Source: an uncultured Christensenellaceae bacterium
GTDB taxonomy: Bacteria > Bacillota > Clostridia > Christensenellales > DTU072
Length of the DNA stretch: 64,000 bases
Assembly: GCA_964613035.1 (NCBI GenBank)
Contig: CAZTFQ010000002.1
Span: 21,901-85,900 of the forward strand
Reading direction: 5' to 3'
Shown here: one piece after another, positions 1 through 64,000 of the stretch
Layout: each line of letters begins with the position of its first letter
Position numbering within the stretch: the stretch's first letter is position 1
The notes under the pieces: generated by a model
Database searches by the model: none
What the model was told of the DNA's origin: nothing
What the model saw: the letters and a program-made list of their open reading frames with translations, nothing else
Program-made: the position numbers and the translations under genes

Positions 1-1
1 C

Positions 2-1231
2 GTGGAAAATTCCGTCGTTATGCGTCTCATCAGACTTACGGAAGAGTCGGAAAGAAACAAAGCCCCCATCGCGCGTATAGCCGACAGACTGGCGGGATAT
101 ATAGTACCTACGGCAATCAGCCTAGCCGTGATCGTGTTTTTCGTAGCTACGTTTGCACTTAAAGCAGGCTACGTACAAGGTCTCATCCGCGCGGTCACCG
201 TACTGGTCGTTTTCTGTCCCTGCTCTCTCGCTCTGGCTACCCCTACCGCTATCGCCGCGGGACTGGGCAACGCGTCTAAAAAGGGCGTGTTGATCAAGAG
301 CGGTCAGGCTCTCGAGCTACTGGCTTCAGTCAAGAGCGTCGGCTTTGACAAAACAGGCACTCTGACTACGGGCTCCATTGCGGTCGAGCGCGTGGTATGC
401 GACTGCGACGAAGAATATTTCAAGGCTCTATGCGCTTCCGTAGAGTCCGCCTCCAATCACCCTATCGGGATTGCTGTATCCCGTATATCGGATAAAAGGT
501 ACCCTATCTCCGATATAGAGAACATTCTCGGCACCGGCATAAAGGGCGTCGCGGACGGTAAAAGCGTAGAAATAGTCAAGTATAAAGACTCCGGCGTAGA
601 GAGAAAAGATATCGACGAAGTTATCGAAAACGGTCTCTCCGTGGTGGTAGTCAAACTGGACGGAGAATACGCCGGATACATCGTCTTGTCCGACACCGTG
701 CGGGACAGCGCGGCAGGCGCGGTAGAAGAATTGAAAAAGGTCGGTCTTACTACCTTCATCGTAACGGGAGACAATCGTCGTACCGCAGAGAACGTCGCGT
801 CACGACTTAATATAGACGAAGTGTATTCCGAACAACTTCCTCACGAAAAACTGGAAAAAATTGCTTCCAAGCACGAGCAAGGCAGAGTCGCTTTTGTCGG
901 AGACGGAGCCAACGACGCCCCGGCGCTTTCGACAGCCGACGTAGGCATAGCCATAGGCGCCATAGGCAACGCCGTGGCTATGGACGTAGCAGACATATGT
1001 CTGATGGAATCCGACCTTAAAAAAGTATCGTCCGTAATAGCGTTGTCTCGCAGAGTAATGAACGTAATCAAGTTCAACGTCAGTCTCGCGATGCTCATCA
1101 ATCTGGTCGCGGTGATATTATCGACCTTCGGCATCCTCAACCCCGTACTGGGAGCGCTCGTGCACAACTGCTCGTCGGTCTTCGTCTGCACCAACTCCGC
1201 ACTCATAATGACGTATAAGAACAAGCGATAA
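2..1231 (+). CDS. Heavy-metal translocating P1B-type ATPase, C-terminal part (5' end outside the window)
   Basis: CPC ion-binding motif (VVFCPCSLALATP), DKTGTLT phosphorylation motif and the GDGANDAPAL hinge. The ORF runs off the window start. Confidence 0.9.
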   Translation: MENSVVMRLIRLTEESERNKAPIARIADRLAGYIVPTAISLAVIVFFVATFALKAGYVQGLIRAVTVLVVFCPCSLALATPTAIAAGLGNASKKGVLIKSGQALELLASVKSVGFDKTGTLTTGSIAVERVVCDCDEEYFKALCASVESASNHPIGIAVSRISDKRYPISDIENILGTGIKGVADGKSVEIVKYKDSGVERKDIDEVIENGLSVVVVKLDGEYAGYIVLSDTVRDSAAGAVEELKKVGLTTFIVTGDNRRTAENVASRLNIDEVYSEQLPHEKLEKIASKHEQGRVAFVGDGANDAPALSTADVGIAIGAIGNAVAMDVADICLMESDLKKVSSVIALSRRVMNVIKFNVSLAMLINLVAVILSTFGILNPVLGALVHNCSSVFVCTNSALIMTYKNKR

Positions 1232-1257
1232 TCTAATTCTGTCAATGTATGTTATAA

Positions 1258-1292
1258 ATATCCACCGGCTCGGCTGGTGGATATTTATTTAA
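1258..1292 (+). terminator. Rho-independent terminator after the ATPase gene
   Basis: Inverted repeat ATATCCACC-GGCTCGGCT-GGTGGATAT followed by a T-rich run. Confidence 0.55.
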
Positions 1293-1352
1293 GCATTATG
1301 AGTCAAAATACTTAGTGACAAAACTTACATAGTAATTATAATAAATTTTAGT

Positions 1353-1712
1353 TTACCACATTTTGTTACTATTTAATTTGTCAATCATTAATAATAAATC
1401 ATTATTAGATAATTCACATCCGTCTTCGTCCGATTCTTCAATTCGATCTAAAATACTGATTACACAATCTCTACATTTCTCTTCTACGATAAAAATATCT
1501 GAAAATCTTACTACGTTTGCCCAATCCAATAAGTCTTGCATTGTATACTTATTATCTATACATGATTGAATTGCGTTCTTAACAATTCTTTCATCTACAT
1601 TAATAACAAGATTATCCGATTCGATAAGATAAGAATTGCATTTTTCTATATCAGAAAAATCTTTCCAAGAAATATCGCAATTTAATAACATCTGAATTTG
1701 TTCTTTATTCAT
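1353..1712 (-). CDS. Hypothetical acidic 119-aa protein in a low-GC islet
   Basis: Intact ORF in an AT-rich (about 30% GC) segment at 1290-1800. D/E-rich with no recognisable motifs. Its composition differs from the neighbouring genes. Confidence 0.45.
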   Translation of the reverse strand: MNKEQIQMLLNCDISWKDFSDIEKCNSYLIESDNLVINVDERIVKNAIQSCIDNKYTMQDLLDWANVVRFSDIFIVEEKCRDCVISILDRIEESDEDGCELSNNDLLLMIDKLNSNKMW

Positions 1713-1752
1713 AATTCTACCTCATTATTTATTTTTTTCTATATAATTATGT

Positions 1753-1762
1753 GGTATAATAA
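1753..1762 (+). promoter_or_regulatory. Extended -10 promoter (TGgTATAAT) for the small ORF at 1787
   Basis: tgtGGTATAATaa sits about 25 nt upstream of a strong RBS (AAAGGAGGTG) and the ATG at 1787. Confidence 0.4.
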
Positions 1763-1786
1763 AGCAACATAAAAGGAGGTGTAGAT

Positions 1787-1990
1787 ATGGCTTATTTTGT
1801 AGAGTTTACGAGCGGCGATAATTCCGAACGCATCACCGAAACAACCGATAAGGCGGCGGCTATTGCAACCGGAAAAGCAAAGCAAGCGGAATACAAGGCG
1901 GCGGGCAAACACGGCATTATATCTTGCTATGAGATAACGACCGAGCGCGGCGCGCCTATGCGTAAGTGTTATGAGTTTTGGGAAGTGTAA
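1787..1990 (+). CDS. Small hypothetical protein (67 aa)
   Basis: Near-perfect Shine-Dalgarno AAAGGAGGTG 7 nt upstream of the ATG. No recognisable family. Confidence 0.5.
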   Translation: MAYFVEFTSGDNSERITETTDKAAAIATGKAKQAEYKAAGKHGIISCYEITTERGAPMRKCYEFWEV

Positions 1991-2290
1991 AACCCTAAGA
2001 CCCAAACAAACCGACCCCGGGCAGTATATCTCGGTGAAAGGAGAAAAAATCATCAATATTCTATCACCTACCACGCGACCATCGGAGGGCGCGATGTTGA
2101 AAACTGCTTAACCTTTACCGATTGCATAGAAAGTTGCGTGACGATGTTTTCGTTGCGCCGTTTTAGTATTCAATAGTCCTCGTCGTCCGAAACGCAATCG
2201 AGGAAGTTTTGTTCCTCGTCGGAATATTCTACGAAGTTTTCTTTATCTTCCCCGAAAAGGGTTTTTATCAAGGCTATAATTATACACATA

Positions 2291-3679
2291 TCACTCGGGA
2301 ACGTTCTCGGAGACTGTTTCGGAGTCCGCGTCGGAAGAGACGACTTTTTTCGCGGAGTGGCTCTTCCTGACGAAGTACAGCGGAATGAAACCTATCGCCG
2401 CTATTATCGCCGCGGCGAGGAAGATTTCATACGGAGGGGTAAAGTTTTCCGCGGAGTTGATACCCATCGCGTCCAGTCCTATAATAAGCGAAACGATCGG
2501 ACCTATTATCATAGGCACGAGGACGGTAAAGCACATTCTTACGCCCTGGAATCGTCCCTCGCACCCCTCGGGTATATTGTCCTGAAAAGTCGCTCCTAGC
2601 GCTCCCGTCAACGACAGAATAGACCCCATCATCACAATGCCGCCTATATACACGAGGGCGTCTCTTCCTCCGCCGATCGGGACGAACCTAGCCAGATAAA
2701 AAGACAGACATCCCAGTATGACGCCGACGAGAAGAGGAAAATAGAAATGCTTTCTTCCGACCTTGTCGAATGCCACCCCGAGCACGCCCGTAACGACCGC
2801 CGCGCCCACGATGACGACCGCCATAGGCACGATGAATCCGTCGCCGTAACCGAGGGTCACCTGGACAAAATTGATAAGATAGGAAAAGAACGTCTGCTGA
2901 GCTATGGCGACCACGCAATATGCCGCGAGAGCGATATAGAGAGGCTTGTTTTCTTTAACCACTTTCGGAGAAAAACCGTAGAAGGTATCCTTCCGAGAGC
3001 CGTAAGGCGTTTTTTCGATTTTGTCGGAATCTTTCAGTAGAAACAATGCCGCTATTCCCGCGACGACGGGAATTATCCCGAGCACTATGAAAAACAAATA
3101 GTTACTGTCGCTATTGCTGTCGTACAGTCCGCCGAGTCCGACGAAGACGATTACGACTGCGATGACCGGGAGCACAGACAAAACAGCATTGAGTCTACCT
3201 CTGTTGCTTTCGTCTCCGACGTCCGCGATATATGCGTTGAACGCGGCGTCGTTGGAAGTAGATCCCGCCATCGTCATAATACAATCGAAGACGACGAGCA
3301 TCACCGCCACGCCTGCGACCATTCCTCCGGACGGTTTCATCGGAATGACGGCGAATATCATTATGGTTACCCCCCAGACGATATATCCGTACGCGATGAA
3401 AGGCTTCCTTTTGCCGACTCGGTCGCACCATCCTCCCGCGAATATCGTCGTCACCGTAGCGGTGAGCGCGGACAAAACGACCATAAGCGTGGTGACTATA
3501 TATCCGAGATCGTGTCTACCTATATTGGCGAAGACGTCTTGCGCGAAAGTCGCGAAGTACATATTCTCCACGACCCAGGCTATCTGACCTATCAGTCCGA
3601 AAAAGATCGCCGATATCCACTCGCGCGCCCCTAGCGGAGCGGAAGACTTTACGTTAACATTGTTTGTCTCGTCGTTCAT
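2291..3679 (-). CDS. MFS-type transporter (multi-pass membrane protein)
   Basis: 462 aa with about 12 hydrophobic helices, a G-rich helix 1 and cytoplasmic basic loops, matching major facilitator topology. Confidence 0.75.
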   Translation of the reverse strand: MNDETNNVNVKSSAPLGAREWISAIFFGLIGQIAWVVENMYFATFAQDVFANIGRHDLGYIVTTLMVVLSALTATVTTIFAGGWCDRVGKRKPFIAYGYIVWGVTIMIFAVIPMKPSGGMVAGVAVMLVVFDCIMTMAGSTSNDAAFNAYIADVGDESNRGRLNAVLSVLPVIAVVIVFVGLGGLYDSNSDSNYLFFIVLGIIPVVAGIAALFLLKDSDKIEKTPYGSRKDTFYGFSPKVVKENKPLYIALAAYCVVAIAQQTFFSYLINFVQVTLGYGDGFIVPMAVVIVGAAVVTGVLGVAFDKVGRKHFYFPLLVGVILGCLSFYLARFVPIGGGRDALVYIGGIVMMGSILSLTGALGATFQDNIPEGCEGRFQGVRMCFTVLVPMIIGPIVSLIIGLDAMGINSAENFTPPYEIFLAAAIIAAIGFIPLYFVRKSHSAKKVVSSDADSETVSENVPE

Positions 3680-3809
3680 ATCTGACTCCTTATAACAACG
3701 TATTACGGATTAATGATATCACATAAAAAAACCTTTCGCAACAACGATTTTTCACCAACGAAGCCCTCTCGCTTGACTTTGTTCGCGCGCGCTCGTAATA
3801 TGTGTAGGT

Positions 3810-4421
3810 ATGGAACCTATCGTAATCGTCGCTCAAGTAGCCAATTTCCTCGCGGCGGGGATGTCTCTGATCGGATACTGGCAAAAGAAAAAGCTCGGCA
3901 TACTTATTTGTCAAGCCGTAGCCAACGTGCTCTACTTCACGCACTGGTTTCTTATGGGCGAAATGTCCGGCGCGATGTGCTCGGTGTTCCAGATAGCCGC
4001 GCTACTCATATTCTCACTACAGGAAAAGCTCCGCTGGAAACGCCGCTACGTCGCTCTACCCGTCGTCGCGTGTCTCGTGCTAATCGGATACTTCACCTAC
4101 AACGGACCGTATTCCCTTCTCCCGATAGCAGGCTCGCTCATCGCGTTGACGTCGTTCTTCTCCAAGAAAAAAACCGTCATGAGACTGGCGGGAACCTTCG
4201 CCGCGGCGTGCTGGCTGACGTACGCGTTCTTCACCGACTCGCTGTCCGCTAAAATCGTACAACCGATTATGGCTCTGGTCACTTTCCTGTCGGTCTTCGA
4301 GAACAGAATCAAAGCGACTCTAATTAAAATAAAAGAAAAAATCGCCCCGTCGAAAATTTCGGACAAGACGTCGGATATTATTGACAACGGCGAGGATTCA
4401 GGTATCCGAAATAACGAATAA
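3810..4421 (+). CDS. YgjV-like inner membrane protein
   Basis: 203 aa with about 6 TM helices. The sequence pattern resembles the YgjV family. It is divergent from the MFS gene. Confidence 0.55.
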   Translation: MEPIVIVAQVANFLAAGMSLIGYWQKKKLGILICQAVANVLYFTHWFLMGEMSGAMCSVFQIAALLIFSLQEKLRWKRRYVALPVVACLVLIGYFTYNGPYSLLPIAGSLIALTSFFSKKKTVMRLAGTFAAACWLTYAFFTDSLSAKIVQPIMALVTFLSVFENRIKATLIKIKEKIAPSKISDKTSDIIDNGEDSGIRNNE

Positions 4422-4446
4422 GGTTGCCCGAAACGCTAAAACGGAA

Positions 4447-5023
4447 TTATTTCTTTTTATATTTGCCGACTTCGAAAGGAGTCGGTTTTCCTCTCTTCAC
4501 GAGAAACGCGTTGTTGCCCAGCGACAATATCGGAAGGTCGGACAGAGAGTCCGAGTAGACGTTGTCGAACTTCTCGTACCCAAGAGCTTTAAGTCTCTCG
4601 AGCTTTTCTTCTCCCTTGCAATTCTTGCCGATAATGCGACCTGTTTTTATGTCGCAACCCGTGGCAATCACGGTTGCCGAGGGATTGATTTTATCGAAAA
4701 AGGCTCTCACCAAAAACTCGGGCGAGGCACTGCATATGACGTCGTCGGGGCACGCGACTCCGTCGTAATAAGTCAGTCTCTCGGAGACGTATTCTTTCCA
4801 GAAAAGCTCGGCTTCTTTTCCCGCGTCGATTTTTTTCAAAAAAGAAAACGCTTTCGTTTTAAAAGTCTCGGCGGAGACGATTTTCATACCCCACATCGCC
4901 GCGTAGAAGGCAGCCTTAAGCATATAAGGAAAGAGCGTAACGTGACGTCTCAAACAATACAGGCAAAAGAGCGAGCCCGAATCGCGATAAAAAATCGTTT
5001 TGTCGAAGTCGTATAAATTCATA
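4447..5023 (-). CDS. HAD-superfamily hydrolase (HAD-IB-like)
   Basis: The N-terminal motif I DxD is present (MNLYDFDKT). The ORF-track N-terminal extension to 5829 has no RBS. The ATG at 5023 is the likely start. Confidence 0.7.
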
Positions 5024-5118
5024 TCGATATTGTACCAAATCGGAGCTATTAAGTCAATCCCCGAATAAAACGCCGCTCGACGGTCAAGAATAGTCGTATT
5101 AAAAATAAGGAGATTAAA

Positions 5119-6375
5119 ATGAAAAAGGTAAATCCGTTTTTTGAAAAGCGCGCCGTGCCCGTAGGAGAGTTTCGCTCCTGGGACGAGCTTAATTCCGCGC
5201 CTTACGACAAAAGAAAAGCTTCCCCGTACACCAAGACGAGAGTTATTCTTCTCAACGGAGCGGAGTTTGAACAGAACTGGTTTCTTCATCGGTTTTCTCG
5301 CCAATGCAACGACAACGAGCTCCGTCGCGAAATCTCGCGCATACGCCGACACGAGAAACAACAGCAGCTGGCTATAGCCTCTCTTAAGCCTCTCGACGAG
5401 TCCGCGCTGGATGCGACCATAGGCTACGAGCAACTTGCAGTGGACCTCACCGCCATACTCGCCCGACACGTCAAGGACGAGAACGTGAAAAACGCTCTGG
5501 ACTTCGCGCTCCTCGAGGACTTCGACCACTTGTACCGCTTCGCCAATCTGATGGAATCCGAGACCGGGAAAAAGGCTAAAGATCTGACTCTGGACTACAC
5601 GGAAATAACCGTCGGTCGCCCCACTATCGCCGAGCATCGACACCCTTACGACGCGATCAATTGCTTTATCTGTAACGAGACGGCGGATCCCTTCACCAAG
5701 CTGGTCGCCTCTATAATCACCGCGGGAGAACAGCAAACGATGAACTTCTATATGAACGTCGGGTCCTTCCACCCCACCGAAGCGGGACGTAAGCTCTATG
5801 CGGAGATAGCGATGATAGAAGAACAGCACGTCACGGAATACGGGTCTCTCCTAGACCCCAATTGCAGCTGGCTGGAAAACTGGCTGATGCACGAATACGC
5901 CGAGTGCTACTTGTATTATTCTTGTGCGGAAGACGAAACGGACCCCTCGATCCGCGCATTGTACGAGAGACATTATCTGGAAGAATGCGGTCATCTTCAG
6001 CACGTGGCGAGTCTTCTCAACGTCTACGAGGGCAAACCGTGGCAGGCATTATTCCCCGACGGAGGAGATTTCCCCGAGCCGCTTAAATTCGAAGGCAATA
6101 TAGAATACGTCCGAGACGTCATCAAAAACACTTCTTCCTTGACCAAGCACCGCGAAGGTTATCGAGAGGTCAAGGACACGCCTAAAGACGCCCTGTATTT
6201 CTCTTACAACTCCGCCGTCAACAAAAACCCCGCCGCCGTAGCGTCTCACCGAGTCGTCGCCTCTCATATAGAAAAGTACGGCGAAGATTATCGATACGAG
6301 GTATCGCCGCACCCGATCAAATCACTCCGCGACAGAACCTTAGACAACACCGACTACGCGCGTATTCCTTCTTAA
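5119..6375 (+). CDS. Hypothetical 418-aa protein, possible ferritin-like/diiron fold
   Basis: RBS AAGGAG upstream of the ATG. Paired E..EEQH and E.ECGHLQH motifs are reminiscent of ExxH diiron ligands. The family is uncertain. Confidence 0.55.
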   Translation: MKKVNPFFEKRAVPVGEFRSWDELNSAPYDKRKASPYTKTRVILLNGAEFEQNWFLHRFSRQCNDNELRREISRIRRHEKQQQLAIASLKPLDESALDATIGYEQLAVDLTAILARHVKDENVKNALDFALLEDFDHLYRFANLMESETGKKAKDLTLDYTEITVGRPTIAEHRHPYDAINCFICNETADPFTKLVASIITAGEQQTMNFYMNVGSFHPTEAGRKLYAEIAMIEEQHVTEYGSLLDPNCSWLENWLMHEYAECYLYYSCAEDETDPSIRALYERHYLEECGHLQHVASLLNVYEGKPWQALFPDGGDFPEPLKFEGNIEYVRDVIKNTSSLTKHREGYREVKDTPKDALYFSYNSAVNKNPAAVASHRVVASHIEKYGEDYRYEVSPHPIKSLRDRTLDNTDYARIPS

Positions 6376-6442
6376 TACGCGTCCCTCGTTAAATGAAGAC
6401 GCGGCTCGTTATGAGCCGCGTCTTGTCTTTTAACCGTTATAC

Positions 6443-8203
6443 TTATTCTACCGTATAATGTACGTCGTAGAAGGTCGTATTGGAGAAGAACGTCATCAGT
6501 CCGAGATATCCGCCCGCGTAATTGGTAGAAGTCGTCTCTCCGACCAAAACGTCGTCGCAATAGAACTTGAACGTCTTGTTGTCGGCAGAACCTTCCGTCT
6601 TGATTGTCAATTTATGCCATCCTCTGCGCCACTCGAGAGCAATCCCTTTATATTCCGCAAGGTCCGCGGGGTTGTTGCCGCCCGCCTTGAAATATCTGGA
6701 GCCGCCGTCGTCTTCGGAGACGTTGAAGCAGAACCAGGACGCACCGGGATCTTCGTTGTTTTGGATGCCGAAAACCAGTCCCGCGGCTTTGCCTTCATAC
6801 ACGTTGAGATACGCTTCGAAGGTGAAGTTTTGTTCCGCAGTGACGTATTGGTCGGTCACCGCGAAGAAGTCGCCGACGTTAATGTTGTTAACTTCTATCG
6901 AGAGTCCGTCGGAAGAATCCGTCCAAGATCCCCATTTGTTGGTAACTGTCGGATGAGAGTTTTCTTTCTCTCTGTTATACATACCGCGAGTCAGCTCGAG
7001 GTCGTTGCCGATATAATAACGGACGTTGGTCCACTCGGCTTTACTTCTCCAAGTATCGAAGGAAATATATCCGCCGTTGTACGCTTCGTTGTTAAAAGTA
7101 GCGACCAAAATGCCGTCTATGTAGTAAGAAACCCATTTATCGGAGGTTATTTCCAGTCTGACGTGGACGGACTTCTTGCCGTTAAGGCGGAGTAAGGTCT
7201 TCTCGTTACTGTTGGGCGTGCCGTATCCGAACATACGGGCATTGTCTTGGCCGAAGTTGACGGAGACACCGTTCCAGGCAGCGCCCGGGTTTGCGGGATC
7301 GGTGATTCCGTAACCGATATTGGCACCGTAATCGTTCTCGTCGGCATATGAAGTACAGGTTACGTCGAAGTCCGCCACGAAGGCAGTCTCCGCAGGCACG
7401 TAAATCGTAGTGACCGCCTGAGCGTCGCCCCAGGTCGTATTGTCGCCCGTGATATATCCTTTGCCGCCCGACCAGGTTCCCCAGACGTGTTCCTCGTCCA
7501 TATCGGAAGAATAGTCGAAGTCGGTCATAAACGAGAAGTTCTCTACTATCGGTTCCATCTCGCATCTGGAGCAAGAGATCGACTTGCTGCCGTCCTCATA
7601 ATAAGAGGCGGCATTAATGATTTCTTCATCGTAATCGTGACCGAGAGCGGCAATATCTTCCTGTGCTACCAAGACGGTACCGCATCTGTCGCAATGACTG
7701 CCTTCCGTAAGCCCCTTTTCCGTACAGGTGGGATCTACCGCACTGTCGGTAACGGGATTGTGACCTGCGGGGACTTCTTCTTGAGGTACTATAACGGCAT
7801 TACACACTCCGCAGTGACTGCCTTCGGTCAAACCCTTCTCGGTACAAGTGGGAGCTACTGCTTGGTCGACGACTACGTCGTGCTCGACGGTGACGGAGAA
7901 CATAACGGTTTTTTCCAGATACGTAACCGTTATCGTTTGCTCTCCTACGGAGCTTGCGTCGTATCCGGAGATCATGGCGGAAGTTATCTCGATCGTTTCT
8001 TCGGTTTCGTTGTCGTAGACCGCCTTGATAACCGCTCCGCTCAAATCGATCGCATCGCCTTCCTTATACGTCAGCTTGGACGGCGCGCTATCGAGCACAA
8101 CGGACGCGAGTTGTTTTTCGGAATCGTTGTCGCAAGCAAAACAAAGCACGGCACACACTATAACGAGACCTAGTAACATAATCGTTAAAAGTTTCTTCTT
8201 CAT
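6443..8203 (-). CDS. Secreted lipoprotein with two Cys-rich repeats and a C-terminal LamG/concanavalin-like domain
   Basis: Signal peptide with lipobox (MKKKLLTIMLLGLVIVCAVLCFAC). Tandem approximately 37-aa repeats of the form PTCTEKGLTEGSHC.xC. The AAGLVFGIQNNEDPGASWFCFNV block is shared with the GH32 accessory domain. Start refined to the ATG at 8203 with a GGAGAAG RBS. Confidence 0.7.
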   Translation of the reverse strand: MKKKLLTIMLLGLVIVCAVLCFACDNDSEKQLASVVLDSAPSKLTYKEGDAIDLSGAVIKAVYDNETEETIEITSAMISGYDASSVGEQTITVTYLEKTVMFSVTVEHDVVVDQAVAPTCTEKGLTEGSHCGVCNAVIVPQEEVPAGHNPVTDSAVDPTCTEKGLTEGSHCDRCGTVLVAQEDIAALGHDYDEEIINAASYYEDGSKSISCSRCEMEPIVENFSFMTDFDYSSDMDEEHVWGTWSGGKGYITGDNTTWGDAQAVTTIYVPAETAFVADFDVTCTSYADENDYGANIGYGITDPANPGAAWNGVSVNFGQDNARMFGYGTPNSNEKTLLRLNGKKSVHVRLEITSDKWVSYYIDGILVATFNNEAYNGGYISFDTWRSKAEWTNVRYYIGNDLELTRGMYNREKENSHPTVTNKWGSWTDSSDGLSIEVNNINVGDFFAVTDQYVTAEQNFTFEAYLNVYEGKAAGLVFGIQNNEDPGASWFCFNVSEDDGGSRYFKAGGNNPADLAEYKGIALEWRRGWHKLTIKTEGSADNKTFKFYCDDVLVGETTSTNYAGGYLGLMTFFSNTTFYDVHYTVE

Positions 8204-8267
8204 GTTTCTTCTCCTTTTTCGCGACATCTAAATCGCGTATTTTTTCAATTAGACCGTAATACCGCGG

Positions 8268-9605
8268 TTAATCGGCGAGCTGTATCGAAAAATAATTGGT
8301 CTGCACCGCAGGGTCTCCCGCGGGAACTCCGTCCTTTCTCATGGCATTGGCGGGTGAACCGTTATAGATCGACATATCGTCGGTGTTTTGGTAAAACTCT
8401 ATGAACGCGGCGCTGATGTTTTTGACGTCCGTCGCGCCTATTACGGAATAAGGTATCGTCACGGTGAAGGAAAAATAGTCCTTGTTTCTCTCGATAACGA
8501 CCGCGTCGTCCAGCTTGTCGTCGGTGTCTCTTACTCTTCTCCAATTCCATATATACGTAAGACCCGATTTGTAATAGAGATCTCCGCTACCGTATACTCT
8601 TAAGACGGTATCCTTTTTGTTCAGCACCCAGGAAGCGGAATTGGCGGTATCCGTCGTCTTAATCGGAATCATCATAAACTCCGACGAGGTGAAATCGCCG
8701 AAGCCCACTCCTCTCAGTACGAGCGAGTCGGTAGTCGTCTCTATATTGAAATAGAAGTCGTCCGCGCTGTCGTTACGCACGTCGGAAGGATTGGCGAAAG
8801 AATATCGATATCCCGCGATAAGAGATTCTTTGTCGAAGTTGTCCGAGAAGTCTTTCCCGTCGAGATACTCATCGATATATTCTCCGTCCGAGACGTATTT
8901 TACGAACGAGAATATCCCGTGACAATTCTCGGTATATAGCACCGCTTCGACTTCTCCGGAGAATAAAGAGCGTGTGTAATAAGAGGTCATCGCCACGTCG
9001 TCGATAGAGACATATACCCGGTCGCCGCGTTTGATTACCTTGATATTGACGTAATTTCCGTCGGAATAAGCACTTTCGAAGCGTTTGATCGTCTCCAGCG
9101 TGTTGGTTACGCGTCCTTCTTTGACGTCCGTATAGAGGATTCTGTCCTGCATATTATCGCTGAGCTTGACGTAGAAAGAGAGCTCGTTGGGTCCGTCGGT
9201 CAGTTTAACGCCTATCCGTGCGGATTGACCGATATGATACACGCCCAGCGTCGTGACGTCCGCCTCCAGGATACAGTCTATGCCTCGGGTCTCTTTAACC
9301 GCGGCGCTTTGGTTGCCGCCTGAGACGGCTTCCACTGCGGAATAATCGTTAAGTACGCTCATCCCGGAAGTGATGCAATACGTTTTCATTTCTGTTAAAT
9401 CGGGCGTCATATAAGTGTCGTTTTTAGGGTCGGTAGGATTCTGAGAACCCGACGGGGTGGAGCCTGGTTGCGCGGAGCCGGACGGTTCCGTGCCGGAAGG
9501 GACTCCCGAAGACGGATCGGGATCGTTGTCGCAAGCAACGACGGTCGTTACCAGCAGTACGCATAGTATCAAAACTAAGATTATAGATATAACCGAGCGA
9601 CGCAT
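8268..9605 (-). CDS. Secreted lipoprotein, hypothetical
   Basis: Signal peptide plus lipobox (LLVTTVVAC), followed by an S/P/G-rich linker. The ATG at 9605 is preceded by GGAGGGAG. The track start is an upstream GTG. Confidence 0.65.
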   Translation of the reverse strand: MRRSVISIILVLILCVLLVTTVVACDNDPDPSSGVPSGTEPSGSAQPGSTPSGSQNPTDPKNDTYMTPDLTEMKTYCITSGMSVLNDYSAVEAVSGGNQSAAVKETRGIDCILEADVTTLGVYHIGQSARIGVKLTDGPNELSFYVKLSDNMQDRILYTDVKEGRVTNTLETIKRFESAYSDGNYVNIKVIKRGDRVYVSIDDVAMTSYYTRSLFSGEVEAVLYTENCHGIFSFVKYVSDGEYIDEYLDGKDFSDNFDKESLIAGYRYSFANPSDVRNDSADDFYFNIETTTDSLVLRGVGFGDFTSSEFMMIPIKTTDTANSASWVLNKKDTVLRVYGSGDLYYKSGLTYIWNWRRVRDTDDKLDDAVVIERNKDYFSFTVTIPYSVIGATDVKNISAAFIEFYQNTDDMSIYNGSPANAMRKDGVPAGDPAVQTNYFSIQLAD

Positions 9606-9607
9606 TA

Positions 9608-12040
9608 TTACTCCCTCCACATATTTTTCATAGTATATAAAGTGATTCTATTCGCCGTGAACAGACCGTTGGCTGTAAGAGAAATTCCGTCCGACGATAT
9701 CTCGGGGAATACGAGTATTTGCAAGAATTCCTCACCTTGATCGGCATATATCTCGAGATTGGCTCTGTCTAAGAATATCCTCAGCTTAAGCACGCCGTTG
9801 TCGAGAGGCCCTTTCATCTTTAATACGGAATGTCCGTTGACGACGTACTTGAGATGCGATACGTCCGCGACCAGTTCTTCCGTCGTCTTATCGTAAGTCA
9901 AGAGGATATATTCGTCGTCCGACGCGGCGAAGCGCAAGCTGATTTTCGACGCATAATCGAGTTTCAGCTCCAGATTCATATCGAATTCTCTTGCATTGAC
10001 GTCTCCGAATACGTCCTCTCCGTACGCTACGCTCTGTTTTTCGATATCGACTAAAGTTTCGTCGTGGAGGGCGTCGAGCTCTTCTATGGGGCTGTAACAG
10101 ACTTCTATCTTGCCGTTGACGGTCTTAAGGGACAGTTCGCTGAGCAGTCCGATATAACCGTTCCATTCTTTGTCGTCGTACAGCGTACCCGTATAATCGC
10201 ACATCCAGGCGCCTACTATCCAGCGACCTTTTTTCTCGTTATAAAACCCTATCGCGGCGTAGGAATTGCCTGCGGCTATTCTGTATTCATACGTCGTAAG
10301 CAGCTCTATCACTTCCGTCTCCGCACGGAAAACGACGTTGCCGCAGACGTTGACCAGTTGACCGAGCATATACTCTCTGCCGCCGACCGTCAACACCCAC
10401 TTGGTGTTGTCGGGATCATCGTCTACGGGGAGCTTGAAGATATCCACGCATTCTCCGGTGACTTTTATTCCCGAGGCGGTTTTTACGACGCTGTTAAACT
10501 TCCAGTCTATAAGGTTGTCGGAAGTGAATATTTTCAGATTGGTGTACCCTGCCGTGATCATCATCCAATATCCGCCGTTGACGTGAGAGGAATCTTCCAC
10601 CCAGAGTCCTTTGGCATCGCGCATTTCGCCGTATTGATAGTCCGTATTGGATATGACTGGCGCTCCGTCGTTATATTTAATCCAGGTTTCGCCGCCGTCG
10701 AGAGTGTAGGCTATGGACTGCTGCTCTATCCTACGCGTTCCGACAGAGGTCTGCTTGCCTTCCGTATGCGTAGGGCTGTACAAAAGGACCATTCTGGAGC
10801 CCGCGGGCACGCTGTCGTCGAACAGCCCCGAGGTGTTGTTGTAGTCTATGACCGCAGAACCCGACCACATCTGACCGTAATCGTCGGGTAAAACGGCGTC
10901 GGTTTTTTGCTCGAAATGCACCAGATCTTCACTAACCGCGTGTCCCCAGCTTCTCTTGCCGTCGTCGGTGTACTTCTCGCTCCTCTGCCAGAAGATATGA
11001 TAAACTCCGTTATAAGAATCGTACACAAAGCCGTTGGGGTCGTTCAGCCAGCCGCTGTTGGGCGAAAAATGGAAATAACTTCTATACGTTTCGTCATAAT
11101 TCGACAAAATTTCTCTGCGTACGATTATCGGTACCGCCGCCATGGTGGTTTCTCCTTGTTTGATTTCGATGAATATGAAATTCCTCTTTTTGTCCAGCGA
11201 GACGCTCCTAGAAGCTCCTTTAACTCCGTTGATATACGCGTCGTAGTCGGTTGTTACGCTCACCGTAGTCGATTCGTTCTCGGAAGGCGCGGTTACATCG
11301 TACGAAAAAACGGTATTTTTGTAATTAAAATCGATTCCTTCGAGCGAAACGTTGCTTATAGCGGTCGTGTCTCTTGCCAGTATCTTATAGTAGGCGTTGT
11401 TAAAAGTTACGGAAGCGTTCCAGACCATGAATCCGAGATATCCGCCGCCGTTGAGAGTAGAGTCGTAATCGGACCCGACGTATTCTCCGTCCAGATAGGA
11501 CGAAACCGTTCCGCCGAAACACTCTACGCGGAAGTTGTGTGTGGACTCGTTTTGCTGAGCGGTCGTGAGAGACTTGGTCAAATTTTCGTTGCCGGTGCCT
11601 ATAGACCCCGTACCGACCGCGAACACTCTCGTGTTACCTCTGGAATAATCGACGTTCATGCAATACCAGGCTCTGCCGGGATCGGCTTGATTGGGTATGC
11701 CGAACACCAGTCCGGCGGCTTCTCCCGATATGGTGACGTCCGCGGTGAAGACGAAGTCTTTTCCCGCAGGCACCCGAATATTCGAAATATAGAATCTGTC
11801 CGCAGCCTCGAGGTGCGTACCGGTCAAACTTTCCGCGTCGTAACTCCAGGTTCCCCATTTGTACTCGGACATATCCTCGGAATATACGATTTTTTCCAGC
11901 TCTCCCGAGTATCCTATATGCGGATCTTCCTCTGCTGCGGAAGCCGCCCCCAGCGATAATCCTCCGCAACACAATATAAGTATCAGGAGCGTAATTATCG
12001 CGACGCGTCTCAATACGTTTTCTTTTCCGATTGTTTTCAA
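9608..12040 (-). CDS. Glycoside hydrolase family 32 (levanase/beta-fructofuranosidase) with an N-terminal LamG-like domain
   Basis: GH32 catalytic motifs are all present: WLNDPNGFVY (nucleophile), RSWGHAVSEDLVHF (RDP-region) and TGECVDIFKL (EC). A signal peptide is present. The N-terminal block is AAGLVFGIPNQADPGRAWYCMNV. Confidence 0.9.
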   Translation of the reverse strand: MKTIGKENVLRRVAIITLLILILCCGGLSLGAASAAEEDPHIGYSGELEKIVYSEDMSEYKWGTWSYDAESLTGTHLEAADRFYISNIRVPAGKDFVFTADVTISGEAAGLVFGIPNQADPGRAWYCMNVDYSRGNTRVFAVGTGSIGTGNENLTKSLTTAQQNESTHNFRVECFGGTVSSYLDGEYVGSDYDSTLNGGGYLGFMVWNASVTFNNAYYKILARDTTAISNVSLEGIDFNYKNTVFSYDVTAPSENESTTVSVTTDYDAYINGVKGASRSVSLDKKRNFIFIEIKQGETTMAAVPIIVRREILSNYDETYRSYFHFSPNSGWLNDPNGFVYDSYNGVYHIFWQRSEKYTDDGKRSWGHAVSEDLVHFEQKTDAVLPDDYGQMWSGSAVIDYNNTSGLFDDSVPAGSRMVLLYSPTHTEGKQTSVGTRRIEQQSIAYTLDGGETWIKYNDGAPVISNTDYQYGEMRDAKGLWVEDSSHVNGGYWMMITAGYTNLKIFTSDNLIDWKFNSVVKTASGIKVTGECVDIFKLPVDDDPDNTKWVLTVGGREYMLGQLVNVCGNVVFRAETEVIELLTTYEYRIAAGNSYAAIGFYNEKKGRWIVGAWMCDYTGTLYDDKEWNGYIGLLSELSLKTVNGKIEVCYSPIEELDALHDETLVDIEKQSVAYGEDVFGDVNAREFDMNLELKLDYASKISLRFAASDDEYILLTYDKTTEELVADVSHLKYVVNGHSVLKMKGPLDNGVLKLRIFLDRANLEIYADQGEEFLQILVFPEISSDGISLTANGLFTANRITLYTMKNMWRE

Positions 12041-12176
12041 CGTTCTTACTCCTCTTTTTTCGATTTCTCTCGCAAGATTGCCGAATCTTCTTCGGTCAAT
12101 TTAACTATAACACGAAAACGATTTATTTTTTTAGTTGATTTTCATCCCTCATAGTCCATTTTTTTAGTATGCACTC

Positions 12177-12205
12177 TTGACACTCGCGGCGAGGCGGTCT
12201 ACAAT
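12177..12205 (+). promoter_or_regulatory. Sigma-70-type promoter for the ArsR-fusion gene
   Basis: TTGACA (12177-12182), a 17-nt spacer, then TACAAT (12200-12205). The ATG at 12212 lies about 7 nt downstream, so the mRNA is probably leaderless. Confidence 0.5.
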
Positions 12206-12211
12206 ATAAAT

Positions 12212-13159
12212 ATGTTAAAAGCAACCGAAGGAAGCGAGCTGTCCATAACGCTCAAAGACAATGCCGCAGAACTGGAGACTCTTTTCAAGGCGCTGGGGTC
12301 GGAGATACGCATAAAAATTCTACGTCAACTGTATCGTCATCCGATGACCGTGAGAGAGTTGTCGCAGACTTTTCGCGTGCCTATTTCCACGATGAACTTC
12401 CACGTCGCGATGCTGGAGCAAGCCAATCTTATAATAGTCAATCTGATTCCGTCGAAAAAGGGCGCGATAAGAGCGTGCTACGGGAATTTTTCTTTTATTC
12501 ACTTTGAAATGGACGTCCAAAAAGTTTTTCCGGAATTACACACTCACTCCGAAATGATCCCTATCGGCAACTATATAGACTTCAAAAGCGAGGGCGAACA
12601 CGGCTGTGCGTCTCCTCTTCGCTCCTGGCGTAACAACGAGAGCGACTTCTTGAGCAATCGCTCCGATATAGGAATCATATGGACGACTTCCGGCTACGTC
12701 GAATACGGAATAGGCAATTATTTATTCAAAAGATATTCCGTTACGGAGATGACGATTTCTTTCGAGATATGTTCCGAAATCAATTCTTACCGCAACGACT
12801 GGCAATCTATGCTCAACTTCTATATCAACGGCACTCGGGTAGCCTCGTATCTTTCTCCGGGCGACTTCGGCGGCAGACGAGGCACGCTCAACCCCGACTG
12901 GTGGCCCGACAGCAACACCCAGTACGGACTTCTGAAATCGCTGACCGTCAACTCGACGGGCATATATCTCGACCGCAATCTGGTAACCAAAGAATACAAT
13001 ATCAACAATCTGGGACTGGACAAGTCCAATAAAATAGTCTTCCGCATCGAGACCGACGACAAAGAACATTACAACGGCGGCTTCAACCTCTTCGGAAAAA
13101 CTTTCGGAGACTTCCCTCAAGACATATCGGTGGATTACACTTATCGACATAACAATTGA
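12212..13159 (+). CDS. ArsR-family wHTH regulator fused to an approximately 200-aa uncharacterised C-terminal domain
   Basis: N-terminal ArsR/SmtB-like HTH (IRIKILRQLYRHPMTVRELSQTFRVPISTMNFHVAMLEQANLI). The C-terminal domain is conserved with its paralog at 13302-14321 (GxRRGxLNPDWWxDSxTQYGLL...GGFNLFGKxFGDxPQDI). Confidence 0.75.
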   Translation: MLKATEGSELSITLKDNAAELETLFKALGSEIRIKILRQLYRHPMTVRELSQTFRVPISTMNFHVAMLEQANLIIVNLIPSKKGAIRACYGNFSFIHFEMDVQKVFPELHTHSEMIPIGNYIDFKSEGEHGCASPLRSWRNNESDFLSNRSDIGIIWTTSGYVEYGIGNYLFKRYSVTEMTISFEICSEINSYRNDWQSMLNFYINGTRVASYLSPGDFGGRRGTLNPDWWPDSNTQYGLLKSLTVNSTGIYLDRNLVTKEYNINNLGLDKSNKIVFRIETDDKEHYNGGFNLFGKTFGDFPQDISVDYTYRHNN

Positions 13160-13180
13160 TACTTTCCCGATACCTTATAA

Positions 13181-13216
13181 ATATCGCGCGTACGTATGTG
13201 CGCGCGATTCTTTTTA
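13181..13216 (+). terminator. Rho-independent terminator after the ArsR-fusion gene
   Basis: ATATCGCGCG-TACGTATGTG-CGCGCGAT hairpin followed by TCTTTTT. The stem is a 22-nt perfect alternating pyrimidine-purine tract. Confidence 0.6.
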
Positions 13217-13301
13217 AGTAAATCGATATCTGCTTCGGACTTCAATCAACCGCAACGCCTCCTTGCGGTTCCCTTACATCCGATTTCGGCGCGCGCACGT
13301 A

Positions 13302-14321
13302 TTACGTATTGATTTTCGGAGAAACATTTTTATAGGTCACTAAAAGTTTGATATCCTGAGGATAATCTCCGAAACTTTTCCCGAACAAATTAAATCCGCC
13401 TACGTGACGGGCGTCGTCTTTCACGGCTATGCGGAACTTCAACAAATTACTCTGACGGATATCCAAATCTTCGACGCACACGTCGGAAACCTTCTTTTCG
13501 TTAAGATACGTACCGTCAAAACGAATATCCAAAGTCGTCAGCAGTCCGTATTGAGTATGCGAATCCGCCCACCAATCGGGGTTGAGCTTACCTCTGCGCT
13601 CTCCGTAATCCCCCGCCGAAGTGTAAGTACACAGTTCTATATCGTTGACGGAAAAGGTCAGATCGCTCTTACAATTCTGATTATATCCCGGATATTCCGA
13701 ACAGACTTCGAAACTGAAACATAAAGATATGATATTCCTTCTGTCTTTGAGCGTAAGGTTGTGGGCTATTTGAGTATCGTCAACCTCATAATCGAGCATA
13801 GGAACGGAATATTCCAAAAAGCCTCTTTTCAACCATATTATCCCCGCCTCGAAGCGTTGCGGAGAAGAAAAGAAACACTCTGCGTCGGACGGATATACTC
13901 TTTTTTCGGTAGCCAATCCGCACGGAGTTTCTTTAATGGCGTAATCGGTATAACTGCCGACGGGAATGTCTATAACCCGAGTCTCGTTGATATAACGCAC
14001 GTCGTCCGTCGGATGCCCTGTATATATCGTGAACATATAGTTGTTAAGCGTCAGCCTCTTTTGATTGCCGATTTTTTTAGCTTCATTGGAATATTTCAAC
14101 AAACCCGCCGCCACCAACGACTTGACGTGAAACGAAATCGTCGAAACGGGTATGTTAAGTTTCAAGGCGATATCGCTGATCGAATAATTATGAATATTGA
14201 CCAATTTTAGAATTTTTCTTCTGATCGGCACCGATAAAGCCGACACTATACCTGCAATGACATCTTCGTCGTCATACAAATTGAGCGATTTTAATCTGGA
14301 ATTATCAAAAGATCTGTTCAT
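13302..14321 (-). CDS. ArsR-family wHTH regulator fused to an uncharacterised C-terminal domain (paralog)
   Basis: HTH is IRRKILKLVNIHNYSISDIALKLNIPVSTISFHVKSLVAAGLL. The C-terminal approximately 200 aa is homologous to 12212-13159. RBS AAGGAG. The two genes are convergent. Confidence 0.75.
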   Translation of the reverse strand: MNRSFDNSRLKSLNLYDDEDVIAGIVSALSVPIRRKILKLVNIHNYSISDIALKLNIPVSTISFHVKSLVAAGLLKYSNEAKKIGNQKRLTLNNYMFTIYTGHPTDDVRYINETRVIDIPVGSYTDYAIKETPCGLATEKRVYPSDAECFFSSPQRFEAGIIWLKRGFLEYSVPMLDYEVDDTQIAHNLTLKDRRNIISLCFSFEVCSEYPGYNQNCKSDLTFSVNDIELCTYTSAGDYGERRGKLNPDWWADSHTQYGLLTTLDIRFDGTYLNEKKVSDVCVEDLDIRQSNLLKFRIAVKDDARHVGGFNLFGKSFGDYPQDIKLLVTYKNVSPKINT

Positions 14322-14600
14322 ACCGACTCCTTTTATCCTAATTAGTAAAAATTTTGCACGCGAGTGCGCTTATATTGTATACCCGTATCCGGACAAAACA
14401 CAACCGAATTACAATCTATGTTGAAAATTAAAACAAACAAAATTTGCTTTTATAAAATTTTGTTGTAATCCCATGCACAAGGTTTATAATACAAGTGAAA
14501 AAGCTTACTTGCAAGGGCTTTTTCACGCCGTATTTCAACTAACGGCTGATATTTGCGTTTTAGCAAATAACGAAAGCGACAGCGACGCAAAAATTTATTT

Positions 14601-14629
14601 TTGTAAGCCGTGTAATGTTATTATATAAT
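14601..14629 (+). promoter_or_regulatory. Candidate promoter of the three-gene lipoprotein operon
   Basis: TTGTAA, a 17-nt spacer, then TATAAT at 14624-14629, about 28 nt upstream of the ATG at 14657. Confidence 0.45.
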
Positions 14630-14656
14630 TGAAAAAAATTTCGAGAGGATATTTTT

Positions 14657-17191
14657 ATGAAAAAACAACTTCTGGTTATTCTGTTATTCGTCTGCTTGGT
14701 ATTCGCAATGATAGCATGTACCGACAACCAATCGCCGTCTGGAACGGATGATTCCGGTACGATCTCGGGAACAGAACTCTCCGGTACGCTTGATCCGCCC
14801 CCGTCCGAGCCCTCAGGGAGCATTGAGCCGACGCCTTCAGAACCTTCCAAACCGTCCGATACCATTGAGCCGTCAGACCACTCCGGCACGATCCCGCCAT
14901 CCGAACCGTCGGGCGGTGAAGAAGAGCCCGTCACTCCGATAGAACCGGAACAATCCGTTAAATATGCGATACGACTATATAAAACGGAGGACGTAGACGA
15001 CTACACCGTCTTAGAATATGAGGAAGGCGAAATCGTCGACGTATCCGAATGGCCCGTTCCGTCGGGAATAAAATTCGAGGGCGAGACTATTCCTTTCGTG
15101 CATTGGTTGGACGAGCAACAAGAAAACGTCGTTTCGGAAGACTTCTCGATGCCGTCACGTTCTATGGCATTTTATGCGACTTACGATTATCCGCAATTAT
15201 TCAGATGGAGTTACGATGCGGATGCACAGACATATACTTCTACCGGAGCGGGCATTCGTCCCGCAAAAGGTATCGAGGGCGGATATTCTGGCACTCTTTC
15301 CGCAGAATTGACCGTCAACAACGCTTCCTCTACCGGTATCGGTATTATATGGAATCTGACTTGCGGCGACAACGATTATCCTTATGCAGACGGTTGCTCG
15401 TATTGGTATTTTCACCTCAATCCGAGCAACGGCGCTTTTCAATTAGCCTACGTGCAAGAAGACGGCACTTATATTGCAATCAAGACCGTATCCCTCTCGG
15501 ACAGTCCTCAATCGTGGCAAGATAAATATGCCGAATACAAAAATTCTTCCGACGAAGCGCTTTCAACCGTTTTCTCTGTAGAATACAACACGTCTGAAAT
15601 ATCCCTATACGTAGACAGAGAAGAGCTCTACACGTACACCGGCGACATGCTCGGCGGCATCCTCGGGAAAGGCGTCGGCATAAGAACCAACGTCGCCGAC
15701 AACGTAGCCAAAAATATAACCTATACTCCTGACGTCGCGGCGAGCAACACCTATATCGTAACGTACGTCAACACCGCGGAAAACACGGAGGAGGTCAAGT
15801 TGGTCTCGACGGACAACTTCGTATTACCCTCTCCTTCCGTAACGGGATACGAATTCCTCGGCTGGTATGAAGACGAGGAGTTCACTTCTCAACAAATAAC
15901 CGAAGAATTTGTCATCTGTGCAGACGTTACTTTCTACGGAAAATTCGTCCCGATACAGACTAAAAACGGCTATAATATCTATTCGGACGGTCGGTACGAG
16001 TCGACCGTCGCCAAAGCGACCGTCACCGTAGACGGAGCGGGCAGCAGATACGGCAAGTGGTCTACCGACATAACCGTAACGGATCGCAACAACATTCGTA
16101 CGGGTATATTGATTAACTCTTACGTACCTTCTTCGGAAAGCACCGTCCCCTATGACAATACCTCCGTTAGCGGTATATATGTCCATCATAACGTCAATGC
16201 CAACGTCAACTTCACTCTTACTACCATTCACGAGGGCGTTTACGAATCTCACCCCGACGGCACGAAAGAAGCGCTTAAAGTATCGAAATACGACTCCTCG
16301 TCAGAGGGCGCGCTCGGCGCTTATTACGCCAAAAACAGAGCTTTCGTCAACGGCGAAACCGACAGCCTTACGTTCAATCTTGCCGTAGAAGTTCTCAATA
16401 CGTACATTAAAGTATATCTCGACGGAGAATGCATTATAGAATATACCGCAGAGAGCGGACTAGAGATGTTCAACGATTACGACGATTGTCTAGGGGTGGG
16501 TTTCACGACCGCGTCCGTCGGAACCACTTTCTCTGATTATAGCTACACGGAAATGGAAGCGCAGGAAAAACCTACCACTAAAAACGGTTTCATAATCAGT
16601 GCGGACGGTTCGTCTTACACTTCCGACGCCGCCACCGTCGCAACTATCGTCGACGGCATAAGCGGACGGTACGGCAAATGGTCCGTCGACATAACCGAAA
16701 CCAATCGTACCAATGCGAGAATAGGAATATTGATCAACGCCTACGTCAAGTCAGACGACGGACAAGTCAAATATACCGACCAAAGCGTATGCGGTTATTA
16801 TCTGCATCATAGTATAAAAAGCAACACCAACTTCACCCTCAGCACTATTTATCGAGGCACCTATCAGCAGCAGCCCGACGGAACGAAAATGAATCTCTTG
16901 GTATGCAAGTATAACGCCGAGTCGTCGGGCGCACTTAAAGATTATCACGCAAGATGCAAAGCTTTCTTGGCAAAAGAAACCGACAGTCTTACGTTTAATC
17001 TCGGAATCGAAGTTATGCCCGAATACATTAAAGCTTACCTCGACGGAGAATGCATCATAGAATATACGACCGCCGCAGGACTCGGTTTGTTCGACAACGT
17101 AGACGGCTGTATAGGCGTGGGATTCAATACCCAGACGATCGGAACGGTCTTCAGCAATATGAGTTTCGTTCCTTATATTGCAGAGGACTAA
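14657..17191 (+). CDS. Large secreted lipoprotein with an SPE-rich linker, a LamG-like domain, a Listeria-Bacteroides repeat and two tandem approximately 200-aa domains
   Basis: Lipobox MIACTDN. PSEPSG-type linker. The LamG-like block is TGIGIIWNLTCGDNDYPYADGCSYWYFHLNP. A GYEFLGWYEDEEF repeat is present. Residues around 430-640 are internally duplicated at 640-844 (KNGYNIYSDGRYES.../KNGFIISADGSSYT...). Confidence 0.75.
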   Translation: MKKQLLVILLFVCLVFAMIACTDNQSPSGTDDSGTISGTELSGTLDPPPSEPSGSIEPTPSEPSKPSDTIEPSDHSGTIPPSEPSGGEEEPVTPIEPEQSVKYAIRLYKTEDVDDYTVLEYEEGEIVDVSEWPVPSGIKFEGETIPFVHWLDEQQENVVSEDFSMPSRSMAFYATYDYPQLFRWSYDADAQTYTSTGAGIRPAKGIEGGYSGTLSAELTVNNASSTGIGIIWNLTCGDNDYPYADGCSYWYFHLNPSNGAFQLAYVQEDGTYIAIKTVSLSDSPQSWQDKYAEYKNSSDEALSTVFSVEYNTSEISLYVDREELYTYTGDMLGGILGKGVGIRTNVADNVAKNITYTPDVAASNTYIVTYVNTAENTEEVKLVSTDNFVLPSPSVTGYEFLGWYEDEEFTSQQITEEFVICADVTFYGKFVPIQTKNGYNIYSDGRYESTVAKATVTVDGAGSRYGKWSTDITVTDRNNIRTGILINSYVPSSESTVPYDNTSVSGIYVHHNVNANVNFTLTTIHEGVYESHPDGTKEALKVSKYDSSSEGALGAYYAKNRAFVNGETDSLTFNLAVEVLNTYIKVYLDGECIIEYTAESGLEMFNDYDDCLGVGFTTASVGTTFSDYSYTEMEAQEKPTTKNGFIISADGSSYTSDAATVATIVDGISGRYGKWSVDITETNRTNARIGILINAYVKSDDGQVKYTDQSVCGYYLHHSIKSNTNFTLSTIYRGTYQQQPDGTKMNLLVCKYNAESSGALKDYHARCKAFLAKETDSLTFNLGIEVMPEYIKAYLDGECIIEYTTAAGLGLFDNVDGCIGVGFNTQTIGTVFSNMSFVPYIAED

Positions 17192-17198
17192 AAGAATT

Positions 17199-18920
17199 AT
17201 GAAAAAGATTGTTAAGATATCGGTTGTTTTGATTTTTGTTCTTATGATACTGACTCTATCCGACATCGCACCTATTACGGCAGACGCCTACTCCTGGAAA
17301 AACGGAGAAAAGGTCTACTCCATAGCGACCGATAGAATAATGTACGAGACGTCTCTGCCTTACGACGAAACCATCAATACTTTCGAGGCGTGGATTACGT
17401 TGCCGTCGACCGTTGCGGATAATATAGACGGCGGAGTCATATTCGGCAACTATTACAACAATCCTACCGGATACCCGGGATGCGTCAATTTCGGCATAGG
17501 CAACAACGGAAACTTCTACCTATATTGGAACAACGGCGTCTACAAGTATACTTTCGAAAGCGTAGATTTAAGAAACGGCGAGCGTACTCACGTCGCGATA
17601 GTCAGGGATAAAGAAAACTCTCGACTTTTATATTACGTCAACGGCGAACTCGAAGAATGTTTGACGGTAAAATTAAACGAAAGCGTCTGTCAAATGAAAT
17701 TCGGCATAGGCACGGATTGGAACAACTGGTATAACGAAAAAACACCTTTCTTCGGAAAGATAGAGCAGATTACGCTCTATTCTACCGCGCAGACTCAGGC
17801 TGTTATACAGGAAGATATGCAGACGACCGACATACGTTCTTCTTCTAGAAACGGGCTTATGTCCAACTGGTATTTCGGCAAAAACTGGAGCTTTGAAAAT
17901 ACTATTATTCCCGATACCGCCGACATCGGTAACGATTGTCTGGTCAATACCTACGATCAATACGTAGAGGTTAAAGATGTCGACGATTACGATTACACTC
18001 TTATGGTCGTCCCAGATATGCAGGCGATGAACTATTGGGAAAAAAGCAATTTCCGTCAACAGAGCCAATGGATCGTCAATACTGCGAAAGAGCTCAACAC
18101 TCGATTCGTTATGTATCTAGGAGACATGACTGAGAGCAAGTATTCCGTCAATCCCGATGCGAGCGAACAAGAATGGAAAGACGCCTATAAATACATATCT
18201 ATGCTTGACGGAGTGGTTCCTTACTCCGTAATATTAGGCAATCACGATTATGACAGTTGGGCTACTCTAAACAGAAACAGTACGATGTTCAACAAATACT
18301 TCTCCTATGATAAGTATAGCCAAACGGACTCTTTCGGAGGGGCTTTCAAAGAAGGATGTATGGACAACTACTATTCTCTTATATCCGTCGGCGACGTGGA
18401 ATATCTAATTTTTGCTTTGGAATACGGTCCCAGAAACAACGTCGTCAACTGGGTCGACAGAATAATAAGCGAGCATCCTTATAGCCGCGTTATAGTTACG
18501 ACTCACAGTTACTTGGACCCCGACGGCACTTTGGTCGACTCCGACGATATGTTCGCTCCGTCCAGAACCATATCTTACGACAGCAGCAGCAACAACGGAT
18601 CGGACTTTTGGGAAAAAGTTTTGAGCAAGCATTCCAACGTCTTTATGGTCTTCAGCGGACACGTTTGCACGGATTACGTCGTGCGCAGACAAGACCTCGG
18701 CGTCAACGGCAACACCGTCACGTCCGTATTGGTCAACGCGCAGGGCGCGATGATGACGTCAGCAATGAATACTCTGCTGGTAATTAAGGTCAATGAGAGG
18801 ACGAAGACGATGCACTTCTGCTATTACAGTCCCGAATACGACGCCTGCTATAACTACGGCGGTCAATTCAGTATGTCCTTCGCCGACGAATACAATCCCG
18901 CGATAGGCGGCATCGCATAA
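17199..18920 (+). CDS. Secreted LamG-like domain fused to a calcineurin-like metallophosphoesterase
   Basis: Signal peptide. The LamG-like region is GGVIFGNYY...YLYWNNGVYKY...LLYYVNGEL. Metallophosphatase motifs are YLGDMTE and VILGNHDYDSW. Start refined to 17199 (MKKIVK), 8 nt after the upstream stop. Confidence 0.8.
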   Translation: MKKIVKISVVLIFVLMILTLSDIAPITADAYSWKNGEKVYSIATDRIMYETSLPYDETINTFEAWITLPSTVADNIDGGVIFGNYYNNPTGYPGCVNFGIGNNGNFYLYWNNGVYKYTFESVDLRNGERTHVAIVRDKENSRLLYYVNGELEECLTVKLNESVCQMKFGIGTDWNNWYNEKTPFFGKIEQITLYSTAQTQAVIQEDMQTTDIRSSSRNGLMSNWYFGKNWSFENTIIPDTADIGNDCLVNTYDQYVEVKDVDDYDYTLMVVPDMQAMNYWEKSNFRQQSQWIVNTAKELNTRFVMYLGDMTESKYSVNPDASEQEWKDAYKYISMLDGVVPYSVILGNHDYDSWATLNRNSTMFNKYFSYDKYSQTDSFGGAFKEGCMDNYYSLISVGDVEYLIFALEYGPRNNVVNWVDRIISEHPYSRVIVTTHSYLDPDGTLVDSDDMFAPSRTISYDSSSNNGSDFWEKVLSKHSNVFMVFSGHVCTDYVVRRQDLGVNGNTVTSVLVNAQGAMMTSAMNTLLVIKVNERTKTMHFCYYSPEYDACYNYGGQFSMSFADEYNPAIGGIA

Positions 18921-18937
18921 AAAAAGAGGATATCGAT

Positions 18938-26982: not shown

Positions 26983-28422
26983 TTAATTCTCTTGTACGAG
27001 GATATCGTACTCGGGCATAGGCTTGTTGCGATATTCTTCATCCATTATCGCGAGCTGTTTTTTGATTATGCCTCTCATTCTCACGGCGGGCTCCAGACAA
27101 TATTGTCTCAAGAGCTCCGTATCGACGTCGGAGGGTTGTTTCCAGTGCGGGAAGAGGAGCTTAAGATAAGCGGTCATAATCTTCTTCACGGCATTGGTGT
27201 CACGGGTATCCGCATTGTCGGGGACGACGAGGAACGCGTCCACGAGACCTTTTGAGACAACGTCTTCTCTTAACGCGTGCAATATTTCGGCGAAGTATTC
27301 CGTATTGAGGGCGAAGCCTTCCGCTTTCATACTCTCGTTCATACGAGGGAGTTTCCAGCCCTCGACGAATCCGTGGAAGCGGTCGATGAGCGCGGAGTCG
27401 CCGAAGACTTCCGGCAGTGACTCGAACATATTGACGTTGACGTCCATGACCTCGGATCTGATATTGCCGAGCAAGACCACGCCTGCGTCGCCTTTGCCAG
27501 CCTTGGTGCCGACGGTGTAGGAACCGTTCTCCAGGTATCCTTTCATCGCGCCCTGCATCTCGGACGCGTCGGGGAACTTAATGGTGCTGATTTCGTCCAG
27601 AGCGACGTAGTCGTAATTGGCGACGAGACCGTCGGTCTTTTTACTCATATCGTAGAACATTTTCGCTCTGGTCATAACGCCGCCGCTGGAGAGCCAGCCG
27701 CGCTTGCTGATCTGAGAATAGACGTAGCTTTTGCCGGTGCCCTTGGGGGCGAGCTCGATCATATTGAGTCTCTTCTCGAGGAAGGGAAGGAGTCTGGTAA
27801 GTGCCATCAATTTTCCTTCTCTAGAAGAGTATCCTTCGGGGTTATAATCCATCGCCATCAAGAGGACGTCGATCCATTCGTCCAGCTCGAAATATTTACG
27901 AGCGTTTTTATAATAATCGAGGTCGACGCTATAGGGTAAGAAATTCTTAAAGGACAATAACAGAATTCTGTTCTCCGTCTTCTTGGGGCTGACCTGAACC
28001 TGACCGTACCCCAGCTCTATTATCCCCCATATATCTCCGTCGGTGCCGAGGAGACTGTCTTTACATACGCTCCAGACCTCTTTTGAAATATAGGTGTCGG
28101 AGTTCTTCACGTCGAAGTCGGGCAGAGAAAAGCTGATTTTGTTGGCTTTGATATCGAGCGAAACGTTGATTTTCGCAAGAAACTTCACCTTTTCTCCGTT
28201 CATTATGGAATCGATGATGGCGTTCCATTCTCCCTTACGGGGGATGATGTCTTTTATCTTTTCCAAAACGAAGTCGACGTTGACGTCGCCGTTTTTGTCG
28301 GAATAGCGTTTTATGAACCAGTCTCTGATGAACGCAGGCAGGCTCAGAGCGGAAAAGATGCTCTGGACCGACGACTTTTTAACGACCATTCCTTCGAAAT
28401 ATTGTCTGACTTTTTCTTCCAT
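26983..28422 (-). CDS. P-loop NTPase, possibly BrxL-N-terminal/TIGR02688-like (uncertain family)
   Basis: Walker A LAPKGTGKSY and Walker B YDYVALDEIS. The N-terminal approximately 200-aa domain resembles the BREX BrxL N-region. A 1-nt gap separates it from the upstream AAA gene. Confidence 0.55.
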   Translation of the reverse strand: MEEKVRQYFEGMVVKKSSVQSIFSALSLPAFIRDWFIKRYSDKNGDVNVDFVLEKIKDIIPRKGEWNAIIDSIMNGEKVKFLAKINVSLDIKANKISFSLPDFDVKNSDTYISKEVWSVCKDSLLGTDGDIWGIIELGYGQVQVSPKKTENRILLLSFKNFLPYSVDLDYYKNARKYFELDEWIDVLLMAMDYNPEGYSSREGKLMALTRLLPFLEKRLNMIELAPKGTGKSYVYSQISKRGWLSSGGVMTRAKMFYDMSKKTDGLVANYDYVALDEISTIKFPDASEMQGAMKGYLENGSYTVGTKAGKGDAGVVLLGNIRSEVMDVNVNMFESLPEVFGDSALIDRFHGFVEGWKLPRMNESMKAEGFALNTEYFAEILHALREDVVSKGLVDAFLVVPDNADTRDTNAVKKIMTAYLKLLFPHWKQPSDVDTELLRQYCLEPAVRMRGIIKKQLAIMDEEYRNKPMPEYDILVQEN

Positions 28423-28423
28423 A

Positions 28424-29950
28424 TTATATCTCCATATCGTTTTCGATAACGCCTTTCATGAAGGTAATTTCTTGATTGCAAATGTGATTTTTGGACGATA
28501 TCTCGGCGACGTAGGTACCCGGGGCGTCGATATCCACGACACAACTCCAGTTGCGGATACATTTTTCGCAAGAATAATGCTTGCCGTCCAGCTTGAGATA
28601 CATTCTGTCGTAATCTCCGTCGACGTAGAATCTCAATACGGGGTTTTCTCCGGGTTGCAGAGCTATCAACGTGCTCTCGAACTCGACCGTCGGCGCGTCC
28701 TGAGCGGAGGGGGCTTGAGGTTTCTCTACGGGCTCGGGTTGTACCGCGGGCTGTTCGGGAATAATCTCGGGCACGTCGTCTTCGACGGGTTTTTCGTTAA
28801 GTGAGCGGTCCTTGCCCGCATATTCTTCGAATCGCGCGATTTCCTTTTTGTCGACCATCGGTTTGACCTTTTTTATCGCGTCTACGATATGCTTTTGGGT
28901 GACTTTCATCTCGACGTTCGTGCGGATAAAGCTATTGAGGGGGACGTCCTTGGCGCGATCGCAAATTTCGTCTATATCCGCGCCGGAATAGCCCTCCGTG
29001 AGCTTGGCGATGACGTCGAAGTCCACGTCGTCTTCTATCGGGATGTCCGACAATTGTTTTTTAAGCAGATATTTTCTAGCCGCCTTATCGGGGAGAGGAA
29101 CGTAGATTTTTTCGCTGAATCTTCCCGATCTGACCGCCGCGCCGTCTACGTCCCAGGGGCGATTGGTCGCGCCGAGAAGGAGCAGATTGGGGTTACGTCC
29201 GACGAAGCCGTCTATCTGTTGTAAAAACTCGTTGACGCGCTTATCGTTGTGGGGGTCGTTGCCGCGTTGACCGAAGAGGCTGTCCATCTCGTCGATGAAG
29301 ATGATTGCCAGCTTATCTTTTCTGGCGGTCTCGAAGAGGCTGCTGATGTTCTTTTCCGATTCTCCGACCCATTTACTGACGATATCGGAGCCTTTTATCG
29401 CATAAAAGGTCGCTCCGACCTCGTTGGCGATGGCTTTGGCTATCATCGTTTTCCCTGTGCCGGGAGGACCGTACAGGAGCACGCCGCCGCCGCTTTTTTT
29501 GCCGTAGCGGGCGTATTTCTCGGGATATTTGACGGGATTAATCATCCTCATCCTAATGGACTGCTTGACGTCCTCTAGTCCCGCAACGTCGCTGAATTTG
29601 ATGTCGGGGATGGTTGCGGCTTGCCATTGTTTGGCGTCCTCATCCGACGATGCCGCGTTTTTCTGCCCCGCGGACGGAGCCTTCTTCGGCGTAGTCTGAC
29701 CCGCCGTGCCGCCGATGACGGCGCCGCCTTCCAGATTCTCGGCGATCTCGATGAGCCTTTTCGCTCTCTCGAAGCGAGCCTTTTTCAACTCGCCGGTATC
29801 TTCTTTGGCAAGTTTTATGAGAGCCTGAGCCGCGCGGAGGAGGTTTTCTTTGGCACCGGCGACGTCTCCCCTCTGCTGGGCTTTTTTGGCGTTGTCGTAA
29901 TACATAAGAAACGTATCGTATATGAACGTGCTCTTATCTTCATCCCTCAT
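28424..29950 (-). CDS. Vps4/katanin/spastin-clade AAA+ ATPase with an N-terminal MIT-like domain and a novel Cys-containing C-terminal domain
   Basis: The MIT-like helical N-terminus is YDNAKKAQQRGDVAGAKENLLRAAQALIKLAKE. The AAA core is GVLLYGPPGTGKTMIAKA...SDIVSKWVGESEKNISSLFETARKDKLAIIFIDEMDSL, near-identical in pattern to Vps4. The C-terminal approximately 110 aa contain a CxxC...C...C arrangement. Confidence 0.85.
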   Translation of the reverse strand: MRDEDKSTFIYDTFLMYYDNAKKAQQRGDVAGAKENLLRAAQALIKLAKEDTGELKKARFERAKRLIEIAENLEGGAVIGGTAGQTTPKKAPSAGQKNAASSDEDAKQWQAATIPDIKFSDVAGLEDVKQSIRMRMINPVKYPEKYARYGKKSGGGVLLYGPPGTGKTMIAKAIANEVGATFYAIKGSDIVSKWVGESEKNISSLFETARKDKLAIIFIDEMDSLFGQRGNDPHNDKRVNEFLQQIDGFVGRNPNLLLLGATNRPWDVDGAAVRSGRFSEKIYVPLPDKAARKYLLKKQLSDIPIEDDVDFDVIAKLTEGYSGADIDEICDRAKDVPLNSFIRTNVEMKVTQKHIVDAIKKVKPMVDKKEIARFEEYAGKDRSLNEKPVEDDVPEIIPEQPAVQPEPVEKPQAPSAQDAPTVEFESTLIALQPGENPVLRFYVDGDYDRMYLKLDGKHYSCEKCIRNWSCVVDIDAPGTYVAEISSKNHICNQEITFMKGVIENDMEI

Positions 29951-29965
29951 GACGTATTCCTCTTA

Positions 29966-30550
29966 TTATTGTTTTAAGCTCTTAGCCAGTTCTTCCAGCT
30001 GGCGGTCGATATCGTTGTCCAGAGACTGCTCCTCGTCGGAAGCCTGGTTGCCTATAAGCGCCTCCAACTCGCTGTCGTCGATGTTGATGTTGGAAGACGA
30101 AATCGCGGTGAAGGTATCGTTGGTGGAGTCGAGCATGGCGTCGAGGTTGTCGGTGGTCTCTTCCACGCCCATCATCGCCGCTTCGAATTCCTTCTGGACC
30201 TTGGCGAAGTTCATATCCTTGGTAATAGCCTGCATTTCCTTAGAAACGACGCTCATTCCTTTAAGAAACTCGCCCGTCATCTGGCTCAAATCGCGCATTT
30301 GGAGAGTGTTTTGGAAATTAAGAAGCATTTCCTTGGCTTTTTTCTCCTGAGCCATAGCGGTCCTTAAGCAGCTGACTGCCAGGCTGTATTGCTGAGGAGA
30401 GCCTTGAATCTTAGCCTGTTTTGCGGATTCTACGGCTTTTTGTTTCTGAGCCTGGAGCTTGGTGATATGCTTCTCTATGTCGCGCATGGTCCTGCGCACG
30501 AGCATTCTCTTCTCCATTTCTTTTTCTTGTTTTGTCTTAAAGAGTCCCAT
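29966..30550 (-). CDS. Snf7/ESCRT-III-like protein (CHMP3/Vps24-like) with a C-terminal MIM-like motif
   Basis: The N-terminus MGLFKTKQEKEMEKRML... matches MGLFGKTQEK of Vps24. The N-terminal half is basic and the C-terminal half acidic. It ends DIDRQLEELAKSLKQ, resembling MIM1 (D/E)xxLxxRLxxL(K/R). Confidence 0.75.
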   Translation of the reverse strand: MGLFKTKQEKEMEKRMLVRRTMRDIEKHITKLQAQKQKAVESAKQAKIQGSPQQYSLAVSCLRTAMAQEKKAKEMLLNFQNTLQMRDLSQMTGEFLKGMSVVSKEMQAITKDMNFAKVQKEFEAAMMGVEETTDNLDAMLDSTNDTFTAISSSNINIDDSELEALIGNQASDEEQSLDNDIDRQLEELAKSLKQ

Positions 30551-30561
30551 AATAATTACCT

Positions 30562-31164
30562 CTAGATGGAAGAGCTCTCGCTCTGCTTGTTTTCTTCTTC
30601 GGATATCTCGGAGCCGAAGTTTTCCGCGTCTTTTTCCGAGCCGGATATTTCAAACATACTGAGGAGTTGATCGTCCTGCTCGTTGATTCCGTAGATGCGT
30701 TCGTCCGCCTCGTAGGCGTCCTCGACTTCTTCGAAGGTCTCCAAAGTCTCCGACAGCATACTTTCGCTACGCATTTTTTGTCCGGATATTCCGCTGATAA
30801 ACTTACGGAGCGCGTTGGTGTCCGTAAGAAGCTTGTTGATAGGCATATCGGAATTGTTGTTGATGAATTCCTTATCGTCTATTGCGGTCTTGAGCTGATT
30901 GAGCGCGAGAAGATTGGCGTTGAGATACTGGATGCGCTGATTAGCCATCTGATTCTCTTTACGTAAAAGATTGATACGCTTGGCAAGAGTCAACTGTCTG
31001 TCGCGGCTCTTGGTCTCGCTACCAGCCTTAAGGAGCTTCTCTATCTCTTTTTCCCTCTCCTCGACGGCGTCCATTTCTTCTTGCTGTTTTTTCTCGACGT
31101 TGATTATGTTTTCCACAACGTCGCTACGTTTGATTTTCTCAAACTTATTCTTAAAAAAGCACAT
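30562..31164 (-). CDS. Snf7/ESCRT-III-like paralog (200 aa)
   Basis: The N-terminus MCFFKNKFEK follows the same M-[GC]-[LF]-F-[KQ]-x-K pattern. It is predicted coiled-coil with a basic N-half and an acidic C-tail. Confidence 0.6.
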   Translation of the reverse strand: MCFFKNKFEKIKRSDVVENIINVEKKQQEEMDAVEEREKEIEKLLKAGSETKSRDRQLTLAKRINLLRKENQMANQRIQYLNANLLALNQLKTAIDDKEFINNNSDMPINKLLTDTNALRKFISGISGQKMRSESMLSETLETFEEVEDAYEADERIYGINEQDDQLLSMFEISGSEKDAENFGSEISEEENKQSESSSI

Positions 31165-31166
31165 TT

Positions 31167-31520
31167 TTATACCCCCGCCAGACTGTTGCGCTCAACAATC
31201 ATTATCCTGACGTCGTTGATTTTATCGAGAATTTTTCCTTCGTTTTTATCTCCGGATATCAGAATCTTGATATCGTCCAGCTTATCCGCTATTTTGTCGT
31301 CTTCTTTCATGACTGCGGGTGCGGTGGAAGGCGCGCCGTACTCGACGAGTTCTTCCAGCTCGCGGAGCTTCTCTTTGACGACGTCGGACTCGGACATCGC
31401 TATCAGAGTCTTGACCTTGGCAAGATTGATACGCAGGGTCTCGACGTTATCCTTTATCGCCTCGTCGTGCTTGTCGTATTGTTTTTGATGTTTTTTATAC
31501 TTGGATTGGAAAAAACACAT
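31167..31520 (-). CDS. Short Snf7/ESCRT-III-like paralog (117 aa)
   Basis: N-terminus MCFFQSKYKK. Helical with charge asymmetry. Perfect RBS AAGGAG. It lies 2 nt from the next gene. Confidence 0.5.
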   Translation of the reverse strand: MCFFQSKYKKHQKQYDKHDEAIKDNVETLRINLAKVKTLIAMSESDVVKEKLRELEELVEYGAPSTAPAVMKEDDKIADKLDDIKILISGDKNEGKILDKINDVRIMIVERNSLAGV

Positions 31521-31532
31521 AATCTTATCTCC

Positions 31533-32468
31533 TTATTGTAATCTGTTGCCGCATTTGTTGCAGAACAATGCGTCCGCGCTGACCTTGGCGCCGCACTTGG
31601 AGCAGTATCTGCATACTTCAGCATTGCTGTTGACCACTACCTTGGGTCCGCTGTTTTTCTCGGCGTCCGCGGCGACTTCCGCAAGTTTGACGGTAGCGTC
31701 CACGTACATCTTGGCTGCTTCTTGTCTGGAAGCTCTTTCCTTAGAAAAACTACTGTCTTTAAGCTCGAGAAGTCTCTTTTGTTTGAGAATGGCTTCCAGC
31801 TCTCTGATATCGCTGTCGGCGATTTTGACGTCGTTGAGAGAGAACGCCGTTATTTCCACGCCGTAGTCGTCGAACATCTTTCTGACGCTGTCCAAAATGG
31901 TGTCGCAGATGATTTCCAGATTGGAATTGATCTCGAAATAGCTTATCTTGCTACGCTGCATGGCGTTGGCGATGATGTCCTTGATTTTTACGAGCATTTT
32001 ATCCGCGAAAAACTTCTGGAGCCCGACCGTGGTTATGCCCGCGGTGTTGCCTACTACCTTGGAGATAAACTTACGAGAATTGCTGATATTGATATCGAAA
32101 GAGCCGTGCATTCCTACGTTGACGATATAGTCCGCGAAGGGATCTCTGACTTTCATCTGAGAGGGCGTGCCCCACGGTACGATCAGAGTAACGGTCTTGT
32201 TGACGAAAAACGCCTGACATTTAAAAGGCTCGCTGACGATCTTCTTGCCTATGCCCAAGAATCCTTTCGATACGACGGGCACGTTGAGAGAGTGCTTACC
32301 CGGCAACATCGTGTCCAACATCTGTCCGTCCTTAATAAATACGACTTCGTGAGAAAAAGGAACGATTACCTCTGTCTCCCCTATACATTGCTCGATCTGA
32401 GACTGCCAAACGATAACCTCGTTGGGTCCCTCATAGTCGATAATGGTTTTCGGTAAATCTTTTGCCAT
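31533..32468 (-). CDS. SPFH (stomatin/prohibitin/flotillin) domain protein with a C-terminal Zn-ribbon (COG4260-like)
   Basis: The N-terminus IIDYEGPNEVIVWQ is typical of this SPFH subfamily. The C-terminus carries CRYCSKCG...CNKCG. Confidence 0.7.
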   Translation of the reverse strand: MAKDLPKTIIDYEGPNEVIVWQSQIEQCIGETEVIVPFSHEVVFIKDGQMLDTMLPGKHSLNVPVVSKGFLGIGKKIVSEPFKCQAFFVNKTVTLIVPWGTPSQMKVRDPFADYIVNVGMHGSFDINISNSRKFISKVVGNTAGITTVGLQKFFADKMLVKIKDIIANAMQRSKISYFEINSNLEIICDTILDSVRKMFDDYGVEITAFSLNDVKIADSDIRELEAILKQKRLLELKDSSFSKERASRQEAAKMYVDATVKLAEVAADAEKNSGPKVVVNSNAEVCRYCSKCGAKVSADALFCNKCGNRLQ

Positions 32469-32486
32469 GAATAATTTCCTCCGTTT

Positions 32487-33815
32487 TTAATACATATTTT
32501 TTTTGCTTTCCAGCAATGAAGCTTTTTGTTCCAGCCACTCCGCAAAACCGTTGATTTCCACCAACTTGGACTCGTAGCCGCCGCGCAGTCTGCCCATCTC
32601 GTCCAGAATCTGCATCATATGAGAATCGTCCCAGGATCCCGTGAGTCGTCCGAGCGCGTAGAGACACTCCGTGATGACGTTATTTTGCCCGTTGCCGTAG
32701 TCTCTCAATTTCCTCGCCAACAACCTCAGCGCCTCGGGATTGGTACGGACGTCTCCGCCGCCCGTCGAATAAGAACCGCGAACGCCTTCCGCCGATACGG
32801 AACCGCCCGACGACGATTCTCTGCCTCCGCCGTACGAAGGAGCTCTTTTCTCGGGAGCTTTTTCGGGAGCCTTCTCGGGGGTTGCTTTTTCCTTTTCGGC
32901 GACAGGCTCGGAAGCCTTTTCTACGGGTTTCTTTTCCTCGCGGACGAATTGTTTCGCCGCCAATCGAAGAATTCCTTCGAAGTCGCCGTTGCCTATCTCG
33001 AAATAAGGATTGCGCTTGAGTTCCGACGGCATATCGTCGATATCGCAGTCGTACAAGGCGAGGCAGGCTTTTTTGGACGGATCGCTCTTAGCCATCCGCA
33101 GATAACGTCTCCAGACGTCTTCCGCCTGCGTGAGGTTGCAATTGTCAAGCGACGACGTCATTACTATCAACAGCTTGGCTTTCGATATCGCGTTGTAAAG
33201 ATACGGTTCGCGTTCGGTCGGTCCGAGATTTCCCAACTCCGCGCCGCTCCAGAAAACCTTCTTTTTCGTACGTGCTTTCAGTGCCGCGACCAGAGGCATC
33301 GCCAGGGACGCTTCCGGGGAATATTCCTCGCAACACACCATGATGTCGTAGTCGGATTCTTTAGCTATTCTTAAGGCGTTGTTACGCAGTCTGTCCAGCT
33401 CTTCCGCCTTGTAAGCGTATTCTTCCGCCATACTCCCGGGACATAGCGACATGGCTTTTTTATAATAAGCGCTGTCGAAAAACGATTGCGAGCCGATTTC
33501 GTAAAACACCGGACACAAACCATCGTCGTATTTTGAATAAGTCAGGTGCTTGGACGCCAGCATCAATCCCCAGGCGGCTTCGAAGCTGTCGGGGGCATCT
33601 TTCAAAATAGACTCGTAGTCTTCCATCGCCTCTTCGAACTTCGCTTTCCGTCTATACGCGCTCGCGCGGTTAAGATTGATAATGAGCTCGTCGGAGACTT
33701 TAGTAAGATCTATTTCGAACTTCGAATGACAATATATGCACTCGTAGGAGCCCTCGGCCACCTTTTCCAGCGCGCCTCCGCACATTTGACATTCCAGTTT
33801 TCTTAGTTCTGCCAT
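32487..33815 (-). CDS. Zn-ribbon/TPR-like protein with a possible TIR-like (flavodoxin-fold) domain, a PEK-rich linker and a helical C-domain
   Basis: The N-terminus is CQMCGG...YECIYCHSKF. The middle block DIMVCCEEY...KKKVFWSGAELGN...KAKLLIVMTSS has a TIR-like beta-alpha pattern. A (PEKA)n linker follows. The ATG at 33815 overlaps the upstream stop (TGATG). Confidence 0.5.
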   Translation of the reverse strand: MAELRKLECQMCGGALEKVAEGSYECIYCHSKFEIDLTKVSDELIINLNRASAYRRKAKFEEAMEDYESILKDAPDSFEAAWGLMLASKHLTYSKYDDGLCPVFYEIGSQSFFDSAYYKKAMSLCPGSMAEEYAYKAEELDRLRNNALRIAKESDYDIMVCCEEYSPEASLAMPLVAALKARTKKKVFWSGAELGNLGPTEREPYLYNAISKAKLLIVMTSSLDNCNLTQAEDVWRRYLRMAKSDPSKKACLALYDCDIDDMPSELKRNPYFEIGNGDFEGILRLAAKQFVREEKKPVEKASEPVAEKEKATPEKAPEKAPEKRAPSYGGGRESSSGGSVSAEGVRGSYSTGGGDVRTNPEALRLLARKLRDYGNGQNNVITECLYALGRLTGSWDDSHMMQILDEMGRLRGGYESKLVEINGFAEWLEQKASLLESKKNMY

Positions 33816-35923
33816 CACGCACCTCTGTTGCTATCGAGAGCGCTGCCCGAAAAAGCCGTCGAAGAGACGTCGCAATCTTCTTTATAGACGACCTCGACCA
33901 GAGACGTACAATTGCCGAAGGCGTATTCGCCGATAGTGTCGGCGTTGCGGCAATCGACCACTCTCAGCCCGACACAATCGAAAAACGCATAACTGCCGAC
34001 GTTGCCTTCCACGAACACCTTTTTAAGGGACTCGGGGACTTCGTAGCCGCCGAAAAAGTATGCGAGACCCGAGACGTAAGTACCGCCGTTGGTGAGGCTT
34101 TGGACCGTCAACTCCTCTAGTCCCGTGCATCCGTACAACGCACCGTATCCGAAATCTGCGCTACAGGGTAAATCTAATTTTTTAAGAGAGCGACAATTGG
34201 CGTACGCGTTCTCTCCCACGTATATGAAAGTGTTGGCGGAATAAGTCTTGACGGTTATTTTTTGTACATCGATGAGATTGGCAAAGACTTCCGAAGGAAT
34301 AGAGCAAGTCGACGACAAGCTTGTACGCGCGTTGCTGTATTCCACTATTTTCAACGATTTAGGTATATAACTTCTTATTGTGGATTCATTTAAATCGCCG
34401 TCGTATTTCGTCGCACCGAAAAATCTCGAAATACTAGAATTACTAACGTTGTCGAGGTTGTCCTCGAAGACGAGTTTTTGGAGATTTTTGCATCCGGACA
34501 GCGCGCCCTGTTCGATGAGTCTGATATTGTCGCCGATAGTCAGAGAGATTATCGCCTCGTTGCCGCGGAAAGCGTTTGCTCCCAGTCCGACGACGTCGTA
34601 TTCCGTACCGTTGAGCGTAACCTTCTCGGGCACGACGACCTCGTAGTATCCGGGATAAGACGACGATTCCTCACTATCAGGGAAGCTCTTCACGCCCTCT
34701 ATACGCGCGACCAAATCTTCGTTGTCGAAGGAAAGACTGAAAAGATATCCTTCGTCTGAGAGGTTGTATTCTCCCGCCGTGAATCCTTTTAAGAACAAAT
34801 ATCCGCCGGTAAGACCTACCGCCAGGACGAGTATCAACACGATGAAGCTCGTCCAGAGTCTGCCTTTATACTGAGGCGCGTATTTACATTTATGTTTGAT
34901 TTTCTTCCAAGTTACGGGGTCTTCTATTACGATAACGCCTTCCTTCTTCTTGCCGGACTTCTTTTTCTTATGTCCGATAATAAGGAACAGCACGTTGAAC
35001 ACCAGCGAAAATCCCGCCAGACCGAGTCCCAAGAAACAGGCGATTATGTAAAACGCATACGCGCTAAGCATGAGTTCTTCTTGCGCCAGCATCGCGAGAG
35101 GTCCCGCGAAAACAGCCAGCGCCGCGCCCGACGCCACGCCGATGATCATCGACAACCAGGACATGAGCGTGCCTTTTCTTCTGCCTCTCTTTATCTTCTC
35201 GTCGACGCACTGCGCGAGGTCCGCGGTATGCTTTTTACTGTTACTTTTAATAACTGAATAGTTTTTTTTGTATTTTTCGGCGATGGCGTCTTCCTTATTG
35301 CGATATTCGTCCAGATGCGCCTCGAACTTGTCGTTATTCTTGAAGCTTACCTCGGCTTTGGAAGAGAACACGTGAGGATAAGTACCGCGTCTAAGGTCGT
35401 GAAAATCGGCTTCTGCCGTCTCCCAAACCTCTTCCGAATAACCTTTCATCCGATCGGAAACGAAAGACTGCTGAAGATACTTCTTCCCTGCGGAAACGTT
35501 GGATTTTATTTGTTTTTTCTCGGTCGACAATATTTCCGAGTCTTCTTCGATAGGCTCGAGAACGATTTCTTCCGTTTTCTTTTTCCCGCGCTTTTTAGAA
35601 GCCGATTTGTCTTCTTTGGGAGAGGGGGCTTCTACAACTTCTTCGACGACTTCTTCGTCGTCCTCGGATTCCTCCGCGAAAAACGCCTCGATATCGTCCT
35701 CGTAGTCGGAGTCGTCTTCTTCGTCTTCTTCGTAGTATTCTTCCTCTTCGACTATTATATCGTCGTCGTATTCTTCGTTGACGGAAATAGTCGACTCTTC
35801 GTCGGAAGCGACTTCTTCGGATTTCTTATTAGCCTCTTCTTGCGCCAGCATGTTTTGCTTCTCTTCAAGAAGTTTTTTCAACTCTTCGATGGTTAAATTG
35901 TTGAGATCGTCTTTTTTACCCAT
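33815..35923 (-). CDS. Membrane protein: hyper-acidic cytoplasmic N-region, 3-4 TM helices and an extracellular BspA-type leucine-rich-repeat domain
   Basis: An EEYDDDIIVEEEEYYEEDEEDD tract. Hydrophobic helices lie around residues 255-360. The C-terminal repeats with IGEYAFGNCTSLVEV are typical of BspA-like LRRs. Confidence 0.65.
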   Translation of the reverse strand: MGKKDDLNNLTIEELKKLLEEKQNMLAQEEANKKSEEVASDEESTISVNEEYDDDIIVEEEEYYEEDEEDDSDYEDDIEAFFAEESEDDEEVVEEVVEAPSPKEDKSASKKRGKKKTEEIVLEPIEEDSEILSTEKKQIKSNVSAGKKYLQQSFVSDRMKGYSEEVWETAEADFHDLRRGTYPHVFSSKAEVSFKNNDKFEAHLDEYRNKEDAIAEKYKKNYSVIKSNSKKHTADLAQCVDEKIKRGRRKGTLMSWLSMIIGVASGAALAVFAGPLAMLAQEELMLSAYAFYIIACFLGLGLAGFSLVFNVLFLIIGHKKKKSGKKKEGVIVIEDPVTWKKIKHKCKYAPQYKGRLWTSFIVLILVLAVGLTGGYLFLKGFTAGEYNLSDEGYLFSLSFDNEDLVARIEGVKSFPDSEESSSYPGYYEVVVPEKVTLNGTEYDVVGLGANAFRGNEAIISLTIGDNIRLIEQGALSGCKNLQKLVFEDNLDNVSNSSISRFFGATKYDGDLNESTIRSYIPKSLKIVEYSNARTSLSSTCSIPSEVFANLIDVQKITVKTYSANTFIYVGENAYANCRSLKKLDLPCSADFGYGALYGCTGLEELTVQSLTNGGTYVSGLAYFFGGYEVPESLKKVFVEGNVGSYAFFDCVGLRVVDCRNADTIGEYAFGNCTSLVEVVYKEDCDVSSTAFSGSALDSNRGA

Positions 35924-35976
35924 AGCGTTGCCCTGTGCCTTGTATTATATTTGTGATTGGTCGATGCCTTACTTTT

Positions 35977-36252
35977 TTATTTTATCAGCCCCGAGTATCT
36001 CTCCATTATGTCGAGCCTCTGCGTCACGCCGTCGTCCACCGTCGCTCTGTACGCCGCCACGACTTGCAGAAGAGCCTCCAGCTCCGATAATATCTCTCCC
36101 GTGAGATTGTCTATACTCTTCTCCGTCGCGATATCGCTAAGAGAATCTTTTAGCAGGATATACTCGGACTCTATTCTTTCGTGAAGTTCCGCCGTACACG
36201 CTCTGAAAGCGAGAAGCTTCTCGGGAGTGTTATCTATCGTTATTCCGCTCAT
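35977..36252 (-). CDS. Small helical protein (92 aa)
   Basis: The ORF-track N-extension overlaps the upstream gene. The internal ATG at 36252 gives a 4-nt overlap (ATGA) with the upstream stop, typical of translational coupling. Confidence 0.45.
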   Translation of the reverse strand: MSGITIDNTPEKLLAFRACTAELHERIESEYILLKDSLSDIATEKSIDNLTGEILSELEALLQVVAAYRATVDDGVTQRLDIMERYSGLIK

Positions 36253-36761
36253 AGACCGAATCTCCTCGCGTTGAGATATTCTCCGACGCAATTTTCGCAG
36301 GCGTCGACGAGTGCCGCTCTCGCTCCGAATGTCTCTCCCAGAGCGTTGAGCAATCGGCTGATTTCCGAAGTGAGCTCGTCGGCTCTCTCTATCCTTTTGT
36401 CGACGAAACCGCATATCTCCTCTATAACGGAGATATTGGCGGAGAGCTCTTTACAAAACTCGTCTATTCCGTCGATGTCGGCGGCAAGTTTTTCAGACTC
36501 GCCTTCGTTTTTGTCAAACAACTTTTCCTCGCTGCTGACGGAAACGAGATCGTTTTCCATGGCGACGCGTCTGGTGTTGCGCTCTTCGATGATGGCGTTA
36601 AGTTTCCTCTTCTTGTCCTCGAGATTTTCGCGGACGGACGAGGCGATTTCTCTTGCCGCGGCTATTTCCGAGGAATACGCGCCGACGTTTTCCGCAATCG
36701 TCGCGTACAGCTTGAAATAGACGTTCTTTGCCGCTTCTATCGCGTCGAGATTGACTTTCAT
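36249..36761 (-). CDS. Coiled-coil protein (170 aa)
   Basis: RBS GGAGGAG. Heptad-like helical sequence. Stop/start overlaps on both sides. Confidence 0.5.
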   Translation of the reverse strand: MKVNLDAIEAAKNVYFKLYATIAENVGAYSSEIAAAREIASSVRENLEDKKRKLNAIIEERNTRRVAMENDLVSVSSEEKLFDKNEGESEKLAADIDGIDEFCKELSANISVIEEICGFVDKRIERADELTSEISRLLNALGETFGARAALVDACENCVGEYLNARRFGL

Positions 36762-37021
36762 CGGTTCTCCTCCGCACGCGCATACGCCGCTCTCAAAAGG
36801 TTGTCGAGGTCTTCCGCGGGTACTGCCGCCACCGCCTCGTTGAGGGCGGTAAAGAATTCTTCGTCGCTTCTTTTCAACAAGAGCGCGACGTTACTGAGAT
36901 CTTCTATTCCGCTACCGAGAACCGCCGCGCCTACTTCGTCGTCCCATTCCGCGGACAACTCGTCGATAGACGCGCGGGCTTCCGCTATAGCCGCCAGACA
37001 ATCGTCGATATACTTACTCAT
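36758..37021 (-). CDS. Small helical protein (87 aa), WXG100-sized
   Basis: All-helical and acidic with a central W (AEWDDEVG). It has 4-nt overlaps with its neighbours. Confidence 0.5.
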   Translation of the reverse strand: MSKYIDDCLAAIAEARASIDELSAEWDDEVGAAVLGSGIEDLSNVALLLKRSDEEFFTALNEAVAAVPAEDLDNLLRAAYARAEENR

Positions 37022-37284
37022 GAGTCAAGATACATACACAGCCAGTTGTAAACTTCCTGACAAAAGCCGTCTATGGCGTTGAGTCTGCCGAGAATTTCCG
37101 ACAAGTCTGCCGTTATTCCCTGGAAGTTGTTAAGAAACTTGACCACGTTGGCGTCTTTCCATTCCGACAGACTCTGTTCTATCTCCGACACCATCTCGGA
37201 ATGATTTTGGACAAGCGCCTGCTCGGTCTGTCTCACTATGTTCTGAGCCGTCAGTACGGACTCTTTGCTTACGTTGACGTTCAT
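37018..37284 (-). CDS. Small helical protein (88 aa), WXG100-sized
   Basis: RBS GAGGAAAGA. Helix-turn-helix-like hairpin with a central SEWKDA. Confidence 0.5.
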   Translation of the reverse strand: MNVNVSKESVLTAQNIVRQTEQALVQNHSEMVSEIEQSLSEWKDANVVKFLNNFQGITADLSEILGRLNAIDGFCQEVYNWLCMYLDS

Positions 37285-37292
37285 TCTTTCCT

Positions 37293-37559
37293 CTACTTGA
37301 GCGTAATGCTTCTATATAAGTCGATGAGCTCTTGTTTTTGCCTGATGACGTTTTCGACGCCGTCGGTCTTGGAAACCAGCTCGTCGGCAATCGACAACAA
37401 CTTGACCGCGACTTCTTCCGCGTCGGCGTAATCTCGGTCGGCACAATTCTCTTTCAGCGCCTGTACTTTACGCAGATAATCGACGCACGCGTCTCTTACT
37501 TCTCCGACGACTCTTCCGAGCGCTCCCTCGTCTACGGAACCGCTTACCTTTACTTCCAT
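37293..37559 (-). CDS. Small helical protein (88 aa)
   Basis: Helical. It overlaps the 3' end of the upstream ATPase gene by 10 nt. Confidence 0.5.
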   Translation of the reverse strand: MEVKVSGSVDEGALGRVVGEVRDACVDYLRKVQALKENCADRDYADAEEVAVKLLSIADELVSKTDGVENVIRQKQELIDLYRSITLK

Positions 37560-40500
37560 AGAGCGTTATAATCCTCTGCCAGCTTAACCATCCAGGCTTC
37601 GTCCGCTTCGCTGTAGTATCTGTACGGCTTAAACTTATTCATCTCGTTGTTGACGAGGCATACGCCCAGTCCTTCTATGCCGATATTGATATTGCTTCTA
37701 AACGATGCGACCGATGTGACGGCTTCCGCGTCGAGTCCCTTGATGAAGACCTTGTTCTGACAATTACGCATAACGGTATTGATGCTGGGGACGCTGGACG
37801 GCTTGTCTATCGAGAACACTATATGAATATTCTGGTTGGGTCCGTTTTCGAACACGTCGTTGAACAGTTGCGAAAAAGTCATCTTGTTGCCGCCGGAAGA
37901 CGCCGCGCCGCCTAAGTTGAGTCCGAGACTGAACCCCATTCCGGACGATGACGCCACGGGTGCGGGGGCGGGTTTTTCGGACAAATCGATGAGCTTGGAG
38001 TTGTCCTTGAAGTAAGACGCTATCTCCTGAATTTTGTTTATGAACAGGAATATCGGATTGTGCTTATCCTGAATATGGTCTGCTCTCTCTTTTCTGAGAT
38101 TATGAAGCTTGACCAGAGCATCGGTGAGATCTCCCGCGGCATTCAAAACGCGAGTCGAATCCGCGAAATACTTAGGCAGGACGAAGAACAGGTCGTCGGG
38201 GTTTTTCTGACTGATGACTTCGCCGTTGAAGTAGTACACCTGCGCGGAGGAGTCGTTTTCAAAGTCTTGGTTGGTACGGTTTTCCATAAGCACGGACAGC
38301 ATGGAAAAGCCCATCATATCTCTCAGCACCTCTACGTTGGCGCCGGCGAACCACAGGTTGGAATTGGACTCGCGCAGACGTATCGGGATATTGTACGGCT
38401 TGCCGGAGATGTAATCCTGACCGATAGCCAGATTGTAGAAGTCGGCGGACTTGGAGACGATATCTTCTTTCGAGACTTTTTTCGTGTAAGCGGAGAGACC
38501 CTCGTTGGCTTTGGGCTCTTCGAGGTTGCTGCCGACGACGAAGAGCGGCTCTCTGACGCTCCACTTGGAGACGACGTCTTGCCACTTCTCTATAATGCGC
38601 TCGGAATACATCTCTCTGTTGTCGGAGTTTTCCGCATACGCCACGCGGAATTCAGCCGCGTTCTGTCCAGTACGGGTATCCTTGATGATGCCTACGCCCA
38701 AGGTATTGGACAAATTGGCTACTTTAGATACGCTTATGCCCAGTTCTTGCGCGTCGTCGGGATTGTTGAGTTTAAGAGAAATTCTGTTGCCTATCTGAGA
38801 AATGACCTTGTCTCTGAGTCCCGCCACCTTAGGCACGTTCTGCGACGCCCAGAGCACGTTGATGCCGAAAGCTCTGCCTTTTTTGAAGAGCTTGGACATA
38901 AGATTGATGGCGTAGGTGCCGACGTTTTGGTCGCGCTCGAACAGTTCCTGAACCTCGTCGATGATGACAAGCAGTCTCGGGAGCGTCTTACCGGCACGCT
39001 TCTTGTATTGCATGATGTCTTCCACGTTGTTGTTGCGGAAGAGCGCCTCTCTTCTCTCCAGCTCTTTGTCTATGTTGGACAACACCGCGAGTCCGTCCTC
39101 GGGGTCGGAAGAAAGCGCCGTCAGCTTGACGTGAGGAAGTTGTTTTTCTACGTTCTTGTTGGCTTCGTAATACTTGAATTCCACGCCGCCCTTGAAGTCG
39201 ACCAGGTAGATGTTGAGGTCGTCGGGGCTGTACTTATAGCACGCGGACATAACGATGGCGTGGAGTAGGTTGGACTTACCGCTACCGGTACCGCCTATCG
39301 CCAGAGCGTGAGCCGCGCCGTCGCCCTTGGACGAAAACGCCAGAGTCTGAACGTCTCCGCCTCTCATACCTATCGGGATATCGATAATCTCCGTAGGATC
39401 CGCGTAATCCTCGCTCTTGACGACGACGTCGGTGCTGTCGAACATCTTGGACAGTGCGATAACCTTGTTGGCGCTCTTCTTGATGTTCTGTTTCATAACC
39501 TTGATGTAGTCGTCCAGCTTTTCGTACGAGCAGTCTTTATTGTTTTCGAAAACGTATTTGGGATTGGCTTCCAAATAAATTTCGCCGCCCTTAACGAGGA
39601 AATAATTCATCGATTGCTTCGCCTCCGCGACGAAGTCTTTTATGTACTGGGGCTGAGTGCCCTTGCCGTTGTACAGCATTATCGTGAATATACCGGAACG
39701 ATTGCCGTTGTCGATGATTTTTTTGAGTCTCTTGACGGTCTTCTCGCTGCTGAAACATTCCGGGAAACCGACTATCGACAACACCGAGAACGCCTGGGGG
39801 TCGTTTTCGGAAACGACGTTGTAACCGTAGATGTCTTTTTTGTTGCTACGAGTGATTTTATCGTCGTAGATACTGCCCATTCTCTCGTCAAGATTGACAA
39901 TCTCGTTGGACACTCTCGAATCGTCGTTGTAAGTCTTTTTGAATAGATTGTTGTCGATGTTGTTGAGCTGGTTGAACGCGGCGAATTCTCCCGTATCGTA
40001 GAGGTCTATCAGTTGATAATTGACCCTCGTCGGCGGGAACCCCATCAAAAACGACAACATAATGTTGCGCACCATCGATATGGCGACCGCATTATCCTTG
40101 TCGGAATCCACTTCTATCAAAACGTTGCCGTTCTTTTTCAACTCCAGCACGTACGGCGCGGTCAGTACGCCGCCGGGCGTGTATTTGCCGAGTAAGGGAC
40201 TGTCGGTAGAATTGATATATTTTTTGTAGCCGTCCTTATCGAGATAACTGATCTTCATATCGCCGAGAGTCAGCTTGGTGGGATAAGTAAGACTGCCTTT
40301 TTCGAAGTCTACCTTGCCGCTCTTGGCAGACTCGTAAATGTCGCAAAAACGGTCGTCGTTGAGAACATTGTCTTCTACCTGAAGTCTGTTCTTGAGAGCG
40401 GAAGCCATCTCCTTATTGAGGACCGCCGCGCAATCTGCCATATATTCTTCCGACTGCTTTTTGAGATGTTTATCGAATTTTTTAAGGTCGAAACGTCTCC

Positions 40501-41086
40501 TTATCATCGTTTCCATGGAGTCGAGGACCATACGGCACTGAGAAGCCTTCCCGTACAGCTCTCTCATCAGGTCCGTATAAGGCGTCCCGTAGACGCCGTA
40601 CTCCTTGGAGTCGCCGAGCGTTACGGTCCTCTTCCCGTCGCGATCGTTGATTACGAAGCTCTCCGCTCTGCCTTCTACGGAGAGAACCTCGGGAATGGGT
40701 TCGGTCGCCTCCAAATCGAGGTCGTTGAGAGCCTCTACGAGAGCGTTCATTTCCGCACACAGTCTTTTGACGGTGTCTCTGTTGACGTCGTAGTCGAGAG
40801 AAACGATTCCTTCCTTGGGGACGTCGCCTATGTTGGCGATACTCTCTTTCATGCTATTGCCGTATGAGTCGAGGAGCTTTTGAATATCTTTTCTGACTCT
40901 GTCCACTTCCGTCTTGACGTAAGTATCGATCGACTTCTCCATCTCCTTGTAGAGCTTGGAATTGGTCTCGTCGAGAGCGTTGCGTTGCATAACGATAGCG
41001 CCGGCGATTTCTTTCTCGAAGGCGCTCAACGCGGAAAAACGAGCGTTGAAAGAATCTATCATTTTTTTGATTTCTTTGAATTCCAT
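37550..41086 (-). CDS. FtsK/SpoIIIE-family (EssC/EccC-like) ATPase with three tandem domains (one intact P-loop), no TM segment
   Basis: Central domain is GGTGSGKSNLLHAIVMS (Walker A) ... LPRLLVIIDEVQELF (Walker B). The flanking domains have the FtsK-like fold pattern but degenerate P-loops. It is the first gene of the operon, with RBS GAGAGGAAG. Confidence 0.75.
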   Translation of the reverse strand: MEFKEIKKMIDSFNARFSALSAFEKEIAGAIVMQRNALDETNSKLYKEMEKSIDTYVKTEVDRVRKDIQKLLDSYGNSMKESIANIGDVPKEGIVSLDYDVNRDTVKRLCAEMNALVEALNDLDLEATEPIPEVLSVEGRAESFVINDRDGKRTVTLGDSKEYGVYGTPYTDLMRELYGKASQCRMVLDSMETMIRRRFDLKKFDKHLKKQSEEYMADCAAVLNKEMASALKNRLQVEDNVLNDDRFCDIYESAKSGKVDFEKGSLTYPTKLTLGDMKISYLDKDGYKKYINSTDSPLLGKYTPGGVLTAPYVLELKKNGNVLIEVDSDKDNAVAISMVRNIMLSFLMGFPPTRVNYQLIDLYDTGEFAAFNQLNNIDNNLFKKTYNDDSRVSNEIVNLDERMGSIYDDKITRSNKKDIYGYNVVSENDPQAFSVLSIVGFPECFSSEKTVKRLKKIIDNGNRSGIFTIMLYNGKGTQPQYIKDFVAEAKQSMNYFLVKGGEIYLEANPKYVFENNKDCSYEKLDDYIKVMKQNIKKSANKVIALSKMFDSTDVVVKSEDYADPTEIIDIPIGMRGGDVQTLAFSSKGDGAAHALAIGGTGSGKSNLLHAIVMSACYKYSPDDLNIYLVDFKGGVEFKYYEANKNVEKQLPHVKLTALSSDPEDGLAVLSNIDKELERREALFRNNNVEDIMQYKKRAGKTLPRLLVIIDEVQELFERDQNVGTYAINLMSKLFKKGRAFGINVLWASQNVPKVAGLRDKVISQIGNRISLKLNNPDDAQELGISVSKVANLSNTLGVGIIKDTRTGQNAAEFRVAYAENSDNREMYSERIIEKWQDVVSKWSVREPLFVVGSNLEEPKANEGLSAYTKKVSKEDIVSKSADFYNLAIGQDYISGKPYNIPIRLRESNSNLWFAGANVEVLRDMMGFSMLSVLMENRTNQDFENDSSAQVYYFNGEVISQKNPDDLFFVLPKYFADSTRVLNAAGDLTDALVKLHNLRKERADHIQDKHNPIFLFINKIQEIASYFKDNSKLIDLSEKPAPAPVASSSGMGFSLGLNLGGAASSGGNKMTFSQLFNDVFENGPNQNIHIVFSIDKPSSVPSINTVMRNCQNKVFIKGLDAEAVTSVASFRSNINIGIEGLGVCLVNNEMNKFKPYRYYSEADEAWMVKLAEDYNALWK

Positions 41087-41202
41087 ATAAAGACTTCCTC
41101 TCTTCGTGCTTACTATTCTATTGCGGGCAAGGGAAGAAGTTACCGTAAAACGAGTGAAAAATTTGTCAGCAATGCGAGTCTAGTTATCTTCCCATTGTAT
41201 TT

Positions 41203-41232
41203 AATAATACAACGGGGGGGGGTACCTGTCAA
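41203..41232 (-). promoter_or_regulatory. Candidate promoter of the 15-gene operon with a G10 homopolymer in the spacer
   Basis: Minus strand TTGACA (41232-41227), an 18-nt spacer containing C10 (41213-41222 on the plus strand as G10), then TATTAT (about 41208-41203). Confidence 0.45.
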
Positions 41233-41343
41233 TACCTTGCAAGAAAAAAATAAAGGATTTTTTAAGTTTTTAGCACACTTAGCGATTGAATATTATAAAA
41301 ACGGTCGATTGCAATCGCAACCGACCGAGAACGACCGATTTTT

Positions 41344-42939
41344 CTATTTTTTCAACGCCGCTTCAACGAAGCCTTTGAACAGCGGATGAGGCTTATTGGG
41401 ACGGCTCTTGAATTCCGGATGATATTGGACGCCGACGAAGAATCTGCAAGCGGGATTCTCCACGGTCTCGACCGTCTCTCCGTCGGGAGTGGTGCCGCCT
41501 ATCACCAAACCTTTTTTCGTTAAAACGTCTCTGTAGGCGTTGTTAAACTCATAGCGGTGGCGGTGTCTTTCGGAAATCTCTTCCTCGCCGTATAAGCGAT
41601 ATAGAAGAGTGCCTTCTTTCACTTTCACGGGGTGTGCGCCCAGTCTGAGCGTGCCGCCCATGCCGACGTCGCCGTTCTGTCCCTTGAGATAATCTATCAC
41701 CTTATGGGGGCTGTTTTGATCGAACTCGCCCGAATCGGCGTCCTTAAGTCCCGCAACGTTACGCGCAAACTCCACTACGGACATTTGCATACCCAGGCAT
41801 ATGCCGAGGAAGGGCACGTCGTGCTCTCTGGCGTAACGGATGGCGGAGATTTTCCCTTCCACTCCGCGATTGCCGAAGCCTCCCGGGACGAGAATTCCGT
41901 CGGCTTTTCCCAGCAATTTTTCGACATTGTCGTCGGTTACGGTCTCGCTGTCGATCCAGTCGATATCTATTCCCGCTCCGCACCAATATCCGGCATGACG
42001 GAGGGACTCCGCTATAGAGAGATACGCGTCGTGAAGGGATACGTATTTACCTACGACGGCTATATTGACTCGCGAGGAGGGGTTTTTGATTTTTTTCACC
42101 ATATCTTCCCATTCTCTCAGGTCGGGTTCGGGCGCGTCTATGCCCAGCTCTCTGCACACCACGCGAGAAAAACCGTTTTTCTCCAACATAAGAGGCGCCT
42201 CATAGAGGGTCGGAAGAGTTATGTTTTCTATAACGCAATCTTTTTTCACGTTGCAGAACATCGCGATTTTATTGAACACGTCTTCTTCCGGCGGCTCGTC
42301 GCAACGCAAAACGATTATGTCGGGGCTTATTCCCAGACCTCTGAGCTCCTTGACGGAATGCTGGGTCGGTTTGGTTTTATGTTCTTCGCTGCCTTTGAGA
42401 TACGGCACGAGAGTAACGTGGATAAAGAGAGAGTTTTCTTTGCCGACTTCCAGAGATATCTGTCTGACGGCTTCTATATACGCCTGGGACTCGATGTCGC
42501 CGATAGTCCCGCCCAGCTCCGTAATTACGACGTCGGCGTCGGACTCTCTGCCCTCGTTGTAAATGAATTCTTTTATCTCGTTGGTTATATGCGGAATAAT
42601 CTGGACTGTCGAGCCTAGATACTCGCCGCGACGTTCTTTGTTGAGGACGTTCCAGTAGACTTTACCCGTGGTGAGATTGGAATATTTATTGAGATTTTCG
42701 TCGATAAAGCGCTCGTAGTGACCGAGGTCGAGATCGGTCTCCGCGCCGTCTTCCGTAACGAAAACTTCCCCGTGCTGATACGGACTCATCGTACCGGGAT
42801 CGACGTTGATGTACGGGTCGAGTTTCTGCGCCGCGACCTTAAGACCTCTTGCCTTCAACAGGCGCCCAAGAGACGCCGCCGTAATCCCCTTGCCGAGACC
42901 GGAAACCACTCCGCCCGTTACGAAAACGTATTTTTTCAT
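41344..42939 (-). CDS. pyrG: CTP synthase
   Basis: [25 protein letters not shown]... with the full synthetase and glutaminase domains, including GICLGMQ. Confidence 0.95.
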
Positions 42940-43252
42940 ATATACCTCACTGCTATAGTCTGCAACCTAATCTCTCCTCGGGGAGTGTTTTTCACTCAAT
43001 CTCCGAGAGCTCTCGACCGTAACGTATTATATTACTCTTAAAATACGCCTGTCAATCGATTTGCTCCCGCGCGCCGACCAAGGAAAAAGAACCGCCCCCG
43101 ATTCTCGGCGTTGCCGCCAAATAACGATGTTTGGTTAAACCGCCGTTTATGCTCCTTTTGCTTCGGTTTCGGATGCCCTAAGCGACAAATCGGATAAAGA
43201 GGCATTAACGCGAAAGGCAATCGAAAGGAGTGACGACTCGCTCCGTTAAATG

Positions 43253-43283
43253 AAAAATCTCCTCTTGAAAAGGAGACTTTTTT
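43253..43283. terminator. Bidirectional rho-independent terminator (downstream of cysS)
   Basis: AAAAA-TCTCCT-CTTGAAA-AGGAGA-CTTTTTT. Confidence 0.6.
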
Positions 43284-43306
43284 ATCGGTCACGCAGTTGC
43301 CTAAAG

Positions 43307-44701
43307 TTATTTAAGAGGTTCTATCTTGACGCCGTCTTTGGTATCGAGAATAGAGTATCCTTTCTCCGCGACGGTCTTTCTTATCTCGTCGGCGAGGGCG
43401 TAATTTTTAGCGGCTTTGGCTTCCCCTCTCTTAGCCGCGAGGGCGAGAATTTCTTCGGGGATATCGGAGACTTTTTTATCGTCGACGCTCTTCAAAAACG
43501 TTGCGGCGTCCTTAGTAAACAGACCGAGGAGCGAATATACCTTTCTGACGGTATCGGCGTCGTCTCGAGCTGTGGCGTCGCCCGCGGCGAGTTTGCGTTT
43601 AATCGTCTTGAAGTATCCGTACAGATTGGACAGTGCTCTGGCGGTATTGAAGTCGTCGTCCATGGCGTAGTCGAATTCTTCTTCTATCGCGGAATTAAGC
43701 GCGCCCGCACCTTCGGTCTTTTCCGCCCGCTCTATTATCTTGTAGAAATCACAGAGGCTCTTCTCGGCGTCGCGGAAAACCTCGTCGGAGAGATTGATGT
43801 CGTTACGATAATTGGTGGACAGCAGAGCGAACTTAATCGTCTCGGGAGAATATTCGTCCAGCAAATCTTCGAGAAGAAGGCTGTTGCCCAGAGACTTGGA
43901 CATCTTCTGTCCGTTGACCTTAATCAGACCGTTGTGAAGCCAATATTTGGCAAACTGCTTGCCCGTAAGGGATTCCGTCTGGGCGATTTCGTTTTCGTGA
44001 TGAGGGAAGACCAAATCTCTGCCACCGCCGTGGATGTCTATCTGCTCGCCGAAGGCGACTCTGTTCATGCAGGAGCATTCTATATGCCAGCCGGGGCGAC
44101 CTTTTCCCCACGGGCTGTCCCAGGATATCTCACCGGGTTTCGCACTCTTCCATAAAGCGAAGTCCAGAGGATTTTTCTTCTCCTCCCCCGCCTCTATTCT
44201 CACGCCGGCTATGGCGTCTTCCAGATTCCTGTTGGAGAGTTTTCCGTATTCTTTATACGACTCCACCGCGAAATAAACGTCTCCCGAGGGGACTGCGTAC
44301 GCGTGTCCCGTTTCTACCAATTCTTTAACGAAATCTATGATGTTGCCGATGTTTTCGGTGGCTTTTAGCCAGATATCCGGGTCGTCCACTTCAAAGCGGC
44401 GCATCTGAACGTCGATTTTTTTAATCATCTTCGCGGCGTACTCGTCGGCGGGCACGCCCGTGCGAATACCGGCGGCGATTATTTTGTCGTCGACGTCCGT
44501 ATAATTACGCGCATAAGTGGTCGAAAAACCTTTCTTGTTGAGATATTTTCTTATGATATCGTATATAAGCGCCTGGAAGGCGTGGCCGATATGCGCATCG
44601 CCCGAGACCGTTATGCCGCAAGCGTACATTTTCACTTCAGGGGGATTGAGAGGGGTGAAAATTTCTTTTTTTCTAGTCAGCGTATTATAAACTCGTAACA
44701 T
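43307..44701 (-). CDS. cysS: Cysteine--tRNA ligase
   Basis: HIGH motif region (GDAHIGHA) and KMSKS. 464 aa. Confidence 0.95.
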   Translation of the reverse strand: MLRVYNTLTRKKEIFTPLNPPEVKMYACGITVSGDAHIGHAFQALIYDIIRKYLNKKGFSTTYARNYTDVDDKIIAAGIRTGVPADEYAAKMIKKIDVQMRRFEVDDPDIWLKATENIGNIIDFVKELVETGHAYAVPSGDVYFAVESYKEYGKLSNRNLEDAIAGVRIEAGEEKKNPLDFALWKSAKPGEISWDSPWGKGRPGWHIECSCMNRVAFGEQIDIHGGGRDLVFPHHENEIAQTESLTGKQFAKYWLHNGLIKVNGQKMSKSLGNSLLLEDLLDEYSPETIKFALLSTNYRNDINLSDEVFRDAEKSLCDFYKIIERAEKTEGAGALNSAIEEEFDYAMDDDFNTARALSNLYGYFKTIKRKLAAGDATARDDADTVRKVYSLLGLFTKDAATFLKSVDDKKVSDIPEEILALAAKRGEAKAAKNYALADEIRKTVAEKGYSILDTKDGVKIEPLK

Positions 44702-44742
44702 TGGTTGTTTCTCCCTAATCCGTCCGCGCGGGGGCAGACGTT

Positions 44743-45279
44743 TTATTCTACGTCGATTGACGTCGTGTCTTTTATTTTAACTATCCTTCCGGGGACTCCC
44801 ACCACCGTAGCGTAAGGCGGGACGTCTTTCAGCACCACCGATCCTGCTCCTATGACGGAATGCGCGCCTATCGTCACCGCGCCGAGAATTTTCGCTCCCG
44901 CGTAAATAATCGCGCCGTCTCCGACGGTGGGGTGCCGCTTGCCCTTTTCTTTCCCGTTGCCGCCCAGGGTAACGCCCTGATAGACGGTCACGTCGTTACC
45001 TATCTCCGCGGTCTCTCCTATAACGGTGCCCGAGCCGTGGTCTATAAAGAAGCCTTCTCCTATCTCCGCCGCGGGATGAATGTCCACGTCGTACTTGATA
45101 CGGGCTCTGTACGAAATATATCTCGCAACGGTTTTCATCCCCCTCTTCCACAGCGCGTGCGCCCTTCTGTATAGGCACAACGCTCTGAATCCGGGATACG
45201 TCAACGCGACGCCGATCTTACTCGTCGCCGCAGGATCTCGTTCCATAGCCGCGTCGAGATCTTTTAAGAACTTACGCAT
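44743..45279 (-). CDS. cysE: Serine O-acetyltransferase
   Basis: N-terminal SAT helix domain followed by left-handed beta-helix hexapeptide repeats ([14 protein letters not shown]). Confidence 0.85.
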
Positions 45280-45311
45280 ATCTTCAATATATTAAAGAAG
45301 CCGCGCAGTCG

Positions 45312-46730
45312 TTACCTCCTAGTGCCGTTTTTAGGATTCCGCGGAGATGTCGGCATCTGACCGATGACGAAAGACGTCGGAACGGCAGCTCTTCTCTGTG
45401 GACGTTTTTTCACGGGTCCCGGGGTCGGCGGACGATTGCCAGCCGGAACGAAACTCGGGAGTTTCTGCGCGCGGTTGCGGAAAATTTTCGGCAAAACCAA
45501 CAGAACCACACCTACGGCAAGGGTAAGCATGACGGGAATATTAACGCATACGACGGCATACTCGTTGCCGAGGAACGCGTCCAGAGTCATCGAAAAATAA
45601 TTGCTCAGGCAATAGTCCGATTCCAGACCGTAAGGTATCGCGAGGAATGCAGGCATCAACATCGCTATTAGGGAGAAGATTATCAACATAATCGCATAGA
45701 TATGAAGTCGACGTCCCGTATAAGTGAAGAGACTGACCACGGACGTTACCAGACCGCACGCGAGGCAAATCAATATTCCAATATAAGAATATAGCGTCGA
45801 GTAAACCGCGAGGCTGTAGAGGACGTTTTCTTTATCGTACTCGCCGTCGGCGTTTTTCTTGATTTCGAGGTACTCGTTCTTTTCGAAAATAAACCTTGCG
45901 TAAAAAGCGTCCGCACCGCTAATCGTCTCGTTGTCCTTCACGAAACTCAAGTCGTACGCGGAGAGCGGTTTGACCTGCGCCACGCCTTTAATTATATCCG
46001 CGAGAGTGACGTCCATCGTCAGCATCCCCAGCTCGTCGTAGAGTCTGACGGTCCCCGGAGTGATCGAAGAGCCGTCGGGGACGTACGGCTCGTACAATCT
46101 TTCGTATCCTTCCGCAAAAGAACCTTGCGGGAAGTCGCCGTCGTTGATTACCGCGTAGTCGAGAGCGTCGGGTCCCAGCTTAAACGAGTACAGCGAGACG
46201 ATATTGAGTCCTCCCGTAGAAGCGGAGATTTCGTCGACCGTATACGACGGAAGTATCATCCCCAGCATCAACACTACCGCTACTATCACGATGAGGACCA
46301 CGTTGATCAGAGGAAGAGAAATTCCGTAATATCTCGTCTTCCTAAAATACTCGTCGAAACGGAAGTCCATCTGGTCGTAAGACGACTCTCTGCCTTTTGA
46401 CGCTTTCGGCTTGATTCCGACCTTTTTCAATTGCTTATATAGCTCGGTGCTGCCGTAATTACCCGCATACACCTTGTCTATCATATTGCGATAAGCCTTC
46501 TTCTTGTCCTTGAGACGACTCTTGGCATTGGGAGACTCGCACTCGGCTATCTCTTGATCGAGCGCGTGAATTTTATCCTCGAGAGCATATATAAGCAACG
46601 CCTCGTCGCGGTTCTGCCACTCGAACGCGTCGGACTCTCTGTCGGCACTTTTTATGAGTTCGCTTCTAGAAGGAAGTTTTTTCTTAACCTCTTTCGCGGA
46701 CTTTTTTTTGTCGTAAGACTTCTTGCTCAT
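45312..46730 (-). CDS. Hypothetical membrane protein with a basic N-terminus and a P/R-rich C-tail
   Basis: 472 aa. Lys-rich N-region. TM helices lie around residues 150-175 and 325-430. Confidence 0.55.
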   Translation of the reverse strand: MSKKSYDKKKSAKEVKKKLPSRSELIKSADRESDAFEWQNRDEALLIYALEDKIHALDQEIAECESPNAKSRLKDKKKAYRNMIDKVYAGNYGSTELYKQLKKVGIKPKASKGRESSYDQMDFRFDEYFRKTRYYGISLPLINVVLIVIVAVVLMLGMILPSYTVDEISASTGGLNIVSLYSFKLGPDALDYAVINDGDFPQGSFAEGYERLYEPYVPDGSSITPGTVRLYDELGMLTMDVTLADIIKGVAQVKPLSAYDLSFVKDNETISGADAFYARFIFEKNEYLEIKKNADGEYDKENVLYSLAVYSTLYSYIGILICLACGLVTSVVSLFTYTGRRLHIYAIMLIIFSLIAMLMPAFLAIPYGLESDYCLSNYFSMTLDAFLGNEYAVVCVNIPVMLTLAVGVVLLVLPKIFRNRAQKLPSFVPAGNRPPTPGPVKKRPQRRAAVPTSFVIGQMPTSPRNPKNGTRR

Positions 46731-46779
46731 ATGAAATTATTATATAATAACGGGCGCGGTTTGTAAACAACTAAATTTT

Positions 46780-48471
46780 TTATCGGCAACCTTTGCGTTC
46801 CACGAGGTAGTTGTCTTCCAAATCATTGTCCGTGACGTGCAAGTCCGTACAGTAAGAAAACTTCATCATCGCACCGTAGGGCTTGCCCTTAAACTCGTTT
46901 TCCGTGACGAGTATTCTGTCCGAATATCTTATGTCGAGAGCGCTCGCATTACAGCCGACCAGGAAAGCGTTTTCTTTAATCAAAATATCTCTGTGGACCG
47001 CTCCGTCGAATCTGCCCACTTCGGGTCTAATTGCTATCGCGGCGTCGCCGCATTCCGTGAATTTATTTCCCGTGATCGTGACGCTCTTAACGGGACCGGA
47101 CTCGTACCAGGAGCGAGCGTCGTCGGCTACCAGTATGCCGCACATCCCCGTCCGACGAAAAGTATTGTCCAGTATGTTGACTCTGCCTCGAGTGGTAACA
47201 AGCACGCCTCTCGTGGATATTTCGGACAAATAATTGCCCGCGAAAAACACGTCGGGGTTGGTTGATAAATTTTCGATTACGGTATCCTTAATGCCAATTT
47301 CGGGAACCTTATCTAACGTTAATTTGATTCTGTACGGATCCGAAAGAACGCTTCTCGAGACCCTTGAGGTAGCGACGTCGAGGAGGGTATTTTTGTCTAC
47401 GAAAACTACCTCGTCGCCCTCTTTGAAGGGATTGAAGCCGTAAGTTTCTTTATGCGAAAAGACTATCGTAACCGTATTACCGTCGATCTCTGTTATAGGG
47501 AAATTGACTCCGTGGACGTTGAGACCGTCGTCGTTGGCACCCGCAAAACAGGAATTGCTGACGAGGATCTTTCCTCTGCACATATTGAAATGTAAAAAGT
47601 CCGTGACCGACGCGATCATTCTGTGAGAATTTTTGCACGGAGAGAAGTTACAATAGTCCAGAGATACGTCTCGGCTGCACTGCGCGACCAGCGCGTGCGA
47701 CATATTGAAGTGCTGGGATACGTTTTCGAGATACACGCCCTCGGACTCGTTGACGACGATACCCGACTCGAGTCTTTTTATATTGATGAGAGCATACGTT
47801 TCGCCCTCTTCTATTCTCGGCGGAAGATAATAGTCGACCGATATGACGCCCTTTTCCTTTTCTCTAATTCTTCTCGCGTGACGGAAGGGATGCGCGCCGC
47901 CTCTCATCGCGCCGTCTTTTCGTCTCGGAACGTATCCTGCCTTAGCCGAGTCGTATCTGCCAGAAAAGCTCCAGTTTTCTCCTTTGAATATAATATCGGT
48001 AGGAGTCATTTCGTAATCGGAATCGGGATGAATTTTGAACTCCGCGCTCAACAATTTTTTGGACGTACAAGTGAGCTCGGAGCAATACGGCGGACGAGAG
48101 TGATCCAGCGTAAGATTTTTGATACGGATTTTTTTACAACGATCGATGAGAATATGCGTCATTGCGCCGTGATAGGACAACGTCGCCCCGCCGAAGTCCA
48201 GCTCGACGTCGGTCAGATCTCTGAAAATAAGCCCGAACGTATGTAGCGGCGTAGGCATATCTTGCTCGCTGAGAGTATTGGTTATGAACAGGACCTCTTT
48301 CGCCGAGGACTCGGCATAGATATCGTAGACACCGCGCTCGAACTTCACCGTAACGCCGTCTTTCTCTTCCTTAAGAGCTTCCGACAACGCGCGAAAATTC
48401 TCCGTGTAATCGCATTTATTATCGCTCGGCACGATGCCGAAACTCTCCGCAAGTATAATTTTTCTATCCAT
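46780..48471 (-). CDS. Right-handed parallel beta-helix (pectin-lyase-fold) protein, possible glycoside hydrolase
   Basis: Repetitive beta-helix signature (NxxxG/ITxxGN...). No signal peptide detected. Confidence 0.6.
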   Translation of the reverse strand: MDRKIILAESFGIVPSDNKCDYTENFRALSEALKEEKDGVTVKFERGVYDIYAESSAKEVLFITNTLSEQDMPTPLHTFGLIFRDLTDVELDFGGATLSYHGAMTHILIDRCKKIRIKNLTLDHSRPPYCSELTCTSKKLLSAEFKIHPDSDYEMTPTDIIFKGENWSFSGRYDSAKAGYVPRRKDGAMRGGAHPFRHARRIREKEKGVISVDYYLPPRIEEGETYALINIKRLESGIVVNESEGVYLENVSQHFNMSHALVAQCSRDVSLDYCNFSPCKNSHRMIASVTDFLHFNMCRGKILVSNSCFAGANDDGLNVHGVNFPITEIDGNTVTIVFSHKETYGFNPFKEGDEVVFVDKNTLLDVATSRVSRSVLSDPYRIKLTLDKVPEIGIKDTVIENLSTNPDVFFAGNYLSEISTRGVLVTTRGRVNILDNTFRRTGMCGILVADDARSWYESGPVKSVTITGNKFTECGDAAIAIRPEVGRFDGAVHRDILIKENAFLVGCNASALDIRYSDRILVTENEFKGKPYGAMMKFSYCTDLHVTDNDLEDNYLVERKGCR

Positions 48472-48766
48472 ATTAGGCTCCTTTCTCGTAAATTATATCA
48501 TATATCTCAATCAACAACAATTGTTTTTCCGTAACGACGTTTTTAACGAAGTTTTTCTTGCGGCTAAATCGATTTTCGCAAAAGGTTTCTACAAAATTTT
48601 CATCGACAACGGTTATACGTCGATATCTCGGCGCATAGCAATAATTGTGGACAACTCGGTGGATAACTCGAGACTTTGTGAATAACTTCACGCGATTTTT
48701 GTCAAATAACTTGTCGAGGGGAGTCGATAGCGCCGTGTCCGGGAAACTATTTGGAGGGAAATAAAA

Positions 48767-49513
48767 ATGTTTGTCGTAATTAAAAGAAAAACCGTCATAG
48801 CCGCCGCAATGATTCTCATAACGATCGTTGCCGTATCTTCCGCCGTCGGAGTGTGTCTGGCGGGAATAGAAAGCGTGGCTGACGACGACGCATACGTAGT
48901 GGTACTGGATGCGGGTCACGGCGGAGTGGACGGAGGCGTCAAAGGCGCCGAAAGCGGCGTATACGAGAGAGAAATCAATCTCCTCATCGTCCGTGAAACG
49001 GAAAAATTGTTGACCGACAACGGTATCAAGGTAGTCCTCACCCGAGAAAACGAAAACGGGCTCTACGACATCGTTGAAGAGGGATTCAAAAAGAAAGACT
49101 TCGCCGCAAGAAAAGCCGTTATAGAAAACGCCGACGCAGATCTCGTAGTCAGTATACATTGCAATAAGTTCCCCGACAAATCCAGAAGAGGCGCGCAATG
49201 CTTCTTCGAACAGACCTCGGACGCGTCCGTCCGACTGGCGGAAACCATCCAAAACGCCCTCAATCCTCTCAACGAAAGAGAACTGTCCAAAACCTATTCC
49301 GCGTTAAAAGGCGACTATTTCATGCTAAAATGCTCCTACGCACCGTCCGCGATAGTGGAATGCGGCTTTTTATCCAATCCCGAAGACGACCGCCTCCTCA
49401 ATACCCCCTCTTATCGCACAGAAATCGCCCGCGCCATAGCCGACGCAATACTCGCGTATAAATCAACCTCTGCGGATTCCGTGCCGACGCCTCTCCCTAG
49501 CGGCACTTCGTGA
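48767..49513 (+). CDS. N-acetylmuramoyl-L-alanine amidase (Amidase_3, CwlD-like)
   Basis: VVVLDAGHGGVDGG...EREINL...DADLVVSIHCN. Signal/TM N-terminus. RBS GGAGGGAAA. Confidence 0.85.
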   Translation: MFVVIKRKTVIAAAMILITIVAVSSAVGVCLAGIESVADDDAYVVVLDAGHGGVDGGVKGAESGVYEREINLLIVRETEKLLTDNGIKVVLTRENENGLYDIVEEGFKKKDFAARKAVIENADADLVVSIHCNKFPDKSRRGAQCFFEQTSDASVRLAETIQNALNPLNERELSKTYSALKGDYFMLKCSYAPSAIVECGFLSNPEDDRLLNTPSYRTEIARAIADAILAYKSTSADSVPTPLPSGTS

Positions 49514-49592
49514 ACTTGCTCGACTTGTTCGACGTTGGCTGCTTGTACAACATCGCTTTGCGATTAGAGTTTACGCAGCCCGTCTGCGCTAA

Positions 49593-49620
49593 AAAGCACA
49601 TCCGTACGGACGTGCTTTTT
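49593..49620. terminator. Bidirectional terminator-like hairpin (unit 1 of a tandem repeat)
   Basis: AAAAAGCACATCCGTACGGACGTGCTTTTT. Confidence 0.5.
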
Positions 49621-49741
49621 GATTTAGTTTTGGTTCTTTAATACTAGGTATTTTCGATTAGACGCGGTGTCAGACTGCTCGACGTTGATTGCTTTTATTC
49701 CGTCACATGCGTGACTTGGGCGTACGCAATCCGTCTCCGCT

Positions 49742-49770
49742 AAAAAGGATGTCACGAGGACATCCTTTTT
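49742..49770. terminator. Bidirectional terminator-like hairpin (unit 2)
   Basis: AAAAAGGATGTCACGAGGACATCCTTTTT. Confidence 0.5.
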
Positions 49771-49921
49771 GGTTTGAGTTTGGTTTACTATAAGGTTTCT
49801 TTTCGATTTGATTGGTGCGTATAGAAGACAAGGGAGTAACGCAGCCGCGACGTGTACTATAACGTACTCGAGCGGTGAGTAACGCACCTTAACGCACTAG
49901 ACGCGCCGAGATAATCGAAAA

Positions 49922-51010
49922 TCACACGTTGAAGCGGTATATCACTACATCCCCGTCCTGCATCACGTAGTCCTTACCCTCGCTACGGACTTTTCCCTTC
50001 TCTCGAGCGGCGGTCCAGCTGCCGCACTCTACCAACGTTTCGTATGATACGACTTCCGCACGGATGAAACCTCTCTCGAAATCGGAGTGGATTTTCCCTG
50101 CCGCCTGAGGGGCTTTGGTTCCCTTTTCTATCGTCCAGGCGCGGGTTTCCTTTTCACCTGCGGTGAGATAGCTGATGAGCCCCAGGAGCTCATAGCACGC
50201 GGCGATCATTTTGTCGAGACCGGACTCCTTGATGCCGAGCTCTTCTATAAACATTGCCGCTTCTTCTTCCGGAAGAGCCGCCAGTTCTTCTTCCAATCTG
50301 CAACTGAGGGCAATGACCTCGGAACGGTCCGCGGCAGCGTATTCACGGACTTTGAGGACGTTTTCGTTGGTGTTTTCATCGTCGTCTTCGCCGATATTTG
50401 CACAATAGATAACCTTCTTGTCGGTCAGGAGGAACTGCTCTTTGACCAGGGCTCTTTCTTCGTCGGTAAGGTCTGCGCTACGGGCGGGTTTCCCGTCGTT
50501 GAGGGTAGAGAGAACTTTATTAAAAACGTCTATCTCCGTCTGATACTTTTTGTCTCCCGACTTAAGCGAGGTGCGCGCCTTGTCGATGCGGCGGTTGATA
50601 GTCTCGATGTCTGCGAGGATAAGCTCCGTGTTGATCGTATCTATATCGCGGACGGGGTCTACGGAGCCGTCGACGTGGGTTACGTCGGGGTTTTCGAAGC
50701 ATCTGACGACGTGTACGATAGCGTCCACTTCTCTTATATGCGAGAGGAATTTGTTTCCGAGACCTTCTCCTTTGGATGCGCCTTTTACCAGTCCCGCGAT
50801 GTCGACGAATTCTATCGTCGTATATACTTTACTCTTGCTGTTGAACAAGTCCGTGAGCACGTCTACGCGCTTGTCTTTGACGGCGACCATGCCGACGTTG
50901 GGTTCGATCGTACAGAAAGGATAATTCTGCGCCATCGCGCCTGCGTTGGTTATTGCGTTAAAAAGTGTCGATTTGCCGACGTTGGGCAGTCCTACTACGC
51001 CTAATTTCAT
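49922..51010 (-). CDS. ychF: Ribosome-binding ATPase YchF
   Basis: Obg-family G1 motif GLPNVGKST. 362 aa with a TGS domain C-terminus. Confidence 0.9.
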   Translation of the reverse strand: MKLGVVGLPNVGKSTLFNAITNAGAMAQNYPFCTIEPNVGMVAVKDKRVDVLTDLFNSKSKVYTTIEFVDIAGLVKGASKGEGLGNKFLSHIREVDAIVHVVRCFENPDVTHVDGSVDPVRDIDTINTELILADIETINRRIDKARTSLKSGDKKYQTEIDVFNKVLSTLNDGKPARSADLTDEERALVKEQFLLTDKKVIYCANIGEDDDENTNENVLKVREYAAADRSEVIALSCRLEEELAALPEEEAAMFIEELGIKESGLDKMIAACYELLGLISYLTAGEKETRAWTIEKGTKAPQAAGKIHSDFERGFIRAEVVSYETLVECGSWTAAREKGKVRSEGKDYVMQDGDVVIYRFNV

Positions 51011-51078
51011 ACTAATTGCCTCCGAAATAACTGCATATATTGTATCATATCGGACTTGAAGTGTAAAGGAGAAACGCT

Positions 51079-51855
51079 ATGGAAGAATACCTGGAAGCGG
51101 TGCTTGCCGGAGCGGTGCAAGGGCTGACGGAATTTTTGCCTATATCCAGTTCGGGACATCTGGCGCTGTTATCTCTACTCGGAATCGACACGGGCGGAGT
51201 GTTCTTGACCGTGATGCTGCATTTAGGCTCTCTGATATCGGTGGTAATCGTATATAGGAAAAAGCTGTTTTCCGTACTGCGACATCCTTTTAAGAAACCT
51301 GCCGTGCTTCTATACGTCGCAACGGGAATAAGTTTTTTTATAGTCGGGAGCGTACGACTTCTTTTCGGCGAAACAATCGAACTTCTTTTCTCGTCGCCTC
51401 TTTCTCTGTCGATAAGCTTTTCAGTGACGTCCGTTCTGCTTTTCTTATGCGACGTAATTAAAAAGCGCAACAAGGATATAACGCCAGTCTCCGCGCTGGC
51501 GATAGGCGCGGTCCAAGGCGTGGCGGCGATCTTCCCCGGATTATCGCGAAGCGGCTCGACCATAACCGCGGGGGTAGTTGTAGGAACGGACAAGGAAAAA
51601 GCCGCCGACTTCAGTTTTCTATTATCCGTACCCGTCATTATCGGAGCGGCGCTCTTCGAAGTCCTATCCGTCGTCGTAGACGGCACGACCGTAGACGTTG
51701 ACGTTCTGCCGACAATCGCAGGAGTAATTACCGCGGCATTAACGGGCACCGCGTCCGTCCTCATTCTTATTAAAGCCGTTAAGCGAGGACAACTGTATCC
51801 GTTCGGACTGTACACTCTTGCGTTATCGTTATTTATAGCGGTTTTCTTTGTTTAG
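51079..51855 (+). CDS. uppP: Undecaprenyl-diphosphatase
   Basis: GLTEFLPISSSGHL and PGLSRSGSTI motifs. 8 TM helices. Confidence 0.9.
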   Translation: MEEYLEAVLAGAVQGLTEFLPISSSGHLALLSLLGIDTGGVFLTVMLHLGSLISVVIVYRKKLFSVLRHPFKKPAVLLYVATGISFFIVGSVRLLFGETIELLFSSPLSLSISFSVTSVLLFLCDVIKKRNKDITPVSALAIGAVQGVAAIFPGLSRSGSTITAGVVVGTDKEKAADFSFLLSVPVIIGAALFEVLSVVVDGTTVDVDVLPTIAGVITAALTGTASVLILIKAVKRGQLYPFGLYTLALSLFIAVFFV

Positions 51856-51914
51856 GTATCCGTATACGGCATTACGGTAGCCTTAATCAACTATTTATCC
51901 GCATTTAAGACAAG

Positions 51915-51944
51915 GAAAAAGCCCGATTGCTCGGGCTTCTTTTG
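51915..51944. terminator. Bidirectional terminator between the convergent uppP and gyrA
   Basis: AAAAAGCCCGA-TTGC-TCGGGCTTCTTTT. Confidence 0.6.
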
Positions 51945-51952
51945 TAACGATA

Positions 51953-54538
51953 TTATTTGCTTTCGGGTTCCGTCGGAGCTTCCGCGGGAGCCTCTGTCTG
52001 TACCGAAGGAGCTTCGGCGGCTTCGGGCGCGGGGTTGACGATATTGCCGTCCTCGTCGAATACGTCGTATTGAGCCTCGTCGTCGTGAGGAGTGAGCGCC
52101 ATTGCCATGACCTTGGCGTCGCCTCTCTGTCTCATGACGATAACGCCCTGAGCGGCTCTGCCGGTCTTCCTTATCTGCTCGGCTTTAATTCTGATCATTA
52201 TGCCGGAGTCGCTTATGATAATGATATCGTCATCGTCGGGGCTGACGAGTTTTTGGTTGACTATTCTTCCGGTCTTGTCGGTGAAGTTGCCCGCTTTGAT
52301 ACCCTTACCGGCTCTGCCTTGCAGACGATACTCGTCGAGAGAACAACGTTTTCCGTAACCCTTCTCGGTTATCGTGACGACTTCTTTGCTTTCGTCGACC
52401 AGCGCGAGATCGACTATGCTGTCGTCCTCGTCTATCTTCATCGACTTGACGCCCATGCTTTCTCTACCGGTAGGACGAACGGTGTCTTCGGAGAATCTGA
52501 TGCACTTGCCTTCCGCGGAAGCCATCATCAGCTCGGCGTTACCGTCGGTCTTAAGGACTCCGACCAGCTCGTCGCCTTCCTGGAGCGTTATGCACTTCTT
52601 GCCGTTGGCGCGGATCTTTTTGAATTCCGCCATATCGGTCTTCTTAATAAGTCCCTTTTTAGTCGCCATGACGAGATATCCGTCCTGATACTCGCTCATA
52701 TTGAGAAGCGACGTAATTTTTTCACCGGGTTGGAGCGGAAGTATATTGACGATGGCTCTGCCCTTGGACGTCTTGGTCGCCTCGGGTATCTCGTATCCCA
52801 TCAGGAAGTAGACTCTGCCGAAGTTGGAGAAGAACAATATTCCGTCGTGCGTATTGGTGGTGAAGATGGACGAAACGAAGTCTTCTTCCTTGGTCTTGTG
52901 CGCGGTTACGCCTATGCCGCCTCTGTTTTGGACTCTGTATTCGTCCACGGGAAGTCTCTTGATATATCCGCCGTAGGTCATGGAAACGACCACGTCTTCT
53001 CTCTCGATGAGGTCCGCAATGTTGATTTCGGAAGAGTCGTACGACAGCTCCGAGCGACGCGGTACGCCGTACTTTTCTTTAATCGTAAGAAGGTCTTCTT
53101 TTATAATCGTTCTGACTCTCTCGGGCTTGTCGAGAATGTCGAGATAATCCGCTATGGCGGCGTGAAGTTCGGCAAGTTCCGCCTTGAGCTTTTCCACTTC
53201 CAGACTCGTAAGAGTACGGAGTTTCATCTCCACTATTGCGGTGGCTTGTCTTTCCGACAGATCGAATCTTACCATTAAGTTGTTGATGGCGTCCTTGGCG
53301 TCGGAACTGCGTTTGATTATAGCAACGACTTCGTCGATATTGTTCTGCGCGATGACCAGACCTTCCACGATATGGGCTCTTTCTCTTGCTTTCTGGAGAT
53401 TGAAGCGAGTGCGTCTCTCTATAACTTCTATCTGGTGCGCGACGTACGCCTCGAGCATCTCTTTAAGATTGCATATCTTAGGCGCACCGTTGACCAGCGC
53501 GAGGAATATGATACCCTCTTTGACCTGAAGAGCGGTCTGTTTATACAGAGAATTGAGCACGACCTGCGCGGAGAAGTCCTTCTTAATGTCGATGACTATT
53601 CTCATACCGGTACGGTCGGAATGCTCGTGAATGTTGGATATTCCGTCCAGCTTCTTGTCTTTGACCTGCTGAGCGATATTCTTGAGCATATCTTCCTTAA
53701 TAATCTGATACGGTATCTCGGTGACGACTATACTCTCTCTGCCGTTGTTTTCTTCTATCTCGCACTTGGCGCGGATAACGACGCCGCCGTGACCGGTGCG
53801 ATACGCCTCTTTTATCGCGGCGCGACCCAAAACCAAACCTCCCGTCGGATAATCGGGAGCGGGGATATATTTCATCAGATCGTCGATCGTGATATCGGGA
53901 TCGTCGATGAGGGCGACAGTACCGTCGATAACCTCGGCAAGGTTGTGAGGAGGAATGTTGGTCGCCATACCTACCGCGATACCTTCCGTTCCGTTAACGA
54001 GCAGATTGGGAAATCTTGCGGGCAGAACGACGGGTTGCAAGAGAGTATCGTCGTAGTTGGGGTAAAAGTCGACCGTTTCTTTGTCGATGTCTCTTAACAA
54101 CTCCGCGGCAATCTTAGAAAGTCTCGCCTCGGTGTATCTCATTGCGGCGGGCTTGTCGCCGTCGATACTTCCGAAGTTGCCCTGACCGTCGATGAGCGGG
54201 TGATTGATGGAGAAAGGCTGCGCCATACGAGCCAGAGCTTCATATATGGACGAGTCTCCGTGAGGGTGATATTTACCCATAACGTCACCGACTATACGGG
54301 CGCATTTTTTATGAGGAGAGGTATAATAATTGCTAGCCTCGTTCATCGAGAAGAGTATTCTTCTCTGCACCGGCTTAAGACCGTCTCTTACGTCCGGAAT
54401 GGCACGCGACGCGTTGACCGCCATCGCATAGCTAATGAAGCTGTTTTCCATCTCGTCGCGGATGTTTTTATGGAGAATCTTGGTTTTTGACAAAGACTCT
54501 CTGATTTTTTCTACGTCTATATGCTTATTGGATGCCAT
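51953..54538 (-). CDS. gyrA: DNA gyrase subunit A
   Basis: [10 protein letters not shown] active-site region. 861 aa including C-terminal beta-pinwheel repeats. Confidence 0.95.
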
Positions 54539-54548
54539 AACTCACCTC

Positions 54549-56468
54549 TTATACGTCCAAATCCTCGATAGAACGCGCGTGCGTCTCTATAAATTCTCTT
54601 CTGAGCTCGGGAGCGTCTCCCATGAGCATGGTAAATATCGCGTCGGCTTCCACCGCGTCTTCCATCGTTATTCTGACCAGAGTCCTCGTCTCGGGGTTCA
54701 TCGTGGTCTCAAAGAGCTGATCGGCGTTCATTTCGCCCAAGCCTTTATAACGTTGTTGATCGACCTTTTTAGTGCCGTTTTCGCTCATTTCCGCCATAGC
54801 TACCTTCAGCTCGGCGTCGTCGTAACAGTATCTGACCTCCTTGCCTCTGGACAGCTTATAGAGAGGCGGCAGTGCGGAATACACGTGTCCCTGCGCGATA
54901 AGCTCGGGCATGAATCGGAAAAAGAATGTAAGCAACAATATTCTGATGTGAGAGCCGTCGACGTCGGCATCGGTCATACAGATGATGCGGTCGTAGCGGA
55001 GCTTGTTGATATCGAAGTCTTCCTTATATCCGCACCCGAAAGCCTTAATCATGGCTTGTATTTCTTTGTTGTCGAGTATCTGATGCTCTCTGGCTTTTTC
55101 TACGTTAAGAATTTTACCTCTTAACGGCAATATCGCCTGAAATTCTCTCATTCTGCCGGTTTTGGCAGAACCGCCTGCCGAGTCACCCTCGACGATGAAA
55201 ATTTCGCAGTTGTGAGGATCCGTATCCACGCAGTCGGCGAGTTTTTCGGGCATACCGCCGCCGCCGAAGATGTCTTTACGGGTCTGCTCCTTAACCTTAC
55301 GGAGTTTTTCTCTGACTTGCTGAGCGTTGTACGCCTTGGTTACCAGAGTACGGGCAAGCCCCGGATTCTCTTCGAAGAGCTCTCCCAATTTATCTCCCAC
55401 TATCTTGTTGACGAGAGTCCTCATCTCGGCGTTGCCGAGCTTCGTCTTGGTCTGCCCTTCGAACTGCGGATCGGAGAGCTTGACAGATATTACGGCGGTT
55501 AAACCTTCTCTGACGTCTTCTCCGGAGAGCTTGTCTTTATCCTTATCCTTAAGGACCTTAAGGTCGTAACCCGCATTATTGAAGACTCTGGTGAGAGCGG
55601 TCTTGAGACCCTCTAAGTGTGCGCCGCCTTCTTCCGTGTTGATATTGTTGGCGTAGGTAAAAATCGTCTCGTTGTAGCCCTCGTTAAACTGAAGCGCCAG
55701 CTCGACTTCTTTGTTCTCCAATATCTCTTCGATATAAATGACGTCTGCGAGGACGTTTTTACCCTTGTTGAGCTGCTCGACGAATTGCTTGATACCGCCT
55801 TCGTAGTGGAACTTCTCTTCCTTTTCCTGACCTTCTCTTAAGTCCTGAGCATTGATGATGAGTCCCTTGTTAAGATACGCCAGCTCTCTGAGTCTGCCTT
55901 TCATCGTATCGTAATTGAAGACGATGGAATCAAATATCTCGGGATCGGGCCAGAAGGTTACTCTGGTACCCGTTTTCTCGGTCTTGCCTATTACCGTAAG
56001 AGGAGCGTCTGGGATACCTCTGTGATAGGTCTGGGCGTAAATATTGCCGTTTTGATAAACCTCTATATAAAACTTCTCCGAAAGCGCGTTGACGCACGAC
56101 ACGCCTACGCCGTGGAGACCTCCGGATATTTTATAGCCGCCGCCGCCGAACTTACCGCCTGCGTGGAGCTTGGTAAGTACTACCTCTACAGCCGACTTAC
56201 CTTCTTTTTCTATAATTCCGGTAGGTATACCTCTGCCGTTGTCTATTACCGTGCACGAGCCGTCTTTTTCTATGCGGACGATTATTTCCGTACAATAACC
56301 GGCGAGAGCCTCGTCGATAGAGTTGTCGACAACCTCGGTGATTAAGTGATGAAGTCCCTTGACGTCAGTCGTGCCGATGTACATACCGGGTCTCTTCCGG
56401 ACGGGTTCCAACCCCTCCAGAACCTGTATGGCACTCTGGTCGTAAGAATTCCGTACCTGTTCGCTCAT
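54549..56468 (-). CDS. gyrB: DNA gyrase subunit B
   Basis: GHKL ATPase N-domain and Toprim EGDSAGGSAK. 639 aa. Confidence 0.95.
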   Translation of the reverse strand: MSEQVRNSYDQSAIQVLEGLEPVRKRPGMYIGTTDVKGLHHLITEVVDNSIDEALAGYCTEIIVRIEKDGSCTVIDNGRGIPTGIIEKEGKSAVEVVLTKLHAGGKFGGGGYKISGGLHGVGVSCVNALSEKFYIEVYQNGNIYAQTYHRGIPDAPLTVIGKTEKTGTRVTFWPDPEIFDSIVFNYDTMKGRLRELAYLNKGLIINAQDLREGQEKEEKFHYEGGIKQFVEQLNKGKNVLADVIYIEEILENKEVELALQFNEGYNETIFTYANNINTEEGGAHLEGLKTALTRVFNNAGYDLKVLKDKDKDKLSGEDVREGLTAVISVKLSDPQFEGQTKTKLGNAEMRTLVNKIVGDKLGELFEENPGLARTLVTKAYNAQQVREKLRKVKEQTRKDIFGGGGMPEKLADCVDTDPHNCEIFIVEGDSAGGSAKTGRMREFQAILPLRGKILNVEKAREHQILDNKEIQAMIKAFGCGYKEDFDINKLRYDRIICMTDADVDGSHIRILLLTFFFRFMPELIAQGHVYSALPPLYKLSRGKEVRYCYDDAELKVAMAEMSENGTKKVDQQRYKGLGEMNADQLFETTMNPETRTLVRITMEDAVEADAIFTMLMGDAPELRREFIETHARSIEDLDV

Positions 56469-56623
56469 AAGAATCTCCTAAATTAGAATTTGGATTTATT
56501 TTATCATATATTATATTAAATGTAAAGTAATAATTAAAATAAACGCGCGCATACGTGTGTACGCACATATTACGCGCGTTATGCGCGCGCACGCGCGCAT
56601 ACATATATAAATTGTATCTTGCA

Positions 56624-64000: not shown

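Follow-up and report, generated by a model that had tools for sequence, protein, structure and literature searches.

Paralogous ArsR-type regulators with a predicted jelly-roll C-terminal domain, one with a putatively leaderless transcript

The 64,000-nucleotide stretch of uncultured Christensenellaceae DNA analysed here (the window) carries two genes, regA and regB, whose products join an ArsR-type winged helix to a large C-terminal domain, predicted with high confidence from structure modelling to be a beta jelly roll. We think it reasonably probable that these are two independent paralogous one-component regulators, in which the jelly roll acts as a cytoplasmic sugar sensor resembling a carbohydrate-binding module (CBM), and that regA is expressed from a leaderless transcript. 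The features on which this reading is built are collected in Table 1.

Table 1. Positions of the genes, protein domains and regulatory elements discussed in the text, numbered from the first letter of the window
Feature	Position	Strand	Remarks
GH32 fructanase	9608..12040	-	Signal peptide; Pfam Glyco_hydro_32N/C; divergent from regA
Nearly invariant block, regA–GH32 intergenic region	12095..12176		Contains the GH32 extended -10 and the direct repeat
Extended -10 for GH32 gene	12112->12104	-	TGtTATAGT; inside block 12095..12176
Direct repeat ATTTTTTTAGT	12125-12135 and 12158-12168		33 nt apart; weak candidate regA operator
regA -35	12177..12182	+	TTGACA; TTGACA/TTGACA/TTGACT in the window and two orthologous sequence types
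regA -10	12200..12205	+	TACAAT; TAGAAT, TATAAT in orthologues, spacing unchanged
regA	12212..13159	+	315 aa; ArsR-type winged helix and jelly-roll C-domain; no Shine-Dalgarno
regA winged-helix DNA-binding domain	12254..12484	+	Residues 15-91; four helices and beta-hairpin wing, no alpha5
regA C-terminal beta jelly roll	12539..13147	+	Residues 110-312; putative sugar sensor
Intrinsic terminator of regA	13183..13208	+	GC-rich hairpin and T-run; z-score -4.2 in the folded inter-stop region
regB	13302..14321	-	339-aa paralogue, architecture as regA; AAGGAG Shine-Dalgarno 5 nt 5' of ATG
regB C-terminal jelly roll	13323..13979	-	About residues 115-333; from alignment with regA and family
regB ArsR-type HTH	14091..14228	-	Pfam HTH_5, residues 32-77
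Putative regB promoter	14374..14403	-	-35 TTGTGT (14403->14398), 18-nt spacer, -10 TACAAT (14379->14374)
ATTGTAATTCG motif	14405..14415	-	Abuts the putative regB -35
Operon divergent from regB	14657..19843	+	Three genes; 14322-14656 lies between
Flg_new-repeat lipoprotein	14657..17191	+	
LamG and metallophosphoesterase protein	17178..18920	+	
Flg_new protein	18938..19843	+	

The gene pair and its domain architecture

The convergent pair of ArsR-type genes proposed in the original prediction is borne out, since both reading frames exist, their stop codons face each other across 142 nt, and the products are paralogous over their full length (35% identity, E 1e-58). The convergence is kept in only one related genome (L015) and is missing in L001–L004, which suggests that regA and regB are independent local regulators and do not form a functional pair. 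A 362-aa gene lying 3' of the regA orthologues in L001–L004 was considered as a degenerate regB and rejected, as it has zero similarity. The terminator hairpin between the two genes has an A-rich stretch on its other flank, and may therefore work bidirectionally. An Rfam scan of 11900-14800 gave nothing credible, so that no riboswitch or known sRNA appears to be involved.

Both N-terminal domains belong to the ArsR/SmtB family by curated Pfam thresholds. For regA, HTH_20 (PF12840) scores 35.2 against a gathering score of 27 and HTH_5 (PF01022) 26.6 against 22, while for regB HTH_5 scores 37.1 against 22; in each protein the HTH matches are confined to the N-terminus, and the winged helix can be superposed on solved ArsR/SmtB proteins. 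The metal-binding cysteine pattern is absent, as predicted: no CxC occurs in either protein, cysteine is entirely missing from the N-domain of regB, and the single cysteine in that of regA is C89, in the wing. Metal-ligand motifs (alpha3 CxC, or an Asp/His/Glu site in alpha5) are lacking, as is the alpha5 dimerisation helix, and the NCBIfam metalloregulator model NF033788 gives 39.1 and 37.5 bits, below its cut-off of 55. In the AF2 model the four helices and the wing lead through a linker directly into the beta domain, with no alpha5.

The C-terminal domain was modelled with a pLDDT of 95.2 and a pTM of 0.91 on its own, and with a pLDDT of 89.9 for the full-length protein. The earlier guess of a jelly roll was right as to fold, and the nearest solved folds are carbohydrate-binding modules. 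The Foldseek matches are weak, and all are carbohydrate-binding sandwiches (BcsB, Fbs1, CBM6/22/36/51 and lectins); the likeness to CBMs is at the level of the fold only, with 110-130 of 211 residues aligned at 11-18% identity and a Foldseek TM of at most 0.42. At the level of sequence, the C-domains of regA and regB have no Pfam match at E<=1, those of 25 diverse members have no Pfam or NCBIfam match even at E<=10, and a profile search of PDB sequences with the C-domain gave no match at E<=10. The domain had been called novel, and this holds in the sense that it is unannotated in Pfam, NCBIfam and PDB sequences, but not in the sense of rarity, as the family comprises ~1200 clusters at 50% identity, which carry the database labels 'ArsR family transcriptional regulator' or 'HTH domain-containing'.

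Indeed, a word-seeded search with the whole protein returned 2767 homologous proteins, and a profile of the C-domain alone found 1184, 805 and 361 cluster representatives at E<=1e-3, 1e-10 and 1e-30, respectively. Nearly all of the best 150 profile matches are 296-335 aa long, and their domain spans roughly residues 100-310. Two apparent departures from this architecture, P0261 (TPR and C-domain) and P0199 (DnaA N-terminus and C-domain), were set aside as apparent chimeras arising from assembly or gene calling. The names of the homologues are mostly those of Clostridia and other Bacillota, and homologues occur in cultured bacteria such as Halothermothrix orenii, Cohnella and Konateibacter. The family is widespread and uncharacterised; a literature search for a characterised member found only the prediction for ArbA discussed below.

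The C-domain motifs quoted in the original prediction (GDFGGRRGxLNPDWWxDxxTQYG and GGFNLFGKxFGDxPQDI) occur in regA and regB alike and are maintained throughout the family. The most conserved parts of these (GDFGGRRG..NPDWW..TQYG and GGFNLFG) are identical in subfamilies that sit beside very different sugar loci, so that a structural or allosteric role fits better than one in ligand specificity. The near-invariant residues, in regA numbering, are Y165, E185, E189, S199, G239, G290, G295 and G299, together with the polar residues N206 and Q237. Y165, E185, E189 and S199 are 99-100% conserved among 128 diverse sequences and are a candidate binding site; the loop just after E189 bears subfamily signatures, such as 'EDHEYN' in the galK-linked clade. 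That the domain senses a ligand is our inference. E185 and E189 flank C187 (84% conserved) in an E-x-C-x-E strand, which resembles the catalytic E-x-D-x-E of GH16 jelly rolls in pattern only. On this likeness a pseudo-enzyme origin, even with residual activity on the inducer, is conceivable.

The regA promoter and the intergenic regions

The start of regA is preceded by TTGACA, a 17-nt spacer, TACAAT and six nucleotides (ATAAAT) before the ATG at 12212, just as had been read from the DNA, and this arrangement recurs in two orthologous sequence types, where the hexamers, the spacer length and the 6-nt gap are kept and the spacer sequence has diverged. Promoter sites matching at least 11 of 12 consensus positions occur eight times in the window, compared with 0.54 +/- 0.70 in shuffled sequence, a 15-fold enrichment, so that the regA promoter is no chance match. 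Its site at 12177 (11/12) is the sole strong plus-strand promoter in the 171-nt regA–GH32 intergenic region. With the -10 ending 6 nt before the ATG, the predicted transcription start is A12212 itself. Neither a Shine-Dalgarno sequence before this ATG nor an alternative in-frame start having one was found; most genes of the window have a Shine-Dalgarno, and about a quarter have no recognisable one. The near-consensus sigma-A promoter so close to the start codon indicates that the regA mRNA is very probably leaderless, its 5' end coinciding with the AUG or falling no more than one base away. A similar promoter-to-start geometry, with a gap of 8 nt, is seen at one other gene of the window.

On the opposite strand, the candidate GH32 promoter has a poor -35 and relies on its extended -10. 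The ATTTTTTTAGT repeat in the same conserved block is AT-rich, and its second copy is altered in one orthologue; copy 1 overlaps the GH32 -35 region, and copy 2 lies at about -44 to -54 from the regA start. The putative regB promoter would give a leader of ~45 nt, and its -10 is conserved in L015 and L016. The adjoining ATTGTAATTCG is unchanged at three regB-type loci whose proteins are as little as 55% identical; as an operator of regB it is the leading candidate, although a weak one, as is the repeat for regA. We found no operator motif common to regA and regB, and none is expected because the recognition helices of the two proteins differ.

Neighbouring genes, proposed mechanism and alternatives

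Genes for sugar utilisation adjoin members of the family. Among the 11 homologue loci that we compared, the neighbours were GH32; a CUT1 ABC transporter with sulfatases; galK-galE(-galT) (two loci); a solute-binding protein–permease–permease–GH2 cluster; GH43-ABC (two loci); EamA-GH127; a MalK-type ABC transporter; and the Flg_new/LamG-phosphoesterase genes (two loci). Metal-resistance or metal-transport genes occur in none of the 11. The predicted divergent flanking of fructanase and lipoprotein genes was also found, regA being divergent from the GH32 gene and regB from the lipoprotein gene that begins at 14657. The GH32 neighbour is retained by the regA orthologues, and the GH32 gene and the lipoprotein gene at 8268..9620 are the likely targets of regA. 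The operon beside regB, which has no obvious carbohydrate link, also adjoins regB orthologues at 88% and 55% identity.

In the mechanism that we propose, the C-domain, ~210 aa and cytoplasmic, would bind a mono- or oligosaccharide freed from the polymer that the adjacent locus attacks, and binding would alter the grip of the winged-helix dimer on operators located between the divergently transcribed genes. regA would control the operon of the secreted GH32 fructanase and the lipoprotein, and probably also itself, with a fructan-derived sugar as signal; fructose or fructan is a plausible effector for regA only. For regB, the target would be the Flg_new-lipoprotein/LamG-metallophosphoesterase operon and the signal a ligand other than that of regA. 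Repression relieved by the sugar is the more likely sign, to judge from ArsR-family proteins and from the predicted operator positions of ArbA.

The same architecture could instead serve sugar-dependent activation, with the ligand-bound regulator recruiting RNA polymerase from upstream of the target -35. The placement of ATTGTAATTCG, which lies directly upstream of the putative regB -35 and not within it, would suit this, as would that of the second copy of ATTTTTTTAGT relative to regA, and a GH32 promoter with a poor -35 that depends on its extended -10 is typical of activator-dependent promoters. However, repressors overwhelmingly predominate among ArsR-family proteins, the ArbA sites are predicted to overlap promoter elements (PMC8579813), and the first copy of ATTTTTTTAGT itself overlaps the GH32 -35 region, so that we consider activation unlikely. 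Similarly improbable is that regA is not leaderless, being transcribed from farther upstream or from a start several bases from the ATG, with initiation independent of a Shine-Dalgarno. A weak promoter-like site does exist at 12101 (8/12), and the quarter of window genes that have no recognisable Shine-Dalgarno would allow for such initiation, but the 12177 site has no strong plus-strand competitor in the intergenic region, and its hexamers and 6-nt gap have been conserved in the orthologues while the spacer diverged.

The role of the C-domain can also be read in other ways. Beta sandwiches are promiscuous folds that also act as oligomerisation or protein-binding modules, and the domain might simply replace the missing alpha5 as an oligomerisation or protein-interaction module, sensing no small molecule, with the signal arriving otherwise. 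A module of 210 aa with near-invariant polar residues (E185, E189, Y165, S199, N206 and Q237) exceeds the needs of a dimer interface, however; the adjacent loops are subfamily-specific, the nearest folds all bind carbohydrate, and the tight linkage to sugar loci demands sensing in a one-component protein, all of which makes this reading quite improbable. The near-complete conservation of E185 and E189, the 84% conservation of C187 and the origin of the HTH in a metal-sensor family might suggest that the E-x-C-x-E strand senses a metal or redox signal, in the ArsR-family tradition. This we regard as very improbable indeed, given that C187 is not invariant, the canonical alpha3 and alpha5 sites are missing, the metalloregulator score is under its cut-off, and none of the homologue loci has metal-resistance or metal-transport genes.

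Relation to known systems and significance

Compared with the ArsR/SmtB metalloregulators (SmtB, CzrA, ArsR, CadC, HlyU and SrnR), regA and regB have neither the alpha3 CxC, the alpha5 metal site nor the alpha5 helix, and they carry an extra 210-aa beta-sandwich in a context of sugar utilisation, not metal resistance. In Pyrococcus PH1932 and Phr, which also join an ArsR-type winged helix to a C-terminal domain, only the N-terminal ~97 residues align, and the C-terminal parts are short dimerisation modules in contrast to the 210-aa jelly roll here. The domain is predicted to share the jelly-roll fold with CBM6, CBM35 and CBM36 (galactose-binding-like jelly rolls), but it matches no Pfam CBM profile and has ~80 residues more. 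CBMs are extracellular attachments of enzymes, while this domain lies in the cytoplasm and is joined to a DNA-binding domain.

Sugar sensing has been joined to transcription control in other ways. The TrmB family (Thermococcus/Pyrococcus TrmB and TrmBL1) has an N-terminal winged helix and a C-terminal sugar-binding domain, and its members are local regulators of sugar ABC transporters or glycolytic genes. The design is analogous to that of regA and regB, but the sensor folds differ. The TrmB HTH (PF01978) reaches 13.6 bits with regB, below its threshold of 25.6, and does not match regA, and the TrmB C-terminal domain was found in neither. AraC and the RsgI anti-sigma factors of Clostridium thermocellum couple beta-sandwich or jelly-roll sensing of (poly)saccharides to transcription control. 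Both are unlike regA and regB in domain order and DNA-binding domain, AraC having an N-terminal cupin and a C-terminal AraC-type HTH, and the RsgI sensors being extracellular CBM-like modules on a membrane anti-sigma factor.

The regulatory logic of regA and GH32 recurs with ArbA (Athe_1102/Csac_1556), predicted to be an ArsR-family regulator for the use of arabinosides in Caldicellulosiruptor and described as the first ArsR-family factor tied to carbohydrate use (Rodionov et al. 2021, PMC8579813). Its gene diverges from the GH51 gene abfA; operators are predicted to lie between the two genes, and ArbA is predicted to act as a repressor (PMC8579813). By its published description ArbA, itself only a comparative-genomics prediction, resembles regA in lying divergent from a glycoside hydrolase gene, which for regA is GH32; homologues in the family of regA adjoin GH43, GH127, GH2 and GH32 genes.

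Gut and plant-biomass Clostridia have numerous loci for glycan utilisation, and the regulators of these are little understood beside the SusR, hybrid two-component and ECF systems of Bacteroides. The regA promoter offers a clean, conserved test case of leaderless translation in a Firmicute that uses Shine-Dalgarno sequences, and the C-domain merits a family definition and a solved structure. Tentatively, for we put it at somewhat less than an even chance, the C-domain may be a new class of cytoplasmic CBM-like sugar sensor, and its bearers an unrecognised major family of one-component glycan-responsive regulators in Clostridia and other Bacillota, with subfamilies adapted to fructans, arabinans/xylans, galactose and sulfated glycans by the loops that surround an invariant Y165/E185/E189/S199 site. 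If the members are sugar sensors, several thousand proteins could be re-annotated as carbohydrate regulators, the compact winged-helix and CBM-like scaffold could be used for oligosaccharide biosensors, and prediction of regulons and substrates would become feasible for the glycan loci of Firmicutes.

Domain structure and family of the paired regulators

The genes regA and regB, each encoding an ArsR-type HTH joined to a C-terminal jelly roll, face each other with 142 nt between their stop codons, and their products are paralogues along the full length (35% identity, E 1e-58). As expected from the original prediction of a convergent ArsR-HTH pair, the N-terminal HTH of both proteins scores above the Pfam gathering thresholds (HTH_20 35.2 against 27 and HTH_5 26.6 against 22 for regA; HTH_5 37.1 against 22 for regB). 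The C-terminal ∼220 residues of both gave no match in the Pfam scan, and an Rfam scan of 11900-14800 gave no credible match.

A full-length AlphaFold2 model of regA, built from a 41-sequence alignment (pLDDT 89.9), has an N-terminal part (residues 15-91) of four helices and a beta-hairpin wing, then a lower-confidence linker and an all-beta C-domain (residues 110-312); the C-domain modelled alone gave a pLDDT of 95.2 and a pTM of 0.91. Foldseek returned only weak matches to it (E ≥ 7e-5, TM ≤ 0.42), all of them carbohydrate-binding sandwiches (BcsB, Fbs1, CBM6/22/36/51 and lectins). A profile of 25 C-domains matched no PDB sequence at E ≤ 10, and the same domains matched no consistent Pfam family at that threshold. 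Thus, the C-domain has a CBM-like fold but forms a family that lacks annotation, outside every described family of carbohydrate-binding modules (CBMs), and its predicted newness holds.

The whole-protein search found 2767 homologues, mostly of 305-330 aa, in Clostridia, Lachnospiraceae, Paenibacillus/Cohnella, Halothermothrix and a few other groups, named no more specifically than 'ArsR family transcriptional regulator' or 'HTH domain-containing protein'. A C-domain-only profile searched against 1.84 billion cluster representatives gave 1184 matches at E ≤ 1e-3, 805 at 1e-10 and 361 at 1e-30. Nearly all of the top 150 are proteins of ∼310 aa in which the domain spans roughly residues 100-310, and shorter matches resemble fragments. 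Two proteins carry the jelly roll without the ArsR HTH, P0261 behind TPR repeats and P0199 behind a DnaA N-terminal fragment; chimeras of assembly or gene calling are the probable explanation, with true alternative architectures a lesser possibility. Among 128 diverse members, Y165, E185, E189, S199, G239, G290, G295 and G299 are 99-100% conserved and C187 just 84%. Subfamily signatures sit in the loop after E189, where 'EDHEYN' marks a clade whose two checked members adjoin galK-galE(-galT).

Genomic neighbourhoods

A carbohydrate or surface-glycan neighbourhood was found at 11/11 homologue loci, the regulator usually being divergent from the first gene of the operon, as are regA and regB. 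Orthologues of regA lie beside GH32 and lipoprotein genes. Other family proteins adjoin a CUT1 ABC transporter with sulfatases and a GH (P0028), galK-galE(-galT) (P0117, P0094), SBP-permease-permease-GH2 (P0032), GH43 with an ABC transporter (P0114, P0072) and EamA-?-GH127 (P0010). NCBI labels P0032 (loci L009, L010) 'Candidatus Bathyarchaeia archaeon'; the genes around it, for a dCache methyl-accepting chemotaxis protein, MerR, GntR and a CUT1 ABC transporter, are bacterial in appearance and point to a mis-binned contig.

In the window, Pfam confirms the GH32 on the regA side and a Flg_new lipoprotein operon on the regB side, bearing out the proposed divergent flanking of sugar and lipoprotein genes. 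Orthologues of regB (88% and 55% identity) keep the Flg_new lipoprotein and LamG-metallophosphoesterase operon, so the linkage extends across 55-88% regulator identity (window, L015:84-4683, L016:906-6800); a relative at 51% adjoins a MalK-type sugar ABC transporter. The Flg_new/LamG surface system may act on a phosphorylated glycan. One related assembly (L015) retains the convergent arrangement; it is absent at the other regA loci, where regA is followed by a gene unrelated to regB. The genes regA and regB are therefore independent local regulators, adjacent by happenstance. Further along the window lies a gene with a Thiol_cytolysin (cholesterol-dependent cytolysin-like) domain (E 5.7e-33), an unusual neighbour for glycan-utilisation genes.

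Promoters and candidate operators

The original prediction placed a TTGACA-17-TACAAT promoter 6 nt before the regA ATG, and the positions match exactly. The window has 8 sites with at least 11/12 of the consensus, where shuffled sequence has 0.54 ± 0.70; these sites are therefore genuine signals rather than chance. Two orthologous sequence types (products 87-88% identical) keep the geometry, as TTGACA-17-TAGAAT-6-ATG and TTGACT-17-TATAAT-6-ATG, with a largely diverged spacer sequence. Hexamers and spacing kept around a diverged spacer mark the regA promoter, as a phylogenetic footprint, as functional.

Since the -10 hexamer ends at 12205, the usual +7 start would be A12212, giving a 5'-AUG mRNA. 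The alternative is that the transcript has a leader after all. No Shine-Dalgarno sequence precedes the regA ATG; one is present in most other window genes, regB among them (AAGGAG, 5 nt, ATG), and in the majority of family members outside the window. Position 12212 is the earliest start codon downstream of an in-frame stop, and the next, M46, falls within the HTH and likewise has no Shine-Dalgarno sequence. A leaderless regA mRNA with its predicted start at A12212 is thus well supported on sequence and comparative grounds, if not proven. In a second candidate, ORF 45312..46730, a TTTACA-17-TATAAT promoter (11/12) has its end at 46739, and 8 nt (AATTTCAT) separate it from the ATG; this ORF has neither a Shine-Dalgarno sequence nor a Pfam match. 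Its similar geometry makes it probable that initiation in this organism is occasionally leaderless or nearly so.

The regA-GH32 intergenic block 12095-12176 is nearly invariant between the window and both orthologous types. Its minus-strand extended -10 is plausibly the GH32 promoter, and the first copy of the repeat ATTTTTTTAGT overlaps the GH32 -35 region; elements in this block are tentative operator candidates. Upstream of regB, three loci with protein identities as low as 55% share ATTGTAATTCG unchanged. The motif abuts a putative TTGTGT-18-TACAAT pair, from whose position regB would have a leader of ∼45 nt with a Shine-Dalgarno sequence. The intergenic region between regB and the gene at 14657 is ∼125 nt longer than in related loci and contains a duplicated promoter-like segment, a perfect inverted repeat and a perfect hairpin.

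Sequence features of the window
Feature	Position	Strand	Details
Extended -10 TGtTATAGT	12112->12104	-	within nearly invariant block
Direct repeat ATTTTTTTAGT	12125-12135 and 12158-12168		33 nt apart; within nearly invariant block
regA -35	12177-12182	+	TTGACA, then 17-nt spacer
regA -10	12200-12205	+	TACAAT, then 6 nt, ATG at 12212
regA ORF	12212..13159	+	315 aa
regA intrinsic terminator	13183-13208		strong GC hairpin and T-run, from folding of inter-stop region
regB ORF	13302..14321	-	339 aa
ATTGTAATTCG	14405-14415	+ (as read)	upstream of regB
Inverted repeat AACAAAATTT-N9-AAATTTTGTT	14436-14464		perfect, 10 nt
Promoter-like segment, duplicated	14439-14502 and 14590-14636		each TTGTAA-16/17-TATAAT
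Hairpin GTGAAAAAGC-N12-GCTTTTTCAC	14495-14526		perfect, 10 bp
regB-side operon	14657..19843	+	Flg_new lipoprotein, LamG + metallophosphoesterase protein, second Flg_new protein
Promoter TTGACA-17-TATTAT	19945-19973	+	near-consensus; drives tRNA cluster (region 19945-20381)
tRNA-Met	19990-20065	+	tRNA cluster
tRNA-Met	20211-20287	+	tRNA cluster
tRNA-Glu	20307-20381	+	tRNA cluster
Thiol_cytolysin gene	21120..23753	+	877 aa
Promoter TTGACA-18-TATAAT	43026-43055	-	perfect 12/12 sigma-70 consensus; upstream of ORF 41344..42939
ORF 45312..46730	45312..46730	-	472 aa; promoter region 46730-46767

Proposed function

The evidence best supports a reading of regA and regB as local one-component regulators that respond to sugars. 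In this model the ArsR-type winged helix would recognise operators between the divergent genes, and the CBM-like jelly roll, lying in the cytoplasm, would bind a mono- or oligosaccharide that derives from the neighbouring locus's substrate; for regA the effector is likely a fructan-derived sugar. By family precedent both probably act as repressors; activation is the competing possibility. A further rival reading is that they are metal or redox sensors; against the NCBIfam metalloregulator model they score 39.1 and 37.5, below the cut-off of 55. Sequence inspection found neither CxC nor alpha5 metal sites in either N-domain and, in line with the metal-binding Cys pattern being missing as first proposed, the regB N-domain is free of Cys and the single Cys in that of regA, C89, lies in the wing. 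The C-domain might also be a dimerisation module standing in for alpha5, a helix absent from the full-length model; against this, the folds closest to the domain all bind carbohydrate.

The design of regA and regB has functional parallels in TrmB and AraC, each of which couples a DNA-binding domain to a sugar-binding one, although the folds and domain order differ. The literature, PDB sequences and Pfam yielded neither a characterised family member nor a structure or domain definition. The sole related report found, set beside regA and regB by its published description alone, concerns ArbA of Caldicellulosiruptor, a comparative-genomics prediction called the first ArsR-family factor tied to carbohydrate utilisation, whose gene and a GH51 gene are transcribed divergently (PMC8579813). 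The observation behind the original prediction is confirmed and its interpretation supported: regA and regB represent a common but unannotated type of one-component regulator whose sensor-type domain had not been described before.

Follow-up and report, generated by a model that had tools for sequence, protein, structure and literature searches.

A conserved Bacillota gene cassette that probably encodes an ESCRT-III/Vps4-type membrane-remodelling system

According to recent reviews, Vps4-like ATPases appear to be absent from bacteria. Archaeal ESCRT loci carry a protein with an SPFH domain, a coiled coil and a Zn ribbon (PMC11188069), and archaeal ESCRT systems have roles in division as well as in vesicles that carry DNA (PMC7619361). 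In Bacillus subtilis, YdjI binds PspA and brings it to the membrane (PMC8581546). Here, we describe an operon in a 64,000-nt stretch of DNA (the window) from a gut Christensenellales bacterium; the operon encodes a Snf7-type protein, an MIT-AAA ATPase and an SPFH protein (Table 1). We judge it probable, though far from assured, that the cassette is a bacterial ESCRT-III/Vps4-type membrane-remodelling system with a core of G9, G10, G11, G12, G13 and a G8-type protein.

Table 1. Genes and signals of the operon and its borders, in the order of transcription.
Feature	Position	Strand	Description and evidence
pyrG-like ORF	41344-42939		upstream of G1
Intrinsic-terminator-like hairpin	41302..41327	-	ends upstream pyrG; 11-bp stem, 7 GC pairs, T-run
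Promoter-like site	41204..41232	-	TTGACA-17-TATTAT; 11/12 consensus match only; ~120 nt upstream of G1
G1	37550..41086	-	1178-aa soluble FtsK/SpoIIIE-family ATPase, EccC/EssC type; Pfam FtsK_SpoIIIE 2.7e-30
G2	37293..37559	-	88-aa acidic small protein; no significant Pfam match
G3	37018..37284	-	88-aa WXG100-like small protein; Pfam WXG100 7.5e-4, sub-cut-off
G4	36758..37021	-	small, very acidic protein of 87 aa; net charge -13; no family match
G5	36249..36761	-	170-aa acidic protein; no family match; position conserved in relatives
G6	35977..36252	-	91-aa small protein; internal ATG start, 4-nt overlap with G5 stop
G7	33815..35923	-	702-aa membrane protein; Pfam LRR_5 3.3e-21; hydropathy
G8	32487..33818	-	443-aa protein, Zn ribbon, TPR and degenerate TIR-like domain; TPR_14 6.7e-5
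G9	31533..32468	-	311-aa soluble SPFH protein; Band_7_1 1e-22, Zn_Ribbon_1 6e-8
G10	31167..31520	-	117-aa helical protein; N-terminal M-C-F-F-x-x-K; no family match
G11	30562..31164	-	200-aa protein; N-terminal MxxFKxK; basic N-half, acidic C-half
G12	29966..30550	-	194-aa Snf7-family ESCRT-III protein; Pfam Snf7 8e-5
G13	28424..29950	-	508-aa Vps4-like ATPase; MIT, AAA, lid and weak Vps4_C
G14	26983..28422	-	479-aa BrxL-type AAA+ ATPase; BrxL_ATPase 8e-114, BrxL_N 2e-27
Surface-protein gene	23869..26922	-	1017 aa; Listeria-Bacteroides repeats (Flg_new 4e-39), weak trypsin-like domain
Strong terminator-like hairpin	23820..23845	-	10-bp stem and T-run

A preliminary description of this DNA had proposed a co-directional, minus-strand operon of 15 genes at 26983-41250, with gaps of 1-53 nt and many overlaps. 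The tight array is real, but the ORF count within these positions is 14 (G1-G14). The intergenic distances, from G1 to G14, are -10, 8, -4, -4, -4, 53, -4, 18, 12, 2, 11, 15 and 1 nt, which matches the spacing proposed. Such an array is far beyond chance; among 85 independent loci, as many as 81 show the same order. The strong terminator hairpin at the end of pyrG forms the upstream boundary of the unit, and the operon adjoins pyrG and cysS. At the other end, a 60-nt gap with no terminator separates G14 from a surface-protein gene, and the first strong minus-strand terminator past G14 is the hairpin at 23845-23820, likely the 3' end of the transcription unit, so that the surface-protein gene could be a fifteenth member of the transcript. 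It is absent at the corresponding position in the relatives L001 and L002 and lies outside the conserved system.

Three Snf7 paralogs had been proposed, among which G12 is demonstrably Snf7-like, whereas the relationship could not be demonstrated for G10 and G11. Specifically, the window G12 scores below the Pfam Snf7 threshold (22.8 bits vs. a cut-off of 27.3), and 15 of 30 G12 homologues match the family (best 2.8e-8), with no PspA_IM30 among the matches listed for them. The AF2 model of G12 consists of four long helices (pLDDT 78.9). The profile and Foldseek checks suggested for it returned Snf7, CdvB and CHMP matches, the top Foldseek hits being CdvB, CdvB2, CHMP2A, CHMP1B and Asgard ESCRT-IIIB, with no PspA or Vipp1 chain in the best 50; hhalign against Thermococcus ESCRT-III gave 98.3%. 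The protein begins with MGLFKTKQEKE, carries a MIM1-like C-terminal helix (IDRQLEELAKSLKQ) and has a charge of +10/-15, and its family comprises 594 representatives (50% identity) at E <= 0.001. Judging from sequence profiles and the predicted fold, we regard G12 as a bona fide Snf7-family ESCRT-III protein, not a PspA/Vipp1 protein.

G11 shares with G12 an ESCRT-III-type charge asymmetry (+3/-16 in G11) and has a conserved C-terminal motif, IYG...DDxLLAMFE. Its family aligns colinearly with that of G12 by hhalign, at a probability of just 11%; none of 38 members matches Pfam Snf7, and weak matches were found to ~200-aa proteins adjoining archaeal Vps4. G11 is thus a possible divergent ESCRT-III paralogue. 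The G10 family consensus begins MxfFrKKK, and both G10 and G11, at most putative paralogues of G12, share the N-terminal motif M-x-x-F-K-x-K with it.

The assignment of G13 to the Vps4 clade stood in part. The protein comprises an MIT three-helix bundle (residues 2-71), supported by both sequence and structure, a disordered linker, one AAA domain of the classical type together with its lid and a C-terminal helix (~110-380) and, beyond another linker, a beta-sandwich domain (422-499). The Walker A and B motifs, the pore loop and the arginine fingers are intact, and the catalytic residues are invariant. This is a Vps4 architecture, colinear with the Vps4 of a Thermococcus ESCRT locus, and in an NJ tree G13 groups with archaeal Vps4, not CDC48, at a support of just 67%. 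HMM and PDB scores, however, favour CDC48-D2: NCBIfam gives 241 bits for CDC48 vs. 217 for CdvC, the G13-core HMM gives 191-216 bits for CDC48-D2 vs. 128-171 for archaeal Vps4, and the PDB search returns p97-D2 at 217 bits, its best 60 matches including neither Vps4 nor katanin chains. The true Thermococcus Vps4 differs in preferring katanin (215 bits) to VAT-D2 (174 bits) and in having deleted the CDC48-type R-x-G-R-F arginine-finger stretch that G13 keeps. As in CDC48, a second AAA domain is present in some proteins of the G13 family. The G13 core is about equally near CDC48-D2 and Vps4.

These scores and double-AAA variants lend weight to a PspA-like system for envelope stress or maintenance. 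Membranes would then be stabilised on an SPFH platform without ATP-driven scission, and G13 would be a CDC48-type unfoldase or regulator, not a Vps4-type disassemblase. A partnership of SPFH and ESCRT-III superfamily proteins without Vps4 is known from PspA-YdjI, and the chromosomal context is housekeeping-like, with no defence-island signal. We nevertheless consider this explanation improbable, given the MIT domain, the conserved MIM-like C-terminal helices, the Snf7-type character of G12, the linkage of G13 to a Snf7-like gene in nearly all loci and its weak grouping with archaeal Vps4.

The 85 loci compared, all but one from Bacillota by record title, contain G12 in 85 cases, G13 in 81, G11 in 79, G10 in 68, G9 in 67 and a G8-like protein in 60, in the fixed order G9-G10-G11-G12-G13-[G14]-G8-like. 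The suggested gene-neighbourhood check upheld both the Snf7-like/MIT-AAA pairing, a conserved feature of about 100 species of Bacillota, and its co-occurrence with SPFH. The distribution is patchy (107 of 185,579 species). G9, the first gene of the conserved unit, has the SPFH domain (Band_7_1) and C-terminal Zn ribbon expected of it, together with a coiled coil and no TM segment by hydropathy.

G8 had been described as a Zn-ribbon/TPR/TIR-like protein. The TPR part held, and an orthologue gave a weak TIR_2 match, but the TIR-like domain is degenerate in the window, YDVFISY and WxxNEW both having been lost in the clade to which the window belongs. A disordered linker and a C-terminal helical domain follow it, and the start of G8 may be the ATG at 33815. 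Across the loci, G8-like proteins are Zn ribbon-TPR-TIR proteins that often run on into TM segments and an LRR ectodomain, with hypervariable C-termini; in other lineages, the G8-like protein and the LRR/TM part form a single chain, which in the window is split into G8 and G7. For TIR_2, 8 of the 9 distant relatives score at the gathering threshold or higher, and WxxNE[WYF] is retained in 52 of 60 G8-like proteins.

The cassette could instead be dedicated to anti-phage or anti-plasmid immunity. The LRR-TM-TIR protein would sense envelope attack, TIR NADase or signalling activity and nuclease/translocase modules (BrxL-like, RuvB-NERD/TnsA, FtsK) would be the effectors, and ESCRT-III, Vps4 and SPFH proteins would either cut out the patch of infected membrane or serve as a membrane effector of abortive infection. 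We hold this to be possible but doubtful. The retained TIR motif, the TIR_2 matches, the hypervariable C-termini and the patchy spread are in its favour, as is G14, for which the BrxL call held (BrxL_N and BrxL_ATPase; TIGR02688, 434 bits vs. a cut-off of 329; PADLOC BrxL PDLC02505, 653 bits; no Lon-protease domain) and whose type lies directly 3' of G13 in 17 of 85 loci. In addition, SNF2 helicases adjoin some cassettes, and elsewhere there are fusions that join the Snf7 domain to FtsK or to RuvB-like AAA+ with NERD or TnsA nucleases. However, PADLOC matched no system in the operon beyond the single BrxL protein, 119 flanking proteins drawn at random from 74 loci yielded generic PADLOC matches only, with no RM, Cas or Abi enrichment, and phage records contained no match to G12. 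In the window, the TIR has lost its catalytic motif, and the neighbours of the operon are pyrG and cysS.

Upstream of the conserved unit, G1 is of the FtsK/SpoIIIE type, as proposed, but not triple-domain: a helical N-terminal region is followed by a single intact P-loop domain (residues ~560-830, with Walker A at 598) and by a C-terminal region that may be degenerate, and there is no second Walker A and no significant internal repeat. Its best matches are EccC/EssC/YukB (NCBIfam EccCa/EssC/EccCb, 2e-33 to 3e-24 vs. just 9e-8 for FtsK; PDB EccC 4nh0, 3.6e-27 vs. 5e-7 for FtsK), and its family is rare, with about seven close clusters. G2 is kept 3' of G1 in L001, L007 and L086. G3 carries W-x-D where WXG100 has W-x-G, and the top PDB match of its family profile, 4lws, is weak (E 0.49), with the conserved W aligned to the W-x-G of that chain. 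Orthologues of G6 are 93-94 aa long with the same 4-nt overlap, the 145-aa ORF being over-extended. G7 is the acidic-TM-LRR protein described earlier, with an acidic cytoplasmic N-terminus, three TM segments predicted between residues 259 and 378, and an ectodomain of BspA-type LRRs.

This block could point to type VII-like secretion or vesicle export, with G1 recognising the small WXG100-like G2-G6 and passing them on for release at a budding site driven by ESCRT. The topology of ESCRT-III scission suits outward budding, and G1-G7 are conserved as a unit (46% identity), confined to the closest relatives of the window. We regard this as unlikely, and the EssC-type secretion link of the preliminary description found little support: G1 has no TM segment (hydropathy) and no FHA domain, Pfam identified no EssA, EssB, EsaA or YukD among the operon genes, and the WXG100 match is sub-threshold. 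Moreover, G1-G6 occur in just 4-5 of 85 loci; therefore, the block cannot explain the conserved core, and the FtsK/EssC-like part lies outside the conserved system. What survives of the proposed FtsK/EssC component is the idea of a functional link between ESCRT-III and FtsK-family ATPases, with independent backing from fusions that head similar cassettes elsewhere.

Specifically, Snf7-FtsK (alpha + motor) fusions occur on several contigs independent of one another, and one such fusion heads a cassette; these fusions and cassette L098 speak for coupling to translocases. BrxL-type ATPases and RuvB-like proteins are DNA-binding rings. Taken with the EssC-like and BrxL additions, the fusions to FtsK or RuvB-nuclease proteins suggest that the machine has repeatedly been coupled to ring translocases; Snf7-like domains recur in association with FtsK-family and with DNA-acting ATPases. 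An accessory machine for division, DNA clearance or DNA vesicles, with ESCRT-III constricting a neck through which, or out of which, an FtsK-type pump moves DNA, would draw on these fusions, on the BrxL-type ATPases of the cassettes, on the archaeal precedents and on the presence of the cassette in Izemoplasmatales, Acholeplasmataceae and Anaeroplasmataceae, which have no cell wall. It is nonetheless very unlikely, since the rare, patchy distribution makes a primary divisome improbable and the FtsK-family protein in the window is EssC-like, not of the DNA-pump type.

For the favoured ESCRT-III/Vps4-type system, the most likely mechanism would be ATP-recycled membrane remodelling on an SPFH scaffold, building on the homology and fold of G12 and the domains of G13. 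By analogy with YdjI-PspA, G9 would form an oligomeric membrane platform that recruits the small proteins. G12, with G10 and G11, may insert its N-terminal M-x-x-F-K-x-K into the bilayer and polymerise on the membrane, and the G13 MIT domain would bind the C-terminal helices of G12 (MIM1-like) and G11 (DDxLLAMFE). The AAA ring would then extract subunits, leading to filament turnover, constriction or scission, while the G8-type protein, whether a sensor, an adaptor or cargo, may connect the machinery with the envelope. To this core, the lineage of the window appears to have added the upstream EssC-like ATPase along with five acidic proteins of small size, of which one is WXG100-like, and the downstream protease-less BrxL-type AAA+ ring. 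Candidate roles are a response to envelope breach or immunity, or vesicle/DNA export; the most likely may be an answer to local envelope breach or invasion through membrane repair or excision of a membrane patch, during which DNA or protein cargo is possibly handled.

We found no paper describing the cassette in the literature searched, in keeping with the earlier statement that ESCRT-III/Vps4 pairs had not been described in Firmicutes. A pairing of ESCRT-III with a Vps4-like ATPase is said in recent reviews to be missing from bacteria.

Comparison of the ORFs of 85 related loci with the 14 proteins of the operon revealed that six of the latter make up the bulk of the shared content, namely G12 (a Snf7-like protein; 85 loci), G13 (an MIT-AAA ATPase; 81), G11 (79) and G10 (68; both small proteins), G9 (an SPFH-Zn-ribbon protein; 67), and G8 (a Zn ribbon-TPR-TIR protein; 60). 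At the same loci, the BrxL-type ATPase G14 was found 17 times, the TM-LRR protein G7 12 times, and each of G1 (an EssC-like ATPase) to G6 (the last of five small proteins) 4 to 5 times. The order was fixed across the loci, i.e., G9-G10-G11-G12-G13, then G14 where it is present, then a G8-like gene. These counts, together with the fixed order, identify the ESCRT-III/Vps4-like module as the conserved heart, while the EssC-like block (G1-G7) is a separate unit confined to the closest relatives. We considered and rejected the view that all 14 genes form a single conserved system, with G1-G7 and G14 being lineage-specific additions.

Relatives of G12 were found in 107 species (scanned with one genome per species), nearly all of them Bacillota by record title: Christensenellales, other Clostridia, 'Coproplasma', Izemoplasmatales, Acholeplasmataceae, and Anaeroplasmataceae, in addition to one MAG labelled Acidiphilium. 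Among named relatives, the closest are MAGs of Christensenellales and Christensenella, all genomes carrying the cassette are so far metagenome-assembled or uncultured, and the phage collection contained no G12 relatives. One widespread variant of the cassette carries a Ppx-GppA gene (ASKHA/actin-like fold) between the Snf7-like and MIT-AAA genes. Separately, a plasmid of the Chloroflexota member Ca. Chlorohelix allophototropha (NZ_CP128401.1) carries an archaeal 'Main'-type ESCRT locus with genes for two ~200-aa proteins, a Ser/Thr kinase, and a Vps4-like ATPase that shares 38% identity with the Vps4 of Thermococcus across 98% of its length, the MIT region included. Bacteria thus offer more than one such case, of which the Bacillota cassette is the larger family, with partners of its own.

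The ORF listing of the window places 14 closely spaced genes in the operon, where the preliminary description had counted 15 for the same interval, with intergenic distances (from G1 to G14) of -10, 8, -4, -4, -4, 53, -4, 18, 12, 2, 11, 15, and 1 nt. For G6, we prefer an internal ATG (91 aa), which gives a 4-nt overlap with the stop of G5, as in the orthologues. The operon has pyrG, cysS, and cysE-like genes as its 5′ neighbours, and G1 is preceded by a strong terminator and a candidate promoter. The terminator scan found no comparable minus-strand terminator directly after G14; the next strong one lies beyond a gene for a 1,017-aa surface protein, which may therefore be co-transcribed as a 15th gene, although this gene is absent at this position in relatives. 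Just past the 3′ end of the operon, an 877-aa protein of unusual architecture combines a thiol-activated (cholesterol-dependent) cytolysin domain (Pfam, 5.7e-33) with a long Gly/Asn-rich repeat region that follows it, and a 116-aa ORF lies between the operon region and unrelated genes.

Features of the operon region (window coordinates) and of related loci or proteins (L and P handles, respectively; locus coordinates)
Feature	Location	Strand	Remarks
Operon G1-G14	41086-26983	-	14 genes
Strong terminator	41327-41302	-	precedes G1
Sigma-70-like promoter candidate	41232-41204	-	11/12 consensus match; precedes G1
G1	37550-41086	-	EssC-like ATPase
G6 preferred start	36252	-	internal ATG
G13 residues 422-499	28424-28800	-	C-terminal beta-sandwich
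G14	26983-28422	-	BrxL-type ATPase
1,017-aa surface protein	23869-26922	-	Listeria-Bacteroides repeats, weak trypsin-like domain; 60 nt after G14
Next strong terminator	23845-23820	-	beyond the 1,017-aa gene
877-aa cytolysin-domain protein	21120-23753	+	
116-aa ORF	20593-20943	+	
Ppx-GppA gene	L005:9085-9981		
Chloroflexota ESCRT locus	L094:1-4655		plasmid NZ_CP128401.1
Single-polypeptide G8-type proteins	L051:13645-18192; L022:13504-17940; L012:4984-7857		and others
Most distant G1 relative	L087:1081-8262		
Snf7-like fusion proteins	P0254, P0255, P0274, P0240, P0302, P0331, P0347; L098:10001-11863		FtsK or RuvB-like AAA+ partners

Most of the domain calls made from the DNA at the outset were borne out by profile searches, including the one on G12. 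This protein matches the Pfam Snf7 profile (PF03357) with 22.8 bits (E = 8e-5), slightly under the gathering score of 27.3, and 15 of 30 homologues match it as well (best E-value, 2.8e-8). The PspA_IM30 profile (PF04012) gave no match to G10, G11, or G12 and was not listed for any of the homologues. A tblastn search of plasmids with G12 yielded one relative (4e-5), on a Thermococcus peptonophilus plasmid, where it belongs to an archaeal ESCRT locus with Vps4, Ser/Thr kinase, and PP2C phosphatase genes, a layout that fits the 'Main' clade of Makarova et al. (PMC11188069). The G12-family profile scored 66.9 bits against Thermococcus ESCRT-III, and hhalign aligned the two with a probability of 98.3% (E = 2e-14), the N-terminal motif included. 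The AF2 model of G12 (pLDDT, 78.9) consists of long helices at residues 7-49, 52-110, 113-152, and 159-193, in keeping with the ESCRT-III fold, in which a long alpha1-alpha2 hairpin precedes alpha3-alpha5. Its best Foldseek matches were Sulfolobus islandicus CdvB (probability, 0.99), CdvB2, CHMP2A, CHMP1B, and Asgard ESCRT-IIIB, all with weak E-values (≥0.05), and no PspA or Vipp1 chain was among the top 50. The net charge is +10 in the N-terminal half and -15 in the C-terminal half, which is the basic/acidic split of ESCRT-III proteins. The protein begins with MGLFKTKQEKE, of which MGLFK(S/T)K is conserved in the family and is a candidate membrane-insertion motif; the stretch resembles CHMP N-termini. 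A conserved C-terminal helix (I-D-x-x-L-x-x-L-x-K-x-L) resembles MIM1 and is a candidate MIT-interacting motif. Judged by its sequence relationships and predicted fold, we regard G12 as a genuine Snf7-family ESCRT-III protein.

The companion proteins G10 and G11 had likewise been taken for Snf7 paralogues, which would have made three in all, and this we do not accept, since single-sequence comparison of the two with the G12 family found no similarity, the G11 and G12 families aligned colinearly over 160 columns with an hhalign probability of only 11%, and local HMM cross-searches gave only sub-threshold matches, albeit enriched for G10/G11. Among 38 G11 members, none matched Pfam Snf7, and the G11 profile had no ESCRT-III match in the PDB. 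The G11 family is weakly similar (17 and 12 bits; hhalign, 13-32%) to proteins of ~200 aa encoded ahead of Vps4 in the loci of Chlorohelix and Thermococcus. A start of the form M-[GCW]-x-F-[KR]-x-K is common to the G10, G11, and G12 families, and G11 displays the ESCRT-III charge pattern along with an invariant C-terminal IYG...DDxLLAMFE motif. It is plausible that G10 and G11 are divergent paralogues of G12, the only one of the three that is detectably Snf7-like.

The ATPase G13 was initially assigned to the Vps4 clade, an assignment that holds for its architecture and less so for its AAA core. At the N-terminus, Pfam MIT was matched in 8 of 23 family members and MIT domains were matched in the PDB; AAA (2.3e-41) and AAA_lid_3 (1.4e-10) follow in Pfam, and Vps4_C was matched in 29 of 30 members (best E-value, 3.7e-8). 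Walker A and B, pore loop 1, and the arginine fingers are intact, with GPPGTGKT, DE, K193/V195/G196, N263, R274, and R277 invariant in the family and K-W-V-G-E-S-E-K as the pore-loop stretch. The protein aligns with Thermococcus Vps4 from the MIT domain to the C-terminal helix (31% identity, 8e-51), although CDC48-D2 also aligns across the region of that helix. In most loci mapped, G13 homologues are encoded directly after G12, and such linkage to ESCRT-III genes, seen in 81 of the 85 loci with a G12 homologue, is the second Vps4 criterion of Makarova et al. 2024 (PMC11188069). A neighbour-joining tree of 27 AAA domains, built without eukaryotic or crenarchaeal Vps4, katanin, or spastin, placed the G13 family and two other bacterial AAA proteins as sister to five archaeal-type Vps4s (bootstrap, 67/100) and apart from CDC48 D1/D2.

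On the other side, NCBIfam scores were highest for CDC48 (241, versus 217 for CdvC, 212 for PAN, and 208 for FtsH), the PDB search returned p97-D2 with 217 bits and no Vps4 or katanin chains among the top 60, and the G13-core HMM scored CDC48-D2 (191-216 bits) above archaeal Vps4s (128-171 bits), whereas for Thermococcus Vps4, used as a control, katanin (215) outscored VAT-D2 (174). The arginine-finger stretch points the same way: G13 lacks the shortened Vps4-type form and keeps R-x-G-R-F in A-V-R-S-G-R-F-S-E-K-I-Y-V-P-L-P, the counterparts being A-I-L-R-P-G-R-L-D-Q-L-I-Y-I-P-L-P in p97-D2 and A-V-L-(gap)-S-R-F-P-K-R-I-Y-V-P-L-P in Thermococcus Vps4. Our reading is that G13 would work like Vps4 with an AAA module that appears to come from a deep CDC48-proximal lineage. 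At five loci (L022, L045, L051, L079, and L004), the G13 homologues are 686-709 aa long and consist of MIT followed by two AAA domains. This layout is of type II, as in CDC48, but with the N-terminus of a Vps4, and could bear on the origin of Vps4 from CDC48. In the window, G13 additionally ends in a confidently predicted beta-sandwich (pLDDT about 90) without a family assignment, which approximately half of the family does not have.

The remaining parts of the core and the neighbouring G7 resemble scaffolds and receptors. G9 is a soluble SPFH protein (Band_7_1) with a Zn ribbon at its C-terminus, G8 combines a Zn ribbon, TPRs, and a TIR-like region, and G7 joins an LRR region of the BspA type to three predicted TM segments. 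The TIR profile (PF13676) did not match G8 of the window in Pfam, where YDVFISY is replaced by YDIMVCCEE and WxxNEW by AEDVWRRY, WxxNE[WYF] being lost in the window's clade. Among G8-type relatives, TIR_2 exceeded the gathering score in eight of the nine tested and WxxNE[WYF] is kept in 52 of 60. Conservation of the G8-like proteins is limited to the first ~270 residues (Zn ribbon, TPR, and TIR), and the remainder is variable (580-1500 aa), often with TM segments and in several cases with BspA LRRs. At a number of loci (see table), the G8-type protein is a single polypeptide in the order Zn ribbon, TPR, TIR, more TPR, and ~3 TM segments, in several with a BspA-type LRR ectodomain. By predicted domain order, these proteins have a Toll-like-receptor-like topology in bacteria, of which the window has a split version, G8 plus G7. 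With Toll-like receptors and bacterial TIR immune proteins (such as Thoeris ThsB), the G8-type proteins share a cytoplasmic TIR_2 domain with the conserved Glu motif in most lineages and, in several proteins, TM segments and an LRR ectodomain. They differ in the N-terminal Zn ribbon and TPRs, in the BspA type of the LRRs, and in the linkage to ESCRT-III, Vps4, and SPFH genes, and no ThsA-like partner was seen.

Next, we consider the block that precedes the core in the window. G1 was matched by the NCBIfam models for EccCa (2.3e-33) and EssC (1.2e-30) versus 9e-8 for FtsK, all with scores well under the equivalog cut-offs (116 versus 509; 106 versus 778), and by EccC (4nh0, 3.6e-27) versus FtsK (5e-7) in the PDB. 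Reading G1 primarily as a DNA translocase was rejected, the EccC/EssC models outscoring FtsK by far. Pfam, hydropathy, and self-comparison revealed no FHA domain, TM segment, or significant internal repeat, and with its single Walker A, G1 is not shown to be the 'triple-domain' ATPase it was first called. G2-G6 are small acidic proteins, of which G3 alone matched WXG100, below the threshold (7.5e-4; 20.2 bits versus the 27.3 cut-off); it has W-K-D rather than W-x-G, and the top PDB match of its profile (4lws, E = 0.49) aligns the conserved Trp on the W-x-G of that structure. No operon gene matched EssA, EssB, EsaA, or YukD in Pfam. The likeness to the T7SS of Firmicutes (EssC/YukB plus WXG100) lies in the G1 ATPase domain and in the ~90-aa acidic proteins that follow it, one of them WXG100-like. 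In contrast to EssC, which has FHA domains at its N-terminus, two TM helices, and three P-loop domains, G1 has one intact P-loop domain and neither FHA nor TM segments, and the G1-G6 block is limited to a few close relatives of the window. With 23% identity, a 1448-aa protein is the relative most distant from G1; this FtsK-family ATPase adjoins ThiF (E1-like) and E2-CBASS-like genes, a context of ubiquitin-like conjugation.

At the other end of the operon, G14 (479 aa) matched BrxL_N (2e-27) and BrxL_ATPase (8e-114) in Pfam, the short-form BrxL model TIGR02688 over its full length (434.5 bits; cut-off, 329.3), and PADLOC BrxL PDLC02505 (653 bits). It scored 240 against the long-form model TIGR02653 (cut-off, 628) and lacks the Lon-protease domain. 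Neither the operon nor the further neighbours scanned with Pfam contained PglX, PglZ, BrxA, BrxB, or BrxC, and, in a departure from BREX, G14 directly follows the Vps4-like gene in 17 of 85 cassettes. The cassette is a member of neither the T7SS nor BREX, nor is it a PspA system.

A cooperation of ESCRT-III with FtsK-family ATPases, proposed from the juxtaposition of the two in the window, finds support in a more general form, while the EssC-like gene itself is a local addition. A full-library profile search yielded 594 representatives of the G12 family (E ≤ 0.001), some of which are Snf7-like domains fused to FtsK (alpha plus motor) and others to a RuvB-like AAA+ domain with a NERD or TnsA-like nuclease; such fusions occur on several independent contigs. 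The general idea is supported by the Snf7-FtsK fusions, one of which heads a cassette of SPFH, ~190-aa, AAA ATPase, LRR, and SNF2 helicase proteins.

An ESCRT-III/Vps4-like membrane-remodelling mechanism, which we regard as probable though well short of certain, builds on the homology and predicted fold of G12, on how the domains of G13 are arranged and on its catalytic residues, on the SPFH and Zn-ribbon parts of G9, and on the strict linkage of the genes. By analogy with YdjI and PspA, G9 would recruit the small proteins to the membrane, where G12, probably with G10 and G11, would polymerise. The MIT domain of G13 might then bind the C-terminal helices of the small proteins while its AAA ring extracts subunits, leading to turnover and constriction, and the receptor-like pair G8/G7 could serve as trigger, anchor, or cargo. 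The likeliest purpose is a response to a breach or an invader, ahead of T7SS-like export, PspA-like maintenance without scission, and a role in division or DNA clearance.

Several features suggest an immune function, namely the TIR domain, a BrxL-type ATPase, fusions to nucleases, the hypervariability of the receptor, and the patchy occurrence of the cassette. However, when 119 random flanking proteins from 74 loci were compared with PADLOC, only generic matches were obtained and defence genes were not enriched, so the genomic context does not support this reading; moreover, PADLOC matched no system apart from the BrxL protein, and the TIR of the window is degenerate. On this basis, we commit ourselves to the remodelling mechanism. 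Going further, one might picture a bacterial Snf7/Vps4-type scission machine that, tied to a TLR-like surface protein, an SPFH platform, and ring translocases or nucleases, forms an envelope-level immune or export organelle, a reading that we hold to be rather unlikely. We are similarly doubtful that such an organelle would sense a breach or invader, pinch off or reseal the membrane patch, and pump or cut DNA or protein, and the idea that FtsK, EssC-like, RuvB-NERD/TnsA, and BrxL proteins would be its ring translocases and nucleases is as speculative. If true, this would give prokaryotes an equivalent of the shedding of plasma membrane by ESCRT.

Reviews treat the pairing of ESCRT-III with Vps4 as archaeal and eukaryotic and the bacterial relatives, PspA/Vipp1, as lacking a Vps4-like ATPase (PMC7619361, PMC11188069). 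Specifically, the 2025 review states that no such ATPase is known for PspA systems and that it 'appears absent in bacteria' (PMC7619361), and Makarova et al. consider ESCRT homologues identifiable in archaea 'but not in bacteria' (PMC11188069). Ravi et al. report occasional bacterial Snf7 homologues, some Snf7/PspA-AAA+ associations, and transfers of Vps4-like ATPases with Snf7 replaced by a TPR-6TM protein, the present cassette being unmentioned. We found no description of the cassette in the full texts searched, and its proteins are named only 'hypothetical' or 'AAA family ATPase' in public records. It is a bacterial variant of the ESCRT-III/Vps4 system that is new in the literature searched.

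A cassette of Snf7-type and MIT-AAA proteins in ~100 Bacillota species would provide a bacterial model of ATP-driven ESCRT-III remodelling, with concrete hypotheses open to direct testing on the binding of MIM by MIT, the disassembly of filaments, the release of vesicles, and protection against phages. It would also inform the origin of Vps4, as the AAA core of G13 seems to stand midway between CDC48-D2 and Vps4 and there are members that keep two AAA domains behind MIT. Finally, it would connect ESCRT-III with receptor-like proteins of the TIR/LRR kind, with SPFH scaffolds, and with DNA/protein translocases, partnerships that have obvious parallels in the membrane repair and innate immunity of eukaryotes.

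Compared with eukaryotic ESCRT-III and VPS4A/B, G12 shares the CHMP-like N-terminus, helical hairpin, basic/acidic asymmetry, and candidate MIM1-like helix, and G13 shares the succession of MIT, one AAA domain, and a C-terminal helix, along with the K-W-V-G-E-S-E-K pore-loop stretch. The differences are the low identity of G12 to CHMPs (CHMP2A, E = 0.22) and the CDC48-like arginine-finger region of G13; equivalents of ESCRT-0/I/II, ALIX, and Vta1 were not found, and a beta-domain is not evident in the G13 lid. The PspA-YdjGHI system of Bacillus subtilis (Scholz et al. 2021, PMC8581546), also from a Firmicute, likewise encodes an ESCRT-III-superfamily protein with soluble SPFH and membrane partners; YdjI binds PspA directly and recruits it to the membrane, and YdjG, according to a primer sequence, begins with a Zn-ribbon-like CxxC (PMC8581546). 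In contrast, the polymer-former here is Snf7-type rather than PspA_IM30 and comes with a dedicated MIT-AAA ATPase and with TIR/LRR and translocase partners. A further close likeness in layout is to archaeal ESCRT-III and Vps4, especially the euryarchaeal 'Main' (T. peptonophilus plasmid) and 'Meth_adaptin' clades (PMC11188069), which have a Snf7-family protein beside an MIT-AAA ATPase and several ~200-aa helical proteins per locus, G12 being homologous to Thermococcus ESCRT-III and G13 aligning end to end with Vps4; the Meth_adaptin loci further contain an SPFH protein with a coiled coil and Zn ribbon (PMC11188069). Unlike these archaeal loci, the cassette has a bacterial (Bacillota) host, and its G13 has a less Vps4-like, more CDC48-D2-like AAA core and an extra C-terminal beta-sandwich. 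In the operon, Pfam detected neither a pair of kinase and phosphatase nor any protein with an ESCRT-II-like winged helix, an adaptin appendage, or a Cas2-like domain; in their place, the cassette has a Zn ribbon-TPR-TIR-(TM-LRR) protein and BrxL-type and EssC-like ATPases.

Follow-up and report, generated by a model that had tools for sequence, protein, structure and literature searches.

A short BrxL ATPase encoded with an SPFH, ESCRT-III-like and Vps4-like gene cassette outside BREX

Outside the case described here, BrxL has been known solely as a part of BREX phage defence. It is the least understood BREX component, needed for restriction and not for modification. Here we describe a genuine, full-length short BrxL whose gene stands beside a bacterial membrane-remodelling cassette in a 64-kb window (the whole stretch of DNA analysed). 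In 15 of the 16 loci of one clade, BrxL follows genes for an SPFH protein, three coiled-coil/Snf7-like proteins and a Vps4-like ATPase, in bacteria of several orders. This combination is new to the literature searched, where BrxL was nowhere described together with Vps4, Snf7, ESCRT, SPFH or TIR. As an overall explanation we propose, at even chances, that BrxL was recruited from type-4 BREX (BREX-4) and is now the DNA-ring partner of a membrane-associated conflict system.

Identity of the BrxL gene and layout of its operon

The preliminary description had assigned the product to the BrxL/TIGR02688 family from the pattern of its N-terminal region, and profile comparisons bear this out. The protein scores 434.5 bits against NCBIfam TIGR02688 (cut-off 329.3, E=3.9e-130), covering profile positions 1-448 of 449, and 653.5 bits against the PADLOC BrxL profile PDLC02505, while both Pfam domains of the family, BrxL_N and BrxL_ATPase, are recognised, the former well above threshold (Table 1). 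[quoted passage not shown] A phmmer search of the PDB aligned residues 3-458 with Acinetobacter BrxL (8emc/8emh, E=2e-52). An AF2 model (pLDDT 80.7, pTM 0.81) led to the same structures, whose chains fill the top 24 places in Foldseek (E 4e-30 to 3e-23, TMq 0.69-0.74), with MCM helicases ranking after them. Against TIGR02653, the profile of the long BrxL, the score is 240 bits (cut-off 628.25) and the match ends at profile position 453 of 675. The protein itself ends at residue 479, with no C-terminal Lon-like or HKD domain by this profile, an absence that, on sequence, identifies it as the type-4 BREX form.

Table 1. Features of the BrxL-containing gene array and their positions in the window
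Feature	Positions	Strand	Remarks
Promoter-like site	41204..41232	minus	TTGACA-17-TATTAT, 11/12, consensus match only
EssC/FtsK-SpoIIIE-like ATPase	37550..41086	minus	1178 aa, head of array
Membrane protein	33815..35923	minus	702 aa; BspA-type LRRs, with three TM segments predicted
Zn-ribbon, TPR and degenerate TIR-like protein	32487..33818	minus	443 aa; Pfam: TPR matches only
SPFH (Band_7_1) protein with C-terminal zinc ribbon	31533..32468	minus	311 aa
Small coiled-coil protein	31167..31520	minus	117 aa, conserved in cassette
Coiled-coil protein	30562..31164	minus	200 aa, conserved in cassette
Snf7/ESCRT-III-like coiled-coil protein	29966..30550	minus	194 aa; Pfam Snf7 22.8 bits, under GA 27.3
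Vps4-like classical AAA ATPase	28424..29950	minus	508 aa
Translational-coupling junction (predicted)	28420..28436	minus	GGAG, 7 nt (Vps4-like TAA and 1 nt inside), BrxL ATG
Short BrxL gene	26983..28422	minus	479 aa, ATG start; type-4-BREX-type, TIGR02688
BrxL_N region, aa 7-139	28006..28404	minus	Pfam PF20442, 96.1 bits (GA 28.2)
BrxL_ATPase (MCM/Lon-related AAA+), aa 155-467	27022..27960	minus	PF13337, 380.1 bits, E=8e-114
Walker A LAPKGTGKS, aa 224-232	27727..27753	minus	Read from sequence
Walker B VALDEIS, aa 273-279	27586..27606	minus	Read from sequence
Downstream secreted protein	23869..26922	minus	1017 aa; N-terminal TM/signal, weak Trypsin_2, Flg_new repeats
Intrinsic-terminator-like hairpin, then T run	23820..23845	minus	10 bp, 6 GC; likely unit end

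BrxL_N has been described as an HTH-like and OB-fold DNA-binding module (PMC12839542). Acinetobacter BrxL is an ATP-dependent dsDNA-binding ring required for restriction, and its solved form holds dsDNA in the pore and has a DNA-stimulated ATPase (PMC10164562); phosphorothioate (PT) modification by BREX-4, in turn, proceeds without brxL (PMC12914056). The Walker B glutamate of the window protein, E277, aligns with Acinetobacter E280, and the E280Q substitution abolishes restriction (PMC10164562). Three pore positions mutated in the Acinetobacter protein were mapped onto the window BrxL and one of them is conserved; K92 aligns with pore residue R104 and is kept in both BREX-4 and cassette-linked clades, and K287 is not kept. 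Because the catalytic residues are conserved, as is one of the three mapped pore positions, the window BrxL has probably kept the ability to assemble into an ATP-dependent ring for binding or translocating dsDNA.

A gap of 1 nt separates the stop codon of the Vps4-like gene from the BrxL ATG, with a GGAG site before them, an arrangement from which the two genes are predicted to be translationally coupled. Given this gap and the linkage in 15 of 16 loci, BrxL is a real and conserved component of the cluster and not a chance neighbour. It had been described as the last gene of the operon, but the gene for a 1017-aa secreted protein trails it by 60 nt on the same strand; this gap has a GGAG sequence as ribosome-binding site but lacks a U-tract terminator. 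Downstream of BrxL, the minus strand shows no convincing terminator before the one at 23845-23820, and the 1017-aa gene is probably the true last gene of the transcription unit. Its product was considered as a trypsin orthologue and rejected, as it carries a TM/signal segment at its N terminus and is not homologous to the cytoplasmic Zn-ribbon trypsin of related loci. At the other end of the array, the promoter-like site sits downstream of the pyrG terminator (41327-41302). The EssC/FtsK-SpoIIIE-like ATPase is syntenic with the cassette in one related locus only, L081, and the 702-aa LRR membrane protein is lineage-specific, being common to the window and L081 only.

Linkage to the cassette and relationship to BREX-4

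The Vps4-like protein is modelled by AF2 as an N-terminal three-helix bundle, an AAA core with lid, a linker and a C-terminal β-sandwich. Its Pfam Vps4_C score is 19.8 bits (GA 21.3), and some orthologues match Pfam MIT and Vps4_C. In NCBIfam it scores 241 bits for CDC48 and 217 bits for CdvC, for which the cut-off is 650, and the best Foldseek matches of its AAA core are p97/CDC48 D2; 'Vps4-like' is used as an architectural label. Identity with IetA was rejected, since the PADLOC IetA score of 133 bits is exceeded by those of CDC48 and CdvC and so reflects the generic classical-AAA core. The Snf7-like protein has a C-terminal tail, IDxELExLRKKI, that is conserved in an alignment of 13 orthologues/loci and that we take to resemble the MIM1 consensus.

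The 16 loci comprise 13 anchored on BrxL, the window included, and three anchored on a Vps4-like protein with the C-terminal domain, the reverse association having been examined through protein matches and their contigs. The Vps4-like cassette is present in 12 of the 13, and BrxL in 3/3 of the others; in the remaining locus, L007, BrxL is present and a Vps4-like gene is undetectable. Furthermore, the extra C-terminal β-sandwich of the Vps4-like protein occurs with BrxL in 16/16, as opposed to none of three BrxL-less cassette types. Pairwise distances of BrxL and the Vps4-like protein are correlated (r=0.84, Mantel p ~2e-4), and the two genes have diverged together. The additional domain could be a docking site for BrxL, a suggestion that we advance tentatively. 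A metagenome scan with the Vps4-like alignment was uninformative, being saturated with generic AAA ATPases of at most 46% identity, without cassette genes.

Approximately 70 of 80 close BrxL homologues lie in canonical BREX-4 loci (BrxP-BrxC-PglZ-BrxL). Among the 80 loci, a PglZ-type family occupies position -1 in 67, a BrxC-type family is found in 61, a BrxP-type family in 53, and a cysteine-desulfurase family occupies position +1 in 46, with families named from one representative each compared with PADLOC (BrxP 847, BrxC 810 and PglZ 330 bits). By tblastn with BREX-4 queries, neither the window nor the 15 related loci contain PglZ, BrxC, BrxP or cysteine desulfurase. In NJ trees, built without support values, all cassette-linked BrxLs form one clade, which is nested among BREX-4-linked BrxLs when distant BREX-4 sequences serve as outgroups. 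Tree position and gene content together indicate a single clade inside BREX-4 BrxL from which the other BREX genes were lost. The two groups have remained close: identity reaches 95% or more in both at 105 positions, two positions alone discriminate between them, and the DNA-binding N-terminal region is equally conserved in each.

The nearest relatives come from Christensenellales MAGs. One match is 100% identical to the window protein, and exact look-up of either sequence gave no record. IMG/VR yielded 27 BrxL matches, none in the cassette-linked clade and none with the cassette; most are near BREX-4 genes, two have none of the five query genes nearby and one has the desulfurase only. None of 315 plasmid matches falls in the clade either, the best being 44.6% identical and belonging to a BREX-4 locus on a Methanosphaera plasmid. 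With no match from either source in the clade, there is little direct sign of its mobility.

Genomic surroundings and accessory modules

The cluster had been suggested to be a defence island, and its surroundings do not bear this out. The window flanks hold origin-proximal housekeeping genes (gyrAB, parB, mnmEG, pyrG, cysS) and surface-protein genes, with no RM, Abi, integrase, prophage or other defence genes among them. Other neighbours in the window encode a homologue of pore-forming cytolysins and a T7SS-like ATPase. Around related loci, too, most flanking genes have housekeeping roles, PADLOC matches are sparse (63 flank proteins, 8 loci) and no defence-island pattern recurs consistently, and on the cassette itself PADLOC matched BrxL and generic AAA/trypsin only, leaving the SPFH, coiled-coil, TIR-TPR and LRR proteins unmatched.

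The preliminary description had also argued from the lack of division or cell-wall genes around the cluster. This holds for the window, but in two relatives the cassette comes right after ftsA-ftsZ: L001 reads ftsA-ftsZ-spoIIGA-sigE-sigG-[cassette]-nrdR and L002 reads mraZ/mraW...ftsA-ftsZ-[cassette]. These are sister genomes and the only ones with ftsZ adjacency; in the remaining loci the cassette lies elsewhere, and insertion sites vary across genomes. A housekeeping setting of homologues, regarded beforehand as evidence against defence, is thus seen in two relatives and is not conserved beyond them. Two loci have sporulation genes in their vicinity, spoVA at L083 and a germination protease at L198, and two large serine recombinases follow the cassette in L083.

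The possible TIR-like domain noted earlier is borne out in homologues of the 443-aa protein, of which those in L004 and L001 pass Pfam TIR_2 (34.9 and 36.1 bits, GA 28), but not in the window copy, which gives no Pfam TIR match at E<=0.01 and has V in place of the putative catalytic Glu of the homologues' WVKNE. A TPR-TIR protein is present in many of the 16 loci. A cytoplasmic Zn-ribbon trypsin protease with an intact triad is encoded in 11 of the 16, directly adjoining BrxL in most of these, and is missing from five, the window among them; the L193/194 cassette has the trypsin and no BrxL. RelA_SpoT or Ppx-GppA genes are found in sister cassettes. The degenerate TIR and absent trypsin gene of the window imply that the cassette core is independent of these effectors. 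The idea that BrxL couples an ESCRT-like operon to defence-type parts gains from the linkage, from TIR_2 in homologues and from the trypsin genes of most loci; the mostly housekeeping flanks, the ftsA-ftsZ neighbours in two relatives and the degenerate window TIR count against it, and the defence interpretation of the cluster is only partly supported.

Possible roles and comparison with known systems

How might a DNA-ring ATPase work with a membrane cassette? We favour an anti-phage or anti-mobile-element conflict system, in which BrxL would supply the DNA-recognising or motor arm, the ESCRT-III-like/Vps4-like/SPFH module would remodel or reseal the membrane, and TIR and protease modules, where present, would serve as effectors; this division of labour seems to us plausible at slightly under even chances. 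Speaking for it are TIR_2 in homologues, the intact trypsin triads, the RelA_SpoT or Ppx-GppA genes of sister cassettes, the differing insertion sites and the L083 recombinases. A fairly unlikely alternative, modelled on FtsK/SpoIIIE or on the abscission checkpoint of eukaryotes, is that the cassette performs housekeeping membrane scission in division, sporulation or abscission, with BrxL sensing or clearing chromosomal DNA at the constriction. The L001 and L002 cassettes directly after ftsA-ftsZ, the sporulation genes near L083 and L198, the generally housekeeping flanks and the FtsK/SpoIIIE-family ATPase that heads the window cassette near the replication-origin gene set would all suit such a role. 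However, ftsZ adjacency is confined to a single sister pair of genomes, synteny of the FtsK-like gene extends to L081 only, and genomes with the cassette retain ftsA and ftsZ. Furthermore, L004, a MAG labelled Anaeroplasmataceae, carries the full cassette, although members of this family are wall-less and non-sporulating, and TIR, trypsin and alarmone-type accessory genes would be odd in a division machinery. BrxL might instead act on proteins in a Psp-like response to envelope stress, as a Lon-related unfoldase feeding the Zn-ribbon trypsin (a 'split Lon'), so that the pair removes membrane-associated proteins that are damaged or foreign and the bilayer is resealed by ESCRT-III-like polymers. 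The SPFH and Zn-ribbon architecture is that of the B. subtilis PspA partner in the ydj operon, the BrxL ATPase is Lon-related and the long BrxL has a Lon-like domain, trypsin adjoins BrxL in most loci that encode it, and the window neighbours include the cytolysin homologue and T7SS-like ATPase. We nonetheless consider this proteolytic role unlikely: solved BrxL holds dsDNA in its pore and has a DNA-stimulated ATPase, the DNA-binding N-terminal region is as conserved as in BREX-4, five of 16 loci, the window included, lack the trypsin gene, and L193/194 pairs trypsin with a cassette that has no BrxL.

The fixed position of a DNA-ring ATPase gene beside a scission-type cassette also recalls archaeal ESCRT-dependent vesicles, which contain DNA (review PMC7619361). 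By analogy, BrxL could thread DNA while the Vps4-like and ESCRT-III-like proteins release vesicles by scission, either to export DNA or to rid the cell of phage DNA after injection, but we identified no component of packaging, portal-like or nuclease type and regard such a machine as very unlikely. It is distinctly unlikely, too, that a bacterial scission machine took up the BREX DNA-ring ATPase to act on DNA at the membrane, where injected foreign DNA might be expelled or sequestered in vesicles, or DNA packaged for export. If this were true, the loci would be the first bona fide bacterial Vps4 and ESCRT-III systems and would show for the first time that a BREX component has been put to use outside BREX, with the Vps4-like β-sandwich as the BrxL docking adaptor. 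Since the family is overwhelmingly associated with BREX-4, BrxL could in principle stand there by chance or be left over from a BREX-4 locus that has decayed, with no functional link to the cassette. This can be given almost no credence in view of linkage in 15 of 16 loci, monophyly, translational coupling and co-divergence; a decayed relic was rejected, as conserved positions and catalytic motifs are intact and a search of the window and the 15 loci turned up no BREX remnants.

The fixed BrxL partner provides a concrete hypothesis on the role of the cassettes, that DNA recognition is coupled to membrane remodelling. Being without PglZ, BrxC, PglX and BrxP, BrxL in this lineage is a self-contained module, and a BREX-free lineage offers a simpler setting in which to learn how BrxL acts on DNA. 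The Bacillota cassettes unite SPFH, three ESCRT-III-like proteins (one with a MIM-like tail) and a MIT-like AAA ATPase. They occur in Christensenellales and Clostridia of the gut and rumen, groups of ecological prominence that have been little studied.

Several known systems share parts of this arrangement. With archaeal and eukaryotic ESCRT-III and Vps4 (CdvB/CdvC), and with archaeal 'Meth_adaptin' loci, the cassette has in common an SPFH-Zn-ribbon protein and several small coiled-coil proteins, one of them with a weak Snf7 match and a MIM1-like tail. Unlike them, the window-type cassette is bacterial (Bacillota and relatives), no ESCRT-I/II components were seen, and BrxL has 0 occurrences in the archaeal ESCRT survey; its AAA ATPase differs from CdvC/Vps4 in a core nearest CDC48/p97 D2, an extra C-terminal β-sandwich and a BrxL partner. 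The B. subtilis pspA-ydjGHI operon likewise sets an SPFH (Band_7_1)-Zn-ribbon pair (YdjI) beside an ESCRT-III-superfamily protein (PspA), but lacks an AAA ATPase, a BrxL, a TIR protein and a protease. IetAS-type defence pairs resemble the many related loci in which ATPases are paired with a serine protease, although theirs is a subtilase and that of the cassette a trypsin-fold protein with a Zn ribbon. Among BrxLs themselves, Acinetobacter type-1 BrxL (8EMC/8EMH) matches the window protein in predicted fold, Walker B Glu and R104 (K92), but has a Lon-like C-terminal domain of ~200 aa that mediates hexamer-hexamer dimerisation and that the window protein lacks. Type-4 BREX BrxL has the same length and architecture (BrxL_N and an MCM-type AAA+) at 50-55% identity; it works in the company of PglZ, BrxC and BrxP, whereas the window BrxL is accompanied by an SPFH/ESCRT-III-like/Vps4-like cassette.

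BrxL and its BREX-4 relatives

The product of the window BrxL gene is a short BrxL without a Lon or HKD C-terminal domain. The Walker motifs and BrxL-N-like N-terminus read from the sequence in the preliminary description were borne out, with both motifs present and Pfam BrxL_N above its GA threshold, and of the two NCBIfam models TIGR02688 passes its cut-off and TIGR02653 falls far short. The only PDB match by phmmer was Acinetobacter BrxL (8emc/8emh; E=2e-52, aa 3-458). With an AF2 model of the window protein (pLDDT 80.7, pTM 0.81), Foldseek ranked BrxL chains first (E ~1e-30, TMq 0.69-0.74) and MCM helicases next (E ~1e-6). Residues E277 and K92 align with the Walker B glutamate E280 and the pore residue R104 of the solved Acinetobacter protein, an ATP-dependent dsDNA-binding ring; restriction is lost in its Walker B mutant (PMC10164562). 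The family label had already been given by automated annotation, and the assignment is not new.

The usual context of these homologues is type-4, phosphorothioate BREX (BREX-4). Scanning a single genome for each species yielded 80 loci with BrxL at ≥50% identity. On clustering of the neighbours, the same 756-aa gene occupied position -1 in 67 loci, with a 1395-aa gene at -2 in 61, a 776-aa gene at -3 in 53 and a 383-aa gene at +1 in 46. These families were named from one representative each, which PADLOC scored as PglZ (330 bits), BrxC (810 bits), BrxP (847 bits) and a DndA/SspA-type cysteine desulfurase (420 bits). As described in the literature, type-4 BrxL comprises only an N-terminal HTH/OB region and an MCM-type AAA+ domain. 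Phosphorothioate modification does not need brxL (PMC12914056).

No BREX genes were found in the eight closest genome loci or in locus L021. These nine loci carry homologues of the window SPFH, coiled-coil, Snf7-like, Vps4-like and 443-aa genes, on the same strand as BrxL and mostly upstream of it. Three more clade members, found by exact look-up, show the same BREX-less cassette pattern, with full synteny to the window in L081 (76% identity). Furthermore, tblastn with BREX-4 PglZ, BrxC, BrxP and desulfurase gave no match in the window or 15 clade loci; the clade sample is 16 loci, some of them close kin (L021 differs little from L197), and ORF calling was crude for loci without gene calls. 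In neighbour-joining trees without support values, one clade takes in the window protein, every cassette-linked BrxL and almost all of the 59 best database matches, with BREX-4-linked sequences outside it. When distant BREX-4-linked outgroups are included, this clade is monophyletic and nested among BREX-4 branches, which suggests that BrxL was recruited once from BREX-4. Comparison of cassette-linked with BREX-4-linked sequences gave 105 positions at ≥95% identity and no more than two that tell the clades apart; we infer from this an unchanged biochemical activity, namely an ATP-driven ring acting on dsDNA. The conservation of a BREX-4 BrxL within a BREX-less SPFH/ESCRT-III-like/Vps4-like cassette appears to be new.

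Linkage of BrxL to the Vps4-like gene

The TAA stop of the Vps4-like gene (28424-29950) lies 1 nt ahead of the BrxL ATG, itself preceded by GGAG 7 nt upstream, an arrangement that makes translational coupling of the two genes very likely. Vps4-like homologues take three forms. That of ~480-530 aa, to which the window protein belongs, bears a C-terminal extension; the forms of ~372-385 aa and of ~700 aa, the latter with two AAA domains, lack it in BrxL-less cassettes. Contig look-up placed BrxL in all three loci anchored on extension-bearing proteins. Five BrxL-less loci, of three distinct architectures, contain the same SPFH and coiled-coil genes, with Ppx-GppA, RelA_SpoT, TPR-TIR and trypsin as add-ons. 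The extension is found in 16/16 BrxL loci versus 0/3 BrxL-less architectures. Since BrxL occurs in all extension-bearing loci and is absent from sister cassettes, it is an accessory module defining one cassette sub-lineage. Pairwise distances of the Vps4-like protein and BrxL are correlated (r=0.84, Mantel p ~2e-4), indicating that their genes are inherited together. Locus L007 (L007:5574-11431) is an exception, combining a clade BrxL with SPFH, 361-aa coiled-coil, trypsin and TPR-TIR genes; tblastn detects no Vps4-like or 194-aa Snf7-like gene there. AF2 models the extension as a confident β-sandwich (aa ~420-500 of the Vps4-like protein), which is a candidate BrxL docking domain. The co-variation of BrxL with this domain appears to be new, and the searchable literature contains no description of it or of a cassette-recruited BrxL.

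At loci L191/L192 (9085-9981) and L193/L194 (L193:2727-3434), BrxL is missing and there is a gene for a Ppx-GppA phosphatase or a small RelA_SpoT alarmone-synthetase-like protein. The gene content of these BrxL-less sister cassettes points to nucleotide signalling around a shared SPFH/coiled-coil/AAA core.

BrxL had been described as the last gene of its operon, which does not hold: a 1017-aa gene comes next, with no terminator between. Their 60-nt spacer (26923-26982, minus strand) contains GGAG. A GC-rich hairpin of 7 bp (GTCCGTC...GACGGAC), lacking a U tract, is present there too and may serve in processing or attenuation rather than termination. Given the pyrG terminator, a promoter-like site and the first convincing downstream terminator, all from consensus scans alone, the array may extend from ~41.2 kb to 23.8 kb. 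The 1017-aa protein is internally duplicated, with two near-identical blocks (...NGASGTAPA...TLTYPDIPTR.GYVFAGWYDNSACTGAPFDF...); a similar β-rich module comes after each of them. At the head of the array, the EssC/FtsK-SpoIIIE-like ATPase is accompanied by a 3-TM BspA-LRR protein and small ORFs (including 36249-36761 and 35977-36414). This T7SS-like module (33815-41086) is syntenic in L081 (L081:1-4484; BrxL 76% identical) and absent from all other related loci.

Features of the window and of related loci (L-numbers)
Feature	Position	Strand	Details
BrxL ORF	26983-28422	minus	479 aa, ATG start
Walker A LAPKGTGKS	BrxL aa 224-232		read from sequence
Walker B VALDEIS	BrxL aa 273-279		read from sequence
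Pfam BrxL_N	BrxL aa 7-139		96.1 bits (GA 28.2)
Pfam BrxL_ATPase	BrxL aa 155-467		380.1 bits
NCBIfam TIGR02688	end to end		434.5 bits; cut-off 329.3
NCBIfam TIGR02653 (long, Lon-bearing BrxL)	to profile position 453/675		240 bits; cut-off 628
PADLOC BrxL			653.5 bits
Vps4-like C-terminal β-sandwich	28424-28690 (aa ~420-508)	minus	AF2, pLDDT >90
Conserved tail IDxELExLRKKI	29966-30010	minus	window DIDRQLEELAKSLK; C-terminus of 194-aa Snf7-like protein
443-aa protein	32487-33818	minus	truncated and probably inactive; related to the large Zn-ribbon-TPR-TIR proteins
EssC/FtsK-SpoIIIE-like ATPase, 1178 aa	within 33815-41086	minus	head of array
Promoter-like site	41232-41204		ahead of EssC/FtsK-like ATPase gene; consensus scan
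Terminator after pyrG	41327-41302		upstream of array
Secreted protein, 1017 aa	26922-23869	minus	directly after BrxL
First convincing minus-strand terminator	23845-23820	minus	sequence scan
Thiol_cytolysin (cholesterol-dependent cytolysin) protein, 877 aa	21120-23753	plus	114.6 bits
Cytoplasmic Zn-ribbon trypsins	L004:9201-9989, L005:9214-9975, L006:9236-9988, L083:1706-2431, L196:11603-12538, L193:11273-12091		
ftsA-ftsZ with cassette immediately downstream	L001:772-5632, L002:494-6045		two Christensenella-type genomes

Partner proteins and neighbourhood

Homologues of the 443-aa protein combine TPRs with a Zn ribbon at the N-terminus and a TIR domain scoring 35-36 bits against Pfam TIR_2 (GA 28); in the family, the possible TIR-like domain noted earlier is supported. 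The window copy fares differently. The glutamate of WVKNE, presumed catalytic by analogy with SARM1 and plant TIRs, is kept in most homologues; V or I occupies its place in the window copy and L081, neither of which has a Pfam TIR match, and Q in the L007 TPR-TIR protein. With V at this position and no Pfam match, the window TIR is probably inactive. Large Zn-ribbon-TPR-TIR relatives reach ~1590 aa (L004:2125-4998, L001:11427-13517).

In 11 of the 16 clade loci a trypsin-fold protease (~240-315 aa), usually adjoining BrxL, lacks a signal peptide, keeps its His/Asp/Ser triad intact and bears an N-terminal CxxC...CxxC Zn ribbon. The window's 1017-aa protein was rejected as its relative, being extracellular and unrelated. 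Zn ribbons are also found at the N-terminus of the TPR-TIR protein and at the C-terminus of the SPFH protein. Their presence on all three proteins hints at a shared recruitment mechanism.

The window cassette is flanked on one side by pyrG, cysS, cysE, ychF, gyrA, gyrB, parB, mnmG and mnmE, and on the other by surface-protein, sugar-utilisation and ArsR genes and a thiol-activated-cytolysin homologue, which is convergent with the array end and absent from syntenic L081. Related loci lie variously by ATP synthase/V-ATPase genes, by Sua5, PFK and DNA pol III, or by RecA and a germination protease; the insertion site is therefore variable, as fits an accessory element. In L083 the cassette runs directly into a pair of large serine recombinases and a truncated spoVAD encoding a 132-aa SpoVAD fragment (together at L083:6520-10474), an arrangement that may represent an integrated element interrupting that gene. 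The proposal that the cluster forms a defence island found no support: the window flanks contain no RM, Abi, integrase or prophage genes, PADLOC matches were sparse among 63 proteins encoded in the flanks of 8 loci (MzaA x3, mad2/3, WYL, DrmC, Csa3), and no defence-island signature was seen in the window and related-locus flanks examined. No clade member was found among IMG/VR viral contigs or PLSDB plasmids.

Possible function and likeness to ESCRT systems

We propose that BrxL would provide DNA recognition or motor activity, that the Vps4-like protein would recruit it, possibly via its C-terminal β-sandwich, and that the ESCRT-III-like and SPFH proteins would act on the membrane. Tentatively, and with slightly less than even confidence, we read the most likely purpose of the cassette as protection from phage or mobile elements, or as reacting to damage that these inflict. 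This defence reading rests on cassette content (BrxL, TIR, protease and the alarmone-type genes of sister cassettes), not on neighbourhood.

A role in division or sporulation scission is unlikely. The earlier argument that the cassette lies outside division contexts applies to most loci, but not to one sister pair, in which the gene order is ftsA-ftsZ-spoIIGA-sigE-sigG-[cassette]-nrdR (L001) or mraZ/mraW...ftsA-ftsZ-[cassette] (L002). It seems distinctly unlikely that the cassette is a Psp-like repair system in which BrxL would serve the trypsin as a Lon-like unfoldase; the Zn-ribbon trypsin-fold protease is absent from the window. A pore-forming toxin gene beside a putative membrane-repair cassette is suggestive, but syntenic L081 lacks it. 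Export or expulsion of DNA in vesicles we consider quite improbable, and chance adjacency of BrxL and cassette, set beside their shared inheritance, scarcely credible.

A comparative study describes bacterial Snf7/AAA+ associations as sporadic; nothing that matches the cassette turned up when that study was searched for TIR (as NADase domain), trypsin and Lon. The AF2 model of the AAA protein begins with a three-helix bundle at the N-terminus, some orthologues match Pfam MIT and Vps4_C, and the 194-aa protein has a below-threshold Pfam Snf7 match. Against a Vps4 identity, the AAA core scores higher for CDC48 than for CdvC (NCBIfam) and p97 D2 ranks first in Foldseek, so 'Vps4-like' is an architectural label. 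The IDxELExLRKKI tail, present in 13 loci including BrxL-less ones, resembles MIM1, the ESCRT-III motif that binds the Vps4 MIT domain, and the SPFH and Zn-ribbon architecture parallels both archaeal ESCRT loci and B. subtilis YdjI.

Follow-up and report, generated by a model that had tools for sequence, protein, structure and literature searches.

The 64 kb stretch of DNA analysed here (the window) probably carries a bacterial membrane-remodelling module of the ESCRT-III/Vps4 kind, centred on one clear Snf7-family protein that we call P194. Its gene forms a tandem with those of two other proteins, P200 and P117, and the sizes and arrangement given for the trio in an initial annotation of this DNA were correct: the three are adjacent minus-strand ORFs, 11 and 2 nt apart, within a core gene string in which the spacing is 1-18 nt (Table 1). 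The same core order, SPFH(+Zn-ribbon)-P117-P200-P194-MIT-AAA, is found again in about 80 species belonging to the Christensenellales and to Izemoplasma-like Bacilli. Across 80 related loci the AAA gene is linked to P194 in 76, adjoining it each time, P200 in 74 and the SPFH gene in 61. Four things are established by our analysis: the family membership of P194, the domain architecture of the neighbouring ATPase, the conservation of the motifs and the linkage of the genes.

Table 1. Coordinates of the features of the locus in the 64 kb window.
Feature	Position	Strand	Description
Terminator-like hairpin	23820..23845	-	10-bp stem, 6 GC pairs, T-run; ends the run of co-directional genes
Last gene of the string, TM/secreted protein	23869..26922	-	Weak trypsin-like domain and Listeria-Bacteroides repeats
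BrxL-like ATPase	26983..28422	-	BrxL_N + BrxL_ATPase, no Lon protease domain; subtype-specific accessory
MIT-like + AAA + Vps4_C ATPase, 508 aa	28424..29950	-	Vps4/CdvC-like architecture
P194, Snf7/ESCRT-III-like subunit, 194 aa	29966..30550	-	MGLFK motif, basic helical hairpin, acidic C-terminal half, MIM1-like C-terminal helix
MIM1-like C-terminal helix of P194	29975..30013	-	Residues ~180-192, DIDRQLEELAKSL
P200, 200 aa	30562..31164	-	MCFFKNK putative membrane motif, long helical hairpin, acidic tail, conserved IYGxNxxDDxLLxMFE
P117, 117 aa	31167..31520	-	Small, putatively membrane-anchored helical protein of a new family; 56 loci
SPFH (Band_7_1) protein, 311 aa	31533..32468	-	C-terminal zinc ribbon, YdjI-type; head of the core, 61/80 loci
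Zn-ribbon + TPR + degenerate TIR-like accessory	32487..33818	-	TPR matches; 52/80 loci

Judged by profile and predicted fold, P194 is a member of the Snf7/ESCRT-III family and not a PspA, an assignment supported at the level of the family and marginal for the single sequence. Against the Pfam Snf7 profile (PF03357) it reaches E=8.1e-5 (22.8 bits, below the gathering cut-off of 27.3), its residues 18-145 aligning with profile positions 6-135. Snf7 is matched by 16 of 30 orthologs (best E=2.8e-8), is the sole Pfam family that many of them match, and is precomputed for many clusters of P194 relatives. PspA_IM30 (PF04012), the obvious competitor, matches neither the window protein at E<=1 nor any of the 30 orthologs at E<=0.01, and PspA and Vipp1 are absent from the 50 best Foldseek matches. 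The AF2 model (pLDDT 80) places helices at residues 7-49, 52-110, 113-148 and 159-193, that is, a helical hairpin followed by α4 and α5, which is the helix layout of ESCRT-III. Its top PDB matches in Foldseek are CdvB, CdvB2, CHMP2A/3 and CHMP1B, with CdvB, CdvB2 and CHMP2A holding ranks 1-4 and 6; the probability reaches 0.98 with E no better than 0.065, and the matches are individually non-significant. CHMP2A is also the best PDB match by sequence, in register (residues 5-137 against 2-138) at E=0.22, with E=0.91 in a profile search. The basic-N/acidic-C charge asymmetry that had been noticed in the sequence is confirmed, with a net charge of +10 for residues 1-110 and -15 for residues 111-194 (family medians +10 and -12); in P200 the corresponding values are +3 and -16. 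The Snf7-like identity initially proposed for all three proteins holds for P194, fails for P117, which has no profile match, and finds no Pfam match in 23 members of the P200 family.

The second feature that may tie P194 to ESCRT-III is its tail. Canonical MIM1 helices follow the pattern (D/E)xxLxxRLxxL(K/R). The C-terminus of P194 reads DIDRQLEELAKSLKQ, and the consensus [DE]xxI[DE][KR]EL[EA][EA]L[KR]K[KR][MI] lies 4-10 residues from the C-terminus in 60 of 67 family members, one per species. The resemblance to MIM1 claimed at the outset stands as regards spacing and flanking charges; it does not extend to the MIM1 arginine, whose position is taken by Glu or Gln.

A putative reader of this tail is encoded next door. 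The adjacent ATPase is Vps4-like in architecture, as far as its domains can be recognised: a MIT-like N-domain, a single classic AAA cassette with a SKWVGESEK pore loop, and Vps4_C. Pfam detects AAA (E=2e-41), AAA_lid_3 and Vps4_C (E=7.9e-4; 19.8 bits, below the cut-off of 21.3), and the NCBIfam CdvC model gives 217 bits over positions 79-367 of 370. For the AAA core itself, the score against Cdc48 D2 equals or exceeds that against CdvC; the values for whole models (CDC48 241 bits, CdvC 217, PAN 212, FtsH 208) are a comparison of scores that implies no clade. When the core segment is compared with the PDB, two-domain Cdc48/p97-type chains rank first and the first single-AAA chain is SKD1/VPS4B. 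The MIT domain previously assigned to this protein is recovered through ortholog profiles, the window N-domain by itself having no Pfam MIT match: MIT is the top and most frequent Pfam family for the N-domain (6 of 24 orthologs, best 1.3e-4), and the ortholog profile matches 11 MIT structures in the PDB, some of them non-significantly, from 2mpk (E=0.0033 over the full domain) through the CdvC MIT 2w2u (0.037) to VPS4A/B (0.2-3). Among the 120 closest ortholog clusters, about half carry a precomputed PF09336 (Vps4_C) annotation and about 10 one for PF04212 (MIT), and identity within the AAA domain is at least 68%. The 508-aa protein carries an extra C-terminal domain of ~130 aa, replaced in a second subtype of the operon by an extra SpoVK-like AAA domain; that subtype combines the two-AAA ATPase with an ABC ATPase/permease pair.

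What P194, P200 and P117 share is their N-terminus. Their first residues are MGLFKTK, MCFFKNK and MCFFQSK, and the motif M[GC][LF]F[KQ].K that the initial annotation had extracted from them has exactly three matches in a six-frame search of the window, all at these starts. In the 80 related loci, a strict form opens 42/57 P194, 22/69 P200 and 24/56 P117 proteins versus 5/1073 other ORFs, and about a third of the P194 family starts in the MGLFK manner. The motif would act as a membrane anchor, because a true TM helix stands in its place in 17 of 56 P117 orthologs. The idea of a conserved, possibly acylated Cys2 had to be abandoned: ortholog N-termini vary between MWPF, MGLF, MFFF and MCFF, the place of Cys2 can be taken by W, G, F, A, L or P, and a lipobox is absent. 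Nor did the three proteins prove to be paralogs at the sequence level, BLASTP among them being non-significant and P117 aligning with the other two over its first 4-9 residues only. The nucleator, polymer and cap roles that the initial annotation read from their sizes are speculative. We regard P117 as not Snf7-like on sequence grounds; it has no Pfam match and lacks the ESCRT-III core fold, for which its ~110 aa are too short. Its family has a conserved body (KYLxPS…DxKI…DLKI) behind an alternative N-terminus, either M[CGF][LF]F+KK or a TM helix, and locus L085 encodes it as a fusion with a P200-like C-terminal portion. P200 is a possible second ESCRT-III-like subunit, highly diverged. With narrow profiles, hhalign relates it to the P194 family at 1-2% probability; with broader ones the score is 24.9 (P=0.0033, probability 9.8%, 158 colinear columns), which is borderline against controls, reversed profiles scoring 11.8 and 13.9 and one of 20 column shuffles reaching 23.4.

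Around this trio and its ATPase the operon has a further constant member and several changing ones. The SPFH protein matches Band_7_1 (PF13421, E=1e-22) and Zn_Ribbon_1 (E=6e-8, residues 288-310). Orthologs of the TIR-like accessory match TIR_2, with E=2.7e-14 in an Izemoplasma ortholog and weakly in the operon of a relative of 88% identity; most keep the TIR glutamate of WVKNEW, which the window protein has lost. The BrxL-like ATPase is unmistakable (Pfam E=8e-114, TIGR02688 434 bits, PADLOC BrxL 653 bits) and directly follows the AAA gene in 13-15 of 80 loci. In 35 other loci this place is taken by a Zn-ribbon + trypsin-like protease gene. The last gene of the window string encodes a protein matching Trypsin_2 (E=4.5e-5) and Flg_new (E=4e-39), and it is uncertain whether it is part of the system; the hairpin behind it is the top-ranking minus-strand terminator within 23000-38000. 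Similar operons contain Snf7-like domains fused to RuvB-like AAA + NERD, to a TnsA-like endonuclease, or to FtsK/SpoIIIE motors, in the last case in place of FtsK's septum-targeting membrane domain, and the fusion proteins of loci L085 and L086 have the operon's usual partners around them. Host names among the related loci include Izemoplasma, Acholeplasmataceae, Anaeroplasmataceae and Mollicutes. The host of the window is a gut bacterium of the Clostridia type.

Two identities for the locus could be discarded. It is not a known defence system: PADLOC-DB v2 holds no matching model for P194, P200, the SPFH protein or the TPR-TIR protein, gives for P117 only a negligible Cas12d match (E=0.0056) and for the AAA ATPase generic IetA and TRIP13 matches, and matches strongly only the accessory BrxL-like ATPase. 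A phage origin is ruled out by the lack of relatives on IMG/VR viral contigs and of PHROG matches for the ESCRT-like or SPFH proteins.

Taking these elements together, we propose the following scheme. P117, P200 and P194 would anchor themselves to the cytoplasmic membrane from the inside by their short hydrophobic-plus-basic N-terminal motif, at a site that the YdjI-type SPFH/Zn-ribbon protein may mark or organise, a role that YdjI has for PspA in Bacillus. There P194, probably with the hairpin protein P200, would polymerise through its basic hairpin, the acidic C-terminal half holding it autoinhibited until recruitment. The MIT-like domain of the adjacent ATPase would then bind the exposed MIM1-like helix of P194, and the ATPase would thread and disassemble the subunits, so that ATP drives the remodelling and recycling of the polymer. 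We infer polymerisation, MIM-MIT binding and the physiological role from the features above, and the most likely output would be the repair, sealing or scission of stressed membrane. The variable accessories (TIR, trypsin-like protease, BrxL-like ATPase, and in relatives the NERD/TnsA nuclease or FtsK fusions) suggest that many lineages have coupled the module to a response against stress or phages. A bolder version, which we put forward tentatively, is that the Christensenellales and Izemoplasma-like Bacilli own a true ESCRT: a Snf7-clade polymer, possibly an A-/B-type pair of P194 and P200, recycled by a MIM1-reading MIT Vps4 homolog, shared or exchanged with archaea, performing reverse-topology scission or repair and often co-opted as an immune platform with TIR, protease and nuclease effectors.

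Alternatively, the module could be primarily an anti-phage or conflict system, in which a membrane-associated scaffold of the SPFH/ESCRT-III-like kind would detect infection or a disturbed envelope and govern a changing set of effectors (a TIR NADase, a trypsin-like protease, the BrxL-like ATPase, and the NERD/TnsA nucleases or FtsK translocases fused directly to a Snf7-like domain), with the AAA ATPase resetting or activating that scaffold. The explanation that we prefer and this one overlap, and what separates them is the physiological purpose; we consider a conflict system somewhat unlikely as the primary role. The changing accessories around a fixed core (52/80 loci have Zn-ribbon-TPR-TIR, 35 have Zn-ribbon-trypsin and 13-15 the BrxL-like ATPase) count in its favour, and the Snf7-like fusions to nucleases and motors in the same kind of operon, the TIR glutamate kept in most orthologs, and a patchy distribution, with relatives in 107 of ~185,000 species genomes in a search limited by the pattern used, all point the same way. 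The effector-like accessories (TIR, nuclease, protease, BrxL) are no less compatible with a conflict system than with housekeeping repair. However, the Snf7-like, P200, P117, SPFH and TPR proteins fit no PADLOC model, the viral databases yielded nothing, and the TIR-like domain of the window has lost its glutamate. Moreover, the window locus belongs to the core chromosome, near gyrA, gyrB, mnmG, pyrG and cysS, with no integrase or other mobile-element gene identified among the ORFs scanned around it, and conservation of the AAA domain as strong as that across the 120 clusters is not usually seen in genes engaged in an arms race.

It seems improbable to us that the operon encodes a scission machine like archaeal Cdv, acting in division, in vesicle budding or coupled to DNA segregation, in which polymer and Vps4-like ATPase would cut membrane necks, especially in wall-less Izemoplasma- or Acholeplasma-like hosts. 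Archaeal Cdv/ESCRT systems do have the pairing of Snf7 and MIT-AAA at their centre (PMC11237479), the FtsK/SpoIIIE fusions put a Snf7-like domain where the septum-targeting one would be, and the hosts do include Izemoplasma, Acholeplasmataceae, Anaeroplasmataceae and Mollicutes. Yet the operon is limited to a subset of species, the locus has no CdvA or ESCRT-II-like gene, and one would not expect accessories such as TIR, protease and BrxL in a division machine. Finally, that P194, P200 and P117 are generic coiled-coil or PspA-like stress proteins, their Snf7/MIT/MIM likeness being a compositional coincidence of charged helices, would account for the weak individual E-values against solved structures and for the one column shuffle that came close to the real P200-P194 score, but is very improbable given the Snf7 matches of P194 orthologs that never match PspA_IM30, MIT as the commonest Pfam match of the ATPase N-domain with PF04212 and PF09336 precomputed in many orthologs, the MIM1 spacing kept at the extreme C-terminus, the strict gene linkage, and the convergence of independent lines on the same system.

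According to current reviews, bacteria have only PspA/Vipp1-type relatives of ESCRT-III and no clear Vps4 homolog, and a literature search for a Snf7+Vps4 operon in Christensenellales/Izemoplasma or Firmicutes found no published description. The conserved operon, which pairs a Snf7-clade protein with a MIM1-like tail and an ATPase predicted to be of MIT-AAA-Vps4_C type, is a combination that those reviews hold bacteria to lack. It opens to tests in bacteria the origin of ATP-driven ESCRT-III recycling and the needs of a minimal ESCRT machine, as well as the question whether the MIT-MIM handshake is older than the archaeal-bacterial split or was transferred between the two. The association of SPFH with TIR, protease and nuclease points to an unexplored tie between membrane remodelling and bacterial immunity. 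Christensenellaceae are abundant, heritable taxa of the human gut, and the small components (117-508 aa) suit reconstitution.

Several known systems resemble the module in part. The archaeal 'Meth_adaptin' ESCRT loci (Makarova et al., 2024) differ from it in their host domain and in having adaptin-appendage, GOLD and ProX components, all missing in the bacterial operon. There are also the bacterial operons described by Ravi, Aravind and colleagues (PMC11237479), in which PspA or a divergent Snf7 is combined with a double AAA (+ABC transporter), along with horizontally transferred VPS4-like ATPases. As here, an ESCRT-III-superfamily gene stands beside a classic AAA gene, and the two-AAA + ABC pair recurs in our second subtype; some of those operons, however, concern a TM-anchored Snf7 in Candidatus Handelsmanbacteria, and that work describes no MIT-MIM pairing, no SPFH, P117 or P200 families and no Christensenellales/Izemoplasma distribution. 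The B. subtilis pspA-ydjGHI system (PspA/Vipp1/LiaH), where YdjI works with PspA (PMC10936438), likewise encodes an ESCRT-III-superfamily protein together with a Band_7_1 SPFH protein ending in a zinc ribbon, and membrane-stress response or repair is the likely role in both; unlike PspA, P194 matches Snf7 rather than PspA_IM30, and the MIT-AAA ATPase and MIM-like tail present here are missing there. Another likeness is to archaeal and eukaryotic ESCRT-III with Vps4/CdvC, with which the module shares the Snf7 profile, the hairpin with α4/α5, the basic-N/acidic-C split, an N-terminus (MGLFKTKQEK) resembling the CHMP3-type hydrophobic insertion motif, a C-terminal helix with MIM1 spacing, a partner ATPase with MIT-like domain, one classic AAA cassette and Vps4_C, and, as in archaeal operons, adjoining genes for the two. 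It departs from them in its bacterial host, in the Glu/Gln that replaces the MIM arginine and in the absence of ESCRT-I/II or CdvA. Its ATPase bears an extra C-terminal domain, or the SpoVK-like AAA domain of the second subtype; the accompanying proteins are an SPFH protein of the YdjI type, the new putative anchor protein of 117 aa and a strongly diverged hairpin protein of 200 aa; and its operon adds TIR, protease, BrxL and nuclease accessories.

The best-supported reading of this locus is an ESCRT-III/Vps4-like membrane-remodelling module, in which a Snf7-like protein with a MIM1-like tail is encoded next to a Vps4-like ATPase. The initial annotation had placed three tandem Snf7-like paralogs here; the observation itself is confirmed and its interpretation partly supported. 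Indeed, the three adjacent ORFs have the positions and starts claimed for them on the minus strand (P194, P200 and P117, named by the length of their products), are separated by gaps of 11 and 2 nt, and are embedded in a tightly packed string of genes that all run in one direction. The genes around the string (pyrG, cysS, gyrA, gyrB, mnmG, glycoside hydrolases and tRNAs) indicate an ordinary core chromosome and neither a prophage nor a plasmid.

Features of the locus and its surroundings (the rows from the repeat protein to the TM + BspA-LRR protein make up the gene string)
Feature	Position	Strand	Remarks
tRNA-Met, tRNA-Met, tRNA-Glu cluster	19990-20381	+	
Thiol-activated (cholesterol-dependent) cytolysin-domain protein	21120-23753	+	877 aa; domain E=6e-33; convergent with operon end
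Strong terminator-like hairpin	23845-23820	-	closes gene string
Repeat protein	23869-26922	-	
BrxL-like ATPase	26983-28422	-	
AAA ATPase	28424-29950	-	508 aa
Extra C-terminal domain of AAA ATPase	28424-28810	-	~130 residues
P194	29966-30550	-	194 aa; starts MGLFKTK, ends DIDRQLEELAKSLKQ
P200	30562-31164	-	200 aa; starts MCFFKNK
P117	31167-31520	-	117 aa; starts MCFFQSK
SPFH protein	31533-32468	-	
Zn-ribbon/TPR protein	32487-33818	-	
TM + BspA-LRR protein	33815-35923	-	702 aa; overlaps Zn-ribbon/TPR gene start by 4 nt
EssC-like ATPase and small helical ORFs	35977-41086	-	upstream of operon
gyrA, gyrB, mnmG	51953-60107	-	

We conclude from sequence comparison and modelling that P194 is a member of the Snf7/ESCRT-III family, on statistics that are singly modest, yet independent and concordant. 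Its top Pfam match is Snf7 (E=8.1e-5; 22.8 bits, below the cut-off of 27.3), with residues 18-145 aligned to profile positions 6-135; Snf7 is also matched by 16 of 30 diverse orthologs (best 2.8e-8), and every other family by at most two of them. The sole PDB sequence match, CHMP2A, is in register and weak (E=0.22; profile E=0.91). The AlphaFold model obtained from the family alignment (pLDDT 80; helices 7-49, 52-110, 113-148 and 159-193) is laid out as a long hairpin, then α4 and α5/6, and its best Foldseek match in the PDB is S. islandicus CdvB (probability 0.98, E=0.065), with CdvB2, CHMP2A-CHMP3 and CHMP1B among the further best ones. The basic-N/acidic-C asymmetry described at first sight holds, with a net charge of +10 over the first 110 residues and -15 over the remainder (family medians +10 and -12). 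Taken together, these features are nearest to the CHMP1-3/Vps2-24 type of ESCRT-III. PspA had been named as a possible better explanation and does not fare well as one: P194 has no PspA_IM30 match in the Pfam search, and neither PspA nor Vipp1 appears in the Foldseek top 50. As for the tail, the motif [DE]xxI[DE][KR]EL[EA][EA]L[KR]K[KR][MI] lies 4-10 residues from the C-terminus in 60/67 species; compared with the canonical MIM1, (D/E)xxLxxRLxxL(K/R), its spacing is equal, but Arg is replaced by Glu or Gln.

The neighbouring ATPase combines a single classic AAA cassette (Pfam E=2e-41) with AAA_lid_3 and a weak Vps4_C match (E=7.9e-4), and aligns to the NCBIfam CdvC model over positions 79-367 of 370 with 217 bits, a score similar to those given by Cdc48 D2, PAN and FtsH models. 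Its core carries the SKWVGESEK pore loop, and when PDB chains are ranked against the core, SKD1/VPS4B is the highest-placed one with a single AAA domain, below two-domain Cdc48-type chains. The MIT domain attributed to this protein emerges from its orthologs: the N-terminal 80 residues alone have no Pfam match, but a profile of 24 orthologous N-domains matches 11 MIT-domain structures, including those of an oomycete chitin synthase (E=0.0033, full length), Sulfolobus CdvC (E=0.037), VPS4A/B and calpain-7, and MIT is the commonest Pfam family among these N-domains (6/24, best 1.3e-4). Of the 120 clusters nearest to it, none of them less than 68% identical in the AAA core, about half have a precomputed PF09336 (Vps4_C) annotation and about 10 one for PF04212 (MIT). 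From these matches the architecture is MIT-AAA-Vps4_C, which is Vps4/CdvC-like in domain layout. The 480-530-aa forms of the ATPase also contain, after Vps4_C and a Pro/Gln-rich linker, an extra Cys-containing, probably β-rich domain that is missing from ~375-aa forms and has no Pfam match.

The claim of three paralogs does not extend to all the ORFs. P200 forms its own family (51+ clusters), with no Pfam match, and shares with P194 the N-terminal motif, length, charge split (+3/-16) and helix boundaries (13-50, 54-104, 116-150 and 163-186; pLDDT 65, confident in the hairpin only). The top Foldseek matches of its model are Vipp1, CHMP3, Asgard ESCRT-IIIB, CHMP4-7, PspA and CHMP1B, none with E below 0.27. 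In hhalign, broad P194 and P200 profiles are colinear over 158 columns (score 24.9, P=0.0033, probability 9.8%), the SDxEIDxLI of P194 being overlaid on the DDxLLxMFE of P200; the controls were reversed profiles, at 12-14, and 20 column shuffles, one of which got to 23.4. We lean towards P200 being a very diverged ESCRT-III-like paralog, which is plausible and short of established. P117 clusters as a separate family, present in 56 loci, with a conserved body (KYLxPS…DxKIxxxxxDLKI) and a similarity to P194 and P200 confined to the first 4-9 residues; it is an unrelated, putative small anchor protein. At another locus (L085:12350-13384), a 344-aa protein whose N-terminal part is P117-like (hmmsearch E=6e-5) and whose acidic C-terminal tail, ending DDADFEKMLKEM, resembles the P200 DDxLLxMFE motif looks like a natural P117-P200 fusion.

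The shared N-terminal motif M[GC][LF]F[KQ].K has just three matches when the whole window is translated in six frames, exclusively at the three ORF starts, and is not due to chance. In 17/56 P117 orthologs the short M[CGF][LF]F+KK start is swapped for a genuine transmembrane helix, which argues for the motif being a membrane anchor. Acylation of a conserved Cys2 is rejected, since residue 2 varies in all three families (MWPF, MGLF, MFFF, MALF and other starts) and Cys2 is conserved in none.

A P194 relative was found in 107 species when one genome per GTDB species was scanned, and an exhaustive profile search gathers the family into 598 representative clusters; no relatives occur in IMG/VR viral contigs or PHROGs. 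Close homologs come from Christensenellales MAGs, and by their record titles the species with a locus belong to Christensenellales/Christensenellaceae, 'Coproplasma', Izemoplasma, Acholeplasmataceae, Anaeroplasmataceae and other Clostridia or Bacilli MAGs. Across the 80 loci retrieved for neighbour counts, P194 is adjoined by the MIT-AAA ATPase in 76, P200 in 74, SPFH in 61, the Zn-ribbon/TPR protein in 52 and the BrxL-like ATPase in 13-15, and the order SPFH-P117-P200-P194-AAA is almost invariant. Two operon subtypes can be told apart: one, to which the window locus belongs, has a 370-530-aa ATPase, and the other (as at L021:10587-12725 and some 35 further loci) a ~700-aa ATPase with an MIT-like domain, a SpoVK/CbxX-like AAA domain (AAA_lid_6) and then a Vps4-like AAA cassette. 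The gene for the latter usually precedes that for a Zn-ribbon + trypsin-like protease, an accessory counted in 35 loci overall, and often those for an ABC ATPase and a ~875-aa FtsX-like permease. The 702-aa BspA-LRR protein, with a very acidic N-terminus, mid-protein TM segments and BspA-type leucine-rich repeats, occurs in two copies in close relatives and is outside the wider conserved core.

How would such a module work? The N-termini of P194, P200 and P117 would anchor the subunits to the membrane, at a site marked or organised by the SPFH protein; a P194 polymer, probably with P200, would form there, and the MIM1-like tail would recruit the MIT-AAA ATPase for ATP-dependent extraction. The SPFH protein consists of Band_7_1 and a C-terminal zinc ribbon, the same architecture as YdjI, which B. 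subtilis PspA is reported to need for its localisation (PMC10936438). The most likely role is membrane repair or scission under stress. Of all this, the analysis shows the family memberships, the architecture, the conservation of motifs and the gene linkage, while polymerisation, MIT-MIM binding and the physiological role are inferred.

A function linked to defence, partly overlapping with membrane remodelling, is a serious rival because the TIR, protease, BrxL and nuclease partners vary, though we consider it the less probable reading. The Zn-ribbon + TPR accessory protein carries a TIR_2 domain (E=2.7e-14 in an Izemoplasma ortholog), and most orthologs keep the WVKNEW glutamate; the window protein, TIR-like by homology, lacks it (AEDVWRRY), so it may have lost catalytic activity in this lineage. 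In some relatives (P0158, P0216, P0247, P0265, P0161, P0171, P0193, P0175 and P0187; loci L084, L085:8001-10403 and L086) the Snf7-like domain is the N-terminal ~185 residues of larger fusions, with a RuvB-like AAA, winged helix and NERD nuclease, with a RuvB-like AAA and TnsA-like endonuclease, or with FtsK_alpha and FtsK/SpoIIIE motors. The NERD-fusion operon is of the same kind, with a trypsin-like protease, Band_7_1 SPFH, second Snf7-like gene and MIT-AAA ATPase. PADLOC has no model for the operon core. A role in division or vesiculation is possible and less supported, and a set of generic coiled coils is unlikely because independent evidence converges on an ESCRT-III/Vps4-like module.

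The surroundings deserve some comments. With gyrA, gyrB and mnmG less than 30 kb away, the operon seems to sit in the origin-proximal core chromosome. Whether or not by coincidence, a pore-forming toxin is encoded beside a putative membrane-repair module. Upstream, a 1178-aa EssC-like ATPase of the FtsK/SpoIIIE family, accompanied by several small helical ORFs (87-170 aa), resembles a type VII secretion cluster, which both of the closest relatives have conserved (L001, L002, L081-L083).

Many proteins of these operons carry precomputed Pfam tags (Snf7, MIT or Vps4_C), so the components are already visible to databases; we came across no publication that describes the operon, and the literature on Christensenellales, Izemoplasma or Clostridia with ESCRT, Snf7 or Vps4 yielded nothing relevant. 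Reviews from 2023 and 2025 describe bacteria as having no clear Vps4 homolog. According to Ravi, Aravind and colleagues (2024; PMC11237479), some bacterial phyla acquired VPS4-like ATPases by transfer, with displacement of snf7, and PspA or a TM-anchored divergent Snf7 can lie beside a double-AAA ATPase and an ABC transporter. Neither these accounts nor that of Makarova et al. report the present operon, its distribution, the MIT-MIM pairing or the SPFH, P117 and P200 partners. The interest of the locus is that it gives bacteria a pair of ESCRT-III and Vps4-like proteins, joined by new partners, and that it can be tested directly.

Follow-up and report, generated by a model that had tools for sequence, protein, structure and literature searches.

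The LRR-TM protein, so named here for its leucine-rich repeats (LRR) and its transmembrane (TM) helices, is encoded in a 64,000-nucleotide stretch of DNA from an uncultured Christensenellaceae bacterium (hereafter the window), and is the sole product with TM helices among the 15 genes of its operon. We tentatively propose, giving the idea slightly less than an even chance, that it serves as an outward-facing sensor and as the membrane anchor of soluble machinery. The operon itself is a rare bacterial pairing of ESCRT-III/Vps4-like membrane-remodelling proteins with a secretion-type ATPase. The open reading frame was confirmed exactly at the coordinates given in the earlier note, on the minus strand and with an ATG start (Table 1), and the start codon is backed by the N-terminus M[GA]KKDD..NLTIEEL, which is conserved in two orthologues; orthologues P0002 and P0003 are co-linear with the protein over its full length at 56% identity. 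Its location inside an operon was likewise borne out, with 53 nt between it and the upstream gene and an overlap of 4 nt downstream; the best promoter-like site lies at 41232-41204, and the only strong terminators around the 15-gene transcription unit lie at 41327-41302 and 23845-23820. No hydrophobic segment was found in the EssC/FtsK-like ATPase, SPFH, ESCRT-III-like, AAA ATPase, BrxL or p443 proteins, and the last gene of the operon has a signal peptide as its only hydrophobic feature.

Table 1. Features of the LRR-TM gene and its surroundings (positions counted from the first nucleotide of the window).
Feature	Position	Strand	Basis or description
LRR-TM protein, whole ORF	33815..35923	-	702 aa, ATG start; stop codon 33815-33817
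Conserved N-terminal amphipathic helix (LTIEELKKLLEEKQN), residues 1-38	35810..35923	-	many invariant alignment columns
Hyper-acidic disordered tract, residues ~36-100	35624..35818	-	composition, pLDDT below 35
Conserved non-acidic cytoplasmic domain, ~115 aa, residues 135-250	35174..35521	-	alignments; separates acidic tract from TM helices
TM1, residues ~253-280	35084..35167	-	KD hydropathy, AF2 helix, charge bias; RGRRKG just before
TM2, residues ~284-318	34970..35074	-	hydropathy, AF2, charge bias
K/R-rich cytoplasmic loop, residues 319-353	34865..34969	-	HKKKKSGKKK...DPVTWKKIKHKC.Y.P.YKGRLW, 14 K/R
TM3, residues ~354-382	34778..34864	-	hydropathy, AF2, charge bias
BspA-type LRR_5 ectodomain, residues 386-702 (~315 aa)	33818..34768	-	Pfam, AF2, Foldseek, PDB sequence matches, motifs
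p443, next gene downstream, 4-nt overlap	32487..33818	-	Zn-ribbon, TPR, degenerate TIR-like domain, disordered linker, C-terminal helical domain; no TM
Upstream module	35977..41086	-	ATPase and five small helical proteins, always co-occurring with the LRR-TM gene
TM-less EssC/EccC-like FtsK ATPase	37550-41086	-	profile matches
Five small helical proteins	37293-37559, 37018-37284, 36758-37021, 36249-36761, 35977-36252	-	
Downstream soluble machinery	26983..32468	-	YdjI-like SPFH with Zn-ribbon, three ESCRT-III-like proteins (117, 200, 194 aa), Cdc48/CdvC-like AAA ATPase, short BrxL

The architecture described in the earlier note held in outline, but not the extent of the acidic region or its adjacency to the TM helices. 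At the C-terminus, where a BspA-type LRR domain of ~330 residues had been claimed, such a domain is present and slightly shorter. Pfam LRR_5 (PF13306) matched it in three stretches with a score above the gathering threshold (E=3.3e-21, 76 bits vs. a cut-off of 27.7), and AF..C..L motifs mark 7-8 repeat units, with two FFG...(I/V)P.SLK insertions. Residues 390-700 were modelled by AF2 at a pLDDT of ~82-93 as a curved parallel β-solenoid, for which the best Foldseek matches in the PDB were the BspA-type structures 4fs7, 4gt6 and 4h09, together with TpLRR (6mlx) and PcpA (4cp6), at a probability of 1.0; TM-scores were low because the full-length model served as query, and 4fs7 was also matched at the sequence level (7.8e-14). 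By HMM score, fold and motif the domain belongs to the same repeat family as the BspA-type proteins BACOVA_04585 (4fs7), FAEPRAA2165_01021 (4gt6), TpLRR and PcpA. However, typical BspA-type proteins carry an N-terminal signal peptide and are then secreted, lipid-anchored or wall-anchored, whereas the LRR-TM protein has three internal TM helices and adds ~250 cytoplasmic residues and a location in an operon of cytoplasmic machines. A signal peptide is absent from it, the N-terminus being highly charged and the first hydrophobic segment lying after residue 252.

Based on Kyte-Doolittle hydropathy, AF2 helices and the positive-inside rule, the orientation is predicted to be N-in/C-out. The AF2 helices 253-279, 285-322 and 353-383 agree with the hydropathy segments, and all 12 family members follow the positive-inside pattern, in which 5-7 K/R precede the first TM helix, the first loop has 0-3, the second 8-14, and 1-3 lie past the last TM helix; the variant with five TM helices keeps an odd number. 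The LRR domain is therefore predicted from this charge bias to be extracytoplasmic, as had been proposed. The TM2-TM3 loop (35-43 aa), predicted at low confidence to form a β-hairpin (AF2 strands 327-334 and 341-348), is highly conserved among three close orthologues, with invariant columns. Keeping in mind that the ectodomain begins ~10 residues past TM3, in a monoderm such as a Christensenellales relative it would be positioned beneath the wall, which argues against direct host-cell contact.

On the cytoplasmic side, the earlier note had described ~130 N-terminal residues with more than 50% Asp/Glu, followed by the TM region. The acidic tract is real, but the first 130 residues contain 41% D/E (53/130). 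The tract proper has 36 D/E in 65 residues, a net charge of -36 and no K/R in residues 41-100, and its best 60-aa window holds 35 D/E (58%); with 15.4% D/E in the operon as background, this enrichment has a length-corrected binomial P of ~2e-11. It is predicted by AF2 to be disordered. Among relatives the composition recurs and the sequence does not, with the length varying between orthologues; seven of the 12 family members reach a maximal D/E fraction of 0.52-0.60 per 60-aa window, and the remaining five reach only 0.28-0.40. Three hydrophobic segments do follow, but farther on and not directly adjoining, residues 101-134 being mixed or basic and succeeded by the conserved ~115-aa domain. 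The latter (signature YL..FV..QM..Y...VWE..D.DY......GTY.HVF ... YR..E.) had no family match in Pfam and NCBIfam, and was detected by a family HMM (E=1e-11) in the 1307-aa homologue from L005, a type which has a Zn-ribbon where the window protein has its N-terminal helix (AF2 helix 12-38, pLDDT 60-67). No recognisable signalling domain was found in the cytoplasmic part, where AF2 confidence is low (pLDDT <50).

The slot of the gene is constant in every FtsK-type operon, in five lineages (window/L001/L002, L003/L004, L005/L006 with L011, L091). The gene is restricted to operons also bearing the TM-less EssC/FtsK-like ATPase and the five small helical proteins, and no homologue was found in ~75 of 81 species-level or metagenomic loci that have the ESCRT-III-like/AAA/SPFH core but no FtsK module. 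The slot in FtsK-type operons is thus fixed, but absence from otherwise conserved homologous operons, which the earlier note had named as counting against its reading, was in part observed. The LRR-TM protein hence accompanies the ATPase and the small helical proteins as an accessory and does not belong to the ESCRT-like core. Within this range the gene is duplicated in tandem in L003/L004, and the L005/L006 form reaches 1307 aa, with 5 TM helices and an 815-aa ectodomain. Considering that LRR_5 proteins are very common on the surface of gut Firmicutes and Bacteroidetes (PDB 4fs7, 4gt6, 4h09), and that rapid evolution and copy-number change are typical for such adhesins, the protein could be a BspA-like surface protein or adhesin of the ordinary kind, located in the operon by chance and without a mechanistic role. 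We regard this as highly improbable, since five diverged lineages have the gene in a fixed slot with the same genes on either side, it overlaps or closely abuts the next one, and no terminator or promoter isolates it; moreover, an exhaustive HMM search with the cytoplasmic/TM module returned only 4 clusters among 1.84 billion representatives, all in such operons, and in sister operons the TIR protein has independently acquired LRR_5.

The LRR-TM protein is also the fastest-evolving product of the operon, with 56% identity to its counterpart in L001 vs. 79-96% for the ATPase, p443, SPFH, ESCRT-III-like, AAA and BrxL proteins; relative to L003 the values are 26-28% vs. 55-88% for the other conserved operon proteins. 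Other fast products in the comparison with L001 are the small helical proteins s87 (63%) and s170 (60%) and the secreted Flg_new protein (64%). Between two strains with an operon dS of ~0.05, the LRR paralogues have a dN of 0.060 and 0.069, at least 4-fold that of any other operon gene (at most 0.0145), with indels, a dS raised to 0.14-0.17 and a dN/dS of 0.35-0.49, which stays below 1. Such fast evolution fits an exposed recognition surface, as expected; by part, however, the identity is 59% in the cytoplasmic domain, 70% in the TM region and 59% in the ectodomain, and the divergence is not ectodomain-focused.

EsaA/YueB of firmicute type VIIb systems are polytopic membrane proteins with a large ectodomain, and YueB is the receptor of phage SPP1. 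The LRR-TM protein is likewise predicted to be polytopic, with a large outer domain and a gene beside an ATPase that resembles EssC and small proteins that may be WXG-like, and might be the analogous membrane component of a type VII-like secretion system: a dock or conduit, probably oligomeric, for the FtsK-like ATPase exporting the small WXG-like helical proteins, with the LRR as an adhesin or wall-spanning contact rather than a sensor. The strict tie of the gene to this ATPase and these proteins, and its absence from most core loci without them, agree with such a role, as does the ATPase itself, which has no TM helices of its own and is closest to T7SS EccCa (2e-33) and EssC (1e-30), albeit with scores far below their cut-offs. 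Weak matches of s88b to WXG100 (E=7.5e-4, 20 bits, below the Pfam cut-off of 27.3) and of the p443 C-terminus to WXG100_2 (0.029) point the same way, and the other fast genes (s87, s170 and the secreted Flg_new) fit exported or exposed products. We nevertheless find the type VII-like role rather unlikely. No homology to EsaA, EssA, EssB, EccB, EccD or EccE was found in Pfam/NCBIfam, LRR_5 being the sole match, nor any similarity to YueB or T7SS membrane proteins; EssA, EssB and YukD-like genes, like those of the other components named, are absent from the operon, and TM number and ectodomain fold differ from those of EsaA/YueB. Further, only one P-loop domain could be recognised in the ATPase, a chain with three TM helices offers little to build a channel from, and the recurrent LRR_5-TIR fusions in ATPase-less operons are left unexplained.

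The ESCRT-III-like and Vps4-like assignments are tentative. The ESCRT-III-like protein of the window scored 22.8 bits with Snf7, below the cut-off of 27.3, and 13 of 24 homologues matched Snf7 at E≤0.01 (best 2.8e-8). The AF2 model consists of four long helices (pLDDT 78), for which the top Foldseek matches, CdvB and CHMP2A, had a probability of 0.99 but E-values of 0.05-0.2, and a profile search against the PDB gave CHMP2A at E=0.87 only. The AAA ATPase has one classical AAA domain (141.7 bits), with 19.8 bits for Vps4_C (cut-off 21.3) and 217 bits for the CdvC model, below its equivalog cut-off of 650 and slightly exceeded by Cdc48 D2; Pfam MIT had no match in it, and its N-terminal helical region is MIT-like by eye only. 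Budding driven by machines of the ESCRT-III/Vps4 type is directed away from the cytoplasm, so the LRR domain could end up on the surface of a vesicle. The LRR-TM protein would then be both cargo and address label for outward budding, its acidic tail and cytoplasmic domain being recognised by basic ESCRT-III-like or SPFH proteins and sorted into extracellular vesicles that display a variable LRR ligand. Its standing as the operon's only membrane protein, a variable and expandable ectodomain, and an acidic tract for which the N-terminal helices of the three ESCRT-III-like proteins, being strongly basic, are possible binding partners are compatible with this. We consider it improbable nonetheless, as it is entirely inferential, leaves vesicle passage through a monoderm wall unaccounted for, and has to contend with an acidic tract that is weak in several homologues and with core operons that in their majority have no LRR-TM protein. 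In archaeal ESCRT systems, SPFH-coiled-coil-Zn-ribbon and TM-linked sorting proteins occur as accessories (Makarova et al. 2024, PMC10936438). As predicted for the window, these systems encode ESCRT-III-like paralogues and an AAA ATPase of the Vps4/Cdc48 type alongside an SPFH-Zn-ribbon protein and a set of membrane proteins in which TM linkers join on a variable extracytoplasmic domain. The window system differs in being bacterial (Christensenellales relatives), in having no ESCRT-I, ESCRT-II, adaptin or GOLD domains, and in its LRR_5, TIR, EssC-like ATPase and BrxL partners, which are not described in PMC10936438.

A link between LRR_5 and TIR domains is provided by related operons: of 74 TIR proteins of the p443 family there, 45 are membrane-anchored and 12 carry LRR_5. 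The HMM of the TIR_2-positive family matched p443 of the window at E=1.5e-62, although Pfam TIR gave no match and the W-x-x-E motif is lost. TIR-3TM-LRR_5 fusions occur in L026 and L075 and a TIR-1TM-LRR fusion in L034, with TIR_2 and LRR_5 above Pfam cut-offs, whereas in FtsK-type operons p443 lacks both TM and LRR. No TM segment was found in 6 of the 12 TIR-LRR_5 fusions, so the LRR is predicted to be cytoplasmic there; LRR_5 in this operon family is thus predicted not to be intrinsically extracellular and to be able to act in the cytoplasm. Since no homology was detected between the LRR-TM cytoplasmic/TM module and the TM regions of TIR-TM-LRR fusions, a "split receptor" rests on domain-type analogy, not on traceable gene fission. 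The common logic with Toll-like receptors is a variable LRR outside (predicted here) and a TIR-family protein inside, here encoded by two overlapping adjacent genes and in the L026 and L075 fusions by one chain. The fusions, however, have the reverse order, with TIR N-terminal and LRR C-terminal, three TM helices take the place of the single one, and the repeats are of the LRR_5 class without LRRNT/LRRCT caps; Pfam TIR had no match in the LRR-TM protein, the degenerate domain of the window residing on the separate p443, and TIR-LRR fusion is found only in other loci. The resemblance is almost certainly convergence, not whole-receptor homology.

[quoted passage not shown] The SPFH protein of the window (Pfam Band_7_1 and Zn_Ribbon) is of the same type as in the YdjI system and co-operonic with the LRR-TM gene, and in both cases a TM-less Band_7_1 SPFH-Zn-finger protein, an ESCRT-III-superfamily protein and one or more membrane proteins are encoded together. 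An LRR ectodomain and an acidic tail set the LRR-TM protein apart from YdjG and YdjH, and the likeness is drawn from gene context; the filament protein here is Snf7-like, not PspA-like, and the window operon adds the AAA ATPase, the EssC-like ATPase, the TIR-like protein and BrxL. By analogy, the LRR-TM protein is a candidate YdjG/YdjH-type anchor that would bind the SPFH and ESCRT-III-like proteins.

The receptor-like role in sensing or anchoring put forward in the earlier note is thus retained, but only for an accessory. In its favour are the architecture with its charge pattern and predicted outside LRR, the sole-TM status, the fixed slot, the p443 overlap, fast evolution and the TIR-(TM)-LRR_5 fusions; against it, most related operons work without any LRR, the divergence is spread over the whole protein and 5 of 12 homologues have only a weakly acidic tract. 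We hypothesize that the accessory module of the operon has one integral-membrane subunit, the LRR-TM protein, whose rapidly diversifying LRR domain forms a ligand-recognition (sensor) surface on the outer face of the cytoplasmic membrane, where we infer that it binds an external or envelope ligand. The N-terminal helix, acidic tract, 115-aa domain and lysine-rich loop would provide a docking platform for soluble components at a defined membrane site. Candidate docked partners are p443 and, together with the small WXG-like proteins, the TM-less EssC/FtsK-like ATPase; the cytoplasmic part presumably binds p443, the ATPase or the ESCRT-III-like proteins, and via docked partners the YdjI-like SPFH, ESCRT-III-like and AAA proteins would be brought to the membrane. 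The protein would be the in-trans equivalent of the in-cis TM and LRR_5 extensions of the TIR protein (TIR-3TM-LRR_5), and ligand binding may trigger or localise membrane remodelling. New here are the sole-TM status of this protein, its fastest evolution, its tie to the FtsK-like module and the LRR_5-TIR fusions in related operons.

The best-supported reading of the LRR-TM protein (702 aa) is that of a membrane-spanning receptor and anchor of the system with which it is encoded. Its gene occupies exactly the position assigned by the earlier note and is indeed part of an operon, a single tightly packed minus-strand unit in which neighbouring genes overlap by 4–10 nt or are separated by gaps of 8–53 nt. 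The start codon is sound, because two full-length orthologues, P0002 and P0003 (56% identity), begin with the same M[GA]KKDD..NLTIEEL motif. By hydropathy, it is the sole carrier of TM helices among the 15 operon proteins examined, none being found in the ATPase, SPFH, ESCRT-III-like, AAA and BrxL proteins or in p443, the TIR-like protein encoded next downstream.

Features of the operon, its surroundings and the TIR-LRR proteins of related operons
Feature	Sequence	Position	Strand	Remarks
Strong terminator	window	41327-41302	-	just downstream of CTP synthase gene
Best promoter-like site	window	41232-41204	-	11/12 matches; after terminator 41327-41302
EssC/EccC-like FtsK-family ATPase	window	within 35977-41086	-	first gene; 1178 aa
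Five small helical proteins	window	within 35977-41086	-	88, 88, 87, 170, 91 aa; second (s88b) weakly WXG100, E=7.5e-4
LRR-TM protein	window	33815-35923	-	702 aa; ATG start
p443	window	32487-33818	-	Zn-ribbon, TPR, TIR-like domain, disordered linker, helical C-terminus
YdjI-like SPFH (Band_7_1) protein	window	within 26983-32468	-	C-terminal Zn-ribbon
p117, p200 and Snf7-like (ESCRT-III-like)	window	within 26983-32468	-	117, 200, 194 aa; basic N-termini MCFF../MCFF../MGLFKTKQEK; last Snf7-like
Classical AAA ATPase	window	within 26983-32468	-	Cdc48-D2/CdvC-like; weak Vps4_C
Extra C-terminal domain of AAA ATPase	window	28424-28750	-	residues ~400-508
Short BrxL	window	26983-28422	-	TIGR02688, 434 bits, above cut-off
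Secreted trypsin-like/Flg_new protein	window	23869-26922	-	last gene; 1017 aa; signal peptide, weak Trypsin_2, Flg_new/InlB B-repeats
Next strong minus-strand terminator	window	23845-23820	-
Thiol_cytolysin ORF	window	21120-23753	+	877 aa; E=5.7e-33
TIR-3TM-LRR_5	L026	13504-17937		1478 aa
TIR-3TM-LRR_5	L075	4594-7785		1064 aa
TIR-1TM-LRR	L034	12566-17125
TIR-TM-LRR-TM	L069, L071
TIR-LRR-3TM	L080
TIR-LRR without TM	L042 (twice), L053, L062, L075b, L081			six proteins

Several neighbours have features of their own. The FtsK-family ATPase is closest to EccCa and EssC of type VII secretion systems (T7SS) and has only one detectable P-loop domain, with neither a TM helix nor an FHA domain; the weakly WXG100-like s88b is 97% identical to its counterpart in L001, a relative locus from another genome. 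The AAA ATPase carries an additional Cys-containing, beta-rich domain without a Pfam match, and BrxL, which recurs in a minority of related operons, is present without other BREX genes. The secreted Trypsin_2/Flg_new protein evolves fast (58–64% identity) and is replaced by a cytoplasmic Zn-ribbon-trypsin protein in the operon variants L007, L009, L026, L075 and L081. Zn-ribbons recur on the N-terminus of p443, the C-terminus of the SPFH protein and the N-termini of the trypsin-like proteins of L007 and L009, and in L005 (2868-2960) one stands in place of the N-terminal helix of the LRR-TM protein; they may represent a shared recruitment module of these operons. Adjoining the operon on the opposite strand is an ORF with a cholesterol-dependent cytolysin domain, and it may or may not be by chance that a pore-forming toxin is encoded next to an operon with a putative role in membrane repair or remodelling. 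In the flanking sequences of L003, L005 and L091 Pfam detected no Thiol_cytolysin domain, and the L001 and L002 sequences end inside the Flg_new gene.

Description of the operon as ESCRT-like is reasonable, though not proven. The Snf7-like protein of the window matches Snf7 with 22.8 bits, below the cut-off, and E<=0.01 is reached by 13 of 24 family members (best 2.8e-8). Its AF2 model has four long helices (pLDDT 78), and the top PDB matches, CdvB and CHMP2A, were returned with a probability of 0.99 but E values of 0.05–0.2, and the family profile had no significant match in the PDB. The C-terminus of the protein, DIDRQLEELAKSLK, resembles an MIM1 motif, and the N-terminus of the AAA ATPase is helical and looks MIT-like by eye, although Pfam gave no MIT match. 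According to reviews, systems composed of ESCRT-III and Vps4 are absent from bacteria and confined to archaea and eukaryotes.

The architecture of the LRR-TM protein differs in part from that proposed in the earlier note. A hyper-acidic region exists, but instead of being more than half Asp/Glu, residues 1–130 contain 41% of these residues; the acidic stretch proper spans residues ~36–100 (36 D/E per 65 residues, with no K/R in 41–100). Its densest 60-aa window holds 35 D/E (58%) against an operon background of 15.4%, an enrichment with a length-corrected binomial P of ~2e-11. The tract is disordered in the AF2 model and weak in 5 of 12 homologues. Nor does it lead directly into the membrane: a mixed or basic linker (residues 101–134) and a conserved, non-acidic 115-aa domain (residues 135–250) intervene. 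The latter bears the signature YL..FV..QM..Y...VWE..D.DY....GTY.HVF...YR..E and has no match in Pfam or NCBIfam; likewise, neither PADLOC nor NCBIfam includes a family for the protein. Three hydrophobic segments follow (~253–280, 284–318 and 354–382), coinciding with helices of the AF2 model, which was built from a 3-sequence alignment and, with pLDDT <50 at residues 35–201, 224–251 and 319–354, is not usable for the cytoplasmic and TM parts. A weak match to MFS_1 (17.6 bits, cut-off 33.4; E=0.0019) was discounted as noise from the hydrophobic segments, and an MIM1-type motif, sought by eye in the N-terminal helix, does not fit. As had been recognized, the protein ends in a BspA-type LRR domain, here of 315 aa, on the evidence of Pfam (LRR_5, 76 bits; cut-off 27.7), AF2 (pLDDT ~82–93), Foldseek and PDB sequence matches. 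It contains 7–8 AF..C..L repeat units and two FFG...(I/V)P.SLK insertions, and both structure and sequence searches rank the gut-bacterial BspA-type LRR proteins 4fs7, 4gt6 and 4h09 first, followed by TpLRR and PcpA. In itself, this LRR_5 domain is ordinary.

Based on the positive-inside rule applied to 12 homologues, the protein is predicted to be oriented N-in/C-out. All 12 share one pattern, with 5–7 K/R in the 20 residues ahead of TM1, 0–3 in the short TM1–TM2 loop, 8–14 in the TM2–TM3 loop (35–43 residues with 14 K/R in the LRR-TM protein itself) and 1–3 in the 20 residues past the last TM; there is no N-terminal signal peptide. The 1307-aa homologue of L005 and L006 has five TM helices, and since the odd number is kept, its acidic N-terminus and LRR should lie on opposite sides of the membrane. 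The claim of an extracellular rather than cytoplasmic LRR thus agrees with the predicted topology. Caution is nevertheless needed as to how far the domain reaches, as it begins only ~10 residues past TM3 and in a monoderm would sit at the membrane surface beneath the wall; among named relatives, Christensenellales MAGs come nearest.

The gene of p443 overlaps the LRR-TM stop codon. Although p443 itself has no match to Pfam TIR, an HMM built from 68 homologues of other operons aligns with it end-to-end (E=1.5e-62), and many of these homologues exceed the TIR_2 cut-off (37–43 bits against 28). Among 74 non-redundant members of the p443 family, 45 have TM helices C-terminal of the TIR and 12 carry LRR_5 domains, in diverse arrangements (see table). 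Some operons (L075, L081) encode two paralogues with differing C-termini. In L026, L075 and L034, as well as L042, L053, L062 and L081, single polypeptides encoded within the operons combine Zn-ribbon, TPR, TIR_2 and LRR_5, and where 1–3 TM helices lie between TIR and LRR the layout is like that of a reversed Toll-like receptor; in the L062 protein, TIR and LRR are separated by a 4Fe-4S dicluster (Fer4) domain. In the ATPase-type operons, those with the FtsK/EssC-like ATPase, p443 has neither TM nor LRR, and a separate adjacent gene supplies both membrane anchor and LRR. The W-x-x-E motif, which holds the Glu that we take to be catalytic in TIR NADases, is kept by 61 of 77 family members and is missing from p443 and all its orthologues in ATPase-type operons, so that from its sequence the TIR of p443 seems to be a scaffold and not an enzyme. 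A weak match to WXG100_2 (E=0.029) covers the last 85 aa of p443. We also considered the LRR-TM protein as a fission product of the TIR-TM-LRR fusions; however, its module HMM matches L001–L006 only and no fusion protein, and the TIR-3TM protein of L009 shows no similarity to it. Judged by these comparisons, the TIR/LRR pairing is recurrent recruitment of one domain type, not a traceable gene split.

Relatives of the LRR-TM protein are few. A word-indexed search of 5.8 billion proteins returned only the protein itself and two orthologues, and when 1.84 billion representatives were searched exhaustively with a profile of the cytoplasmic and TM module, four clusters emerged, while the Snf7-like family is far wider (81 clusters). 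Exact-sequence look-up of the protein and of P0001 gave no recorded contig. Two JGI metagenome scans with profiles of the LRR-TM protein found no relatives; neither did IMG/VR scans with these and the Snf7-like profiles, and a phage-borne origin is therefore unsupported. All members with fetched genomic context (which excludes P0090) occupy an identical slot in operons of one type. This holds for L001 and L002; in L003 (2475-6693) and L004 (2426-6674) the gene is tandemly duplicated, encoding far-diverged paralogues of 698 and 676 aa. The L005/L006 form combines an N-terminal Zn-ribbon, acidic tract and 815-aa LRR ectodomain, with homology in the cytoplasmic domain (family HMM E ~1e-11), and L091, from a Christensenellales MAG, has a 614-aa form beside the same ATPase module. 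A scan of GTDB species genomes added 80 loci, L011–L090, from Christensenellales, other Clostridia, Izemoplasmatales, Anaeroplasmatales and Haloplasmataceae; in the truncated L011 the same LRR C-terminus adjoins a p443 homologue. Across L001–L091, three ESCRT-III-like paralogues, the AAA ATPase and the SPFH-Zn-ribbon protein are conserved in at least 80 species. In some variants the flanking genes hint at a setting in signalling or in a defence island: the core variant L008 (11922-16183) is flanked by genes for FHA, PP2C and Ser/Thr-kinase proteins, and genes of restriction or helicase type flank L006 (16990-20579; ResIII/Eco57I) and L007 (10628-17856; SNF2, RuvB-like and TnsA-like).

In the presence/absence matrix, the core comprises the TIR protein, SPFH, p117, p200, Snf7-like and AAA proteins, with or without Zn-ribbon-trypsin and BrxL. 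The EssC-like ATPase, the small helical proteins and the LRR-TM cytoplasmic module co-occur, in the matrix only in L001–L006 (L091 was fetched later). The proposal that the LRR-TM gene is a component of the ESCRT-like operon is thus borne out for ATPase-type operons, where its slot is kept, and not for the otherwise conserved core operons from which it is missing; the gene is an accessory travelling with the ATPase module. This co-occurrence is best explained by the main rival to a receptor and anchor, a T7SS-like membrane partner of the TM-less EssC-like ATPase, which leaves the TIR-LRR fusions unexplained. The two readings are not mutually exclusive.

The LRR-TM gene also evolves unusually fast. 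Between the window and L001 its product is 56% identical, as compared with 84% for the ATPase, 79% for p443, 94% for SPFH, 88% for p117, 95.5% for p200, 96% for Snf7-like, 87% for AAA, 91% for BrxL and 91% for the flanking CTP synthase; only two small helical proteins, s87 (63%) and s170 (60%), and the secreted Flg_new protein (64%) come near. Against L003 it falls to 26–28%, the conserved set retaining 55–88%. Divergence is spread over all parts of the protein, identity being 37% in the acidic N-terminus, 59% in the cytoplasmic domain, 70% in the TM region and 59% in the ectodomain. Estimates of dN/dS come from the close pair L003/L004, two strains whose Snf7-like proteins do not differ and whose operon shows a dS of ~0.05; at 56% protein identity synonymous sites are saturated, and the window, L001 and L002 were for that reason left out. 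Between the strains, the two LRR paralogues share 88% and 87% identity, all other genes 97–100%. Their dN is 0.060 and 0.069 (<=0.0145 in other genes) and their dN/dS 0.35–0.49, against 0–0.25 elsewhere with the exception of the 93-aa s93 (0.57, on very few substitutions). Their dS of 0.14–0.17, ~3 times the value found elsewhere in the operon, is likewise raised and accompanied by indels, which suggests recombination or allele exchange at the locus and marks a polymorphic interface gene rather than whole-gene positive selection.

As a receptor and anchor, the LRR-TM protein would hold the otherwise soluble operon machinery at the membrane. A precedent for the anchor half is found in B. subtilis, where recruitment to the membrane of PspA and of YdjI, a soluble SPFH-Zn-finger protein, depends on the co-operonic membrane proteins YdjG and YdjH (PMC8581546); in the operon of the window, all the machinery is soluble and the LRR-TM protein is the sole TM protein. 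The acidic tract may plausibly pair with the very basic N-terminal helices of the ESCRT-III-like proteins. The ectodomain would sense a ligand outside, as argued from its predicted location, strain-level hypervariability, changes in copy number and size, and the repeated pairing of LRR_5 with TIR. As this pairing occurs on either side of the membrane, general variable ligand recognition fits better than wall anchoring. The arrangement resembles a Toll-like receptor, with LRR outside and a TIR-family protein inside, and sister operons encode TIR-3TM-LRR_5 as a single chain. It is conceivable, if rather unlikely, that the LRR-TM protein and p443 form a split analogue of such a receptor, whose output would be not NAD+ cleavage but recruitment of the ESCRT-III/Vps4-like scission or repair machine and the EssC-like translocase to the site of an envelope cue, for example phage penetration. 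A survey of TIR defence in E. coli lists TM domains and LRRs among the Toll-like features seemingly absent from bacterial TIR systems (PMC11350192).

In the searchable literature we found no description of operons combining ESCRT-III/Vps4/FtsK/SPFH, Snf7/PspA/WXG or BrxL/Vps4. The combination of an acidic disordered tract, a family-less cytoplasmic domain, three TM helices and LRR_5 is equally new to it, as are the restriction to ATPase-type operons and the relation to TIR-TM-LRR_5 fusions in ESCRT-III-like/AAA operons. The surrounding system is more remarkable than the LRR-TM protein; this protein, as its sole membrane-embedded and predicted sole surface-exposed part, would set the site at which the machine acts and probably the cue that it answers, and is a natural entry point for experiments, its strain-level hypervariability offering a natural allele set for ligand hunting. 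Were its role limited to that of an anchor or a T7SS-like component, it would still show a route by which soluble ESCRT-III-like, SPFH and ATPase proteins get to the membrane. If it is both sensor and anchor, extracellular recognition and ESCRT-like remodelling of membranes would be linked in a lineage of gut Firmicutes. Should the split Toll-like analogue be real, it would represent an undescribed bacterial immune or repair pathway leading from sensor to membrane remodelling, and a bacterial example of ESCRT-III and Vps4-type machinery.
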